A DNA stretch of 64,000 bases from Diplonema japonicum (lineage: Eukaryota; Protista; Euglenozoa: Diplonemea): NCBI GenBank assembly GCA_964019335.1, contig OZ025661.1, positions 186,001 to 250,000 on the forward strand, in the 5' to 3' direction. Below the pieces are notes generated by a model, which saw nothing but the letters and a program-made list of their open reading frames with translations, searched no databases and was not told the DNA's origin. Both the position numbers and the translations under genes were made by a program. Below are positions 1 to 64,000 of the stretch, in pieces (positions within the stretch are counted from its first letter, which is position 1; each line of letters opens with the position of its first letter).

Positions 1-351
1 CCACTTCCCGATCATGTAGGTGGAATACCCAGCTTTGCGGAGGTGTTCCGGGAGCGTAGGAACGTCTTGGGGAATCCCTGCGGTGCTCCCTGGAACGATC
101 GTGTCCATGTGCTGGAGCCCCGTGGTGAAGGGGTACCGTCCTGTCATGAAGGCAGACCTTGTGGGGCTGCACACGGGTTGCATGTAGTACCTCCCGAGCT
201 TGATCCCTTCCTCGGCCAGCTTGTCGATGGACGGGGATGGCATGTCTCCACCATTGTAGCCTACATCAGCCCATCCCAGGTCATCTACCACAAGCATCAG
301 GACGTGAGGCTGGATGCTCACAACGGCTGCCACCGTGAGAATGGATAACAT
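1..351 (-). CDS. Arylsulfatase (ARSB-like sulfatase), 5' part; runs off window start
   Basis: Manual translation from ATG at 351: MLSILTVAAVVSIQPHVLMLVVDDLGWADVGY...QPVCSPTRSAFMTGRYP...GYSTYMIGKW; shows the sulfatase DDLG and CxPxR motifs and a signal-peptide-like start; not in the ORF track. Confidence 0.93.
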   Translation of the reverse strand, partial: MLSILTVAAVVSIQPHVLMLVVDDLGWADVGYNGGDMPSPSIDKLAEEGIKLGRYYMQPVCSPTRSAFMTGRYPFTTGLQHMDTIVPGSTAGIPQDVPTLPEHLRKAGYSTYMIGKW

Positions 352-673
352 TTTTTTTACTTTTTTTTTTTTTTTTTTGCTAAGATCTGAAAAAGACGTG
401 GCTTGCAATAGCACGGTGGTGGGGTGACAATAACAAAGTAACTATTTTGTGAAAAGAGAATCGGGGGGTGGAAGATAAAAAAAAAAATCCAAAACAACGC
501 TTCATCAGAAGAACTGAGGGGGGGTTGGGAAGGGAGGGGGGAAAGGAAAGGAACAAAAAAAGGGGGTAGAGAGAGGGGGGGTTTTAAAAAAAATAATGAT
601 TTTTCTTTTTCTTTGATAACTTCGGCCTCTTCTTATTTTTTTTCTTGTAACTAATTTTTTTTTTTTTTTTGTA

Positions 674-1252
674 TCACACTACTGGCATCCCTCCTTTCCT
701 GGACTGTCTGCAGTTCAAATATTGGCGTTGTGTAGCTTCGCACCTACCTTGCCTCTTTGTAAGGCACATATAATGCCTGGGAAAAAAATTCTTTTTTTTT
801 TTTAGCTCACTCATACGCAATATTCAGCAATTCACAGGTCTCCCAGGGCCGCGCGGGGTCATAGTCGGAACCAGATCTTGCTACAGCCAAGCCGTCCTTT
901 TTTTTTTTTTAAAAAATGAAATTTTTTTTTCTTTTGTATACCTGAATAGTTTTTTGAAGCCCCACAGGCCTCTCCCACTGCGAAGAGCCACCCCTTTCGA
1001 AGTAATACGTGAAACCATTCTTTTCCCTGCTCCCCCACCGCGGCATGTACTGTAAGAAAAAAAAGTTGTTACACAAAAAAAAAATACCTCCGCACTAAAT
1101 TCCTGCACGCAGTCCCAGAAGCTCGACTCCGCATTGGGGTCTACCATAGTCTCTCTGTGTTGCTTCTTGCACGGGCCGATGGACGCCGCCGCGATGATAT
1201 CCAGTTTCAGACCAACATCAGAGTCCCCCTTGGCTTGTTGTGGTATCGCCAT
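674..1252 (-). CDS. Small WW-like domain protein, 3 introns (1050-1087, 897-941, 777-816)
   Basis: Splicing three GT-AG mini-introns gives an open frame containing RWGSREKNGFTYYFERGGSSQWERP (WW pattern W..YY..W.P) and ending at TGA 674. Confidence 0.7.
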
Positions 1253-1377
1253 TTTTTTTTTTTTTTTTCTTTTCGCCTTTTTTTTCTTTTTTTTTGCCGC
1301 CACGGTTTCCTCAAAAAGAAGAAAAAAAAAATACTGGTTAAAAAAAAAAAAGTAATTGTTACCCCCATTTTTTTTTT

Positions 1378-1692
1378 TTACCCGTGTTTCCACAGGAGTA
1401 TTTGGTGCTCACCCAACGTAAAGTGAATAAATTTCATGGACTCGTAAGTGCAGTGTGCGCCGAAGCTCTTCCCATACACGCAGTGCCACCTCCCGGGCCC
1501 TAACACCTTGTCAGCTTCTTTTTTAATACACATTGCGATATCCCGTTCTGTGGCCTGCTCCTTTACGTTCAAGGCGGCCTGTGCAAACTCCACTGCTTTC
1601 TGTTGCTCCTCTTCTGCCATGTAAGCGGTGACAATTGACACTTTCCTCTCAACAACCTCTTTCTGGTCCTTGTCTTTCCGATCGGTGGCCAT
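1378..1692 (-). CDS. Dynein light chain type 1 (LC8 family)
   Basis: M.EEEQQKAV...ERDIAMCIKKEADK...GRWHCVYGKSFGAHCTYE...ILLWKHG matches the LC8 family pattern. Confidence 0.9.
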   Translation of the reverse strand: MATDRKDKDQKEVVERKVSIVTAYMAEEEQQKAVEFAQAALNVKEQATERDIAMCIKKEADKVLGPGRWHCVYGKSFGAHCTYESMKFIHFTLGEHQILLWKHG

Positions 1693-1805
1693 CTTCTCCA
1701 CGCAGCCCTCCCCCCTCTTACTGTGTGTGTAGATGTGTGACGATACATATGGGGGAATAGATGTGACAAAAAAAAGAGGGGGGGTGTGGAAACACCGTCG
1801 TTATG

Positions 1806-3080
1806 TCAGTGGACCGATTTACAGATTAGCAAGGAAGGCTCCTTGAGCCCCTCGAAAAGGGTTTGCTTTAGAAACGCCGGGTTCACGGGAACGGGGGTCC
1901 ATCTCTTGTGTTTCAGGCCCCACACGGAGAGGAACCGTTCTGAAATGTTCTCGGCGGCAGACAGTGAGGCGTGAGAGAGCAGGATACTGACAGCGCTGAA
2001 GATGGCTAGGAGCGCAGCTCGTTTCATTGAAGACAACGACGACAGGGGGCGAACAGGTGTTTTTTTCCTCTTGTTTCGTTTTTTTGACAACGGAGATGTA
2101 CAAGGCGGGCATGCCTTGCCAGCGACGTGACTATAGTCGGCAATCCGGGAAGGCAGGGGTTTCTTCCCCCTCTTCACCCGCACCGATGCAACCTCGTCGA
2201 TGTTTAAGTTCACATCCTCCACTGCAACGAACTCAACGGACTTGCGTGTTTCCTCGTCATCAGTATTATCAGGTAATGAAACATTGTCCTTCGTCACCTT
2301 GGAAACCGGTGCAATTTCATCTTCTTTGGATACGCGATTCGGGGGTTTTCTACGGATTTTCTGCGTAGTTCGGACATGAACTGTTTGGTCATTTGAAAGT
2401 ACAAAGGTAAGGGTGTGTGGAGAAGCGGTGGGAACAACGGGTGCGGACGCAGCGGGAAGAACGGGTTTTTTAGTTTTCGCGTCCGCCACGACCACGGCCA
2501 CGGCCTCCTTGCACTGTAGTGCGAGGTTTAAATACTCGCGTTTCTTGGACGTCGCAGTCCATGTGTCCAGCACCCTTGAGAAAACTTTTAGAAACTCCGA
2601 TTTGTAGATTCTCTCCGCTTTTCGTGCGTCTTTTTCCCACTCCTTTTCCAGCTCTTCGGTGAACGTCCCTCCAGGCAACACGGTTCTTCCAACGGCCGAG
2701 AAGATGTCCATGTACTCAGACTTCACGATGTACATCTTCTTGGTGACAGTCCGCCATATGTCCCGTGAAATTTCACGGAGCTCGTAGCAGTTTTTCACGA
2801 GTTCCCGGCGCTTGAGGTTGCCGTCTGTGTACTGTCCGGTGTTGACCTGGTTTCTGTACTCCAGCGACCCGGGCTTTGAAGTATCGATCACGTCGAAGCA
2901 AATCTCTTTTTGAACCATTTCTTTTATCCACAGTCGCAGCGCGTCCCCTGCAGACGCCCGTCTCCTCCCGCGAAGATGTCGGTCATGAAAAGGCAAACCC
3001 ACCTCAATGTTGTCAGGTGTGACAACACCTTTGCCGATGGGAGAGAACTGCCCGAAGACCATGGGTGCATGGTTTTCCAT
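1806..3080 (-). CDS. Hypothetical protein (424 aa)
   Basis: Long ORF on the coding strand; no recognisable domain. Confidence 0.65.
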   Translation of the reverse strand: MENHAPMVFGQFSPIGKGVVTPDNIEVGLPFHDRHLRGRRRASAGDALRLWIKEMVQKEICFDVIDTSKPGSLEYRNQVNTGQYTDGNLKRRELVKNCYELREISRDIWRTVTKKMYIVKSEYMDIFSAVGRTVLPGGTFTEELEKEWEKDARKAERIYKSEFLKVFSRVLDTWTATSKKREYLNLALQCKEAVAVVVADAKTKKPVLPAASAPVVPTASPHTLTFVLSNDQTVHVRTTQKIRRKPPNRVSKEDEIAPVSKVTKDNVSLPDNTDDEETRKSVEFVAVEDVNLNIDEVASVRVKRGKKPLPSRIADYSHVAGKACPPCTSPLSKKRNKRKKTPVRPLSSLSSMKRAALLAIFSAVSILLSHASLSAAENISERFLSVWGLKHKRWTPVPVNPAFLKQTLFEGLKEPSLLICKSVH

Positions 3081-3197
3081 CGCTCCCCCCCCCCCCCCCC
3101 CCCCTCGGCTCTCTGTTTTATTTTAATTTGAAAATAAGAGACGGGGACAAAAAAAAAAAAACTATGATTGTGTGTCCTGATAACATATCTTTTTTTT

Positions 3198-4406
3198 TCA
3201 TTCAATTTTGTCGACCGGGGCGGATTTGTCGGTGTACACTGCCCAAGGGCCGCCATCTTTGGAATACCAATCCATAGGGTAGATGCTGGGCATGACGGCG
3301 GTTCCCATCGCAACCTCAAGTTCGAATGGTGACAGGATAGGGGTTTCGAAGTGCATCCCCCAGTCGATGGAGAGACGGGGACAGGATATCTGCACCCAAG
3401 CCGTTATGTCCTCGAAAAGCGCAAGCTTAGCGGGGAATATCTCCGACAAGAGAACCACCACGTAGTCTATGCCACGCGCTTTGAGTATCCGTTCCACACG
3501 CGTGAGCGCAGCAGGGGAGCCTTGATGCCCGAGCGTTCCAAGCGCAACACCAAACCGCGTTGCGGTGCGTGCTTTTTCTATAGATTTCATTCGATTCTCT
3601 TTCATGAGAACATGGTCGTAACCTTCTTCAGTCAGCTGTTTGGTATAAGGATTGTACAGGTATGCTTTCAAATGCGGGTTGTGTATCATCAAGGACTCCA
3701 TGTGGAAACGCCCGTCAGCGAGAAAAACCATGATTTCATGTTCGCCAGATGGGAGCTTGGGTGATGTGCACCCTAACACCTCACCGTAAGAGAGAGGCTT
3801 GGCTTGGGGCACCATGGGTGGGTTGTCGAAGTGGGAGGAGAGTGCTTCCGATGCAGCTCGGAGGCAGCTGGCGAATTGGATCGTCGCTGACATTACGATT
3901 TTCTTGTCCTTCGGGACGAGTTTTTTAATGGTGTCCACAACGTGGTCCACATCGACCTTTATCTCCACAAACACGTACATCATGTTTGGGACCACACAGT
4001 CTCGGATAGAAATTAAACAGCTGTGTCCATAGTGGACTAGAAAGTCAGCACCAAGAGCCTTTGCTGCCCAGTCGTCGACACAGCATGCTCCATATGTTAC
4101 GTCACCCAAAAGAGCGCATTCCACACCTAATGATTTTTCCAGTATTGAAGCGATGACAGGGGCGAAGAGGAGCAGTCCCTCGGGGAACTGGAGGGCCACG
4201 CGTTTTGCCCCGCTTTCCCGGACCCTCCACACCGTCTTGTGTATCTCGAAGGTGTAGTTGGACGGGAGCTCTGCTGCCATCTTGTTCAGAACGGGGTCCT
4301 CCAATATCTCGACAGGAATGGCCCCACGGCCTCTTGCGATTACTCGCTTTGGTTTTGCCTTGGGCTTAACCTCTACCACTTCATTGCCTCCGCAATTACA
4401 CGACAT
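3198..4406 (-). CDS. DPH1: Diphthamide biosynthesis protein 1
   Basis: NYTFEIHKTVWR, VALQFPEGLL, GDVTYGACCVDD, HYGHSCL, GEVLGCTSP, CPRLSIDWG. Confidence 0.97.
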   Translation of the reverse strand: MSCNCGGNEVVEVKPKAKPKRVIARGRGAIPVEILEDPVLNKMAAELPSNYTFEIHKTVWRVRESGAKRVALQFPEGLLLFAPVIASILEKSLGVECALLGDVTYGACCVDDWAAKALGADFLVHYGHSCLISIRDCVVPNMMYVFVEIKVDVDHVVDTIKKLVPKDKKIVMSATIQFASCLRAASEALSSHFDNPPMVPQAKPLSYGEVLGCTSPKLPSGEHEIMVFLADGRFHMESLMIHNPHLKAYLYNPYTKQLTEEGYDHVLMKENRMKSIEKARTATRFGVALGTLGHQGSPAALTRVERILKARGIDYVVVLLSEIFPAKLALFEDITAWVQISCPRLSIDWGMHFETPILSPFELEVAMGTAVMPSIYPMDWYSKDGGPWAVYTDKSAPVDKIE

Positions 4407-4594
4407 TTTCTTTTTTTTTTTTTTTTCTGGGGTGTTTGTAAATTAGGAAGGGGAGGGGAGGGGAGGGGGGGATAGAAATAAATAAACAGGGTGAAAGGGT
4501 GGGGGAAAAAAAAAAGAAGAAAAAAACACACTGCCGTCCCTTTGATTCTGAAGAGGATAAAAAAAAAACAAAAAAAAAAAACATGTTGACATCA

Positions 4595-4903
4595 TCAGAT
4601 GGTCGTCATGCGAATAGAAGTACTCGTCATCACAGGAACGTAGCTTATGGCTCCTTTTTTTTTTTTTTTTTGTTTTTGTTTTTGTTTTCCTCCCTTTCAA
4701 GTAATACCACTCTTAACTGCCCATCTCACTACGTTCAGCGCGCACACAACGAATGCAAATTTCAGCCCAGCCTGATGGAATTCCGCGTCCGCCTGATTTT
4801 TTACTTTGTCCCCTCCCGCCCCTTCTTTTTTTCCAAGAAAGACTCTCTACAATACCTTGTGCTTGGGGTACTGCTCCTGTCCCATTCCCATTCCAGGCAT
4901 CAT
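4595..4903 (-). CDS. Candidate 63-aa single-TM micro-protein, 2 introns (4793-4855, 4654-4707)
   Basis: Exons 4903-4856, 4792-4708 and 4653-4595 join in frame through GTATT...AG introns: MMPGMGMGQEQYPKHKADAEFHQAGLKFAFVVCALNVVRWAVKSGAISYVPVMTSTSIRMTTI*. Confidence 0.6.
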
Positions 4904-5279
4904 TTTTGTATTATGTGTGATAGCCCTTTTTTTTTTTTCCTTTTTTCTTCCCCCCCCTCTCAAGAAGGCACAAACACGAAAACAAAGAAGAAAGGACAAA
5001 AAAAAATAGATACTCAGTTTTGTTGTGTTTGTGTTTGTTGTGGAAAAGAAAAGGGCGTGGGGGGAGGCTCTGTGAAAAGCTATGTCTTTCGCAAGTATAA
5101 CCAACAAAAAGAGAGGAAGAAGGGGAAGGGGGGGGGGGGGGGGGGGGTCCACCAAAAATAGTTCCCAAAAAAAAAAAAAAAAAAAAAAAGCAGGCCTTAA
5201 AGCACGGATGAGGAAAAAAAAGAAATTTGAACTGTCAAGGAGAGGTAAAAGGTACTTTCCACTATTACTTTGCTGGCAC

Positions 5280-5310
<31 letters not shown>

Positions 5311-6068
5311 AGAAAGACAAAAGGGTTAAAACTGTGAGGCTAGGTACTCGGCTTTACGTTAGTATTATTAAACCCATCACCCCCTGCCTTCCCCCCCCCC
5401 CCCCCCCCCCCCCTTCTGTTGCAGATCTTTCTCACCTTCGCTTAAGGGAAGGTTGTGTCATGCACCAGAGAGGCACAGGCCCCCAAAGAAACTTGGTCCT
5501 GCTGCCCCTCAAAAAAAAAAAAGGGAAAAAATTGAAAACAAATTGAAAATTCCAGCTGGGGAAACCACTTTGGTGTTTTTTTTTTTTTTTTTTTTTTCCC
5601 CTTTTTTTTTCTCTGATTTTTGAAAGAGAAATTGTGGCAGTACCTTAAAGAGGAACTGAATGGAAGAAGAAAAGAAAAGGGGGGGTAGGGTGGGAAGTTG
5701 ACCTATATACATTTCTTAAAGGGGACAAGCGGGGTGGATCAGATACTCGATTCTTCTTTTCTTTCTTTTTTCATTTTTTTTTCTCCAAAAAACCCCTTTC
5801 CTGACAAAAGAACGGGATCTTTTCTTTTTATTTTTTTAAAAAAAATTTCTTCTTTTTCGTTCTTTTTTTTTTCACGCCAAATTTTTCATATGCCAAAAAA
5901 AAAAAATGAAAATCTGTTGAGGGGTAGGGAGGGGGGGCTTTTTTTCTTTTTTCTTTTTTTTTTTCGTTTTCTTTCTTTTTTTTTTTGAGAATATTAATTC
6001 ATAACAAAAAAGGTGGGGGCGGGGGCTAGGGGAGGCTTAAATTAATCATCCGAGGTTTCCAAATTTCC

Positions 6069-6100
<32 letters not shown>

Positions 6101-6150
6101 ACATTTAAGGGTACCTGCGGTATGTGGCAGGACGCCTGAAGAGTCTCAAT

Positions 6151-7833
6151 CTATCTCTTGATCGAACCTTTCTGCTGTGGTGTGGCCTTCGGCCCCTCGT
6201 TCGCCCTCCTCGGTACCTTAGGTATAAAACCCTCAACCGAGTTGGTACGGACACAATAGTTGTACAGTTGTTTCTCAAGGATGTGGCGGGTCGCCGGGGA
6301 GGCGAATACCGGTCTAGAGGAGTAGCCCCTTATGGAGCCGTTGTAGTAACCCAACGTGCGAAGGGAGTGGACAGAGGCTACCGAAGCAGCTGGAATGAGG
6401 GGCGCTATGCGCTTATTGGTGTGGATGCGTTCTAGTGCCGCTATCACCCGGCCTATGACACGCGCGCTCTCCTGGATGTCCTCACCCTCTCCACAAGGCG
6501 AGAGTCCTTCTGTGGCAATGAAGTCCACGGCCAGCTCAAGCCTGGAGACCTGTCCACCTGTTGTACCCCAGTGAAGGGCCGAGAGCCATCGGATGACGTG
6601 CGGGAATAGTCGCGGGAGGTACTGTTGCCTCAAACCGTTGTCGTAGTACCACCTCAGTGACCGCGGCTTGAGCAAACACCCCTTCTCGAAGGGCCTGTTC
6701 CACAAGTGAACACTAAAGTCCACAGTCTTCTTTCGTGCAAAGGCGAGTTGCAAGTTGCCAGTAATCTCCGCCATCATTAGCTGTAACTCAGCTGTTTCCA
6801 GCACGAGCCCCCCCGTCGCAATGCCATGCAGTTGTGTGCACCGGGGCCACTGGTTACGTTGTGCGCATAGTGCCGCCCGCTTCTCGGATGCTGTCCTGAT
6901 GTGCTCGTGTGCCTGACAGTCCCAGAGGGTGTGCTCCAGGAGCCTTGACGTATGTTGTGAAACGTCGAAAGTAGCGTCGCAGCCCATGCACTTCGTCCGC
7001 CCCCCGACCGTGTCATTGATGACCTTGGGGTGGAATGGGAAAACGGCCCCCACTATCACCTGTAGCACCCTTCGAGCTTTGGGCGGATTGCGAGTCGCCA
7101 GGTGTAAGTGTAGCCCGTTGGTGGCCTTCTCGTCGATGTTGCCCGTCCCCTGAAAGGAGGGTCTGCTCTCTTCTAGGGCCGTTCGCAGGTGGACCTTCAG
7201 GAGCTTCCTGACCTCGTGCTTCAGGGCCCTTGGCTCCAGGGGTACCCATTGCCGCGCGAACTGCGCCCAGCTGGACCCCAGTTCCCCCAGCAGTTCGTGG
7301 GTCTGTCCGAGCATCCCGCAAGGGCCGAGGGGGCTCCCGCCCCGGGCGGCTTCCTTGTACTTGTCCCTGCACGTTTTAACGAGTGCCCTGGACCCTTCGT
7401 CGCTTTGCATCATTCGCGCAAACGTCGTGATTCTGCGGTATGCGGCTGCTGAATAAGGGTCCAGCCTGTGACCTTTGAAAGCCACCCCAAGGTAGTTCGT
7501 CATGTTCGCTGAGAGCAACACCAGTTCATCCGGGTTGGTGGGCCCCGGGTTGGGGTGAATGTCACCATGTGTGAGGAGTCTCCTCCGAGCTTCGCCGGCA
7601 ATTGACTTCCTCGGACGTTTGGTAACGGGTCGGTGACCTCGAGGCAACGCCACCGGCCTGCGGCGTGAGCATAACGCACCGTTGGAGGGTGCGCCAAACC
7701 AGTCGGAGGGTATGCAGCGTGGGCTGAGGAGTGAGAGCGCGTCGAGGGTTAGCCCGTCCAGCGTGATCAGAGTGAGAAGTGCAAAAAGGAAAAGGAGCAC
7801 GGGCCGGAGTAGGGAGCCTGACCACGAGGATAG
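6151..7833 (-). pseudogene. Retroelement ORF2 remnant (2A-like motif, APE and RT core deleted, CCHC C-terminus)
   Basis: RRRLLTHGDIHPNPGPTNPDELVLLSANMT|NYLGVAF...KCMGC...LEHTLWDC...QKGSIKR*; no RT catalytic xxDD motif seen. Confidence 0.75.
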
Positions 7834-9368
7834 TCAGTTGAACTCATCCTGCGTGACCAGAGCTAGGTCCATCAGCGCCGCCTGGTCAGCGTCCCTTTTT
7901 CGTGAGGGGGAAGCGGATTCAGCGGCCGCCCGTTTAGCATCAGCCTCCGCTTTAGCCTTCGCGAGTGGGGACAGTGGGAATTCAGCCTCCGTGAGCTTAA
8001 CATGAGACCTTCCCTTGGGGTGGTATGCACGTCCGCAGCGCCGAGGTTTGTCCTCGACAGCCCATTCTCTGATCGAGATGGAGGGCATGTTGTCCGGTCG
8101 GCTGATGATGAGAGTAGGGGGGGGCTCCTCTGCCCTCGCTAGCCATCTCCCCCCGGGCATCCGGCTGAGCTTTTTTATTTCCCACCCCTGCATCCTGCAG
8201 TCGTCTGTGATGTCACACGGGTGCTCCCCGTACGCGGCCCCCTCGATCACATACTTCCTCCCCACCTGATCTTCCGGCAGGAACACCGCGCCAAGAGATT
8301 GCGTCACCACGTGCCGAGCAGTGCCTGGCGGGAGCATGATCGCCAGACCGATGGGAGTGACTGTGGGGGCAATACGGAAGCTAGAAGAAGGCCCGGTGAA
8401 GGTACGAGGAACATCCACCGGTCGGATCGTTTTCTTGAGCTGGATGACTTCCAACCGTTCCTCGGGGAGGGCGTGTGTCCAGTACACGTCGTTGTCACCG
8501 CTGTTGCTGAGGAGGCGGCTGGCGTGCAGCCAGTCCACGCGCACCCTTGCTGTTGCTCGCTGCGCCGTCCTCTCAACCCGCCATACGTTGTCCCTCGTGA
8601 CCTCGTAGGCTTCCTGTTTGTCCCTAGCAGCTAGCATCGCCATCCTGGCCACTGCCTCCCCGTTCGTTGTTCTCGCCCACTGCTCGTTGGAGCAGAAGTC
8701 CTTGGCGACAATCGCCACGAGGACCACTGTCCTGTTCGTGCGCGTCTTGGGCTTGTCCCCGTCGGCCATCGTCGGGTCGTATTGATCGCCGGACGTCCAT
8801 AGGGTCTTGATGCCTCTGCTAGTGGGGGTCGCAACCTCCCTGGCGCCCTCGAACCGGGTTGTGAGACGACGCGGTGGTCCAGCTCCAGGCTCGCCAACCT
8901 CGCCGCTAGGACTTCGGGATCGGGACAGTTGAAGTAGATCCCCTTGAGAAGTGGTTCGGGGACTTCGTTGAAAATGGGCGCGCCGTTCCAGTGTTTTGCG
9001 TCCAGGGAGGTCTTTGGTGGGGGGCCTCTCAGTTTGTCAGCCCACGTGGAGGTCACAGGTCGCTTCTGCTGGGTCTGATGCCCGACCGTCTGCCACTTCC
9101 CGGCCTTCTGGTGCTGCGGTTGTTGCTGCTTGGTGGTCTGCTTCTGTTGCTGTCCCTGCTTGTGTTGCCGTCCCTGCTTCTGTTGCTGTCCCTGTTTCTG
9201 TTGCTGTCCCTGCTTTTGTAGCTGTCCCTGCTTTTGTTGCTGTCCCTGCCGCCCTTCCATGAGCGCTAAGAGCATGCCAATTATCCTGACACACTCTCCA
9301 CTCCATGCCCCTTGGCTTGCCAGCTTCTCTGCTCTGTCGAGCATCTCTCCTATCAGCTTCCTATCCAT
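7834..9368 (-). pseudogene. Retroelement ORF1 (gag-like), one frameshift near 8865
   Basis: ORFs 8631-9368 and 7834-8769 overlap in different frames; a 1-nt shift at ...DHRVV/LTTRFEGAREV... would join them. Confidence 0.65.
9146..9250 (-). repeat. 18-bp tandem repeat encoding (QQQKQG)n in ORF1
   Basis: About 5 copies of GGACAGCAACAGAAGCAG-like units. Confidence 0.85.
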
Positions 9369-9555
9369 TTTGGTGGGAAGACAAGTTTTTTTTTTTTTTT
9401 AAAGATTATATTATTATTATTATTTTTTTTTATATTATTTATTAGTTTCTTGAGTTTATAGTATAGTCAAGTATGATTGATGTTCCACTCCCGTGTTAAA
9501 AGGAAGTAGAGATTAACCCCGTTAACGCCTATATTTATCAGCCACGGGGAGCGAC

Positions 9556-9571
9556 CAATAAAGTACAGAAA
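9556..9571 (-). other. Remnant of euglenozoan spliced leader 3' end (TTTCTGTACTTTATTG)
   Basis: Plus strand caataaagtacagaaa is the reverse complement of the last 16 nt of the Leishmania/Diplonema-type SL exon as I recall it. Confidence 0.75.
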
Positions 9572-9587
9572 AAAAAGAAAAAAAAAA

Positions 9588-9916
9588 TGGGGCTTTGATT
9601 GCAACACTAGGTGGCGTTAAGCGTGCAATGAAGCACGAACGACCTACTTGATTACAGGGGGCGCTCCTCGGCCGAGCAGTAGCTTCTTCTGCGTTCCACG
9701 TCGTGTCCTTAATGCGTGCGGTGTGCTCAACCCTTGCCGGGGCGTCCCGGGTAACCAAGATTCTGCGCTTGTGCAGTTTGCTGCCTGTTCGTCACCCTGA
9801 GCATCTGCTTTATGATCTTCTTCCACTCGGGCGCTACCGGTGATGACCGACGAGGAGGTCAACAGCGAACAACACATCTGATGTATTTCTTATATTTCCA
9901 TGTTATCCCCACCACC
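9588..9916 (-). mobile_element. 329-bp non-autonomous retroelement/SINE-like repeat, copy 1
   Basis: 4 mismatches versus 25448-25776, same ends, A-runs on both sides; ends PPVIK* + 56 nt with hairpin + (T)n. Confidence 0.85.
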
Positions 9917-10163
9917 CAAAAAAAAAGAAGAGCTTGACTGGCATTGGTGTGTGTACCCCAGACGGAGGGGAGAAACCTGCGCTATAAGACGTACGCTTTG
10001 TACCGCTCCCCACTGCTTGGACTCGAAGGCCCGGTTCATGAAAGAAGAGAGAAAAATCAAGGGGGGGTGGAGAGGGAACTAAACTTTAAGAGGGCAAAAA
10101 AAATATATATAAAAAGTGCTTCATTAATTGCACCGGGTTTGCGTAGTTTGGGCGTTACGGGGG

Positions 10164-10194
<31 letters not shown>

Positions 10195-10590
10195 AATGTC
10201 ACCAAGGAAATCTGTAAAATAAAGTGTATTTTCTTCCCTTTCAAAAATACGGGTCACTCCAAAGAACAATTTTCTCTCGGTCTTCCTAACGGAAGGGGGT
10301 CAAAAAAAATACGAGTTTCAGAGTTATGATGCATTAAGGAACTGGCCTCCTTGAGACGAGTTTTGCACCCTTTTTAGAGCCGAAGCCACAAAAAAAAAAA
10401 AAAAGAAGAGGAATCAAAAAAAAAGGGCTCCGTGTTAAACTCTTTCACTTTCTTTTTTTATTTTTAATTTACCTTTTTTTTTTTATTTTTTTCATTTCTT
10501 TTTTTTTTTTTTTGGGAGGGGAAAATATAAAAAAAAAAAAAAAAACGGGGGGAAATCTTTCGCGCAACTTTTTTTTTTTTTTTTTTTAAA

Positions 10591-11200
10591 TCACCCGAGC
10601 ACCAGCCGAGAAGTACCAGTTCTCTGAGGCAGAACGATATCGGCTGCCGAGTGGCAAATTAGACCGGATTTCTTTGCTGCTGGCGAATGGACGTGACCCC
10701 CTTTGAGAGGGGACCCGGAACCCCCTGCAGCAGCACCCTTCTCCTTATGTTGCTCCTGTTTCCACCGCTGAATCTTGTTCCGCACAGAATCGGGAGGAAG
10801 CCTATCTTCCGCTTCCAAGGCGGCGGGGAAAGTAGAAGGCCTGCAGGGTATGATGCTATCAGGCTCATCAGAACCCAAAGGCTGTACTATACTCGCCAAC
10901 GTTTGGATGGGTGCAGACTTTGTGCGGTCTTTACGTGCCACCTTCGCGATCTTTTCTTTCAAGTCGTTCAGCAGAGCAGGCTTCTGCTCCCTCAGGTACA
11001 CCCGGATGATATTGCCGCACTTCTTGTAAACCTCGATGATGACACCCACAGCCGCGCTCCGCACCTTCCCGTTGGTGCATTGAAAGCACCCCACAGCATA
11101 GCCCATGATAGCCTCGGTGGAGAGCGAATTCTCTTTAAATTCAAACTCCTGAATAAGCGTGGTCAGTATGGATAATCTCGCCAGCATCATTTTCCAGCTG

Positions 11201-11231
<31 letters not shown>

Positions 11232-13065
11232 GAATGTAATCCCATACTTCTGCCCCGATTTGCAATAATCAGGTTGCATGACGATTGTGGAGATGAAGGT
11301 GGCACCTATCTTCTGATGCCGCGCGAGGAGGAGAAGCAGATCGGCGGACGCCTTAATTATTTTTATATTATTTCTTTTCATTTTTTTTTCTTTTTTAAAA
11401 CACCTGAGTAACCACCGATGCCGCTCCACTAACATGCCCTATCAGCTTGTGTATGACAAGGTTGGAGAGGTGCCACTTCAAATGCTCGGCGGCGATGATC
11501 GGCCCGTAGCTGTGAAGGAGCGCGGTTAGGTACGCAACGCACGACACGAGAAGCTGCGGGATGGCGTCGTTGATACCGATCTCGGCAATCTCAACGTACG
11601 ATTCGAAGACAGCCCTCGTGAGCTGGTAGCTGCTTTGCTGCACTGGAGAAGAGGAGAGGGATGCGGTCAGACGGCCGTAAACATGATCACGAAGCTTCCA
11701 CTTCTTAGAAAGAATGCATATGATAGAAGGCGTGTTGAGGAGGGACGTCCACCGCGCAACATCATCCTTCTGTTCCTTCGTGAGCTTCATGTCCGGCTCC
11801 AAGCATGCCATGTCCTCCTCCTCTTGCTCCTTGACCTCCGTGTCTTTAAAGGCGTCAACATCGCACACCTCAATCTCAACCTCTTGTTTCAGGGTTTTTA
11901 AAATGCTGGAAGGGACGTTGTTTAGGTATTTTTCGGATTTCGGGCCGATTTTCTTGTACACTTCAACAACAAGGCTGGTGGCGGTTTTTCTGACTTTCTG
12001 GTTAACGATGGAGAATGATGTGACTGCAAGCCCCATGACCGCTTCAACCCCGAAGGGTGTCGGGAGCTCCGCAAGCTCGTGTTCTTCCAACAGCGAGATC
12101 AACAAATTGATCTTCCCGATGGTGATCTTCCACGTGTCTGGTCCGTTGCTCAGCTCGCCGGTTGTGGCTTGTTCGGCGACGGCGTTGACCCCGACACGAG
12201 GGTGCCGTGCCACAGCAAGAAGACAGTCCTTTGCAACATCGCGAACCCTTCCGTTCACATCCCCCAACCTCATGATCAGATTTGTAACAATCGGCTGGCA
12301 GCACTCCCTCAACACGTCAGAAGGAACGTCGTGAAGATACGACACAAGCATGTACTTCATAAGGTTCACAGAGGATAGGTACACCTGGAAAACGGAATCT
12401 GCTATGGAAACGGAGATTATTGGAAAGATCAGGGTGATGACCTTATCCTTCTTCACGCCTGCTAAGGTGTGCACGGCGTCTTCCAGCTTCTTCAAACCCT
12501 CCGATCGGTGCTGCCACCTCTGCGATTTTAACGCCTTCACGTGTTCCATGCCCACTAGTGAGATTAGATCTTTGCTTTCCTCATGAACATCATGAGGTAG
12601 AGCACTCGGCGGTGACAATGGACGGGGCGCGTTTTCAATTCCAGCCGAGTCCAATGTAGAAGATGGGATTTCAGAAGTGGTGGTGGTTTCTGTCGGCTTC
12701 GCCAGGGACGATCGCCGTTTTGGTTTTCTCTCTTTTCTGTGTTCCCTCTCGCTGGTCGGGTCTTTTGTTTTTCTTTCTTTCTTCGTTCTTGTGCCTGATA
12801 GTCTGTCAGCTAGGCCTTTCGGCGGTCTTTTCTTGCTGCTCTTCTCGCCCTCTTGGAAACCTAAAATTTCAAAGCCGCATGAGGCCCGTTGCACTTCCAC
12901 AGCTTTGTTCTCGTTCACCTCCCTTGGATTCGGTACTTCAGCATCCTGTATTTTGATTTTTATTTTATAAATTTGTTATTGTTATCCACATACCACATCT
13001 CCAGGCAGCCCAACCCACTCGTCCTCCGAATCACTGTCTAGCGTCCTTGGCTGCTCACGTGTCAT
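10591..13065 (-). CDS. TOG/HEAT-repeat protein (CEP104/TOGARAM-like), introns 12946-12993, 11352-11403, 11198-11247
   Basis: LKSQRWQHRSEGL, RLGDVNGRVRD, KKWKLRD and NGKVRSAAVGVIIEVYKK are TOG-type HEAT motifs; three GT-AG introns fuse ORFs 11395-12918, 11226-11435 and 10591-11265. Confidence 0.8.
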
Positions 13066-13863
13066 GTCAAGAAAAGGAAGAAAATCTTTAAGGGAGGGGG
13101 ACAAATAAAAAAAAGGGGGTGGAGGAAAAAACAAACAGCGAGGGACGGGGGGGGGGGCTTTTTTTTAAATTCCTTTTTTTCTTCGTTTCCCCCTCCCCCT
13201 ATGAAAATAAAAGAAAGGGAATCCTGCCTGTGTGGTATATGTGATAGTTTTTTTTTTTGACACCCCCCTGTTTGTAACGCGGGAAAATAATAAGAAATAA
13301 ACAAGAGGGGGGGGGGAAGGGGAAAACAGAAATTCTAAAAGTGGTGATTTAGTTTTTTTTTTTTAAAATTCTACGCTCGGGAAGAGCAAGAGAGGATTGT
13401 TGGTTGTTAGTGAATTTGTGTGAATTACTCCCAAAAGAAAAACTTTACCCCCCTTTCAAAAAAGTTGAGCAAAACAAAGAAGCCGAGAGAGTCATTCAGG
13501 GATTGCCAAATGCTAACAGTCACTATCAGTTGGTCTTTTGTTTTCTTCTTCTTTCTTTTTTTTTTCGTTCTTAAAAAAGGCTGGTTTCAGGAGTCAAAAA
13601 CAAATACCTGGAAAACAATTCTAACTTTCTTCTTCTTTTTTTTTTCTTTCTTTCAAAATGGAACACACCTTTTGAAGAAGAGAAGAAAAAAAAAACGAAT
13701 CTAAGAGAGGGAAAACAATTACTTTTTTTTAGTCCCCCCCAAGAAAAATTAAAAACCCCTTTTCTTTTCTTTTTTTTTCGAACCCAAAGATATATAAAGT
13801 AATATATCGGCACGGGGTTCAAAAAAAAAACTTTTTTTTTTAACACAACGAGGTTTTGACTTT

Positions 13864-13894
<31 letters not shown>

Positions 13895-13950
13895 ACACAA
13901 GAGAGGAAAGGGCGAAAAAATCTAAAAATCTACAAAAAAAACTTTTTTTT

Positions 13951-16900
13951 CTAACTCACAATATTCGTCCTCAGACCCAAAGGAGTGACAGGCGACGCCC
14001 CGTTGAGCGCCTTGCGAATAAGGGGAGAAGGGGAAGGGCGGGACACAGGCACGTAGTCGCCCTCGTCCATAGCAGTGTCGTCACCCATCGGTGGCGGGGG
14101 GACCAAGTCGGAGTAGATATCAAGAGTGGACTTCCTCGGCACAGGCGTGTTGGTGGCTGTAGCGAAGGTGCTGTGATCATACTTAGCAAGGATGCCTGCG
14201 TAGTCGCTGGTGACACTCGGGACGTGGTGTGAAGACGGGGAAGGCGTTTCGCCCCTGACGTGCCTCTCAGTCGCTTCTCCTAAGAAGGTCACTGTCTCCT
14301 TGATCCTGTTCAGGACGCAGGAGGCGGCGTCAATGCCCTCGATGATCTCTGCCGACTGCGACTCCATCCCTGTCTCCATCTTGGTCTTCAGAGTCTGGAG
14401 CATGTCCACCGTCCCTGAGAGACGCCCCCTCACCTCTACTGACACTTCTGATGCCTTCTCCAGTCCCATCCTCCCCAGGTTTTCAACGTCCTTCTTCATC
14501 TCTCCGTTCTTTGCCGCCACCTCCTCTACAGTGCTCGCCACCACGGTCTTCACCTCCTGGACCTTGCCGATCACCTCCTCACCTGATCTCGTCATCGCCT
14601 CCATGTTGCTGTGCATTTCTTGTGTCACCTCTGATCGGCTTGAGGCAGCCACGCCCTCCATTGCCTGTTTCACCTGTTCGGCAAGCATTGTTCGTTCCTG
14701 CGCTTTGCTTTCCGCAAATAGCTCCACCTGTTCCACTGTGTTGCCTGCGCGCGCGTTGGTGGCCTGCTCGAAGTTCGCAAGTGTGGTGGTGGAGTACAAC
14801 GCGAGTTCGGTGGCTGCGTGGTTGTGCACACTGCCGTGCTTTGCGAGGACGTCTGCCATGTTGCTGCGGATGGTGTCCAGCACGCTGTGCGCCTTCTTCA
14901 CCTCAACGCTCACCGCGGCCGACAGTTGCTCACCTGCAGAGCCCGACGAGGAGAGGATCTCCTGCAGGCCATCATCCAGGAGTGCTTCATGCTTCCTCAT
15001 AGCCTCATCCAGCGAGGCCCTCACGCAGACCCTCTCCTGGGTGATCGTTTGCAATGTGCTGCGCAGTGTCTCGTCCACCACAGTCTGGCGCACACTGAGG
15101 CTCTGCATGTGCTGCTTGTGCATCAGAAGGATCTTCTGGATTTCTTCTCTGAGGGTGTTGTCGGTGGCGTTCATTTGGCACAATATGGCCGAGCCCTCAG
15201 ACGAAGCGACTTTAATGGCGGCCCTCTCCCTCTCCTCCAGAGAGAACAGCTCGTTGCTGATGTTGTTGATGTCCTCCGCTGCGCTCTCTTGGATCGCGCA
15301 CTTCAGGGTGTCGATCTCCTCGTGCATGCCGAGTGTCGCGTTTTCTGTGCTCATCTTGACGCCGTTCTCAGTGTTGTCCAACACCTCGGCGAGTCTCGTG
15401 CGGCCCTCATCCAACATCCTGTTGCCTTCAGCAGTCACGGCAACAGCAGCCTCTTGGGAGGTGCTGGCCTTTTCGGAGATCTCCATGGACATGTTCTTCA
15501 TGCTGCCAACGACTTCCTGCTTCAGGTTGTTCATCATGTCCTTCATGAGTGTTTGGAGGGCTTCCTGATCCGCGTCCTTCGCAGACGCAGTGGCGGCGAA
15601 GAACCTCCCCATCACGTCGTCCACAGCAGCGGTCACCTTCTTGCAGTGCTTGTCGGTGGTGGCCATGGTGCATTCTTGAACCTGAGCGCTGAGCTGAGAC
15701 ACCTGAGAGTGTGTGAAGACAAATATTACAAGCATACTGCTTGGGTAGCACCATCGACAGCGCTGCCTGTAGCCTTTTGTGCTGCCTCGAAGGCATATTG
15801 CTGCGTCCCGATCGACGTGTTCACACGGTTCTCAAGTGCGGTGCTGTGCATGTTGATTTCATTTTACATTTTTACATACTAAAGCTGCGACGTGGTTTCC
15901 TCCTGCCTGATGACACCCTGTGCTGCGTCGGTGATGCCACCCGATGTTGCCTGACAGGCAGCATTGGTGAGCTTGATGGACTGCTCCTTGATGGTACGCA
16001 CAGCGTCCTTGGACTGCGAGATGGCGTCGTTGAGGTCGTTGGTGTTCAGGAGCTGCGTCTCAACAGCCTCCCCGATGGTCTGGAAGTTCTTGCCCTCCCT
16101 AATGTCCCTGTTCTTGATCACGTTGTGGAGGCCCTGCTCCTTGCTGATGCCCTGCTGGATGCACTCCACCAAGGCTGTCTCACTTTGCTGGTGGTGAAAC
16201 AGAAGAATGTTCTTCTCGGCTTGCTTTGCCTCCATCACCTTAATCTGCTTCCAGACGCCGTTGAGCTTGTCCTGCAGCTCTGCCGCCTTCTCGCTCTTCA
16301 ACACCTGGTCCGCTTCCAGCTCCCTGAGCCTGTTCTGCATCATCTCGTAGCGCTCCTCAGAGACGAACACGCCGGTCCCGTTGCGCTGATCGGTAAGCTC
16401 AGTGCGGAGGCGTACCAGCTCGCTCTCATAGTCGCACACCAGTTGGTTGCCGGACAGCACCCGGTTCATCTCAGGATCGTTCTCGATCTTGCGTGCGGAG
16501 GACGCGTACTCCAGTGTGGAGAGGGTCTCGTCCAGGTTGAGCTTCGCGAGGGAGATGGTGGTGATGATCGACGTCTTAGACCTCCCGCCGAGAGCGTCGG
16601 AAAGAAGCCTAGTGAGCGCAGACTCACGGTAAGGTGTGTGCGACTGGTCGGGGCTGGAAAGGGACGAGATGACACGTCCAAGAGTAAGCAGACTCTTGTT
16701 GATGGCAGCAGCTTCGGACTGCCTGTCGGTGCCATGTGTGTCGGTGCGCTTGGCGGACTCGGAACCGGCAAGATCGACAAGGTGGAGCTTCCCCATTTTG
16801 AACAAGTCCTCGCCGTTCATGGTTTCCTCCTTCACGGTAACGCTGATGGTCGCGATGAAGTGCGAACGGGAGGAGCGGGAGTTCATCCCTGTGGCGGCCG

Positions 16901-17498
16901 TGGCACGGCGGGCGATGGCAGACTCGAGCTGCTTGATGACATCTGCAGGCGATGACACAACCATCTCTTCAACACCTTTCATGACAACACCCGACTTCCC
17001 GTCTTGAAAGAGCTTCAACTTCTGCTTCTTTTCCGCGTCCGCAGGAACAAGCATGTCGTAGAACTCTTCCTTGTACAGCTCAACACATGATAGTCTGACG
17101 GTGAAGTGTGCGCTGGATTTCATCAATTCGTTGAAGATGTGCTTGCAGGCTCTGGGGGTCAGGCCTTGGTTGGATTCAGACTTCAGGTCGCCCATCATGG
17201 AGTGGGTCTTGCCAGAGTTTGTTTGCCCGTAAGCGAAGATTGTGCAGGAGAACCCTTTCAGCATGTCGGAGACGAGAGGCTTGCATGCTGTTTCGAATAT
17301 TTCCTCTTGCGTACTGTCCGTGCTGAAAACCTTTTTGAAGGAGTAGTTGTTCTGCCCACGCGAGGTCTTTGTCTTGGCAGAGACATCACGTTCCGTCAGA
17401 GTGATCGGGGCGCGCATCTCACCGTCCTGCAGAGGCCTCGCACGCACGAAAACTCTTACATGCTCTGACTTTTTGTCAGTTGCGTGGAGACGTTTCAT
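13951..17498 (-). CDS. Kinesin motor protein (kinesin-5/BimC-like), introns 15844-15879, 15703-15737
   Basis: IFAYGQTNSGKTHSM, SSRSH, LVDLAGSE, HTPYRES; 36- and 35-nt GTATG...CAG introns join the motor to the long coiled-coil tail. Confidence 0.92.
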
Positions 17499-17599
17499 TT
17501 TTTTTTTCTTGTTTTTTCTCTAAACTGGAAGCGGCTGAGTGACACGAAGGATAAAATAAAACAAGAAAAGAAGGAAGCGAGGGGGAGAGGAAAAGAACA

Positions 17600-17656
<57 letters not shown>

Positions 17657-17873
17657 TACAATCCACCGTTGAGTGGATTTTGAAACGATTTAATCTCATT
17701 TTTTCCCCCCCTGGAATATCATTTCGTAATTTTTTTTTCCCTGTTCTCTTTTTTTTCTTTTTCTTTTCTTTCTTTTTTTTTTTTCAGAATGCCGTGTGGA
17801 CCTTTTCCTCTCCCCTTGTCATTTTTCCTGCTCAGTTTACAAAAAAAAAAAAAGAAAAAAAGAAAGAAAAATC

Positions 17874-17917
<44 letters not shown>

Positions 17918-18032
17918 CCACACCAAAACCCGCCCCCTTTTTTGTTCTTCTTCTCCCCCCTTTTTTTTATTTCCCTTCCTTTTGAATCCATGTGTGTAAT
18001 TGAGTTCATTATGTTTTTCCCACCCCCTTTTT

Positions 18033-20178
18033 TCAGTTTGGGTTAGGATAATGAACATCTTCATCCGCGAGATCTCCGATAGTACTGAGGAGGTTGGAGA
18101 GAGCCTCGGAAAGCACGGTGGAATCTTCCATGTTGTCAAGAATTTCCTCGATTTTGGGGAATTTCATAGCCTGAGCGGCGGAGTAGTTTGCGGTGAAGCC
18201 TCTGGAGACCCGGCGTTCTGTGAGGTAGCGTTCCACCTCCTCGTCCGAGCGGGGCAGCGCAGAGAATAGGGCGAACCCCTGCATGTCAATCTCGACCTTC
18301 TGGTACTTTGTCCAAGCTGTTATGTTCTTCACCTCCTTGACATGCTTCGCCACAAGGTAAAGTACCTCGATCGGTGTGGTGTCCTCCTTCCACCCCATCT
18401 CTTCCACCCCGCTTCCCAGTTCAAGCAAACCCATGGTCATGTCCACCAAAGGAGTGTTCGACAGTGTTAGCATCTTCTCCGCTTTCATCGTCCCAACGAA
18501 CATCAACGTGCCCCGCAGCTTTGAGAACTCCTCTTGTACAGCCTCGTCACGTGCGCCTGGCAGTGTTGCCTGCACCTTTGCGATGAACGAGTCGACAGCG
18601 GTTTCCAATGTCCTCATCGGGTCGCCTAGGACTACTTCTGTGTAGTGCCCGCTGCATGATGACGCAACAAGCTCCGCCAGCTTCTTCACCAGTAAGCCCT
18701 GTCCGCGTTTTGACTCTCCTGCCGAGAGGAGCGACGCTACCGACGGTGCAAGACGCCCTTTCATCTTGAATAAAAGCCCCACGTCTGCTATCGACACCAA
18801 CGACGTCGCGTCCTCCAACAAACGGCGCAGCCCAGTGTCCAGATCGGCACCAGTGTGCAGGTCTATCTCGACTTGGTTCAGGAATTTTTCGAGATCGTCT
18901 TTATCGGGTTGTGCTGTGCCCGTGATTTCTTCCAATAGCTGCTGGTCCAAGGAGGGGTGTGCGAGTGCCACCTGGATGGTGACGTTCGGTAGGTCGTTGT
19001 CCAAGACGCGTGCCCACAGCCAGCCGCCTTCCACACCGTTTTGCGCCACAGCGAGTTCGGAAAGATGCTTCATGCACTGGAGCAATCTTTTTTCCCCATC
19101 TTCGTCCTCGCAGGGCCTCCTCAGTTCAAAGGTAGCCTCTGCTAGCACGATGAGTGAGGACGCACCCTCCTCGCTGTCATCGTCGACGTCGTCGTCGCTG
19201 TCAGCGGGCGGGGCAGTCTTCTCGGCATCCTTGAACTTCGTGTCGCTGATGGCCTTGAACTCGTCTTCAGTGTAGGTGCTGAGACTGACCTTGAGTTGTG
19301 TCCTGGGTGCGTCCATCTCACCCATCTTCACTGTTGCGTCCATCTCGATGGGGACGCCGATGCCTGCCTTGGACCGCGCGTTCTCAAGGTCCAACTGTGG
19401 TTGCACATGAGAAAAATGGGGAAAATGATGATTGTTACACACCTTGTCCTTCAACTTGGACGAGGCTCCAAGGGCCCGGAGCTTCATTCTGGCCATGGCA
19501 AGGGCGATCCCTTTGTTCCCGCCTCTGCTGCTGTCACTGCCCCACCTGTGGAAGAAAAAATCTTTTTTCTTTGTCTGTGTGTCACACCATTTAAGGAAGT
19601 CCTCGAAGTTGACCTTCCCGTCGCTGGAGAGGGTCTCCAGGGCTCCTTTGATGTCCCTCTCGGGGACGTTCACACCGAGCTGTTCCACCATTGCCTGTGT
19701 GTGTGTGTTCCATGGCCCAGTGTGCATACCCTGAACTCGTCCCTGTCGATGTACCCCGACTTGTCGGTGTCGAACTTCTCGAAGATCTTCTTGATGGTCG
19801 CCTTCTCCTCTTTCGAGAACTGCTTCACCTGTTGTTTGGAGGGGTTGCTTCGCGTGAGGTTCGCATACCTCTGCTTCTTTGGTCTTCAGTTGCCGTTTTT
19901 CAAATTGTTTTTCTTTGATGGACTTGTGCAGCATGGCTATCCGTTCTTGTTGCTCGGTTCGGAGCTTCTCCAGCTTCTCCATCTGAACATCCAAGGCGTC
20001 TTGGTGTATGGTTTCTAGGACCGTGCTGACGGGTTCCTGCTCTGTCAGTTCTTCGTCTAGCACAGCTCCCTACAAGGTAGAGGTGGATATTGTAGACAAG
20101 ATATCGGCATACCCATGAGGTGTCCTGCCTTGGCAGCCCGTCCCAGATTGGCGTCTTCATTGGTGTTACAGCAGCCAT
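18033..20178 (-). CDS. EF-hand protein, family A copy 1; introns 20070-20112, 19829-19868, 19695-19729, 19546-19587, 19395-19442
   Basis: Spliced: ...IKKIFEKFDTDKSGYIDRDEFRAMVEQLG...DGKVNFEDFLKWWGSD; paralog at 39705-44065. Confidence 0.85.
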
Positions 20179-20510
20179 TTCAAAAAAAAAAAAAAGGTTA
20201 GGTTAGAATAAGAATATGTACGTTGGCTTGTGTAATGGGAGGGAGGGGGGAGAACGTGGGGGGATCCTTGAAGTTACGTTTTTTAAATTCTGATTTCAAA
20301 AAAAAAAAAAGAAAAAAAAAAAAAAGAGAGAGAAGGAGAGAAAACATGTAAAGTGCATATAAAATTTAGGTGGAAGAGAAAAAAAAAAAAAAAAAAAAAA
20401 GAGAGGATGGCGAGGACGGGAAAGAGGTTTCAAGCCACTCACCCTGCCCAGCGCAAGATGTAGATTTTAGAAAAAATCCAGTGTAAGAGGGGGGGGAAAA
20501 AAAATGCGTT

Positions 20511-21020
20511 TTAGGAAAGATCTGGGTTGAAGACGCCCCGAGGTCTTTCGCAAGTATTGCGGAGAACAGCCTTCCTCGAGTGATGGGAAGCGTTATACCT
20601 GGATAGGTCTATGTCCCATCCGTATGTGTGAGCAGATGTAACTGGCGCTCTGAATCGATCTTTCGGGCCCTTTTTAGCTTGGAGTTTCAGATACTGGGCT
20701 CTACCACCACCTTCCCTTGATGTCCCCTCGAAAAGCACGTTGTGGTCCTCTGGGGTCATGGGGTTTTGGATGCTCTCATTCAATTCTGGGTTTGTCACAC
20801 TGACCTGATCGGAATCCTCTTTCCTGCGCCTTTGCTGTGCCCGATTTTCTGTTTTATAAAGCTGCTTCAGAACCTCGCTTTGTTGGTGTGTAAAAGCTAC
20901 GTGGCCAGTCCGGTGCATTACAGTGCGTTGCGCTTCCTGGTGTGGGGGGGGGGGGGGAATATTGTTTTTTTTGAATGTTTTGCATACCAGCGCATTTTCT
21001 ACTTTGTCACCTTTACCCAT
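20511..21020 (-). CDS. ATP6V1FNB/SPMIP1-like microtubule inner protein, in-frame intron 20937-20987
   Basis: GRAQYLKLQAKKGPKDRFRAPVTSAHTYGW motif; 51-nt GTATGC...CAG intron. Confidence 0.65.
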   Translation of the reverse strand: MGKGDKVENALVCKTFKKNNIPPPPPHQEAQRTVMHRTGHVAFTHQQSEVLKQLYKTENRAQQRRRKEDSDQVSVTNPELNESIQNPMTPEDHNVLFEGTSREGGGRAQYLKLQAKKGPKDRFRAPVTSAHTYGWDIDLSRYNASHHSRKAVLRNTCERPRGVFNPDLS

Positions 21021-22892
21021 TTTTTTTTCTTTCCCTCCTCCCCTTCCTGGATTTTTTGTTCCCCCCCCCCTTTTTTTTAAGGGGGAAAAACAAAAAAAAA
21101 AAGAAGTGGGAGAAAAATAACTTTTTTTTTGTGTTTTTTTTTTTTTTTTTTTTTTTTTCCCCTTTTCGATACTGTGCATTCTGCTGATTACCGTTGCACA
21201 TAAGAGAAATGGTACAAGAAAAAGGAAGGGGGGGGGGGGAAGGATTTATATTTTTTAGCATGGGGGGAGGCAATGGCAGTCGTTTTTTTTGAGTGAATTT
21301 CTTTATGTTACATTTCCTTTCTTCTTTTCCTTCGTTGAAGCAGTTTTTTTCTTCTTTTTTTTCTAGTTGGAACCAACGCTTTCTGAACATACTATTTCAA
21401 GTGGATACTTTTTTTCTTCACTTGTTACATTTTTTCATCAGCGCTGTGTTGAAATATTCAAAACAAAAAAAAAAAAAAGAACAGGGACGCACAACTCTGC
21501 TTGCTTCTACGTTTTCTTTTTTTTTTTTTTCCTTCATTCCTTCTTCTTTTTTTACATTTTTTTTCCACAACTGGAACGAGAGAGAAAAAAAATCCCCCCA
21601 TTTCTAGACAAGTGGCGCAAGGTGGCCGTGTAGCCCTAAATGGACTGAAGCCAGCTTTTTGCGGGGTTTCTTTAAAAAAAAAAAAAATAGAACAAAAAGG
21701 TCAAAAAAAAAAAAGGGAGGGAAAAAAATACGCATTTTCGCTGACGGAGGATAACCTTGGGGGGAGGTCAAAAAAAATAAAATTTTCACTGTGATAGCAG
21801 GGGGACGATAAGGAAAGAAACAGTGGGGGAGAAGGGCAAAATAAGAAAGGAAAAAAGGGGGGGGGGGGAAGTATTTTTAGGAAGACCAACCAGATTTTGC
21901 ATTCCTTTTTTTTTCCCCTTCTTTTTCTTCAGAGACAACTAAACCTTTCTCTTCCGTTCATAGAGAACAGAAAAAAAGTTTTAAATGCAACAAAAAAAAA
22001 CTTTTTTTTTTTTTTTGCGTTGTCGTAATAGGAACAACGGCCTTGAACGCAGAATTTTGGCGCCCTCTCCGCTATTCAGCAAGGTGCTTCCCGGACGGGG
22101 GGGAAAAAAGAAGATCTTTTTAGGCTCTAAAAATACTTTCCCCCAAGGGAGAAAAAAAAAACATGAAAAATGAGAAATATACCAACGGATGAACTGTTGT
22201 TCTTTTTTTTCTTGTTATCAAAGGAATTCTTTGGCAGCGTTACTTTTTTTTCTTCTTCTTTTTTTTTTTTTTTTTTTTTTTTTTTTGTAAATAACCGCTA
22301 TTCAATGCGCAAAAAACAATCCTTGCTTAAATTCTTTTCCCTGACAAAGTGGGGGAGCTCCGGGGGACAACACACCATCTTTCCCATGAGGCTGTGAGGG
22401 TGCAACAGTGCCTAGGGTATAAACATGAAAAAAAAGGGGGGGGGGAAGGAACGGAGCTATGCTGCAACCATTCCCCCTTTTTTTTCTTCTTTTTTATTCT
22501 TCCAAACCTAAAAGGGGTAAAAAGAGAGGGTGAAGCGAGGGATGGGGGCGAAAAGAGAGAAACATACCGTGTAAGGGAAGGTGAGAGAGGGTAGGACTGA
22601 TTTCATTTTTTATTTCTTTCTTCCCCCCCCCCCCACATCATCAGGAGGGGCTCTAGCACGACAAACACACTCATTCCTCCCTCTCAGTGTTCCCCCCCCC
22701 CCCCCCTCCTCCATTACTTACATGAGATTCAAGATAATTAGTAAATATAGTAAAGTATACCCATAAAAAGCGTGGGGGGGGGGGGGGGGGGGGGGGCTCA
22801 GAGGGGGATTCATGGATGGCCGAAGGCCGATCTCAAAAACCCCCCGAAGTGCCCACTCTCCACCCCGAAGGGAAACAGCCCTTTTTTTTTCT

Positions 22893-24368
22893 TCAAGAGC
22901 TGACAGCGGTGACGTAAACTAAAAACGGCATCGCAACACTCCCACAAATCAAGTACACCGCAGCACACCTCTGCAGCCACTGATTGGGAGGCGCTGCCAC
23001 AATACGGAATGACTTGCCCTCCTCCTCAGAGAGGAGCGGCCCCTCCTCCTCCTCCTGCACAGCAGACGCTCCTTGGAAGACACCAAAACCATCAGGGTGC
23101 GTTCGCAGAATAGAAAACCCAGGGTACTGTTTCCGAATAGTCATGAGATAGTACAAAGGTGGGATAACAGCAGTGTTTATCGTGGCGGTTGACGCTCCAA
23201 CGTAAGCAAAAGCAGCGTACATAGAAGGGACGAAGGCGGCGACAGTTGCGGCTGACGATATAATAAACAGGTTGGTAAATATATTGACAAGCTGCGCGTA
23301 AGGAGGCTCGTCATCTTCGTCAAAAGATTCTTCATCCTCGCTTCCTTCGCCGGAACGAGGTACCAGCAGAGGTCTTATGACATGCTCCTGGACAATGGTG
23401 GAACACTCCAGCAGAACAACAGGAAACGAGAACAAAACGCTCAGCGCAAACATAATTTTAACAGCATCCAATGTTGACGGAAGGTTCCCCAGAACATCAT
23501 TGCTCGTTGAGTCCAAGTACGTCACGTAGCCAGACAGAGCGATGATGATGTAGCACACGGACGCAACTCCATTTGCGATCATAGAAGCAGTGTTTAAACG
23601 CCCTGCCTTCTCGCCAGGCTTCCCTGAAATATCTCTGTATGAACCGAACATGTTCACCTGGCAGTCGTAGGAAAACGCAATCACAGGAATCGACATAATA
23701 GCGGTATTGTCCCATTCGAACAAAGCCCGGCCCTCAAGATTGTTCCCCGACAGAATCGCCTTCACCACTATCGTTCCTGCGAAAACCATCATAGCTATGA
23801 TGCCCAATGTGTTAATCCATCCTAGCTGTGTGATATCCCTGTAGAGCATCATAGGGAAGATGACGATGGCGTGGATGAGGATCACGAACCATTCCTGTGC
23901 GAAGGATGAATCGTGCCCGAATATATCTGGTTCCTTCAGCATTGGTGAGACGAGTTCCGCTATCATTCTTAAAGCGGCTACAGCACCTCCCCATGAATCG
24001 AGGAAGCATACTACCATTGCCATTGTGAAGCCTGCTTTGCCCATGCAGTGATGGCCTAGTGTAGCGATGTCGATGTCGTCCTTGGCAACCATGTCAAGGG
24101 AACGGGCGAGGAGGAGGCACCCGTAGTGCGAGCACAGGCCTACGCCGGTTACCATCAGCGAGAAGGAGACCACACCAGAGTCGTGCATTGCGCGGGGCAT
24201 GGCCAGTGCCCCTGCACCTGTGATCGTTTTGAACAATATGATAGCGACACTCGCCACCCCCCTGCTCCCTTTTTCCCCCACCCCTGTCAGGGTGGGCGTA
24301 TCCCCGATAAACGACCGCCCGCTTGTAACAGACATTGTGTCCGTTCGCCGTCTTTTTGAGACCGTCAT
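22893..24368 (-). CDS. Amino-acid transporter (AAAP/SLC38 family)
   Basis: KTITGAGALAMP, IPVIAFSYDCQ, about 11 hydrophobic segments. Confidence 0.92.
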   Translation of the reverse strand: MTVSKRRRTDTMSVTSGRSFIGDTPTLTGVGEKGSRGVASVAIILFKTITGAGALAMPRAMHDSGVVSFSLMVTGVGLCSHYGCLLLARSLDMVAKDDIDIATLGHHCMGKAGFTMAMVVCFLDSWGGAVAALRMIAELVSPMLKEPDIFGHDSSFAQEWFVILIHAIVIFPMMLYRDITQLGWINTLGIIAMMVFAGTIVVKAILSGNNLEGRALFEWDNTAIMSIPVIAFSYDCQVNMFGSYRDISGKPGEKAGRLNTASMIANGVASVCYIIIALSGYVTYLDSTSNDVLGNLPSTLDAVKIMFALSVLFSFPVVLLECSTIVQEHVIRPLLVPRSGEGSEDEESFDEDDEPPYAQLVNIFTNLFIISSAATVAAFVPSMYAAFAYVGASTATINTAVIPPLYYLMTIRKQYPGFSILRTHPDGFGVFQGASAVQEEEEGPLLSEEEGKSFRIVAAPPNQWLQRCAAVYLICGSVAMPFLVYVTAVSS

Positions 24369-24536
24369 TTCTTTTCTTTTTTTGTATTTTTCTCTCTTCC
24401 TCCCTCCCTTCTGCCTGAAATGAGATATTCTGATTCATAAAAGGTTTTTCGGGGGGGAGGGGGTATTGCAGTCGGAAGAAAAAGAAAAACGCGAGAAACT
24501 CGGAAAAGCACCCGGAGAGGAGAGGAGGAAAAAAAA

Positions 24537-25438
24537 CTCAAAGTACAGGACAAGCCCCCCGCTAGAGGGCCGCCCTATGGGAGGGGGGGTCTATCTGTTA
24601 ATACTCCCCTTCTGGAGCATTGCTTTCATCCCGATTGAGGCCCTGAGCGTCTTGCAAAAAATATATGAGTTAAAGGAAGTCTTTGTGAGACGCCCCCTTG
24701 TTCTCATGCTCTACCTGCACCTATCCCCCTTCAGCAGCGGTTTCTCCTTCTTCGGTGGTCGTGCCGGCCTCCTCCCCAGCTTGGCTACTTTTTCCCTTCT
24801 TTCCTTTGCCCATTGCTTGCCTCGGGCCCCGCCGCCTTCCGTGCCTCCGACACGCTCCACGTCTTTAGCCACAACGGTGGCGCGTCCTCCTTCCTCCTCC
24901 TTCGTTCTTCGATGTACATACCGGTACCTTCTGCACCCCCGGCCTGCTTCGCTTTCTTCGCGTCGCTCGCCGACAGATAGACCAGGAGGTCCATCTTGGT
25001 GAGCTTGCCGTCCCACCCCTCGCCCCTCGGGTCTGACAGCCCTCGGGTCCCGATCCCCATGGATCCGAGCACCTTCTTCGTGTGCTCTCTCGCGTCGGCC
25101 TCGACCTGCTCCCAGCCTTCCCCCGCCGCCGGTCGCCTCCATACCACTCTCAGCACCTCGGTGGCGTTCTCGTCTTCGTCCTCGTCCTCGTCCATCCAGC
25201 GTTCCTGCTGCTGCTTGCCATGTGTCTTCGGCCATCCCGCCTCTGCCGTTACCCTCACCGCGCGTACCACCTTCCCCTTCCCTGGTCTCGCCCGCGCTAC
25301 CTGCACCCACGAAGGTGCTGCCCCCTGCTGGGGTTTTTGCTCTCCTCCTGAGGGAGAAGACCCAGGGCCACCACTTGGAGGTTCCCCAGCCATGATTGAT
25401 TGTGATTTTGTTAATTCCAACCCAATATCCAGCCCCTG
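24537..25438 (-). mobile_element. Second internally deleted retroelement (ORF1 start at 25393 fused to ...QKGSINR* end)
   Basis: Homologous C-terminus and 3' hairpin; A-runs on both sides. Confidence 0.75.
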
Positions 25439-25447
25439 AAAAAAAAA

Positions 25448-25776
25448 TGGGGCTTTGATTGCAACACTAGGTGGCGTTAAGCGTGCAACGAAGCACGAAC
25501 TACCTACTTGATTACAGGGGGCGCTCCTCGGCCGAGCAGTAGCTTCTTCTGCGTTCCACGTCGTGTCCTTAATGCGTGCGGTGTGCTCAACCCTTGCCGG
25601 GGCGTCCCGGGTAACCAAGATTCTGCGCTTGTGCAGTTTGCTGCCTGTTCGTCACCCTGAGCATCTGCTTTATGATCTTCTTCCACTCGGGCGCTACCGG
25701 TGATGACCGACGAGGAGGTCAACAGCGAACAACACATCTGAGGTACTTCTTATATTTCCATGTTATCCCCACCACC
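25448..25776 (-). mobile_element. 329-bp non-autonomous element, copy 2
   Basis: Near-identical to 9588-9916. Confidence 0.85.
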
Positions 25777-25835
25777 TTAAAAAAAAAAACGGGGGAATGA
25801 TGGGGGGTGGTGGAAGAAAGAAAACTGTAAAGCCT

Positions 25836-26924
25836 TCACTTCGTGAAGCCCCAAGAATACAGCGTACGTCCTCTGTGATCCTGGTACACGTTGGGAGCAG
25901 CGTAGCAAAGGCTGTCCGAGCGTGTTGTGGGGGGGCGCTTGGGGGGCTCTGGAGAACAGGGCGGTGGTGTCTTCATGTTCTTCCTTTGGGTTTCGACCAA
26001 GCGTTTCTCCTCCATCTGGTGCAAGATGGTGTTCCGCACTTGGTATGCGACTTCCTTTTGTTTTCGCCGCCTCTCTTCGATTTTTCTTGCTGTCTTGTCG
26101 ACGTGCTGGGCCTCCTTGACCTCTGCTCGTTTCTCTTGCTTTTTGCTTTTCGTTCTTCTGGTTTTCTTTTCAAGAAATTCCCTGGTGCGTTGATCCCTTT
26201 CTTGCGTCTGCTTCGATTTCTTTGTGTCCAGCATGCGGAGGTACTCTTCCTTCAATCTCTGCTGATCGCCTTCACACATTACTTTTTCATAGTTCTGACG
26301 CTGCGTATGGGCCTCTAGTTTCCACCTCTCGATTTCTTCCAAGTGTTTCCTTCTCTCTCTGTAAGCAGTCGTTTTCCGCTCAATTTCCTGTTTTTTGATG
26401 ATGTTCAGCTCCTTTTCCATTCTCCTGTTGTGCATGTCAGCGACGCGCCGTTCGTCTTCTTGCTCCTGTCGAATCTTCTGTTTCACGATTCTCTGCTCTG
26501 CCGCCTTGTTGTTCAGAGCCTCTGTCCGTTCTTGAGCTCGGCTCTCCTTCTCTAATGCCAGCCTGTCAAGAAACTGCCTTCTTAAGTTGTACAGCTGTTT
26601 GTCTTCTGCGAGCTTCTCCTCCCGCAAAGCTTCAGCACGCCGGCCCATCTGACGTAGTTTCGACGGTTCGTTCGGCGGTGTGGCAATGACCCTCTTCTTG
26701 TCCCTGTAGCTCTTATCCATGATGTTCCCCACCTCCACCCTGCTTAGGATGGGCAGCAAGCTGGTATTTTCCTGGGGTGTTTCCTTTTTTCCCCCATCCT
26801 CCCCTCAAACCTTTGACCTTTGACTGCTCGTGAGCAGCCCATCGATTCCCATTGAGTACGAGAGCGGCTTGTCCGGCTCAGGGGGGTTTGTAAGACTTCG
26901 CAACATCATCATTGTCCGTGTCAT
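25836..26924 (-). CDS. Coiled-coil hypothetical protein, intron 26772-26810
   Basis: A 39-nt GT-AG intron links exon MTRTMMML...SQRSK to the charged 307-aa ORF. Confidence 0.7.
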
Positions 26925-27361
26925 TTGAATGATGTGAACCCCTCCCCCCCCTCCCCTTTCTACTAACACTTTTCTTTTTTCAAAAAAGAGCTGGCATCTG
27001 CAAAGAAAGAGGCGGACGCCTGCCTTAAGAGCAGGCCAACGCCGAAGGAGCGCGAGACCCCTACGTACATTACGAGAGTCACGGCACACAGCAGAAGGGT
27101 GAGCTTGACTACATCATAAGAAGCTTCTGAAATACATGAAGATGATACAAGAGACGCCACAGGTTGTAGGGGTACAGTTCTGTGGGAGATGGTGATGACG
27201 CGCAGAGGGAGCTTGCGGGGCGCCGCATCTCCGAGAAGCGTGACCTCGTGATGGCCACGCGAGTATTACAACACAATGACATGGGAGACAGGTTGAAGAA
27301 AAAGAGGAGAAAAAAAAAAAAAAAAACGGTGAAGACACACTTTTTTTGTTTTTTTTTGATT

Positions 27362-27446
27362 TTACAATTCTTGGATATGCGTGTATGGCAGCACCCCATA
27401 GTAATGGCGAATGGTTGCTTCGTATCCGTCGCCGGTGGAACGCTGG

Positions 27447-27481
<35 letters not shown>

Positions 27482-28304
27482 CCCTTTCCCTTCTCATGCA
27501 TACCACCCAAGTGATCCCAACTATGGTGAAGTACGCACCAAGGAAGACAAACACGTGCCACCACGCGTGGAGCTGAGGGTACACCCCGAAGAGAGCGGTG
27601 ATCTCGTGACAGAACAGCCTGTCGCAAACCCAGCAGAACACCGCAGTCCCGTGGAAGCTTAGAGCGGTTTTCAAAACGGTGATGGAGGCAGGATCCGCTT
27701 TCGACGTGCTTCTAAACTGGCGAAGAATCGCCCAGGGGAGGAGAATAATAGTGGCGACGGTGAGAATATGGGATATGATGGGGTAGAAAAGACCCCATAT
27801 AGGGGTTATCAGAACGACAGTGATCAGCGTTTCTGGTGAGAAAACAAGGAATCTTGCAGTTACGCCGATGGTTTCCTCAAGCCGGGTCTTTGGGACTACC
27901 AAGAGAATTGCATAATAGTTGGTCCAGCAAATTGTGATTTCGTCTAAAACCTGGCCAAGTTTTGAGAGAGTGGCGTGGAAGTACAATGACCCGAGACCGA
28001 CCAGTGTTAAGGTGGTGAGGCAGAAGGCGAATCTTGGTTCTACCCGTCTTCGCATCCTGGAGTGAAGCACCCACGCAAGACCTGCAATCGGGATGATGAC
28101 GAGCCCGCTAATCGTGTTCCAAAACTCCACCACATTCTCGTTGAATTCATAATTCACCTCACACCAGTCTATCGGCGAGCTGTGCCAGTTCACGCTGTCC
28201 CTTAGTTCCGTGCGGTTCCCTTCCGAGAATGCGATAACATATGTGATGGCGATGATGAGAAGGCAGGCCGCCCTGTACACCCACATGGCATCTGTTTGGT
28301 TCAT
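27362..28304 (-). CDS. Alkaline ceramidase (ACER family), intron 27443-27503
   Basis: SPIDWCEVNY, EFWNTIS, GSLYFHATL, DE, LHAWWH; spliced C-terminus ...GVLPYTHIQEL*. Confidence 0.92.
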
Positions 28305-28493
28305 TTTTTTTTTCTTCCGCCCTCCCTCCTCTGTTATTTTTTTTTTTTTTTTTTTTTTTTTTTTGGGAATTTGAGATATATGAGGCGTAAAAAAAAAAAA
28401 AAAAAAGAAATAAAATAAATTTAAATAAAAAACACTAAAAGAAAAGAACGGGAATCAAGGACAACAAAAAAAAAGTTTTTTCTTTCTTTTTTT

Positions 28494-29093
28494 TTAATTC
28501 TTCTTCGCGATCTTGTTCTTCTTCTCGCAGCTTTCGTGGAGTTCTTTGAAATGAGCCTTGACCTTTTCCAATGCAAGGGCTCTGTGGCTGATTTTGTTTT
28601 TCTCGGCGGGGTCCATCTCGGCGAAGGTTAGTTTGCTGCAGCTGGGAAGGAAGCAAGGGTCCCAACCGAAATTTCTCGGCCCTCTAGGCGCGACAATGGA
28701 TCCCTCGCACCGACCTTCGAAGCATACTGGCTCCTGACCGGGTTCGCAATAGGTGAAAATGCACTGGGCGTAGCCGGTTTTGTCTTCAAACCCAGCCAGC
28801 ATCTTTGGAAGCCCCTCAACAGTGAGCTTCTCGAGGAACCACTTTATGTAGGGCCCTGGGAGACCATTGAGACCATTGAAACACAACCCCGTGTCTTCGG
28901 TTAAAACTGGTTCCTTCAGCTGCCTGCATGCTTCGCGTGCCTTCTCCTTGGCGATGTCAAAGGACTCGCCTTGAAGCTCAGGGAGGTCCACCTTTCGCGA
29001 TGTAACCTCAACGTTTCCCTTTAGAATCGCATTCACCTCCTTCAACTTGTTCGCGTTCCCCGTCACAAATGTAACACTCGGGAGCGTCGTCAT
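28494..29093 (-). CDS. ITPA: Inosine triphosphate pyrophosphatase (HAM1 family)
   Basis: [37 protein letters not shown]. Confidence 0.97.
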
Positions 29094-29178
29094 TTTTTTT
29101 TCCCCCCTTTTTCTTTCTGGCGGTTTTTTTTTTTTTTTTTTTTTCCAAAAAAAAAAAAAAAAAAAAAAACTCTACATT

Positions 29179-29998
29179 TCAACAATCTCCTGAGAGTAGG
29201 ATAAGCTTCTTTACAGATTCGACAAATTCTGGTTCGAGTCCAGGGTCACCCATGGTGCTCACAAGCTTTAAAATTCCCAACATTGCTGCTGTTGGGGAGA
29301 GATAGGGTATGAACCCCTCCATGATCCCTAAAAACGTCGAAGGGGAGTAAACCTGGGAGGCAACAGAGATGCCGGTGAGGTAAGTAGAGCAAGTTGTGGA
29401 GAGGACAGCACGCTGCTGAGAAGTAAGCCGACGAAGGGTGCTCCTAATACCCATCATAAGAATATTTATCTCGTGGTCTGTGGGGGGCGCAGCTTCCGTC
29501 TCGCTTTTCATATTGGAGGCAACACACATTTTGTCATTTAAGCTTTTTATTAAACTCAATGCTTCGGTGGCTAGAGAGTCACGTTCTTCTACCGTTTTTT
29601 GCCGCTTTTCGGGCTTTTTCTCGGTTGTTGTTGTTGCTGTCGTTGGCGGACGTTTCGTAACGTCCAACGGCTTCCGCAGCAACGAACGGATTTTGCTCGC
29701 TTTTTCTTTCTTTAGAACAAAGGAGTTGTCGGTTATCCTTCCTACCACATCTATCAGCTGATTTTTCACAATAATTACGGCTTGCCCTGTTTCGCTTTTT
29801 GTATACACCCCTGTGCTGCTCTTGTCGCTTTGTAAGATGACTGCTTTCATCTTTTTTTTTTTCTTTTCCTTCTTCTTTTTTTTTTTCCTCGCATACCATA
29901 GACCTCCTCCCCCCCACAATCACAGCTAGCTCGAAGTCAACCTTAGGCCCTCCTGCAATTGCCATGACGTCCCCCTTCGTTATGGTGATTCCTTCCAT
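29179..29998 (-). CDS. Hypothetical protein, purine-rich intron 29851-29896
   Basis: MEGITITKGD...RRSM|MKAVILQ... joined in phase 0 by GTATGC...AAAG. Confidence 0.65.
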
Positions 29999-30129
29999 AT
30001 TCTTCCCGCCACCCTCCCTCTTTTCGTTATTTTCTTTTTTTTTTAAGGGGGGGGAAAAAAGAGAGAGGTAGACTCATCAAGAAAAAGAATGTATAATCGG
30101 AATGGAGTATTTAAAAAAAAAAAAAAAAA

Positions 30130-30261
30130 GAGACATTTAAGGTACCTGCGGTATGTGGCAGGAAGCCCGAATTAAAAACTCGATAACTGATGTACGAGAC
30201 AAAGGAAGTCAGTGTTTGGTGGCACCCTGCACAAGAACAGCCTACTTGATTACAGGGGGGT
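30130..30261 (-). mobile_element. 132-bp SINE-like member of the (T)n-flanked family
   Basis: 3' 34 nt match 6098-6132 (one indel); 5' 19 nt are identical to 9643-9661; A-runs on both sides. Confidence 0.8.
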
Positions 30262-30552
30262 AAAAAAAAACAAAAGATTTCAACATCATATATAGATGTG
30301 AATAACAAGTGAAGCGGAAACAAAAATTTGATATAAATTTCGATGGCCGAATGGATGCTCACCGTTTAAATCAAAAAGAAGAAAAAAAAAATAACAATAA
30401 TGAAACTCTTTAAAGCCTGAAAAAAAGTAAAGGAAATTATCCGGTAACCAGATAAAATACTTGAAGAATGGCTACCCCTGCATTTGGTTAGGCAACAGGG
30501 GCGGGTTTCCCACCTTTTTTTTTTTTTTTCCTTTTCTTTTTCTTCCGCATTT

Positions 30553-30984
30553 CTATTTCCTCAAGCACTGCATCCTTGTCGTCATCTGGTCCGCGAAGTC
30601 ATTGTGGTACTCTTTGATGGGGGTGAACCCGTACTTCTTGTAGAAAGGGATACCAATGGCATTCTTGTTGAACACTTCCACTTCAAGTGTCTCATGCATG
30701 GGTGCCACATGGTTAACCAGCTTCGTCCCGATGCCTTTTCCGTGGGAGGAGGGCTTGACGAAGAGCCCTCCTATCTCGTTCCCCATCATCGCCACGAAGC
30801 CATCAATCTTTCCCCCTGTTTCGTGAACGTAAATCTCACCCTCAGGGATGAACTTTTCTACCATCATGGTCGTCACATTATCCGTGACTTCCTGACTGAT
30901 GAAGGGATGCCCGGCAGCCCACCCAGCCTTCCACACCTCAAGAATTGCTTCAGCGTCGGTGTCCAACTTCTTTCGGATGCTCAT
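30553..30984 (-). CDS. GNAT N-acetyltransferase (bacterial YjaB/YiaC-like)
   Basis: IGGLFVKPSSHGKGIGTKLV motif A; VFNKNAIGIPFYKKYGF motif B. Confidence 0.88.
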   Translation of the reverse strand: MSIRKKLDTDAEAILEVWKAGWAAGHPFISQEVTDNVTTMMVEKFIPEGEIYVHETGGKIDGFVAMMGNEIGGLFVKPSSHGKGIGTKLVNHVAPMHETLEVEVFNKNAIGIPFYKKYGFTPIKEYHNDFADQMTTRMQCLRK

Positions 30985-31074
30985 TGTTGTTGTTCTTTGT
31001 TCCTTTTTTATTTTGGGTTGTTTTAATTCTTATGGTAAAAATATTTTTATAAAAAAAAAAAAATAAAAGGAAAA

Positions 31075-31506
31075 CTACTGCCCAGTGATGGCAAGAATGA
31101 CATTACCGGCTGCAATGTGGAAAGCAGTCGCGAGTCCATCCTTTGCAAGCCTTACCAAGGTCAGGAGCAGCACCGTGACCAGCATTCTCCTGGCGATGGG
31201 AGGGCGCTTACGACTGCTGTTGCAGGGAATGGTGTAACTCGTGAAAAGATGGTCTGCCTTTACGACCACCTTGACTCCCGTGAGACCTTGTTTATTCAAA
31301 GCATCCTGCAAACAGCCTGCCACCTCAGTGTACCCACTCTTCGAAAAATCCTCACTGAAAGGCACACTCACCACTGCCTTTGTCACACCTCTGCAAGCAG
31401 CGCTTTGCAGATCATGGAGCACTAGCCTTTCCATCTTTTCCGCCTCCACATACAAAGAAATACTCAAAAGGTCACTCAGTTGCTTACCCTTTTGTACCTT
31501 CCACAT
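31075..31506 (-). CDS. Hypothetical protein with C-terminal hydrophobic segment
   Basis: ORF from MWKVQKG; C-terminal MLVTVLLLTLV. Confidence 0.5.
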   Translation of the reverse strand: MWKVQKGKQLSDLLSISLYVEAEKMERLVLHDLQSAACRGVTKAVVSVPFSEDFSKSGYTEVAGCLQDALNKQGLTGVKVVVKADHLFTSYTIPCNSSRKRPPIARRMLVTVLLLTLVRLAKDGLATAFHIAAGNVILAITGQ

Positions 31507-32012
31507 CTCAGGGACCAAATAAAACAAAGAGAAGAGCCCCGCACCCTCCCTTCTTTTATTATGAAACCCACCCAACCCCCTATTTTGTTGCGCTTTATTA
31601 CTAGACGGACGGGCAGAACAAAGAAAAGTATAACGTGGGTGAGATGTAAGGAAGGATTGGGCTAAAAGGAAACTCAGAGATAGTCTTTCTGGCCAGAGTT
31701 TAAAGGAGCTTTTTCAGCGCATGAAAAAAAACCTCAGATGAGACAAATAATAAGAGATCAGATAAAGGAGGTTCCTGTTTGGAACGTCCCCCTTGTCTCT
31801 ACTTATCTTAAAAAAAGCGAGGTTAGGAACTCGGGGGGTGGCGGGGGGGGGACTCGAAAAAGATCCAGTGCTCATGAGGCCCACTGTTCTTGTAGAACTT
31901 CACACTAATCGGTCACCGTTCTGCGGTTGCTGCTTGTAGATGGGGCGGTTTGGCTCAAGGAGAAGAGATAAGTGACCTCCTCGTAGCCGTCAAGGGGTCG
32001 AGCAATTAAAAT

Positions 32013-32053
32013 ACTCAAAGTGCAGGACAAACCCTCTCATGGAGGGCCGCCCT
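32013..32053 (-). repeat. Retroelement-type 3' hairpin motif right after the 1022-aa gene
   Basis: 34/41 identical to 24536-24576. Confidence 0.75.
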
Positions 32054-32062
32054 TGAGCACAG

Positions 32063-35000
32063 CTAGGAAAGGAGCTTCTCATCGTCGATGACCAGCCCGA
32101 GTTTTTGCCAGATGCCTGCGAACACCGACCGGAGATCCTCGACATATACTATGTCGTTTGCTTTACAAAATTCCATTTTCTTCATGATGTACACATCGCC
32201 GAAGTCCTCCGACTCGATGTGCGCACGACTGGCAGTGAGCATGAAGTCGGTTTGTTTTATGCCGGTGTTCAGCTTCCCAACCCCACGACGGAGGAGATCA
32301 AGATGAGGCCGGATCAGTTCGAAGAGGGACTCGTCACTACCACCACCACCACCGTTCACGAAAGACTCAATACGCGCGATGACAGCATTAATATCTTCGA
32401 CCTGCCTAGCCAGCCACACGGACGGGTCGCGGATGTTCTGGTGCTGCATGAGGTCGCATTTTGTTATGACGATTTTAAAAGGTGTTCCTGATGAGAGTAT
32501 CACCGCAAGTCTTACGATGAAGCTGTTGTTCCTCGTCGCTTCTGTGATGCCGCACAGGATGTAATAGTTTAACGGAGTCACGATCTTCTCCCCTCTGGCA
32601 GCAGAGTCGCTCAGACCCGGGTTGTCGATTACTCTCAGCTTCTCGCTGAGCGACGAGCGGTAGCCAGTCTTTCGTTTCGTCCCGCCCGATGTGTCGCTGT
32701 TGCATGTTGCTTTTGTTTCGAAAACAGTGTTGCACAGGCTGCTTTTACCGTTTCTGGTATCGCCCATGACCTGGACGACGAAGGAGTCTGCCATAAGTTT
32801 TCGCAGATTGGCCACCACCAAAACGCACCACAGTAGTTTTGCAAGGTCCGCCCTGTCAGCCGGCACGCAGAGCCCCATCCCCAAGTGGTGGTCTTTTCCG
32901 TAGAAGGTCTCCCAGTGGTCGCGAACAAACTCCCCGGCGAATTCGTTTATCTCTGTAGAGAGAAGCGTGTCCAGAGATTTCTTCATCTTATTCGTCACGA
33001 GGTTCACCAACAACTGCTCTTTGATAAATATAGACTGGTCTCGGTAGTAGTCCTTCTCGATTGAGGCGATGAGAAATTCTACTTTTTTAACGTACCCAGG
33101 ACCGACCCTCCAGAAAAGCTTCAGTGTTTGGTATTGAAGACCGACTAAAACGGGAGCGCAGATCAAGCCTGCAGGGTTCAGGGTGGCAAGGGTAGCTGCA
33201 GTTCCGAGGCTTGCAAGGGTTTTTGTGATCAACTGCGCGACCTGGTGTGGAACGGCAGAGCTGAGGCAGAGTTGGATGTCAGCGGTTTCTAGGGTCTTCA
33301 GGGGGCCGTGGATCTCCTTGTTGAGTAGTTCGAGAATCTCTTCATCACATTTGTCGTCGGAGAGGGTATTCACGTAGGTGGCGAGGGTTTGGTTGTAGGT
33401 AACAAGACACGGCATTCCCAAAATCCTTGCCCCTTGGTTTGCCTTGTTGTTTTCCACCACCTTCTGGACGTACTGGATCGACCTGATTGAAGCGAGCAGT
33501 TTTGGGAAGACAAACTCGTTGTCTTCATTGTGCAGCAACGCGTATTGTATGCCCCTCGTCACAAGTTCCCCCACAGACATTCTTTCATAGATTTCTCCGT
33601 ACTTGCTCAGCATGAAACACGCGAGGTCGCTGCTTTTGTCCAGTTTCACTGTTCTTTCAATAGTTTCGTCCCCGGAAATGCAGCATAGTGCCAGGGTTTT
33701 CACCTTCCCCCAGTTCACTTCAGAGTATCGAAGTTTCCCGGAAACCTGATTCATGCTGATGTTTATGAGCCGCACGGGATATTGTTTCACGCTCTCGTCA
33801 TGTGCGATAACCTTCAGCTGGATGGTGTCCACGAAGCACATGTTCGTCCCGCTGACCTTCGCAGTCACGAAGCTGTTGATGCACCTCAGCGTGCAGTTCT
33901 CTATAACGGGGAACACCTCCGGCTGCAACGCTTTACTGTACGCCGCTGTGCTGTGCCACCTCAAATCGCTTGCTGCGACTGAAGCCGTGCTACTACAGAT
34001 AAACGGCAGCACGTCGCCACTAAGCTCATTTATCGCATTGTTTTCTGCCACGCAGATCACTCCAACAGGTTCCCTCCTCTCCACAGACCTTTCCAGTTCC
34101 TTTCGAACGTCTGCTAAGGCGTTTTGAAGCCCTTTTGAAACGCCTGTAGGCTTACACTCCTTTTCGATGTCGATCCCAGGCAACGCTTCCCAGAACAGGT
34201 CAGGGGACTCCTTCGGACCGCATGCTTGTTTCGCCCATTGCAAGGCACCCACTCCGTGCTGAGCTTTTCTCATGGTAAGGTAGGGAACAGGGTCTGCCCG
34301 GGTTATGGTCTGTCGGATGCGCTCTTTAATGAGAAAGAGGGCGGGCTGGTCGGGGAGGAAGATCAATGGCGTCCCGAAGGTGAAGCATATTTTTGTTTTC
34401 TCAGGGAGGTAGCTGTTCTTTTCGAAAATGTGCAGCATATCGATGGCCATCTTTCCTCCATGGTCATACCCGGAAAAGGCTATGGTACTTTGGTCTGGAA
34501 AGTACTTCGATATATGCTCCTTGATGTCATTCTTCGTCTTATTAATACTGGAATGTCCCATTTTGGACAATGGCCCACGGCACCCCACATAGACGGTGTG
34601 CTTGTCGGCCTGCACTGTGAAGTAAGGTTCTGTCTCTGTCTCTTCTTCATCAGAATCGTTCAGGTTCGTTGAAGGCTCTCCGTAGATAGTGTAAACACCC
34701 TGTGCTGTTGTGTTCAGCGTCGTTGGGATTGTGGTACTCTCGTAGTGCGTTATAGGAAGGATCATGTGGTGCATGGCTTCTGCGACGAGTAGAGCATTTC
34801 TGTACCTTTCTGTGGTGAAGACGTCGGAACTCAACCCTTCGGCATGGGTTGTGAAGGATCTTGATGCGCTTTGTATGGTTACGGTGTAGCGTGCCCCTTT
34901 CTTCAGGGCTTTTAGGAGTAATAGATTGCTGCCTGCTTCGCTTGTTACTTTCTGCGGTGGGTGATCTTCGTCTTGTTCGTCGCTCCGGACCTGGATTTTC

Positions 35001-35131
35001 AACTCTGTGGTTTCTTCTCCCATCCACTCTACCAAGGCCTCTCCGTGACCCTCGTACACCTGCACTCCGTATGTGCCGCGCGATTCCACCTTAACCTCCT
35101 TCGGGGCTGTGAACCTACGTAGGAAGTCCAT
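32063..35131 (-). CDS. Class-3 lipase-like (degenerate) + TM + P-loop GTPase fusion, 1022 aa
   Basis: VGCRGP, FSGYDHGG (degenerate GHSxGG), CFTFGTP, DPVP; GDTRNGKSS, VIDNPG, TKCD as G1/G3/G4. Confidence 0.75.
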   Translation of the reverse strand: MDFLRRFTAPKEVKVESRGTYGVQVYEGHGEALVEWMGEETTELKIQVRSDEQDEDHPPQKVTSEAGSNLLLLKALKKGARYTVTIQSASRSFTTHAEGLSSDVFTTERYRNALLVAEAMHHMILPITHYESTTIPTTLNTTAQGVYTIYGEPSTNLNDSDEEETETEPYFTVQADKHTVYVGCRGPLSKMGHSSINKTKNDIKEHISKYFPDQSTIAFSGYDHGGKMAIDMLHIFEKNSYLPEKTKICFTFGTPLIFLPDQPALFLIKERIRQTITRADPVPYLTMRKAQHGVGALQWAKQACGPKESPDLFWEALPGIDIEKECKPTGVSKGLQNALADVRKELERSVERREPVGVICVAENNAINELSGDVLPFICSSTASVAASDLRWHSTAAYSKALQPEVFPVIENCTLRCINSFVTAKVSGTNMCFVDTIQLKVIAHDESVKQYPVRLINISMNQVSGKLRYSEVNWGKVKTLALCCISGDETIERTVKLDKSSDLACFMLSKYGEIYERMSVGELVTRGIQYALLHNEDNEFVFPKLLASIRSIQYVQKVVENNKANQGARILGMPCLVTYNQTLATYVNTLSDDKCDEEILELLNKEIHGPLKTLETADIQLCLSSAVPHQVAQLITKTLASLGTAATLATLNPAGLICAPVLVGLQYQTLKLFWRVGPGYVKKVEFLIASIEKDYYRDQSIFIKEQLLVNLVTNKMKKSLDTLLSTEINEFAGEFVRDHWETFYGKDHHLGMGLCVPADRADLAKLLWCVLVVANLRKLMADSFVVQVMGDTRNGKSSLCNTVFETKATCNSDTSGGTKRKTGYRSSLSEKLRVIDNPGLSDSAARGEKIVTPLNYYILCGITEATRNNSFIVRLAVILSSGTPFKIVITKCDLMQHQNIRDPSVWLARQVEDINAVIARIESFVNGGGGGSDESLFELIRPHLDLLRRGVGKLNTGIKQTDFMLTASRAHIESEDFGDVYIMKKMEFCKANDIVYVEDLRSVFAGIWQKLGLVIDDEKLLS

Positions 35132-35483
35132 TTATTTTTCCCTCTTCTCCTTCTTTTTTTTTTGTTTGTTACTGGTGTGGTTTTGCTTGTGAAAAAACTT
35201 TTGTTGGGGGGGGTAAGGAGGGAGAAAATTCGTCAAGACCCACACGGGATAAGAGTGAGAAACAAAAAGGAAAATACATAGAGGCACGGGAGGTTCTTTT
35301 TTTATTTAAAAATTCTTTATGCTCCGTGAGACAAAAGCCCCCCCCCCCCCCCCCGTGGGTCCCCCATCATTCTACCCTACTCTATCTCTCGGAAGAAGAA
35401 GAAAACAAAAAAAAAAGGTTGTTTGTTGTAGGGAACAAAAGGTAGGGGAAAAAAAAAAGGAGATTTTTCTTCTTGCTATTTCT

Positions 35484-35524
<41 letters not shown>

Positions 35525-35533
35525 CCCCCGTCT

Positions 35534-36250
35534 TCATACCGGTTTTAGCTGAGGACACGGATTGAAATTTACTTCTCCGCCAAAAATTTTCAAAAGGTTT
35601 GTTGGATCCACATGCTCTTTGAGCTCGGGAGGCTGCCGTCCTCCACTGAGAAGGGTCACTTTTTTCGCGGTCACGGGGTCCAGGAAGACCTTAATAATGG
35701 ACCAGATGCCCCGCGATAACATTCCTGTGGGGAAGACCCACACCTTATACATCCTCTCTGGGTAATTTTCACCGAATAACTTGGAGGCAGCTTGAACAAG
35801 GGTTTTGTCAGTCTCTGTTCCAGAGGGGAGGAAGAGAAGAACAGTAAATTTTTCAATCCCGGGGAGCATGTCTTTGATACCTTCTTCAAGAACATAGGTC
35901 ATCATGGCTGTCGTCTTCTCAATGCTGAAATTCTTCGAAACATGGTTAGGGCCGATGAAGTGCAACAAAGGGTGTCCTTCCCTGTCCACACCTTTTACGA
36001 AGAACATATTAGTGTCTAGTTGCTTTCTCACAGCAGTTTCGCTTATTGGAAGCGCCTTCTTTCTCCACGCCAAGTGCGTGTCCATCATCGCCTTCGCCTT
36101 CTTCACATCGCCCCCTCTGGCAGCGAGGAATCTTCTCGCAGCGCTCTCTTCAACCTCTGGGTACATTGCCCTAAACTCATTCAACACATCTTTATCGACA
36201 TTGACAATAGCTTCCTTGTAGATTTTTGGTTCCACAGGATCCCCAGACAT
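35534..36250 (-). CDS. CRAL-TRIO (Sec14-like) lipid-binding protein
   Basis: RRFLAARGGDVKKAKAM...WR, GVDREGHP, NYPERMYK, FLDPVTAKKV. Confidence 0.9.
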   Translation of the reverse strand: MSGDPVEPKIYKEAIVNVDKDVLNEFRAMYPEVEESAARRFLAARGGDVKKAKAMMDTHLAWRKKALPISETAVRKQLDTNMFFVKGVDREGHPLLHFIGPNHVSKNFSIEKTTAMMTYVLEEGIKDMLPGIEKFTVLLFLPSGTETDKTLVQAASKLFGENYPERMYKVWVFPTGMLSRGIWSIIKVFLDPVTAKKVTLLSGGRQPPELKEHVDPTNLLKIFGGEVNFNPCPQLKPV

Positions 36251-36654
36251 TTTTTTTCCTTTTTGCTCGCCCTTTTTCTTTGGTTCAACAAAAATGAACA
36301 AAAAAAAAAAAAACTAAAAAAAAAAAAAAAAAAAAAACCACACACTTCAAACATCAAGTTAAGGAGACATGGAGAAAGGGGAGGGTGTTGTGGATACAAA
36401 GTAAAGTGTGTATTTCTCGTTCTAAAAAAAAAAAAAAAGAAAATAAAAGAGCAAAAGGAGAACCAGGAAGGAAAGGGGGGGGGAGAGGCTGATCATTCTG
36501 CTTTTTTTTTCTCTCCCTCTTTTTTTTTTTTTTTTTTTTCCGAACCGAGAAACGGATCACACCTTCCCTTTCCTTATTGTTTATCTTGTCCGCCTCTATA
36601 ATTTTATATTTTTGTGTGGACACTCTTTTTTTCTTCTTCTTTCATTTCCCGTCT

Positions 36655-39010
36655 TCAGTTGTCATCGTCAAAGCTGACATTCTGCCCAAGGAGGACGAGG
36701 AGAGCCTCTTGCCCGCAGTCTGCAAAAGGGACAGGGATCTTCATCTCTGAGAGGACCTTCACAATGAATGTGACGAAAAGGAGCCCGTCCTTGCGAGCCA
36801 TGACCCTCCCTCCACGAGATTCCTCGATGGCCTCCATTGCAAGCTTCACCTGCGAGAAGTGTTGGTTCACATAACCCTCGTCTTCGTCATCGATTGAGTT
36901 CTTCAGTTCATTGAAGCGCCTCTCGCACTCCTCCTGGTGCTTTGGGTCCCCAGCAGACACCCTCTTCCCTTCCACGATCTCTTTGATCACATTGTCGCTC
37001 GGGATGAACTCAAGTGGTGCCACCTCACCTTCGATCCCGACAGTGAGCTTCGCGTACGGGCTGTTCACTGTAGCCCCCTTCAGCTTCCCAAGTGCTCCTT
37101 TCAGGTTCTGCAGCATCTCCCATCCGTTGATCTCCACCTCATCGTAGGGTGATTCCTTCATCGAACCTTGAACCTTCTTGCACAGCTTCACCAGGTAGTG
37201 CGAGGGCATCTCTGTCGAGAGGCGCGCCTTTTCTTGAATCGATCTCAGGAAGAAGTGACCCCACTGTCGGATCTCTTGCAGCTGCTCTTCGGCCTCCTTG
37301 TCCCAGTTGTAGCCCTCGCCTTCGTCATCCACACCAGCGTGTGCCACGAATGTGCACCTTGCGTCCGCCACCAGGTAGTCTACAATCTCCTCCATCTTTG
37401 CATAAGGATTCCTGACCTTCACACGGCTTGTGAACTTCTGGAACAGTGAGGCCATGAAACTGGGAAGCATGACATTCTCCTTCTGAACTGTGCTCAACAT
37501 TGCCTCCAAAATGGTTGGAACGTACGACGCCTTGAAGTCCAACAGGAACCCCCACCCGAGCATGTCCAGAAGCTTTGCATCCTTCTCCAGCACATTCCGC
37601 ACGTGGCCTGAGAAGTTCCCACCGAGACCCAGTGTCAAGGACAGCTCCCCAAGAGCCTTCTTCACGTACGCCTCGATGTCATTCCCCACCAGCGAAGCTA
37701 TGCACTGTGGGTTGTGGTTGGATGGCTGTGATTGTTCATGTGACACACCTCGACCCCTGTGTCGTAGAAGGACTTGCTGATGTACATAACAGTTGTCACC
37801 ACCACCTCGCTGTCAGTGATGTTGATGTTAATCGACGGGAAGAACTCATCCCCCTCGTCAGCTCTGTGTGTGAATAACATAATGAAGTGCCGCCATACTC
37901 CAGGAGTTCCACAAGGGCGGTGAGGAGCTTGCAGTCGTCAGATCCCTCCTCAAGTGTGGTGGGTTTGTCAGTCACCACCTCTTCGTTTTCATCTTCGTAG
38001 ACCACGTTAAGGTACTCACCCTGTTATGTGTATGTGATATCTTTTTTAGAACACACCAGCCTGTTGCACTGCTTCCACATCTCATCCAGCTGCACCTTGC
38101 CGTCCTTCAGCACCTTGTGCTTTGTTAAAGCTGCAATGGACACCTCTTCCATTCCCTCCAAGTTCTCGTCGGCACCAGCTTGACAGGGTTTGCTGTATTC
38201 CGCGATGGCTTTGTTGTAGACCTTTTCCACAGTGTCCTTCTTCCCGTCCAGCACTTCGTAGGAAACCTTCGCCACAGCAACGTATTCCCCCTTGCTGTGT
38301 TTGTAAGGCCGCCACAAGGCGTGAGACAACTTTGACGGGTTGCAGATCCACGAGCAGCCCTCTGTAGAGCACGCAGATCCTGCAGCACGGAACTCCTCCC
38401 CAGAACCCGGAACCACATCGAAACGGAGGAACGTCGCGTCCTTGGTGGAGTAGTCCCCCATCTCGACAGACGAGGCGACCTCAGCCTTCGCCACCTCCTT
38501 GGTCGGGTCGATCGAGAGGCGGAGCCCAGACAACCCGATCGACGAGTTCTCCTGTGCAGAGATCCGCCCTTTGAGCCTGGCCAGAGCCCCACCCTTGTAC
38601 CGCGACCGGTTGATGTCCGAAGACCACCACGTGAAGAACTCTTCCCAGTTCACTGTCCCGTTCTGGTCAGTGTCCAGCTCCACCAGAGCTGACTTGACCT
38701 CCTGCTCGTCCATGTTGCAGCCTAGTTCTTCCACCACCTTGGCCAGTTCGTCCAGTGTGAGGTCCCCGCTCTTGTCCGTGTCAATTCTATCGAACACTTC
38801 TTTCATCGCCTGCTTCTCCTTCGCAGTGAAGACTCGTGTCACAGTCCCCTTCTTGTCGGTTTTCACCCGTCCATGGCCGCTCTTTGCAGTGTGTCGTTCG
38901 TGTAGCGCGGACTTCAGTTCGCTGAGGCGCTCTTCCTCCTTCACAAGCAGCTCTCTTAACTGGTCCATGTCATACTCCCCCAGCTCCTTCCCGTACGTTA
39001 CAGTCGTCAT
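36655..39010 (-). CDS. EF-hand protein, family B copy 1; introns 38021-38056, 37864-37898, 37705-37748
   Basis: FDRIDTDKSGDLTLDEL, LDTDQNGTVNWEEF; three introns fuse four ORF fragments. Confidence 0.85.
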
Positions 39011-39631
39011 TTTATGTGTGGTACCTAAAGGGCTCTGCAGTTAGATCGTGTTGCAAATGAATATAAGTAATTTATTACATTCGGCACTACCCTTACATAA
39101 AAAAAGAAGAAGTGTGGATTCAAAAAAAAAAAAAAAAAAAGAAAGTGTCGGCCGTTCGTGCAGGAAGTAAAAGGGAAACCGTATGGAAAAAGAGAACAAA
39201 AAAAACCTAGGAAAAGGGAATAAAAAAGGAAGTTCGTCATGTGAGTAGCCGCCCCCCCCAGACCTATTGCTCCCATTTTTAAAAAACAAAGAAGAAAACG
39301 TATGGGGAATGAGGAAAAAAAAAACCCCCACCAATATAGGAAAAAAAAAACCTCCCCCGCCAGTCCCCATATAGGGAAAGTCAGGGTGAGACCATCTATA
39401 ATTTTGTCTTCAATTGTTTTTTTTTTTCCCCTTTTTTTCCTTTTTGTATTGTACTTTTCTCTCTTCTTTTTCTTTTCTGAAGTGGAGCGAACTGGAGAAC
39501 GAAAGGGGGGGGGGGGGGGGGGGGGCGAAAGACACACTTTTTTATCCTTCTTTTCTTTTTCTCTTCCTTTTTCCTTTTTTTATACTCTTGCTGCCCCCTT
39601 CTTACCCCCTTTCAGAATAGGAAAAAAAAAA

Positions 39632-39671
39632 GGCGATGTTTAAGGGCAAATCCCACTCGAGGACCACCCTG
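39632..39671 (-). mobile_element. 40-bp hairpin-only member of the (T)n-flanked family
   Basis: 16-nt identity (aatcccactcgaggac) with 59144-59159; tttaaggg end like 6098; A-runs on both sides. Confidence 0.55.
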
Positions 39672-39704
39672 AAAAAAAGAAAAGAAAAACTAAAAACAGG
39701 TTTC

Positions 39705-42700
39705 TCAGCCAGGAGTGGGAATGCAGAGCTCCTCATCTTCAAGGTCGGCAATGGCCTCGATGACACTCCGCAGCCCGTCTGTGAGAATGTTGTCCTCTGT
39801 GAGTCCATCTAGAATGCCGAGAAGACCAGGGAATTTCATGACTTGGACTGTGGAGTAGTTTGCGGTGAAGCCTCTGGAGACGCGGCGTTCTGTGAGGTAG
39901 CGTTCCACCTCCTCGTCCGAGCGGGGCAGCGCAGAGAAGAGGGCGAGCCCTTGTGCGTCGATCTCGACCTTCTGGTACTTTGTCCAAGCTGTTATGCTCT
40001 TCACCTCCTTGACGTATTGCGCAAAATAGAACAAGACTTCAACGGGGGTCATCATCGCCCCATGTTTGCCCGTGCCTTCGTCCCAGTCCACCGCCTCTCG
40101 TAACATCTCCACTGCGTTCATGAGTGGTGTGTTCGACAGGGTCAGTCTCTTCTCGATCACAACTGTCGAGATGAACATCAAGGCGCCCCGCAGCTTGACA
40201 AGTTCTTCTTGGATATTCTTCGCGCCTGTCCCGGGGAGCTGCTGCGACACCTTTGTGACGAATGAGCCGACTGCGTCCTCCAGGACCCTCGACGGGTTGC
40301 CCAGCGCAAGCTCCACGAACGTTCCGTTGCACGATGACACCACCAGCTCCATCACCTTCATTATGACCCGCTCCTTGCTGGACTGTTCTTCTCCCCCGAA
40401 CGACAGCAGCATCGAGATGACCGACGGTGCAAGACGCCCTTTCATCTTGAACTGAAGCCCTGCGTCTGCTATCGACACCAACGACGTCGCGTCCTCCAAC
40501 AAACGGCGCAGCCCAGTGTCCAGATCGGCACCCATGTTCACATCCATCTCAACTTGGTTCAAAAATTTCTCAAGATCGTCTTTGTCAGGGTGTGCTGTGC
40601 CCGTCAGCTGTTCCAACACTTGCTGGTCAAGACTCACGTGTGCGAGTGCCACCTGGATGGTGACGTTCGGTAAGTCGTTGTCCAAGACGTGTGCCCACAG
40701 CCAGCCGCCCTCCACAGCGCACTGCGACACGGCCACGTCAGTCAGGTGCTTCAAACACTGCACCATCTCCTTCTCTTTGTCGCACTTTCTCAGCTCCAGG
40801 GTGAGCTCCGCCAGCAAGATGGGCACAGCGTCGTCATCCTCGTCGCTGTCCACGATCATGCTGTCTGCTGGCTGAATAGGCTTCTCGGCATCCTTGAACT
40901 TCGTGTCGCTGATGGCCTTGAACTCGTCTTCAGTGTAGGTGCTGAGACTGACCTTCAGCTGTGTCCTGGGTGCGTCCATCTCACCCATCTTCACTGTTGC
41001 GTCTGTCTCGATGGGGAGACCGATACCTGCTTTGTACCGCGCGTTCTCAAGGTCCAACTGTGGTTGTATGAGAACGGGGAAAATGATGATTGTTACACAC
41101 CTTGTCCTTCAACTTGGACGAGGCTCCAAGGGCCCGGAGCTTCATTCTGGCCATGGCAAGGGCGATCCCTTTGTTCCCGCCTCTGCTGCTGTCACTGCCC
41201 CACCTGTGAGAGGATTCCCCCCCCCTCCCCTTTTTGTGTTTATCACACCATTTAAGGAAGTCCTCGAAGTTGACCTTCCCGTCGCTGGAGAGGGTCTCCA
41301 GGGCTCCCTCGATGTCCCTCTCGGGGACGTTCACACCGAGCCGCTCCACCATTGCCTGTGTGTGTGTGCGTGCGTGCGTGCGTGTGTGCGTGCGTGTGTG
41401 TGTGTTCCATGGCCCAGTGTGCATACCCTGAACTCGTCCCTGTCGATGTACCCCGACTTGTCGGTGTCGAACTTCTCGAAGATCTTCTTGATGGTCGCCT
41501 TCTCCTCTTTCGAGAACTGCTTCACCTGTTGTTTGGAGGGGTTGCTTCGCGTGAGGTTCGCATACCTCTGCTTCTTTTGCTTTCTTCTGGTTCTTCATGT
41601 TTTGTTTTTCTTTGATGGACTTGTGCAGCATGGCTATCCGTTCTTGTTGCTCGGTTCGGAGCTTCTCCAGCTTCTCCATCTGAACATCCAAGGCGTCCTG
41701 GTGTATGGTTTCTAGGACCGTGCTGACGGGCTCCTTCTCGGGTAACTTCACCTTCAGCACATTGACCTGTTGAATAGAGTAACAAAGGGAGTGGGGATAC
41801 CTTTCTAAGAGGTGAGGTTCGTTGCGGCCCCTCATTCGAGACTGCGCCCGATTGGGCCTTTTCTTCTCCCTTCGTGACTGGTTTTGGTTCTTCAGCGGAT
41901 TTCGGCTCAGCCGCTCGTTTTACTGTTTTTTTTTTTTTTTTTTTTAAACCCATAACACTCCAAGGCGCAAATATTTGTCGTTTTGAAAAATCGTTTTTTT
42001 CTCAAAGTACTTTTTCGTCCCCACGACCCCTGGATCTCCAAGAACGACTATAGTGAGGAGTTATTTTCAACTGCAATTCATGTTGCACTGCATCACTTTA
42101 CCTTGTTATCCACCCACCAAGTGGGTCCCAAATCCGAGTGGATAGGCGAAAAAACGCAAAATAACGGGTGTGCAGACTGTGTCCAAAAAACGCAAAGGTA
42201 AAGCCAAAACAGCTACGGACGAGGTCCAACCTTCATGGGTAAGGGAGTTGGTGCCCATAGAGACCATAAAATAGGCCGGTGGGGGAAAAAAAGCTGTCCC
42301 GTGGTACGCAGAAACCTGACGACGCAAAATGATTATTCCTTCGGTTTTTTGATAAGAAGTTCACAGACGTCATCCAAGAAGAGACAAACAAGCATAAGGA
42401 CGCTGAGATTGATAAGATTTCGACCCAGGACTCCACCGCTTTCTCGGATTGAGCATTATAATGGGTTTGCGGCGTGCCCAGAATTAGCAAACGTATTGGT
42501 CCACAGGACCCATGAAAATCCCCCTTTTCAGTAACACGATCGCTACTGGGAAATTAAAAGTAGCCTCCACTTCACTCACACAGAAGAGTCAAACGGTGAT
42601 GTGTTGTGGAAGACACGAGGGTTTCTGGGCAGAATTGGTAACAAGTGGGCAAAAACAGCAGTGCCAAAATATTTAAGCATTGACAAGACACTCGTACCGT

Positions 42701-44065
42701 CACGGGGCAATTGGGGGGGCTTGGGGTCTACTGTCCTCTCAAGCGTAAGAGATATGGCATAAAAATATACTGCCTAAACTGCGTGAGCACGGGTTATCTT
42801 TCGCGTTTTCACATCCACGCCACCAAAATCGAGGGGCACGCACTTGAAGATTTCAGTGTCGTGGAAAAGGTGGTGCTGGGGTTAACGGGGAATTTTGGGG
42901 AACGACAACACGGTAGTTTGCAATAACTACTTTTCGACTGTGGGTCTGGCCGAAGCCCTGTGAAAAAACTGTGAGGGGGCTTGCATTTCGTTGGAGTGTT
43001 GCGGACTCTTCTGGTGGGCCCTAGAAGTGACAATAGTTAACTGCCTTGCACTTTAAATAAAATATGGTCAGGGATGCCAAAGAGATACACAACCCTGGCT
43101 GCTTTTAAAGAGCGCTTTCGAGAGAGCCTAATTGATGGGTCCAGCGTTGCAAAAACACCACTCCCGGCACCCAACTAGTGGAGCACACACACCCGACACC
43201 CCAGATTACACCAAACGTGACCACCAACCGATATTCCACCCGCAAATAGGCACTTCTCTCGGTCTGAGACATCTGAGGGGTCCTGATGCTGCTTTTTTGT
43301 CCCAAGATGCTCAATTTACACCCCCCCGTGCACAACCCATTTGACATGGTCGTTTTTGAGCACCCTACGGCCATTCAACTCTTCATCCCCTTTGTATTTT
43401 TATTACGCTCCATATTCGCTAAGTGACCCGCCCTATGTCCCAAAGGGGTTATAGGGGGCTATGGGGGAAAAAATGCCAAAAATGCCCAAAGGTTCATTGA
43501 ATTTTTTTTTTCAAAAAATCCATATGTCGAACATGAAAGAACGGTGAGTTCCAAGGAAGTTCCAAAAAAGATTTTCCAAAAAAAAAATATTGGGGGCCAA
43601 CCAAAATGACCTTGGAAGTCGCCATTTTGGGTTTTGGCCATTTTTGCCAAACTTTTGCAACTGGGCACTTTTCCCTTTGAAAAACATGGTTAACAGGGTT
43701 CGATCCCAGAAGCCAGCATCTTCCTGACCAGTAGTTCGTAAAATTTTTGAGCTTTTTTTTAAATTTTCCTGGTCCAAAAAACCCGTTTTACCTGCAAACG
43801 GGGGTTAAATGCTGCCATTTTCCCCGTCAAATTATGAAAAGGAGCAAAAAGGGACCCCTATGTAGATAGGCCCGGAGTGTTATGGGTTAAATTCTTTTAA
43901 TTCTTATTGCTTTTTTCTCTTCTTTTTCCTACCTTCGGGCTCCTTGGGATTCGGGACTGACTTCGCCTCTACAGGTTTCGACCCTATTTTGTTGTTTGCT
44001 TTCTCGCCCCATTGCGACATACCTGCTGGCTTGGGGTCAGCTTCCTTGCTTCCACAACAACCCAT
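39705..44065 (-). CDS. EF-hand protein, family A copy 2, N-terminus MGCCGSK; introns 43984-44022, 41923-43932 (contains piggyBac), 41767-41800, 41526-41565, 41356-41426, 41204-41248, 41058-41100
   Basis: Exon 1 (43 nt) and exon 2 (51 nt) join in phase 1 to VKRAAEPKSAEE...; paralog of 18033-20178. Confidence 0.8.
41949..43886 (+). mobile_element. Decayed piggyBac-family DNA transposon inside an intron
   Basis: Perfect 13-bp TIRs CCCATAACACTCC (41949-41961) / GGAGTGTTATGGG (43874-43886); TTAA at the right end, TAAA at the left; transposase remnants inside. Confidence 0.88.
42535..43010 (+). pseudogene. piggyBac transposase fragment (frameshifts, stops)
   Basis: DRYWEIKSSLHF...DVLWKTR...LSIDKTLVPSRG / YCPLKRKRYGIKIYCLNCVSTGYLSRF / VVCNNYFSTVGLAEAL*...FVGVLR, matching the SIDE-VPF-G, KYGIK and DNYFTS motifs. 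Confidence 0.8.
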
Positions 44066-44599
44066 ATATACCCTTCCTACTGTGGTGTTGTGCGCCTTCA
44101 GTTGTGACTTAAAGGTTCAAAGAAAAAAAACTATAAAAAGGACTTTAAAAAAAGAGGGGGTAGATGGGGGGGATGGAAACAGGAGAGGTTGCACAGAGAA
44201 AGATAAAAAAATATTGTTTTTTTTTTCTTTTTTTTTTCCTCTCTTCTCTTCTCTTTCTTCTTTCCCTTTCACCTTTATCCACGTTCCTTACCCCCCCCCC
44301 CCCCCCCCCCTTCCCGCCACCCCTCGTTCTCCTCGTCACTGCAAGTGCCAAAAGCTCCTGCCAGAAAATAAATTACACCTCCTTTTTTTTCTTTTTTTCC
44401 CCCTTCATTGTGTATTGGGGGAGGGGAGGGGAGGGAGGGGGATAATAATTACGTTAGGGACGTGAAATAGAATTCACTAAGGGGGTGTTGGCCGATTCCA
44501 CCAAAAGAACGAAAAAAAAGGGGGGGGTGCTGAACATTAGGAGCGAACGAGTTCACACCAAAGTAAAGAAGACAAGGTGGGGGAATTTGAACGGACCAA

Positions 44600-47047
44600 T
44601 CAGCTGGAGGCAGATTCATAAGCTCTATCATCGTCTTCCTCTGAGTCATCCTCACTATCCAACGAAGAAATATACGAGTTGCTCCTCCTTGCTCTTGGAC
44701 GTTTGTCTACTACGTCAATCTTCTGCCCAAGGAGGACGAGGAGAGCCTCTTGCCCGCAGTCTGCAAAAGGGACAGGGATACGCATCTCTGAGAGGACCTT
44801 CACAATGAATGTGACGAAAAGGAGCCCGTCCTTGCGAGCCATGGCCCTCCCTCCACGAGATTCCTCGATGGCCTCCATTGCAAGCTTCACCTGCGAGAAG
44901 TGTTGGTTCACATAACCCTCGTCTTCGTCATCGATTGAGTTCTTCAGTTCATTGAAGCGCCTCTCGCACTCCTCCTGGTGCTTTGGGTCCCCAGCAGACA
45001 CCCTCTTCCCTTCCACGATCTCTTTGATCACATTGTCGCTCGGGATGAACTCAAGTGGTGCCACCTCACCTTCGATCCCGACAGTGAGCTTCGCGTACGG
45101 GCTGTTCACTGTAGCCCCCTTCAGCTTCCCAAGTGCTCCCTTCAGGTTCTGCAGCATCTCCCATCCGTTGATCTCCTCCTCATCAAGTGGTGATTCCTTC
45201 ATCGAACCTTGAACCTTCTTGCACAGCTTCACCAGGTAGTGCGAGAACACTTCAGTCGAGAGGCGCGCCTTTTCTTGAATCGATCTCAGGAAGAAGTGAC
45301 CCCACTGTCGGATCTCCTTCAGCTGCTCTTCGGCCTCCTTGTCCCAGTTGTAGCCCTCGCCTTCGTCATCCACACCAGCGTGTGCCACGAATGTGCACCT
45401 TGCGTCCGCCACCAGGTAGTCTACAATCTCCTCCATCTTTGCATAAGGATTCCTGACCTTCACACGGCTTGTGAACTTCTGGAACAGTGAGGCCATGAAA
45501 CTGGGAAGCAGGACCTCCCCCTTCTGAACTGTGCTCAGCAGTGACTCCAAAATGGTTGGAACGTACGACGCCTTGAAGTCCAACAGGAACCCCCACCCGA
45601 GCATGTCCAGAAGCTTTGCATCCTTCTCCAGCACATTCCGCACGTGGCCTGAGAAGTTCCCACCGAGACCCAGTGTCAAGGACAGCTCCCCAAGAGCCTT
45701 CTTCACGTACGCCTCGATGTCATTCCCCACCAGCGAAGTGATATACTGTGGGTTGATGGCTGTGATTGTTCATGTGACACACCTCGACCCCTGTGTCGTG
45801 GAGGGACTTGCTGATGTACATAACAGTTGTCACCACCACCTCGCTGTCAGTGATGTTGATGTTAATCGACGGGAAGAACTCGTCCCCCTCGTCAGCTCTG
45901 TGTGTGAATAACATAATGAAGTGCCGCCATACTCCAGGAGTTCCACAAGGGCGGTGAGGAGCTTGCAGTCGTCAGATCCCTCCTCAAGTGTGGTGGGTTT
46001 GTCAGTCACCACCTCTTCGTTTTCATCTTCGTGGACCACGTTAAGGTACTCACCCTGTTATGTGTTTGTTTCTTGATATTTCTTTTTGGAACACACCAGC
46101 CTGTTGCACTGCTTCCACATCTCATCCAGCTGCACCTTGCCGTCCTTCAGCACCTTGTGCTTTGTTAAAGCTGCAACGGACACCTCTTCCATTCCCTCCA
46201 AGTTCTCGTCGGCATTGTTCTGGCAGGCTTTGCTGTATTCCGCGATGGCTTTGTTGTAGACCTTTTCCACAGTGTCCTTCTTCCCGTCCAGCACTTCGTA
46301 GGAAACCTTCGCCACAGCAACGTATTCCCCCTTGCTGTGTTTGTAAGGCCGCCACAAGGCGTGAGACAACTTCGACGGGTTGCAGATCCACGAGCAGCCC
46401 TCTGTAGAGCACGCAGATCCTGCAGCACGGAACTCCTCCCCAGAACCCGGAACCACATCGAAACGGAGGAACGTCGCACCCTCGGTGGAGTAGTCCCCCA
46501 TCTCGACAGACGAGGCGACCTCAGCCTTCGCCACCTCCTTGGTCGGGTCGATCGAGAGGCGGAGCCCAGACAACCCGATCGACGAGTTCTCCTGTGCAGA
46601 GATCCGCCCTTTGAGCCTGGCCAGAGCCCCACCCTTGTACCGCGACCGGTTGATGTCCGAAGACCACCACGTGAAGAACTCTTCCCAGTTCACTGTCCCG
46701 TTCTGGTCAGTGTCCAGCTCCACCAGAGCTGACTTGACCTCTTCCTCGTCCATGTCGCAGTCTAATTCTTCCACCACCTTGGCCAGTTCGTCCAGTGTGA
46801 GGTCCCCGCTCTTGTCCGTGTCAATTCTATCGAACACTTCTTTCACTGCTTGCTTCTCCTTCGCAGTGAAGACTCGTGTCATGACCCCCTTCTTGTCGGT
46901 TTTCACCCGTCCATGGCCGCTCTTTGAAGAGTGGCGTTCGTGTAGCGCGGACTTCAGTTCGCGCAAGCGCTCTTCCTCCTTCACAAGAAGTTCTTTTAAC
47001 TCATCCATGTCATACTCCTTCAGCGCTCTGCCGTATGTCGCCGGCAT
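44600..47047 (-). CDS. EF-hand protein, family B copy 2; introns 46055-46096, 45898-45932, 45746-45782
   Basis: Near-identical to 36655-39010, with a different extreme C-terminus. Confidence 0.85.
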
Positions 47048-47313
47048 TGTTCACGTGTATCCTGAAAGACTCGGCTCAACACTGACAGAAAAAAATCAAA
47101 TCAAGAATTAAAGGTTATCTTTTTTTTTTCAATCGAAGAGAAAAAAAAAGTGGGGAAAAAATCAAAAGGGGGGAAGCGTGGAAATCAATTGGGGTGGGGG
47201 GGGCGCTCGTTGGTGGGGTGGGCGGGCGGGGACGTGAGGGGGGGGGGGGGGGGGGAATACACTTGTATGCAGTTCAATTTCTATTTAAAAAAAAGTTAAA
47301 TCTTTTTCCTCTC

Positions 47314-47748
47314 TTAGTAGTTGTAGTCATCTTCCTCGTCCTCGTCAGAGGGACCATCCATGTCGTCCATTTCTTTTTTCTTGTTCTCAAGTTCAGCCTT
47401 AACGTAGTCAGTCAGCTCAGGGTTGCCGGAGGCCATCTGTTCGGCAGTTCGGCCGTCGATGTCGGTCTCAGCGCGGTTGGCGCCATGGGAAATCAAGAGG
47501 TTGAAGACAGCAGTCTGTTGGTTCTCAATTGCCCACCACAGAGGGCCCCTCCCGTCACCAGACCTGGCGTGCACTACGTCAGGCTGATCTTCGATCAGCG
47601 CTTTCAGCTCATCTACGTTTCCTGATGAGCACATCCTCCACAGGCTAGTCGTCAATTCAGTATCTCTCCACATGTGCTGGCTCGAACCCTTTTTCTCCAA
47701 CGAGGCGACACCCACCACGCAGACCATCATCAGCAGCGCTTTCAACAT
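47314..47748 (-). CDS. Signal-peptide ankyrin-repeat small protein
   Basis: Hydrophobic N-terminus; DGRTAEQ and DGRGPLWWAIE...LLISHGAN ankyrin motifs. Confidence 0.8.
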   Translation of the reverse strand: MLKALLMMVCVVGVASLEKKGSSQHMWRDTELTTSLWRMCSSGNVDELKALIEDQPDVVHARSGDGRGPLWWAIENQQTAVFNLLISHGANRAETDIDGRTAEQMASGNPELTDYVKAELENKKKEMDDMDGPSDEDEEDDYNY

Positions 47749-47858
47749 TTTCTCTTGTTCTTTTTGTCGATTAGAAGGCCTTCTCGATTAAATACGGAGA
47801 ACGGGAGAGGGGGGGGGGGAGAAAAATAGAACAAATAATAAAATAGAAACCTTTTATC

Positions 47859-49589
47859 TCATAGCTTCCGTCTCCTCGGCACGGCCATGCCCACGGGGCC
47901 CAGCTGCAGCATGTGCCGCAGATCGTTCCGGATTTCGGGTGACGTAGCTTCCCACTCTTCGCAGTCGTTCTGATAGTTCGCGCAAAATGCGGCCTCCTGA
48001 CGGGTGGTGCTGCCCGAAGTTGTGGAGAACGAGTTGGGCAACGGCATCGGGTTGTGCAGCGCTGCGAATTGAGGAGCAGAAGGAGGGCGGACAGAGGTTA
48101 AAGGAGAAGGGGCTTTGCAGCTATCGTGGACGGTGTCTTTGGACTTCTGAATTTTCGAGCGCAAACCCGTGCGTTTTGGTGGAGCGGAGGCCGTTCTTTT
48201 GGGCTTGCACCACACCAGAGGCGTCACTTTGGGAACCTGCGTCTTGACGCGGGGTTCTCGGCGCTCCCCGTTGAGGGGTTCAGCTTGGAGGTACTCCATA
48301 GCAGACCGGGGAACACGCCGTGGGTCACACGCTGATGCGAGCCAAGCGTTTCCCGGACGGTGTTTTGTGATTGCTTTACGGATTTTGGAGACGAGCTCCG
48401 CACGACGAGCTGCTGCACGGCGCACATTGACAACACCCTCCGTGACAGCGATGGGACGGGGGGGCCTGTTCACGTTGTTCCCGCCTTTCTTTTTCTTCAC
48501 AGCTTGTTTGAACGAACCAGGAACGGGCGACGGCAGCTCTTGAATAACCTTCCCTACCATCTTGTTAACAGGGTGGGATAGGAGTTCTTCTAACTGCTCG
48601 CAGAGGTCGCACGTTGTATCGCTGTCAGTGTCTCCAAAGGGAGCCAGCAACGGGGGGTTCAGAGGCTGCATTTTGTAAAACGATGAAATGGTTGCAGAAG
48701 AGTTGCAGCTTGAGGTGTCCACATCGCCGTAGAACGCACGTGAGGTCCCCGCCGACGACGAAGGGGACAGACCGCTGCCTTCTAGCTTCCATCGAAGCTC
48801 ATCGTAAGCTGTTTGAGACGAAGCTTCGCTTAGAACACCCTTGTTGGACATCCTCCTCAGTAGCTTGATCTGTTGTAAAACAGAACAGCAGGCTGCGTTG
48901 GAGCCGAGCCGCACGGAAATGTCTTCCTCGTCTGATTCCTCTTCGGGTTGGGGTTCTGTGTCCGTTATCGATTCGTCAGCTGTCCCGTTTTGGACAATTG
49001 CAGGCGTGCTGTTTTCCTGTTCCAGTGCAAGCCTTTCTACGTCTATATCGTTCGCAAGGGAGATGTGTAAGGAGTCTGGTGACTGAAAATCGTCAGAGAA
49101 GGAGAATGGTTCGCCTACAGGGCGTCTTGTTGGCCATGACGAGTTGAAAATCGATTTCTCCCTGTTCAATGGGTTCTTGTTCGCCAAGAAGCGGATACGG
49201 TGGGAGCTACGGCATGTGGAAAGGGGCGACACAAGAGAATTTTGATCGAATGCGGTTTCGTACTGGCTGGCTGATCGTTGGCCAGGTGACTGCTCCGGCT
49301 TTTCACCGTTGTCTTCAGACGAGACATCTGGGGACAGCATCGCGGCAAATGTATCGAGGTTCATTCTCTCGGGTACCACCCATGGAGGAGTCAACTTAAA
49401 TTGCTCGCATACCTCCACCAAGCTCTTCCCTTCGACCTCATAGGCGTTCCCCCCTGTCATCGACTCGAACGCCTCCCTTACTCCCATTTCCGGATTGTTC
49501 TTATCGGCCGTTCTTTTTCCATCTGTGTCCCCTATCACCATCTCACCTTTCGGGCGATAAGGAAAGACTCTCGCTACTCTTTTGTCCAT
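47859..49589 (-). CDS. Hypothetical, largely disordered protein (576 aa)
   Basis: Long ORF on the coding strand, S/P-rich. Confidence 0.7.
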   Translation of the reverse strand: MDKRVARVFPYRPKGEMVIGDTDGKRTADKNNPEMGVREAFESMTGGNAYEVEGKSLVEVCEQFKLTPPWVVPERMNLDTFAAMLSPDVSSEDNGEKPEQSPGQRSASQYETAFDQNSLVSPLSTCRSSHRIRFLANKNPLNREKSIFNSSWPTRRPVGEPFSFSDDFQSPDSLHISLANDIDVERLALEQENSTPAIVQNGTADESITDTEPQPEEESDEEDISVRLGSNAACCSVLQQIKLLRRMSNKGVLSEASSQTAYDELRWKLEGSGLSPSSSAGTSRAFYGDVDTSSCNSSATISSFYKMQPLNPPLLAPFGDTDSDTTCDLCEQLEELLSHPVNKMVGKVIQELPSPVPGSFKQAVKKKKGGNNVNRPPRPIAVTEGVVNVRRAAARRAELVSKIRKAITKHRPGNAWLASACDPRRVPRSAMEYLQAEPLNGERREPRVKTQVPKVTPLVWCKPKRTASAPPKRTGLRSKIQKSKDTVHDSCKAPSPLTSVRPPSAPQFAALHNPMPLPNSFSTTSGSTTRQEAAFCANYQNDCEEWEATSPEIRNDLRHMLQLGPVGMAVPRRRKL

Positions 49590-50046
49590 TTAAAGTGCAT
49601 CATGTGTACTCTGAGTGAAGTATCAACACTGTCCGACCCCCCTCGAAAGAAAAGTACGTTGAAAAAAAAGGGGGGGGGGAGGTCGACCAAAAGAAGAATG
49701 AATTTCAAACATTCTTCTCCCCGCCTTTCGTGAAAACAGAAGTTTTACGAGTAGAAGCAGGGAACGTGGTTTTTCTTTTTAGCATGCGGTGAAAGAAGGG
49801 AAATCGATTCATTTTAGGGAGCAAAGCCCCCTCGTGGCAGGCAATTCCTTCATCAGACGAGAGGCATCCGTTCTGATACGGCAAGAGAATACTATTCCCA
49901 TCCAAAAATAAAGAGGGAGGGAAAAAAAGCCATCTGTAGAAACCTATGTAGGAATCTTTAAAAAAAAGGTTTTTCGAAGAAACACATAAAAGTAATGAAA
50001 ATTTCCTTTTCGTGATTTTTTTTTTTCCTCCCACCACCTCCTCCAC

Positions 50047-52980
50047 TCAAATTAAAGGTAAGCTGATACAATTGCTGGAGCTTGGTATCGATCCGCTGAC
50101 CCCGCCGTTGTACAACTGCTCAGTACGGGCCAGGGATTTCGGGAAGGGCAGGTGTTTGGGGAGGACCTTTTGCACCCTTTTACGGAGGTCCTCGCGTTCG
50201 TTTTCCTTGCGTCTGATTAGTTCGGAGACGAGCTTGCGCTCCTCATCTTTTCTCTCTCTTTCCACTTCCGCGGACGGTTTTACTGTATTTTCGTCCAGTT
50301 TCCTCTCCAGCCTCTCGATGATCCTGCGTTGCTCAACTGCATAGTTTTCAAGCACAGCACATTTCTTCGCCATTTCGGTAATCTTGCATGTCACGTCCTC
50401 AACGCCCACGCCACATGCCGCCCCCAGCCTCTCCACAGCAGCATTGATCTCTCCCGATGCTTTTGCGTGAATCGCAAAAGCAAACGGGTTGGGGTACATT
50501 CTTTTCATCTCATCTATCAAATGGTGCTCCGTGCCGGCATGGGCACGTGCCGTAGGAGACGGCACGCTCTCCAGCTCGCTCTGTCCAAAAACCCTCGACG
50601 CAAGTTCCTTGGGAAGGACCTGAACGAGGTGGATACCCCCGGTGATGCCCTTCAACTTGAAAACTCCCAGCTGCTTGGCCTCAATTTCACAACACACCAG
50701 ACCTTTATGCTTCATGATTTCATTAAACGTCGGCCCCGATAGTAAAATCTGCCCGCCGTGGCTGACGTGTGCCACACGAGCAGCGAGATTAACGACGGGA
50801 CCGAAATAGTCCATGCGGCCGGTGACGGGGTCACGTGCGCAGGATGGCCTACCTTGGTGGAACCCCATTCGGACACGGAAGCCGCTCCACAAACCAGGGA
50901 CACTCGCAGTGTTGTCGATGGTGTTGAATGCTTCGGGCCAGGTGGTAGTGAGGAGTTGTTGCTGGACAGAGAGAGTCCAGTTCAAAGCGTCGAGAGGAGA
51001 CGAGAAGGAAACCATGAAGCTGTCGCCTTCCGTCTTGACCTCGAACCCGCACCAGCGACGGATCAACTTCCGAATAAGTACATTGTGCATCTCAAGCGCT
51101 GCGCTCATCGCGATCTCGTGGTGTTCCCACAGTGATGTTGATCCCTGCACGTCGGTGAAGACTATAGTTACCTCGCCTGTCGGAGCTGGGAACGAGCCGT
51201 CCTCCTCAAGAGACACCCCCGTGGGATGCTCGCAGTACGCCGCGTTGAGGTACATCGCCGTTGAGTACTTCCGTGCGATCTCTTCGTAGTCGTACACGAA
51301 ACAGGTGCCCAGGGAACTGTTGTGTCTGATGAGGTACCGGTCGTCGGAGCTCATGTTTATGGTGTTGACAGCGGCGACCATTGTCTTCTCCTTCTTCTTG
51401 TGCTTCGGCTGGTGCTCGCCCAGGTTCGTCATGTAAGGGAACCGACACACAAATGTTATCTTCAAGGTTTCAATGGAGAACAGAAACAGATCCCTGCACG
51501 TCATGCTCGTGCGCAACACCAAGAAGTCCCCCGAGTGCAGGAACGTGGCGGAGAATCTCTCCTCGGAGGTGTCATCAGTCTCGATGCAGGCGAGCAGCGT
51601 CCCAGCAAACTCCTGCGACTCGTCGGGACGCTTTGCCGGCAGCTTGTGAACCTCAATCCCAGTTGATATCTGTAGAAAATACGAATGAGGCGCGCATGCT
51701 ATTCTAGGTGCCAGTTTACATGTCAATCCGCAAGACGAGTGAACGCCCCTCCCGCGTTTGTCCATAATTCTAGTGAATTTTCTTTCATGGATGGACCAGA
51801 CGATTGAAGAATCCGGGTCTTCAGGTGACACCACGCACGTCACATGATGCGGGTGCACTGCTTTGACAATGCTAGGCAGCAGCTCTAGCGAATGAGTGTA
51901 AACCAACGCATTGTCGGTGATCCAGTCTGGAGAAGCCGCTGCGTGGCGTAGAACGGCGTCCGTGGTGAGCCGCAGCGCCGTGCAGTTGAAGACGTAGACC
52001 GTGAAGGTGTACCCTTGCGTTTCGTCGAAGTACGTACTCTCAGGGAAATCGGAAGCTTGAGAAGCTTCGAACCCCAGTGTCGTTTCTGTCACGAGGCATA
52101 TGGACACATGGTTGTTCCGTGAGGACAGTACATCGAAGTTTACAGATCCCGCCAATAAATTCGCCTGTATTTTCATATCGTATCTCTCGGTGAAGGTCGC
52201 GTTGCGCACTGACGTCGGTGTCGAGTTCACGACGGAAGGGCAGTACGCGAGGTGCGGGCTGTGTGTTTCGCTGATGATCGTCATGTCCTCGCCGATCTCC
52301 AAGACTACACCGTTGTCCATGAAAATGAACTCTGCCCCGTTAGGACACCCTATCCTTTGGAAGTGCTGCGGGTTGTTATGCCACTCAGACGTGTAGATCA
52401 CCTTGCTGTCGTTCGATGTTATACTTTGCAGGCTGAGGACGCCTCCCGCAAGGCTGTACACGATGTCGGGGTACACGGCCGACGGGAGCGTCATTGCACC
52501 GACACCACCACTGGCTTGGAACGAGCTGACGATTCTGTCGTGCTCTCGTTGTTTGAAAAGCGGCTCTGTTTCGTAGCCGTATTTCTTGATGATCTTCAAC
52601 ACGGAACTGGCGTAGTCTGCCTCGAAATTCTTCAGCTGGGACAACGGAGTCATGCCTTCCTTGTTCGCCGTGTACAAAGAAGCACCTTTGCTCAGCAGTT
52701 TCTTTATAACTATACATCTTTTCACCGGGTCGTCGATCACACTGCAAGCAAGGTGCATCGGTGTTCGACCATCACTCGAGCTGCAGTTCGCCGACTTCAT
52801 TGTTATCAAGCTGTCAAGTGCCTCCAAATCCAAAGTACCGTTCTCTTCGAGCAAAGCCTTGTGAAGCTCGCTCAGCCCTGCACTTTGCGTCGTCCTCAGC
52901 TGTACTCTGTTCTCCGCCAGCTTCTGTTGCTCTTGCCGTGCCCCCATGTTCTCTCCCCCTTTCCCTTCCTGCACAGCCAT
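50047..52980 (-). CDS. Ankyrin repeat + class III adenylate/guanylate cyclase (ORF open to 53178)
   Basis: DGRTPMHLAC; APTGEVTIVFTDVQGSTSLWE, EVKTEGDSFM, DYFGPVVNLAARV. Confidence 0.92.
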   Translation of the reverse strand: MAVQEGKGGENMGARQEQQKLAENRVQLRTTQSAGLSELHKALLEENGTLDLEALDSLITMKSANCSSSDGRTPMHLACSVIDDPVKRCIVIKKLLSKGASLYTANKEGMTPLSQLKNFEADYASSVLKIIKKYGYETEPLFKQREHDRIVSSFQASGGVGAMTLPSAVYPDIVYSLAGGVLSLQSITSNDSKVIYTSEWHNNPQHFQRIGCPNGAEFIFMDNGVVLEIGEDMTIISETHSPHLAYCPSVVNSTPTSVRNATFTERYDMKIQANLLAGSVNFDVLSSRNNHVSICLVTETTLGFEASQASDFPESTYFDETQGYTFTVYVFNCTALRLTTDAVLRHAAASPDWITDNALVYTHSLELLPSIVKAVHPHHVTCVVSPEDPDSSIVWSIHERKFTRIMDKRGRGVHSSCGLTCKLAPRIACAPHSYFLQISTGIEVHKLPAKRPDESQEFAGTLLACIETDDTSEERFSATFLHSGDFLVLRTSMTCRDLFLFSIETLKITFVCRFPYMTNLGEHQPKHKKKEKTMVAAVNTINMSSDDRYLIRHNSSLGTCFVYDYEEIARKYSTAMYLNAAYCEHPTGVSLEEDGSFPAPTGEVTIVFTDVQGSTSLWEHHEIAMSAALEMHNVLIRKLIRRWCGFEVKTEGDSFMVSFSSPLDALNWTLSVQQQLLTTTWPEAFNTIDNTASVPGLWSGFRVRMGFHQGRPSCARDPVTGRMDYFGPVVNLAARVAHVSHGGQILLSGPTFNEIMKHKGLVCCEIEAKQLGVFKLKGITGGIHLVQVLPKELASRVFGQSELESVPSPTARAHAGTEHHLIDEMKRMYPNPFAFAIHAKASGEINAAVERLGAACGVGVEDVTCKITEMAKKCAVLENYAVEQRRIIERLERKLDENTVKPSAEVERERKDEERKLVSELIRRKENEREDLRKRVQKVLPKHLPFPKSLARTEQLYNGGVSGSIPSSSNCISLPLI

Positions 52981-53253
52981 CTGGATCAACCTCACCGCCC
53001 TCACAACGAGCAACAGTATCCTCAAGGGCGGGGAAATCTGTTTCTTCCCGAAGCCTCTGTAGTAAAAACTCCGGTTTTCTCTCTTCGGCTTCTCGGGAAT
53101 CTTTTTCTGGCTCGCATTCTTTGTGATGATCCCCGAGGCGGTGATGGGCTCTAACACAAAACGTCCCATTTTCCCCATTGCCCCCCCTCCCCCTTCCTCC
53201 CCCTTTCGAAAAGAAGAAATTCACTATGGGTTAGTAACGACTAACAAAAAGGG

Positions 53254-53285
<32 letters not shown>

Positions 53286-54167
53286 TAGCTGGTGACAGCC
53301 GGCCAATGTTTGCCTTATCCTTGTCTCTCCGCCGAGCACCGTCACCCTAGCACAGACTTCCCTGAAATGACTCGCTTAAGGGGAGGTGTCGTTACGCACC
53401 TAGGCCCGGAAAGGTCTTGCTGCCCCTAAAGATATTGACCGGTCCCCGAGCGCAAGGTGGGCAACCAAGGCAAAGATCACAAAAGGATCGAACAAAAAGC
53501 CTTATCAAGGCCACTATAGGTCCCGGCCTAGAATTTTGAGCTGGGCACGTGATGACAATCTGGACACGAAAGATGGTGAGCGGTGATACAAAATCCCGGA
53601 ATCCAGCTTTCACTAAGAATCCTGATTTCGGCACTATTTGTAACCGCATCTTCTTTTCATTTCTTTTTTCCCTCTTTTCTTCTCTTCTTCCTTCTCTCTC
53701 TTTTCTTGGATCCCTCCTTCACGGTATTTTGAAATTAGCGGGCTGAGCCCTGCGATGGGGGGGGGGGAGGAAAAAAAAAACTGCAATGTGAAAACAAACT
53801 GGTGAGGTAAAGATTTAGATATCGTTCGGTTTTGTTCCCCCCCCCCCCAAAAAAAAATCACCAGTTTCTTTTTTTTTTCCATTACAGTATTTTCAATATA
53901 GTTCAATCAAAAGAAAAAAAAGAGAAAAAAGAAAAAAAAACTAAATAGTGAGTTGCTCAACAACATATTGGCGATCTTGCAACGGCCACCACCTCCATCT
54001 GGAGGGGTTTTGTGGACATTCTTCTTTCGCTATGCGAAGCTAACGCGAGTACGCCTCCACCAGTTCGTTATTATTTCCAGCTCGTTATTTTCTAAACTGC
54101 AACGGTATAAATAGCTCTCCCTTGCACATCTTTGAGGCACACTTTTTTTTCCTCCTTCCATGTTTGT

Positions 54168-54488
54168 TTACTGTCCTGGTTGCCAGACCGTGGCGTTGGG
54201 GTTCAACTGGGTAGTGGGAAGTGAAGCGGCCATCATGGGGAAAGGCATTTGCTGCTGGGATGCAAGATTGAGGTAAGCTGCTTGCTGTTGTTGTTCCTCG
54301 GTGCTGGCGACACCACGCTGCTGCTTAATCATCAGCGCCAGTTGTGCAATAAGGTCGTCCCGCTGCTTCAACTTTGCGTTCATCTCTCCAAGGTCCCGCT
54401 TCATCTTCTCGTTCACAGCAATCTGGTTGTGCATGCTCTGGAGAAGCCCTTGCTTCTGCATCAGCATCATGTCCAAGATGTATGTCAT
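54168..54488 (-). CDS. Small coiled-coil protein with C-terminal PAM2w-like motif, copy 1
   Basis: TQLNPNATVWQPGQ*; tandem paralog nearby. Confidence 0.75.
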   Translation of the reverse strand: MTYILDMMLMQKQGLLQSMHNQIAVNEKMKRDLGEMNAKLKQRDDLIAQLALMIKQQRGVASTEEQQQQAAYLNLASQQQMPFPMMAASLPTTQLNPNATVWQPGQ

Positions 54489-54870
54489 TCTTCAACTCCT
54501 GCATGTTCGTCAATAATAAGCAATGGAATGACGAGGCTGGAACGAACGTGACAATCTCGTGTCAGAAGAAAAAAAAAGAGCTAAGACGGATAAAAAGGTA
54601 AGAAGAAAAAAGCATCATACGGTCTTCATAAGCGGAAGCTCACACGTAGCATATCATTCTTTCCTGTCGAAAGCTGCTTCACCACGATGCCGCTATAATC
54701 TGCCCCCTCAAGAATGCATCGCCCACCCTTAAGGTGTTGTACAGGACGAAGTCTCTCATTTTCCTTCTTACAAATATAGAAGAAGTACTTTAAAAAAAAA
54801 AAAAAAGAAAGAAACAATGCCAAGATATAAGCACACTCCCTCCCCTCCTCCTCTTTTATTAATAACACTA

Positions 54871-55251
54871 TTACTGTCCTGGTTGCCAGGCCGTGGCATT
54901 GGGGTTCAGTTGGGTGGAAGGAACATTTGCGGCCACGGAGAACGGCTGGGCCTGGGCTACAGGGGACGGAAAGGACATCTGTTGCTGGGACGCAAGGTTG
55001 AGGTACGCCGCCTGCTGCGGCTGTTGCTGCTGTGGTTGTTGTTCCTGTTCCTTGCTCCCCCCGGTGCTGGCGACACCACGCTGCTGCTTAATCTGCAGCG
55101 CCAGTTGTGCAATAAGGTCGTCCCGCTGCTTCAACTTTGCGTTCATCTCTCCAAGGTCCCGCTTCATCTTCTCGTTCACAGCAATCTGGTTGTGCATGCT
55201 CTGGAGAAGCCCTTGCCTCTGCATCAGCATCATGTCCAAAATGTGGGTCAT
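54871..55251 (-). CDS. Small coiled-coil protein with C-terminal PAM2w-like motif, copy 2
   Basis: TQLNPNATAWQPGQ*; N-terminal half near-identical to copy 1. Confidence 0.75.
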   Translation of the reverse strand: MTHILDMMLMQRQGLLQSMHNQIAVNEKMKRDLGEMNAKLKQRDDLIAQLALQIKQQRGVASTGGSKEQEQQPQQQQPQQAAYLNLASQQQMSFPSPVAQAQPFSVAANVPSTQLNPNATAWQPGQ

Positions 55252-55360
55252 TTTCTTTTTTTTTTCTTCTTCTTCTTCCCCCCTCCTGTAGTCCAACCTT
55301 TAAAAAGACAAAAACAAAACCAAAAAAAGGAAAAAAGAAAAGAAAAATCAAAACTCCCCG

Positions 55361-56461
55361 CTAGCAATCTATCAACTTATCAAATTCAGACAACTGGATA
55401 CTCGGGCTGGGACGAACAGTGTACGCCCCTGCAATCTTTGCGTGGACAGCAGGATCTAACTGGTCATAAAGAGGTGGGTTGTGGGTGAATTCTCTCAAGT
55501 AGGTGAACGCTTCCTGATGAGCACCGATTGTTGTGCACAGTTTGTGTAAATTTATTTCGATCGAAGGGTGCGTCAGTTCGAAGGTTTGAAGCTTGCTGTA
55601 CCATTCTTTTGCGTAGGTATACGCATCGCGTGTACCGATTGTGGCGAGGCACTTGAACAAGCTTTTGGTCGTCTTCAAGGAAGGCTTCTTGTAAGGCCGT
55701 GCTGCTACCGCCATCTCGAAGACCTTCTTCAAAGAAGGAAGACTTCGCGAGAGCGCAAAAGTTTCCATGTACAACACAATATAAGAGTCCCGGTCAGGAG
55801 GAATGTTACCCGTGTTTAAAAGGTGCATTGCGAGATTTTGTTCTTGAAATCTTTTACAGATTAACAACAGGCTTCTATGCAGCCCGGCTTGTGCGTACTT
55901 GTTGTCGTCCCATTTTTCGAGTGCTTCGTTGTACAGCATCACCGCCTCAGAGACTGAACCAGAGCATGAGATCGCAATGTTGTCGAAAATGGCTGAGTAC
56001 ATTGGGGCTAGGTCGGATAAGACGTTTCGTTTTTCGAGTTTTCTTGTTGCGTCTCTTGCTTGAAGGATATTGCCCACCTTGAGGTGCAGCAGTATGTAGT
56101 AGAGCTGCAGGACTGGGCTTGGATGGAACTTTAGGAAGTCCTTGCAGTATAACAGAAGATTATGTTGATCTCTGAAATCGCACTCCTTCGTGTTGCGCAA
56201 GATGTGCCTTCCGAGCTTGCTGTGGAACCAGTACATTCGATCCTCGTCCTCCACTTTCATCCGTGTCATTCCGCAGGCGGTTTGTGCGAGGTTTAGAGGG
56301 CGCGGCGTGCGGCCCATCATCATCAAGTAGCCCATCGCTTGGTAACACAAGGGGTCCTTGTCTACTGCTTCAGCCAGATCCAAGTGGGATAACTTGTGTG
56401 CTTTAAAGTCCTTTTCCAAAGTGTGCGACCATGCGCTGGAACACAGTCGTGTCCGTCTCAT
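55361..56461 (-). CDS. Helical-repeat (PPR/TPR-like) protein, possibly mitochondrial
   Basis: Start MRRTRLCSS resembles a targeting peptide; IPPDRDSYIVLYM and KPSLKTTKSLFK are PPR-like. Confidence 0.55.
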   Translation of the reverse strand: MRRTRLCSSAWSHTLEKDFKAHKLSHLDLAEAVDKDPLCYQAMGYLMMMGRTPRPLNLAQTACGMTRMKVEDEDRMYWFHSKLGRHILRNTKECDFRDQHNLLLYCKDFLKFHPSPVLQLYYILLHLKVGNILQARDATRKLEKRNVLSDLAPMYSAIFDNIAISCSGSVSEAVMLYNEALEKWDDNKYAQAGLHRSLLLICKRFQEQNLAMHLLNTGNIPPDRDSYIVLYMETFALSRSLPSLKKVFEMAVAARPYKKPSLKTTKSLFKCLATIGTRDAYTYAKEWYSKLQTFELTHPSIEINLHKLCTTIGAHQEAFTYLREFTHNPPLYDQLDPAVHAKIAGAYTVRPSPSIQLSEFDKLIDC

Positions 56462-56891
56462 TTTTTTTTTCTTCTTTTTTTTTTTTTTTTTTGCTTGAAC
56501 AAGAAAAAAAGAATTATTGCAAAAAAAAAAAAAGTGGAGGCAGCGACATCGATCCTTCTGAGCTGACAGCTGTCCTGTTCCCCGAGGGAGCGCCTGCGGG
56601 GGGTGTGATCGAGAACATAAGACAGGCTTCCACTGCCCAAGGTACATGGTATCCTAGCAAGCCTTCTCCGTGAGCAAGTGTTGACCGTTGGGTTACTTTC
56701 TTTGCAGGGTGATACCGGGAAAACAACAAAAAAAAAAAAATACGAAAAAGAAATTTCAAAAGCTAGAAAACAAAAAAAAAAAAAAAAAAAAAAAAAATGG
56801 AAATGAAGATAAAGACTAACAGAATGGGGGGCAGAAGGGAAGGAGGGAGTGTACTCGTAAAACACCCGGAAAAAGAAAAAAAAAAACTTTT

Positions 56892-56922
<31 letters not shown>

Positions 56923-57661
56923 CTTCTATGGAAAAAGCGTGAAGGAGATATAGATTGAAAAAATAAAAAAAAGGGGGCAGGCGAGCTAGACGGGGTTGAT
57001 GTGCAATTTGGGGTTTATCCTACAGAAAAGGTTAAACCCGAACAAAGTTCCCTCAACCCCTCCCCTTTTTTTTCACACCATATAATACAATCCATTTTGT
57101 GAAGAAAAAAGAAAGTCGGCTGCCAAACCACACCCGACACCATTAAAGCCACCGAAAGTTCTCGGAGAGAGGCGGGTATTTCTTTTCACTTTTAGAAAAA
57201 TAAAAAAGTCAACCTTCTCACCGAAAATGAGAGACTACCGGTAAAGTAAAATTTTTGGTTTGGTATGTTTTTTTTTTTTCCCCTCTTTTTTTTTTTTTTT
57301 TCCCGTTCTTTTCTCTACTGGGGGGGGGGGGCTTTTTTTTTTCTCCCCCGTTTCTACCAAAAAGAATTTTTTTTTGTTTTAAAAGCGCCAGGAAATAAAA
57401 AACATTTCTGCTTTTTGGCTGGCTCTACTGCTAATGAGGGGGAAATGGCCGATTCGCTTATTTGTGCATAGGAAGTAACCTAGAGAAGCTTAAAACCCGT
57501 GAACACGTTGCCAGCGGTCCCCTTTTGTTTATTCAAGTCAAAGACCCATTTCTTTACATTGTCTTTTTTTTTTTCTTTTCGTTTCTTTTCTTTTTTTTCC
57601 GAATTGGTACTTAAGGTTTCTCCTTAAAAGATACATTATTAAAATAAATCTTTTAGATAAA

Positions 57662-57694
<33 letters not shown>

Positions 57695-58106
57695 AAGAAA
57701 GAAGAAGGAAAGGGATACAGACAGGCTACTTGAAGTAGGTTCCAGTTCTTTTTGGGCAGCATCACATCAACTTTTTTTTTTCTTTTTTTTAAAGCTGTCA
57801 TCAAAAGTGTTGATTAGAAAAGTTTAAAAAAAAAAAAAAAAAATGTTGCTGTGACATTGGCACAGCAGAGGGGCTTTGTTGGTACATAATTCTATCAATT
57901 AATAGATGAAAAATTCAATTCTACTCACAAAAAAAGTATTCATTACCAACAAATTATGTGTCAAAATATATTATTTTTTCTTTTTTTTTTTCTTTTTTCC
58001 AGTTTAGAGTCTTATTACACCCTTTTCGTCATTATGCGAAATAAAGAACCAATTCACCAACTTCTCCAAATTTCTTTTTTTTTTGATTAAGAAATATTTT
58101 TTGGTC

Positions 58107-58148
<42 letters not shown>

Positions 58149-58686
58149 TTGCAAAATGACGGAAAGGATACCTTTTAATAGAAATTGTGTAGGTAAGTTA
58201 TTTGCATTCCTTTTCCTTTTCTTTCTTGTTTGTTTTGCTGGTTTGCTAATTTATGTGCTCATCCGGCTGGTAGTTGCAGAGGCAGAACAGTTGGGTTTTT
58301 TTTTTTTTTTTCTCTCACTTTTTTTTCTCCCCCCCCCCGCTTTTTTCCTTCCCCAATATAATACCGCAATTTAAATCAATAAATTGCTGCAAAATGTAGG
58401 CCGCTAAAAAAAAAAAAAAAAAAAATCGTTACTTTAAGACTGTATTGAAATCCCACCATTGGTTTTCGAAATCGAAAAAAAGTTCCATAATGTTACTTTA
58501 TGTTCAAATACGGTATTATTGATTTTTTTTTTTTTGAAAAATAAAAAAGAGACATTTTGCAATACAAAATACTTCTTGCGTAAGGCCACAGCGTCACTAT
58601 AAAACGAAAAACGTATTAAAAAAAATCTCTTAATTATTTTCTGGGGCTAAAAAACCTGCAGCTTCACCCCGTCTAAAAAAAAAGAG

Positions 58687-58723
<37 letters not shown>

Positions 58724-59128
58724 AGACCCCCTCCTTTCCGATGTTTGCCTCGGTACCAAATCTTTTCTTTTGGCCTTTCTTTTTTTTTTTTTTCGCTTTC
58801 CTTTTTTTTTCCTTCTTAAATATATATATAAGAAAGAAGGGAAAAAAAAAAAAAAAAAGAACCAAAGTTTTGTTGTTTGTACAAATCTAGTTGAGCCAAC
58901 CGAAAGGGTAACCGACAATGTTGCCACTATTCTTTTTTTTTTAGCAAAAGACAATAATTGTTAAAAAATGGAGACAATAATTGAAGGAAAAAAAATCAAC
59001 GTAAATAAAAAAAAAAAATTCGAGGGGTGGCATTAGAGGGGAGGTGGCAACAACACACCCAAGTTCCTTTCCTTTAAAAAAAAAGGGGGAGGCAAATGTG
59101 TACATGTGGGATGAGAATGAAAAAAAAA

Positions 59129-59347
59129 CTCATAGTAAAAGACAATCCCACTCGAGGACAGCCTCTTGTGGTGTGAGTTCCTATCTATTAATGCTCCCCT
59201 TCTGGAGCATAGCCTTCGTTCCTATTGTCGCCTTTAAAGCTCTTCGTAGTCTCGACACGCGTTCTTTCTTGTATGTCCCTTTCAACTCCTGTAGCTTTTG
59301 CGCTGTCTGTCTTGATGCGAAGATCGGTCTCCTGTTAAAGCCTATTG

Positions 59348-59351
<4 letters not shown>
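59129..59351 (-). mobile_element. 5'-truncated retroelement 3' end inserted in (T)n
   Basis: Encodes AIGFNRRPIFAS...KAMLQKGSINR*, homologous to IRGYSSRPVFAS...QKGSIKR* at 6151; A9 and about A31 flanks. Confidence 0.8.
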
Positions 59352-59385
<34 letters not shown>

Positions 59386-59430
59386 ACACATATTGCCCCA
59401 CCCCCCGCCCTTTGGTATGAGTTTCATGCC

Positions 59431-59480
59431 TTTTCTTTTCTTTTCTTTTCTTTTCTTTTCTTTTCTTTTCTTTTCTTTTC
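59431..59480 (+). repeat. (TTTTC)10 microsatellite
   Basis: Seen directly. Confidence 0.9.
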
Positions 59481-60007
59481 TTGTTCCAGAACCATAAAAT
59501 AAAATAAAAAATATATTGCATTCGTGTAAGAGAGAATAATGAAACGAAATCGCAAATGATGAGGGAAAGAGAAAGAAGAAGAAAAAAAGAGTACCTCAAA
59601 AAAAGAAAGGAGGGGAGGGAGAAGGGGGGGGAAACACAGACAGATAAGAGAGGGAAAAACACCCAGAAAAAAAGAGAACAAAAAAAAAAAAAAAAAAAAA
59701 AGGGGGACAAATAGAACGAAAAGGGTGGTGGTGAATAAATCTTTTTAAAAAAAAGATTTCACTTCCACTCCCCCCTCCAACCCTTTATTTTATTAGATAT
59801 TCCGTGCGTTGACCCAACCCACTTATTTCTTGCGGTCCACCCCCCCCCCCCCCCCCCCACAACACCCTTCTTTTTTCTTTTTCTTTTTTTCTTTTTTTTG
59901 TTACTTCTTTGTAATGTTTCTTCTTCTCCCCCCCTTTTTTTTCTCTTTTTTTGTTCTCCTCACCCAATGTAACTCCTACTACCACAACACCCGGCCTCCC
60001 TGGCCAA

Positions 60008-63000
60008 CTAAAATCTTATAAGCGGCCCACTCTCGCTTTTGTTCGTGAACACACTGTTTGCCCGTATGCTGCGTGTACTCCTAGTTTTTTTTTTTTTTCA
60101 AAAAAATCAAACCTTCCTCTCGGTCTTGGTGGTTTTGTAGCATCTTCGACTGACCGCGGGGTCAGCCTACCCTGTGAAGCCGCGCTGTACTGTGACACCC
60201 GTGACCCGTTCAAGGGGTTCCCGTTTCCAGTTCTCGTGAGCTCGAGGTAGTCCGACGCATGACGCCTCACCGAGTCCGCAGAGTCATAGGAATTATCACA
60301 CGACTGCGCATCGTCAGAAGCAACACCTTTGCCAAACGAACTAGGACGCTTCCCGAATGCAATATGAGGGATATTACTATAAGTGTCATCATCTACCTGC
60401 GGTGAGAGGCTGGCCCCCCTACCTCGCGTGTAAGGGTTGACGTGAGTTGGTGTTTCCAGAGCGTCCAGCATGGCAGGAGAGTCAGATACGTACATGGGAT
60501 GCAGAACTTCTGCCTTTGAACCAGTGAGTTCCACGTAGCACTGCATGTCTTTGCTGATCCCGCCGAAGAAGAACCAGTATTTAAGGAAGGTTACCAGTTT
60601 ACCGTCGCCGCCGTTTTCCATCCATTCTGAGTATTCATCGATTATGAACACGATGGTGTCCAGTAGGAATTTTGTTATGATGCACCACATTGCCATCAAC
60701 GCGAGGGTGTTCGCCCATGTTGCGCCCCAATGTTCAGTCGGTTTGTCCGAACCCATTGCAGCCAGTGTGCAGAACATCATCACAGTTTCCAGTGTCGCGA
60801 TCAACAGTTCTATGTGGTTCTCATACGGTGCGATGTAAGGCCGTCCAATGAGCAGGATCAGCGTGAACACCAACAGAACACCTGTCATTAGAGCAGCGCG
60901 GATCCAACAGTCTTGTCTATTTGTCGGCTGCCATGCTGTGAAACACGATAGGAGGAAGATCACGATCAGTTCGATTAACAGGAAGTATCGGAACCTCTTG
61001 GTGTACGCGTCGAATGCGAGGTGGTGCAGTGCGATCCAAACCTTGCTTTTTTTCTTCTCCTCCAGCCCTGCCCATTCGTAGTCGCCCCAGAATATCTTCG
61101 TCGCAAGCGTTTTTTCGCCTTGGTACGGGACGTACTCCGTGTACTTCGAGCATTTCTTCGCGACCCTCCACACGTAGAATGGGAACCCGAATACGAATGT
61201 CACCATGAGCGCTGCTCCTAAAAGTTTGAACAGTGATTCAGAGTACAAGATGGCGGTGATTGCACCCACAGTCGCGCCTCCGAAGAGGAAGGTCAGTGGG
61301 ACGAGGAGCCACCCGAATCTTGCTTTCATCAAGATGTACCGTTTGTCCACTGTGGCCGACATCGGCCTCGTTGGGTCGTCTTGGGGGTACTCCTTCTCGT
61401 CACCCACGATCCTCTTCACGACTCTGCCTCTTCTGTTGATATACCTAAACAATAGGCATGCAGCTATCCCGCAGCAACTCAAAAGCGCCAGATTGATTAT
61501 TATCCCGCCCACCACAGCTCCGTTGTAATATTTGTAATCCTCCAGTCCGTAGGTCAAGCCTAATGGGTTCAAGGTACGATCCAGCTTTTCCGGGCCGTCC
61601 CCGGGGCAGAGCATGGCTCGGGACGACAGCGCTAAAATTCCTGTTTTCGTGCCTGTGCTGGCACCGGAGGGCACAACAGAGTTTACCACTGTGAGCGCCG
61701 CGCTCGTTTTCTCACGGGATTCTTGCACATCTTTAGCACCCGAATTGAGCTCGGGTTTCACAGTGTACACATAATTGCACGGGCTTGGGCTTGCTTGGCA
61801 GTACTGTTCGGACCCTTCGAACGCCAGCATCGACGGTGCCATCTCTATCGTCACCTCCTCCTTCGACATTGTGTAGAAATCACTGTCCGCAAACGAAATC
61901 ACCAGCTCCGACCCGCTGCTGCTGACCGCTGCCGTGATGAACGAAGCGTTCTTTCTGTGCGTTGCGATGAACCCATTGTCGGAGTCGCCTGTCCCGGTGC
62001 CCACGCGCAGCACGAGCATCGTCCCCGGTTTCGGTTCTTCGTTAGGTGCGAGGACTTCCATCGTCAACATGCTTTTGTTGAACGACGCGCCCGACAGCGA
62101 GAACGTCAGTGTCACGTTGCCGCTCTTTATGTTTGTAGAGGAAAAGCCTGACTTCTCTTTTTCGCTGGGTTCCGTCATCTTCACTGTTCCCGGTGGCGGG
62201 ATGGTGGGCGGCGCTGCTGTTGGTGTGCTCGTCACCGGGACACCAGGAGGGAAGGTGGCGGGAATGCTTGTGGGAAGCTTCCCAGGCGGGTAAGTGGGTG
62301 GGGCTTGCGTATCGGGCGCGTCGGTCGGTGGCGTGTTCGGTGGGTAGGTGGGCGGGATGGGGGTAGGGAGCACATTGGGCGGGTAAGTAGCAGGCGCAGT
62401 AGTTTTGGGCGCCTGCGTATCAGGTACAGGTGTAGCAGGTGCAGTTGTTGGCTCGGCAGTGTCAGGAGCAGTCGTCTCGGGAGCCGGTGTAGCGGGAGGG
62501 GATGTCTTAGGCACCAGAGTATCGGGAGCGTCAGTGTTGGGTGCAAACGTTTTTGGCACTTGTGTGTCAGGAGCTATCGTGTTCGGAGCATTCGTGTCAG
62601 GAATACTTGTATCAGGAACTAGAGTATCGGGTGCTGTCGTGTCAGGAACGTTGGTGTCAGGAGCATCGGTGTCAGGGGCAACAGTATCAGGAACTAGAGT
62701 ATCGGGTGCTGTCGTGTCCGGAGCGTTCGTGTCGGGGACAGTGGTATCAGGAGCGGTAGTGTCAGGGGCATCTGTATCTGGGGCGTCTGTTGCAGGAGCA
62801 TCTGTGTCCGGTGCGTCTGTATCCGGGGCGTCTGTTGCAGGGGAGTCTGTGTCAGGAGCGTCTGTATCCGGTGCATATGTTGCAGGGGCGTCTGTGTCAG
62901 GAGCGTCTGTATCCGGTGCACTCGTTGGTTCTGCAGTGTCCGGTGCGGACGTGTCAGGAGCTGGCGTATCTGGTGCAGTTGTAGGCTGAGCTGTGGGCGG

Positions 63001-64000
63001 TGCGGGGGTATCAGGAGCTGGCGTATCAGGAGGACTTGTTGGCGCTGCTGTCGGGCACGGCTGCATCTCCCAGTTGTTGCTTGTTTTACAGTATGCCACC
63101 TGGCAAGTACCCAAGTTGTTTGTGATAGTACACTTTTCACCGACATTTACCGCCAGACCAGCCGCGCAATCAGGGGAGCTTGGGGTGCTTATGCCAGTTG
63201 TCACAAGCGAGTCGAACGGACAACCGCAACCACTGGGAGGGACTGTCCAGACACCGAGCCTGCATGAGGCTTTGTAGCATGCAACGGAGTTAACCATAAT
63301 ACTGCATGATTCACCAGTGTTTGTGATGTCGCCACTGGAGCATCTCGGCTCGACTCCTGAAGCGCCTACGGGCAGCGTTGGGACCAGAGTGTCCCACTCG
63401 CAAGCATTGGGTACGCAAAGATTGGTAGTCGCAGACCATATCTTTCCCGTGCAGGAAGGGACCTTGCAGCCATGCCCGGTCAGTTTAATGCTGCACTGTT
63501 CGGTGCTGGGCACCAGCGCTCCACTCTTGCAGGTATTTGGCTGTCCAGGCTTAACAGTGGCTGCATTCAAAACGAGCTCGTCAAACGCGCACTTGTCTGG
63601 TTCGCACACTGGTGCGCCACCTAAAGCTGGCGTCCACGTGGAAGAGGAGCTGCATGTTTTCGTGGCGCATGCCATGGTTGGATCAGTCCACATGCATGCA
63701 TCTCCTTCGGGTACGAACATCCCAGCAGAGCAGTTCACGTGAGATCCTGGTGCGAGTGTTGCAGAGGCTGGTACTGACAACTTGTTGTAGCCGCACTCCA
63801 CAACGCATATAATATCCGTTTCGTCCCATACACCTCCCTTGCACTGCACAGTGTTGCAGTGCTTGCCCGTCATATCAAACTTACATTTCTGGTTGTTAAT
63901 GACAGGGTTTGTCATGCAATCTGCTGTTGTTATCGTAGCACCATTGAGGTTCAGGTCGGTCGTCACACAACCACAAGCCACTCCTGACACATCCCACGAG
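60008..64000 (-). CDS. Large mucin-like multi-TM surface protein (Cys-rich repeats, TDAPD repeats about 62400-63040, multi-TM C-terminus); 5' end outside the window; intron 60081-60112
   Basis: ORF of 1324+ aa; a 32-nt GT...TAG intron gives the C-terminus ...GPLIRF*. Confidence 0.85.

What the first reader, a model, noticed from the sequence alone, without database searches (positions are those of the whole stretch)
6098..59351. Retroelement family flanked by poly(T) rather than poly(A), always in the sense of the polycistron
Seen: eight related pieces (6098-9571, 9588-9916, 24537-25438, 25448-25776, 30130-30261, 32013-32053, 39632-39671, 59129-59351), all on the minus strand like the host genes. 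Three encode homologous C-termini (QKGSIKR*, QKGSINR*, QKGSINR*) and two end PPVIK*; in these five the stop is followed by a 52-56 nt UTR and then (T)n. Seven of eight pieces have T-runs at both ends on the sense strand. Established: non-LTR elements usually end in poly(A) or short repeats, and L1-type endonucleases prime on the T-strand. Inference: these elements target (T)n tracts on the coding strand with inverted polarity (poly(U) RNA end priming on the A-strand). This would give them promoter-free polycistronic transcription and an upstream polypyrimidine tract for trans-splicing; the 25438 and 39671 junctions read (T)n-CAG.
Basis: partly seen in the sequence, partly recalled or inferred. 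Interest (0 to 1): 0.88.

Follow-up and report, generated by a model that had tools for sequence, protein, structure and literature searches.

The report
Jumping genes with poly(T) tails
A marine protist (a diplonemid, most likely Diplonema japonicum) carries several families of LINE- and SINE-like jumping genes that end in a run of T instead of the usual run of A, insert into T tracts and mostly point the same way as the surrounding genes. This mirrors the textbook way such elements copy themselves.

Summary
The eight pieces are copies or fragments of at least five tail types of non-LTR retroelements.

- **Family A:** 6098-9568 is a copy of a 6.1-kb LINE (ORF1, 2A motif, APE endonuclease, RT, Cys/His tail) that lost its APE-RT part by an internal deletion.
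- **Family C:** 9588-9916 and 25448-25776 are copies of a young, roughly 326-bp SINE-like family.
- **Piece 24537-25438** is really two elements.

Genome-wide, 370 A-type ends and 216 of 290 C-type ends are followed by at least five T. None is followed by three non-T bases.

The evidence for target-primed reverse transcription of sense RNA from the 3' end:
- copies are 5'-truncated at varied points;
- target-site duplications are T-rich, and where they can be recognised they lie after the T tail;
- interrupted tails are shared by copies at unrelated loci;
- some copies carry the spliced leader.

The likely priming site is a DNA-encoded U tract annealing to the A-rich nicked strand.

Orientation follows the gene clusters in about 90% of copies, not always, and A/T-run availability does not explain this. 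RNA ends could not be examined. Two other first readers of this scan noted the same system elsewhere in this genome. I found no published description.

The parts
6098..9568 (-). Family A LINE copy. It has 13 nt of spliced-leader 3' end at 9556-9568, a broken ORF1 (ORFs 8631-9368 and 7834-8769) and an ORF2 remnant at 6151-7800 holding the 2A-like GDIHPNPGP motif and the Cys/His C-terminal domain ending QKGSIKR*. An internal deletion at about 7487-7491 removed the APE-RT part.
   Evidence: Alignment to the 6092-bp full-length copy L033: ref 1-2050 and 4703-6092 only. Pfam finds no RT here, but finds APE and RT in full-length copies.
6098..6150 (-). 3' UTR of family A. The predicted hairpin has an outer stem GAGAC/GUCUC that closes on the last base before the T tail.
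   Evidence: RNA fold -19.3 kcal/mol, z -4.1, 0 of 200 shuffles as good.
6069..6097 (-). T29 tail of the family A copy.
   Evidence: In 28 independent A-type ends the first pure T run has median 18.5 nt and maximum 42.
9569..9587 (-). T10-C-T8 tract: the tail of the family C copy, and the tract into which (or beside which) the family A copy landed.
   Evidence: The same interrupted tail form, T8-10 then C then T(n), is seen in 10 of 32 C copies; 9 are at loci other than this one, and at one of those (25439-25447) the C may belong to the adjoining element.
9588..9916 (-). Family C copy (329 bp), SINE-like and non-autonomous, with a 77-codon ORF ending PPVIK*. A T9 run then G lies upstream at 9917-9926.
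   Evidence: 98% identical to 25448-25776. There are 290 exact 3' ends in the genome. Copies L037 and L041 carry the full spliced leader directly in front of GTGGTGGGG.
24537..24655 (-). 5'-truncated 3' fragment of an F-type LINE (..MLQKGSINR*, hairpin, ..ACTTTGAG). Its T8 tail is at 24529-24536.
   Evidence: Other genomic copies of family B stop matching at 24656. F-type ends with T14, T52 and T10 tails occur in L016, L022 and L062.
24662..25438 (-). Family B LINE remnant. It is 5'-truncated (lacks the spliced leader and about 85 nt) and internally deleted; full copies span about 6.2 kb. It ends ..TTTAACTCATATA with a T6 tail at 24656-24661.
   Evidence: In other copies query parts 4-633 and 630-795 lie 5.4-6 kb apart. 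The SL-headed 5' end is in L039.
25448..25776 (-). Second family C copy, with a T9 tail at 25439-25447 and T11 plus AA upstream at 25777-25789.
30130..30261 (-). 5'-truncated C-like body (..PPVIK*) joined to an A-type 3' end, with a T17 tail at 30113-30129 and T9 upstream.
   Evidence: C-like bodies with A-like and B/E-type tails also occur in L017, L035, L006, L038 and L067.
32013..32053 (-). 41-nt F-variant hairpin and end, lying 10 nt after the stop of the 1022-aa gene. This is the only piece without T runs.
   Evidence: One mismatch to the F-variant end in L022, which carries a T52 tail. Fold z -2.55.
39632..39671 (-). 40-nt D-type 3' fragment (an F-like hairpin with a different end), with a T10 tail at 39622-39631 and T7 upstream.
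59129..59351 (-). 223-nt 5'-truncated F-like LINE 3' end (..MLQKGSINR*), with a T9 tail at 59120-59128 and a T30 run upstream at 59352-59381.

Best explanation
These are copies of a guild of APE-type non-LTR retrotransposons (LINEs of about 6.1 kb) and their short non-autonomous partners, in a diplonemid genome. They carry an oligo(T) tract in place of the poly(A) tail.

Proposed cycle:
1. A sense-oriented copy is transcribed as part of the polycistronic unit. Its RNA can be trans-spliced to the spliced leader (shown, because the leader is found in DNA copies).
2. The RNA retains a U tract copied from the donor's own T tail, just after a 3' hairpin (inferred from inherited, interrupted tails).
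3. The element's endonuclease nicks the A-rich strand of a genomic T tract. The A-ended primer anneals somewhere on the U tract, and reverse transcription proceeds from the 3' end (inferred from constant 3' ends, variable 5' truncation, and TSDs that start with T and follow the tail).
4. The second break falls at or just after a T run, so the new copy is bracketed by T runs. The 5' junction often falls in the U-rich stretches of the spliced leader, which suggests microhomology joining (inferred).

Insertions point the same way as the surrounding genes about nine times out of ten. The cause is not known.
For: - **Domains:** Pfam finds RVT_1 (E 5e-22) and Exo_endo_phos in the 1457-aa ORF2 of L034. 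The best solved relatives are human L1 ORF2p and R2. Relatives in other diplonemids keep the 2A motif and the C-terminal ..SIxR.
- **3' ends:** all 25-28 independent A-type ends are followed by T runs of up to 42 nt. Genome counts: 370 A-type ends with T>=5 against 0 with three non-T; 216 of 290 C-type ends with T>=5 against 0 with three non-T. Background is 4.3%.
- **5' truncation** occurs at 11 different points.
- **TSDs after the tail:** L047 has a ~55-nt TSD after a T29 tail; L057 has T10G after T26; L006, L056, L049, L062 and L070 also show it.
- **Inherited tails:** T8-10-C-T(n) in 10 of 32 C copies, and T8-CTC(C)-T8-C in three unrelated loci.
- **Spliced-leader-headed copies:** L037 and L041 (family C) and L039 (family B). 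The same leader breakpoint, (T)n-CTGTACTTTATTG, is seen in six full-length A copies and in a C variant.
- **Insertion next to older tails:** elements sit directly after the T tails of older elements (window 9569-9587 and 25439-25447; L063, L065, L066, L067).
- **Orientation:** 28 same against 3 opposite by codon score, and one of the three was re-called as same by Pfam. Neighbouring copies share a strand 62:12 and 53:15.
Against: - No RNA was examined, so the U tract in the RNA, its origin and the true RNA 3' end are all inferred.
- Many TSDs consist only of T, so their limits are ambiguous. In L047 the left TSD border reads CGGC against GT next to a T run, so a primer ending in A is likely there but not proven.
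- The endonuclease specificity is untested.
- One piece (32013-32053) has no T run.
- About a quarter of C-type ends have fewer than five uninterrupted T.
- T and A runs are equally common on the sense strand, so the model does not explain the orientation bias.
Confidence: 0.72

Rival explanations
1. The RNA ends exactly at the hairpin and receives an untemplated oligo(U) tail from a terminal uridylyl transferase. That tail, not a transcribed tract, pairs with the A-ended primer.
For: Tail length varies widely, from 3 to 45 nt, among near-identical copies. Euglenozoa are rich in TUTases (general knowledge, not tested here).
Against: Interrupted tails recur at unrelated loci: T8-C-T(n), T8-CTC-T8-C, and TC-T(n) in three A copies. 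An untemplated U tail would not reproduce them.
Confidence: 0.12
2. The elements have no tail of their own. They simply insert inside pre-existing T tracts, and the T runs on both sides are the two halves (or the duplication) of the target.
For: The genome is extremely rich in T and A runs, about one run of 10 or more per 500 bp. Many TSD candidates are pure T. In some copies the 5' run is longer than the 3' run (L044, L055, L061).
Against: Where the TSD contains non-T bases, a T run of 14-29 nt lies between the element and the TSD (L047, L057, L056, L006). The 3' run is often much longer than the 5' run. Interrupted tails are shared between loci.
Confidence: 0.08
3. The reverse transcriptase adds untemplated dA to the nicked DNA end before it engages an RNA that ends at the hairpin.
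For: Untemplated addition before template engagement is known for R2-type enzymes (general knowledge). The tails are homopolymeric.
Against: Tails reach 45 nt and carry inherited interruptions. Targets are themselves T tracts, which points to base pairing.
Confidence: 0.04
4. The T runs are ordinary intergenic background, or the pieces are a multigene family rather than mobile elements.
For: The genome is homopolymer-rich and all pieces lie between genes.
Against: Hundreds of dispersed copies have identical ends, different flanks, 5' truncations and TSDs, and an APE-RT ORF. Not one of 660 ends lacks T in the next three bases, against a 4.3% background for T5.
Confidence: 0.01
5. An antisense, polyadenylated RNA is the template, so the T run is an ordinary poly(A) tail seen from the other strand.
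For: It would need no new biochemistry.
Against: It predicts constant sense 5' ends and truncated sense 3' ends, which is the opposite of what is seen. It also cannot give spliced-leader-headed sense copies.
Confidence: 0.01

Closest known systems
L1-type LINEs with their SINE partners (target-primed reverse transcription at TTTT/AA sites)
   Same: ORF1 plus an ORF2 with APE endonuclease, RT and a Cys/His C-terminal domain. Frequent 5' truncation, TSDs, a homopolymer tail of variable length, insertion into the tails of older copies, and mobilisation of short partners.
   Different: The tail is T, not A, on the sense strand. The TSDs start with T, so the primer strand is A-rich rather than T-rich. 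The tail seems to be DNA-encoded rather than added after transcription. There is a 3' hairpin, and copies may carry a spliced leader.
Zorro3 of Candida albicans (L1 clade), which integrates at poly(A) tracts and is flanked by A tracts on both sides (PMC3956500)
   Same: Homopolymer tracts at both ends and specific integration into a homopolymer tract near genes.
   Different: It is the mirror image: A tracts for Zorro3, T tracts here. Zorro3 is not part of a polycistron and has no spliced leader.
Trypanosomatid ingi / L1Tc with RIME / NARTc (from my own knowledge)
   Same: Euglenozoan APE-RT LINEs embedded in polycistronic units, with a 2A-like NPGP peptide ahead of the endonuclease and with short deletion-derived or non-autonomous partners.
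   Different: Those have poly(A) tails and an RNase H domain. No RNase H was found here by Pfam. Clade placement was not tested.
'Stringent' LINE/SINE pairs that share a 3' stem-loop (e.g. eel UnaL2/UnaSINE1, CR1, RTE; from my own knowledge)
   Same: The short elements carry the 3' end of a LINE, including a hairpin. One SINE-like body occurs with three different LINE-type ends.
   Different: Those end in short tandem repeats, not a long T run, and do not target homopolymer tracts.
Plant SINEs with poly(T) or T-rich tails (PMC8825457 lists poly T among SINE tails)
   Same: A T-rich 3' end on a short retroposon.
   Different: There the T run is short and is usually read as the Pol III terminator, and no autonomous LINE with a T tail is known to me. 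Here the 6-kb LINEs themselves carry it, at up to 52 nt.
SLACS / CRE / CZAR spliced-leader-associated retrotransposons
   Same: Euglenozoan retroelements linked with spliced-leader sequence.
   Different: Those insert site-specifically into spliced-leader genes with a restriction-like endonuclease and end in A. Here the leader is acquired by trans-splicing of the element RNA, and insertion is dispersed.

Membership tests
Non-LTR (LINE) retrotransposon, APE type | Reverse transcriptase domain of the non-LTR type | tested here: met
   RVT_1 E 5.2e-22 in L034 ORF2. Best solved relatives are L1 ORF2p and R2.
Non-LTR (LINE) retrotransposon, APE type | Apurinic-type endonuclease N-terminal to the RT | tested here: met
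   Exo_endo_phos at residues 98-321, E 3e-5, 24.3 bits, just under the 24.5 cut-off in L034 and 25.8 bits in L032. The same domain is recorded for relatives P0001 and P0003-P0005.
Non-LTR (LINE) retrotransposon, APE type | Signs of target-primed reverse transcription: constant 3' end, variable 5' truncation, TSDs | tested here: met
Non-LTR (LINE) retrotransposon, APE type | Poly(A) or A-rich 3' tail (usual but not universal) | tested here: not met
   0 of 290 C-type and 0 A-type ends are followed by three non-T bases; 586 are followed by T>=5.
L1 clade | Phylogenetic placement of the RT within L1/Tx1 | not tested
   No reference set of clade sequences was at hand. PDB hits to L1 ORF2p and R2 are equally weak (E about 1e-13).
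L1 clade | C-terminal Cys/His motif after the RT, no RNase H | tested here: inconclusive
   C1179, C1182, H1198 and C1203 are invariant in seven diplonemid relatives. No RNase H was found by Pfam. The motif spacing was not compared with L1.
ingi / L1Tc clade | 2A-like self-cleaving peptide ahead of the endonuclease | tested here: met
   GDIHPNPGP in the window copy; consensus CGDxHPNPGP in relatives. Cleavage itself was not tested.
ingi / L1Tc clade | RNase H domain and poly(A) tail | tested here: not met
   No PF00075 hit; T tails.
SINE in the strict sense | Head derived from a Pol III gene (tRNA, 5S, 7SL) | tested here: not met
   No tRNA in the window. Family C copies start with spliced-leader sequence and hold a 76-77-codon ORF. 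It is better called a SINE-like, mRNA-type non-autonomous retroposon. One C-like copy abuts a tRNA-Lys gene in L006; this was not followed up.
SINE in the strict sense | 3' end shared with a partner LINE | tested here: met
   C-like bodies carry A-like ends (window 30130-30261, L017, L035) and B/E-type ends (L006, L038, L067). The LINE partner of the main C-type end was not found.

The most novel reading that the evidence does not exclude
A whole guild of diplonemid LINE and SINE lineages has replaced poly(A)-dependent priming by priming on a DNA-encoded oligo(U) tract. Integration is directional with respect to transcription: the A-rich template strand of T tracts in polycistrons is nicked preferentially. 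Because each insertion adds and duplicates T tracts, these elements would then be a main source of this genome's unusually dense T/A homopolymers, and possibly of processing signals between genes.
Probability: 0.3. Interest if true: 0.85.

Novelty: new variant of a known kind. Interest (0 to 1): 0.72.

Why it matters
Poly(A) or short repeats at the 3' end, and a T-rich primer strand, are near-universal in descriptions of how LINEs copy themselves. A set of active-looking LINE and SINE families with sense-strand T tails shows that the same machinery can run with the opposite base pair. It also shows that the primer-binding tract can be inherited in the DNA rather than added to the RNA.

The strong, unexplained agreement with gene direction holds although A and T runs are equally available. 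It holds even for copies about 99.5% identical to the commonest base at each position. This makes it possible to test whether integration is coupled to transcription in a genome with polycistronic units.

The system may also help to explain why this genome is so full of long T and A runs.

Tried and rejected
- **Reads:** All listed runs were Logan contigs, and none is on record as RNA.
- **Genome letters:** Full-length family B and F copies were therefore not fetched, and only pattern counts were possible afterwards.
- **Metagenomes:** the scan gave 26 distant relatives (21-40% identity). Of the six best I inspected, those with an ORF end inside the contig have no homopolymer after it, so they were uninformative.
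- **Literature:** searches for poly(T)- or poly(U)-tailed LINEs found none. The D. papillatum and D. japonicum genome papers do not describe these elements.
- **Orientation:** calling the coding strand by ORF length alone was too noisy. I replaced it with a codon-usage score, then checked the three discordant loci by Pfam. L053 was a wrong call and L049 is truly antisense.
- **Failed pattern:** a pattern meant to list spliced-leader junction classes was badly designed because H excludes G, and it told nothing.
- **Rejected readings:** background homopolymers, a multigene family, and an antisense RNA template.

Full report
**Setting.** The window is G000:C14:186001-250000 of a 62.5-Mb, 132-contig genome. 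Nearly all long ORFs lie on the minus strand. The spliced leader ends CAGTTTCTGTACTTTATTG. The window holds about one A or T run of 10 nt or more per 500 bp, with equal numbers on both strands: 60 A and 69 T.

**The observation.** All eight pieces are present as described. They are not one family. I distinguish five 3'-end types:
- A: ...CTTAAATGTCTC
- C: ...ATCAAAGCCCCA
- B/E: ...TTTAACTCATATA
- F: ...ACTTTGAG
- D: ...AAACATCGCC

Each has a predicted hairpin some 10-15 nt before the end. Only the family A hairpin is clearly better than shuffles (z -4.1). The others are weak on their own but share a sequence pattern.

Piece 24537-25438 is two elements. One is a family B remnant ending at 24662 with a T6 tail. 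The other is a 119-nt F-type fragment with a T8 tail.

**What family A is.** A search of the whole genome showed that the two halves of the window copy lie about 2.7 kb apart in other copies. Full-length copies measure 6092 bp without the tail. They encode an endonuclease of the Exo_endo_phos type and a reverse transcriptase.

One copy (L034) has uninterrupted reading frames. ORF1 has 538 codons, followed by one in-frame stop and then a 1457-codon ORF2. ORF2 contains the 2A-like NPGP motif, APE, RT and a Cys/His C-terminal domain.

The window copy lacks reference positions 2051-4702, that is the APE-RT part. This explains why Pfam found nothing in it.

Relatives at 45% identity occur in transcriptomes, apparently of other diplonemids given this similarity and the hits in D. 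papillatum. Relatives at 30-35% occur in D. papillatum. The 2A motif and the C-terminal ..SIxR are conserved among them. The nearest solved structures are human L1 ORF2p and R2, both at E about 1e-13. The clade therefore remains open.

**The T tail is real.** Every one of about 25 independent family A copies ends ...CTTAAATGTCTC followed by a T-rich run and then unrelated flank. The first pure T run has median 18.5 nt and maximum 42.

| 3' end | Followed by T>=5 | Followed by three non-T |
|---|---|---|
| A-type | 370 | 0 |
| C-type (290 exact ends) | 216 | 0 |

F-type ends carry T8 to T52, and B/E-type ends T6 to T10. In intergenic DNA of the window the chance that a position is followed by TTTTT is 4.3%, the same as for AAAAA.

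**Direction of copying.**
- Copies are cut short at the 5' end at 11 or more different points while the 3' end stays constant. Reverse transcription therefore starts at the sense 3' end.
- Some copies carry the whole spliced leader directly in front of the element: L037 and L041 for family C, L039 for family B. The template was therefore sense, trans-spliced RNA.
- Six full-length family A copies, and a C variant in L017, all begin (T)n-CTGTACTTTATTG. The break is at the UUU of the leader.
- Most C copies begin at the last G of the leader, after a T run plus zero to three extra bases, mostly A or G.
- The shared breakpoints in U-rich parts of the leader suggest joining by microhomology with a T-ended target strand. 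This is an inference.

These facts rule out an antisense, polyadenylated template.

**Target and tail.**
- Both full-length and truncated copies are preceded by a T run. Nine of 11 truncated A copies and nearly all C copies show this. The background for it is 6.9%.
- Where the TSD holds non-T bases, the T tail lies between the element and the TSD. Examples are L047 (a TSD of about 55 nt after T29), L057 (T10G after T26), L056, L049, L062, L070 and L006.
- The TSDs begin with T, so the primer strand ends in A. This is the mirror of L1.
- New elements often sit directly after the T tail of an older one, as at window 9569-9587 and 25439-25447 and in L063, L065, L066 and L067.

**Origin of the U tract.** Ten of 32 family C tails start with T8-10 followed by C. 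In one of them (window 25439-25447) the C may belong to the adjoining family B copy. In most of the others more T follow the C. Three unrelated loci share T8-CTC(C)-T8-C (L049, L068, L071). Several A copies share TC-T(n).

Such inherited interruptions argue that the tail is transcribed from the donor's DNA, and that the primer anneals at variable points along the U tract. They argue against uridylation of the RNA or untemplated addition. The true RNA 3' end remains unknown.

**Short partners.** Family C is about 326 bp long, and its copies are about 99.5% identical to the commonest base at each position. A 76-77-codon ORF is intact in 28 of 31 copies, which may reflect only their youth. The same body occurs with A-like and B/E-type ends. 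This fits recognition of the 3' end by the partner LINE's enzyme, and it agrees with note s1-867220.

**Orientation.**
- By a codon-usage score of the flanks, 28 insertions point the same way as the neighbouring genes and 3 the other way; 20 could not be called.
- Pfam showed that one 'opposite' call was wrong (L053), and that L049 is truly antisense to an alpha-galactosidase gene.
- Along contigs, neighbouring copies share a strand 62:12 (A-type ends) and 53:15 (C). On several contigs minus copies lie on the left and plus copies on the right.
- T and A runs of 10 nt or more are equally frequent on the element's strand in 118 kb of flanks, 205 against 195. Target supply therefore does not explain the bias.
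- The very young family C shows it too, about 16:2.

The cause, directional integration or rapid selection, is open.

**Limits.**
- The claim that the upstream T run serves as the trans-splicing tract is untested. In D. japonicum the tract before the 3' splice site of cis introns is reported as A-rich (PMC12621601).

**Comparison and novelty.**
- The system works like an L1-type LINE/SINE system with the base pair inverted.
- Its nearest analogue in behaviour is Zorro3 of Candida albicans, which lands in poly(A) tracts and is flanked by A on both sides (PMC3956500).
- Poly(T) tails are listed for some plant SINEs (PMC8825457). I found no paper on an autonomous LINE with a sense-strand T tail.
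- Two other first readers of this scan noted the same system on other windows of this genome (s1-862144, s1-862864), without follow-up so far.

I rate it a new variant of a known kind.

Noticed in passing
L034:5020-5022 (in-frame stop between ORF1 and ORF2); window 7540-7836: In the copy with uninterrupted frames, ORF1 (538 codons) and ORF2 (1457 codons) are in the same frame, separated by a single stop. A 2A-like CGDxHPNPGP motif follows about 70 codons later. This suggests stop read-through followed by peptide release. It is the subject of note s1-867376.
   Followed up: partly
Genome-wide list (e.g. contigs C1, C4, C7, C10, C11, C26): Element strands form chromosome-scale blocks, minus in the left part of a contig and plus in the right part. 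This looks as if the gene clusters run outward from an internal switch region toward the ends.
   Followed up: partly
L006:542-612 (minus strand): A tRNA-Lys(UUU) gene lies directly in front of a C-like element. The 3' acceptor strand of the tRNA (AGGTGG) overlaps the element's first bases (GGTGGTGG). This could be chance microhomology at an insertion, or a tRNA-headed variant.
   Followed up: no
window 9588-9916 and 25448-25776; L044-L071: The SINE-like family C keeps a 76-77-codon ORF (MCCSLLTSSSVITGS...PPVIK*) intact in 28 of 31 copies. Substitutions are not concentrated at third codon positions, so there is no sign of selection, only youth.
   Followed up: partly
window 32013-32053, next to gene 32063-35131: A 41-nt LINE 3' end (hairpin included, one mismatch to a copy with a T52 tail) sits 10 nt after the stop codon of a 1022-aa host gene, with no T run. 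It now forms the start of that gene's 3' UTR (see note s1-867671).
   Followed up: partly
window, all intergenic regions: Runs of A as long as 40-53 nt and runs of T as long as 39 nt lie on the sense strand between genes, in no fixed order. The published report of A-rich tracts before the 3' splice sites in this species (PMC12621601) may be related.
   Followed up: no
L009 and window 7487-7491: Two family A copies carry different large internal deletions (reference 659 to 4529, and 2050 to 4703). Both remove the APE-RT part and keep both ends. Each deletion was seen only once.
   Followed up: partly
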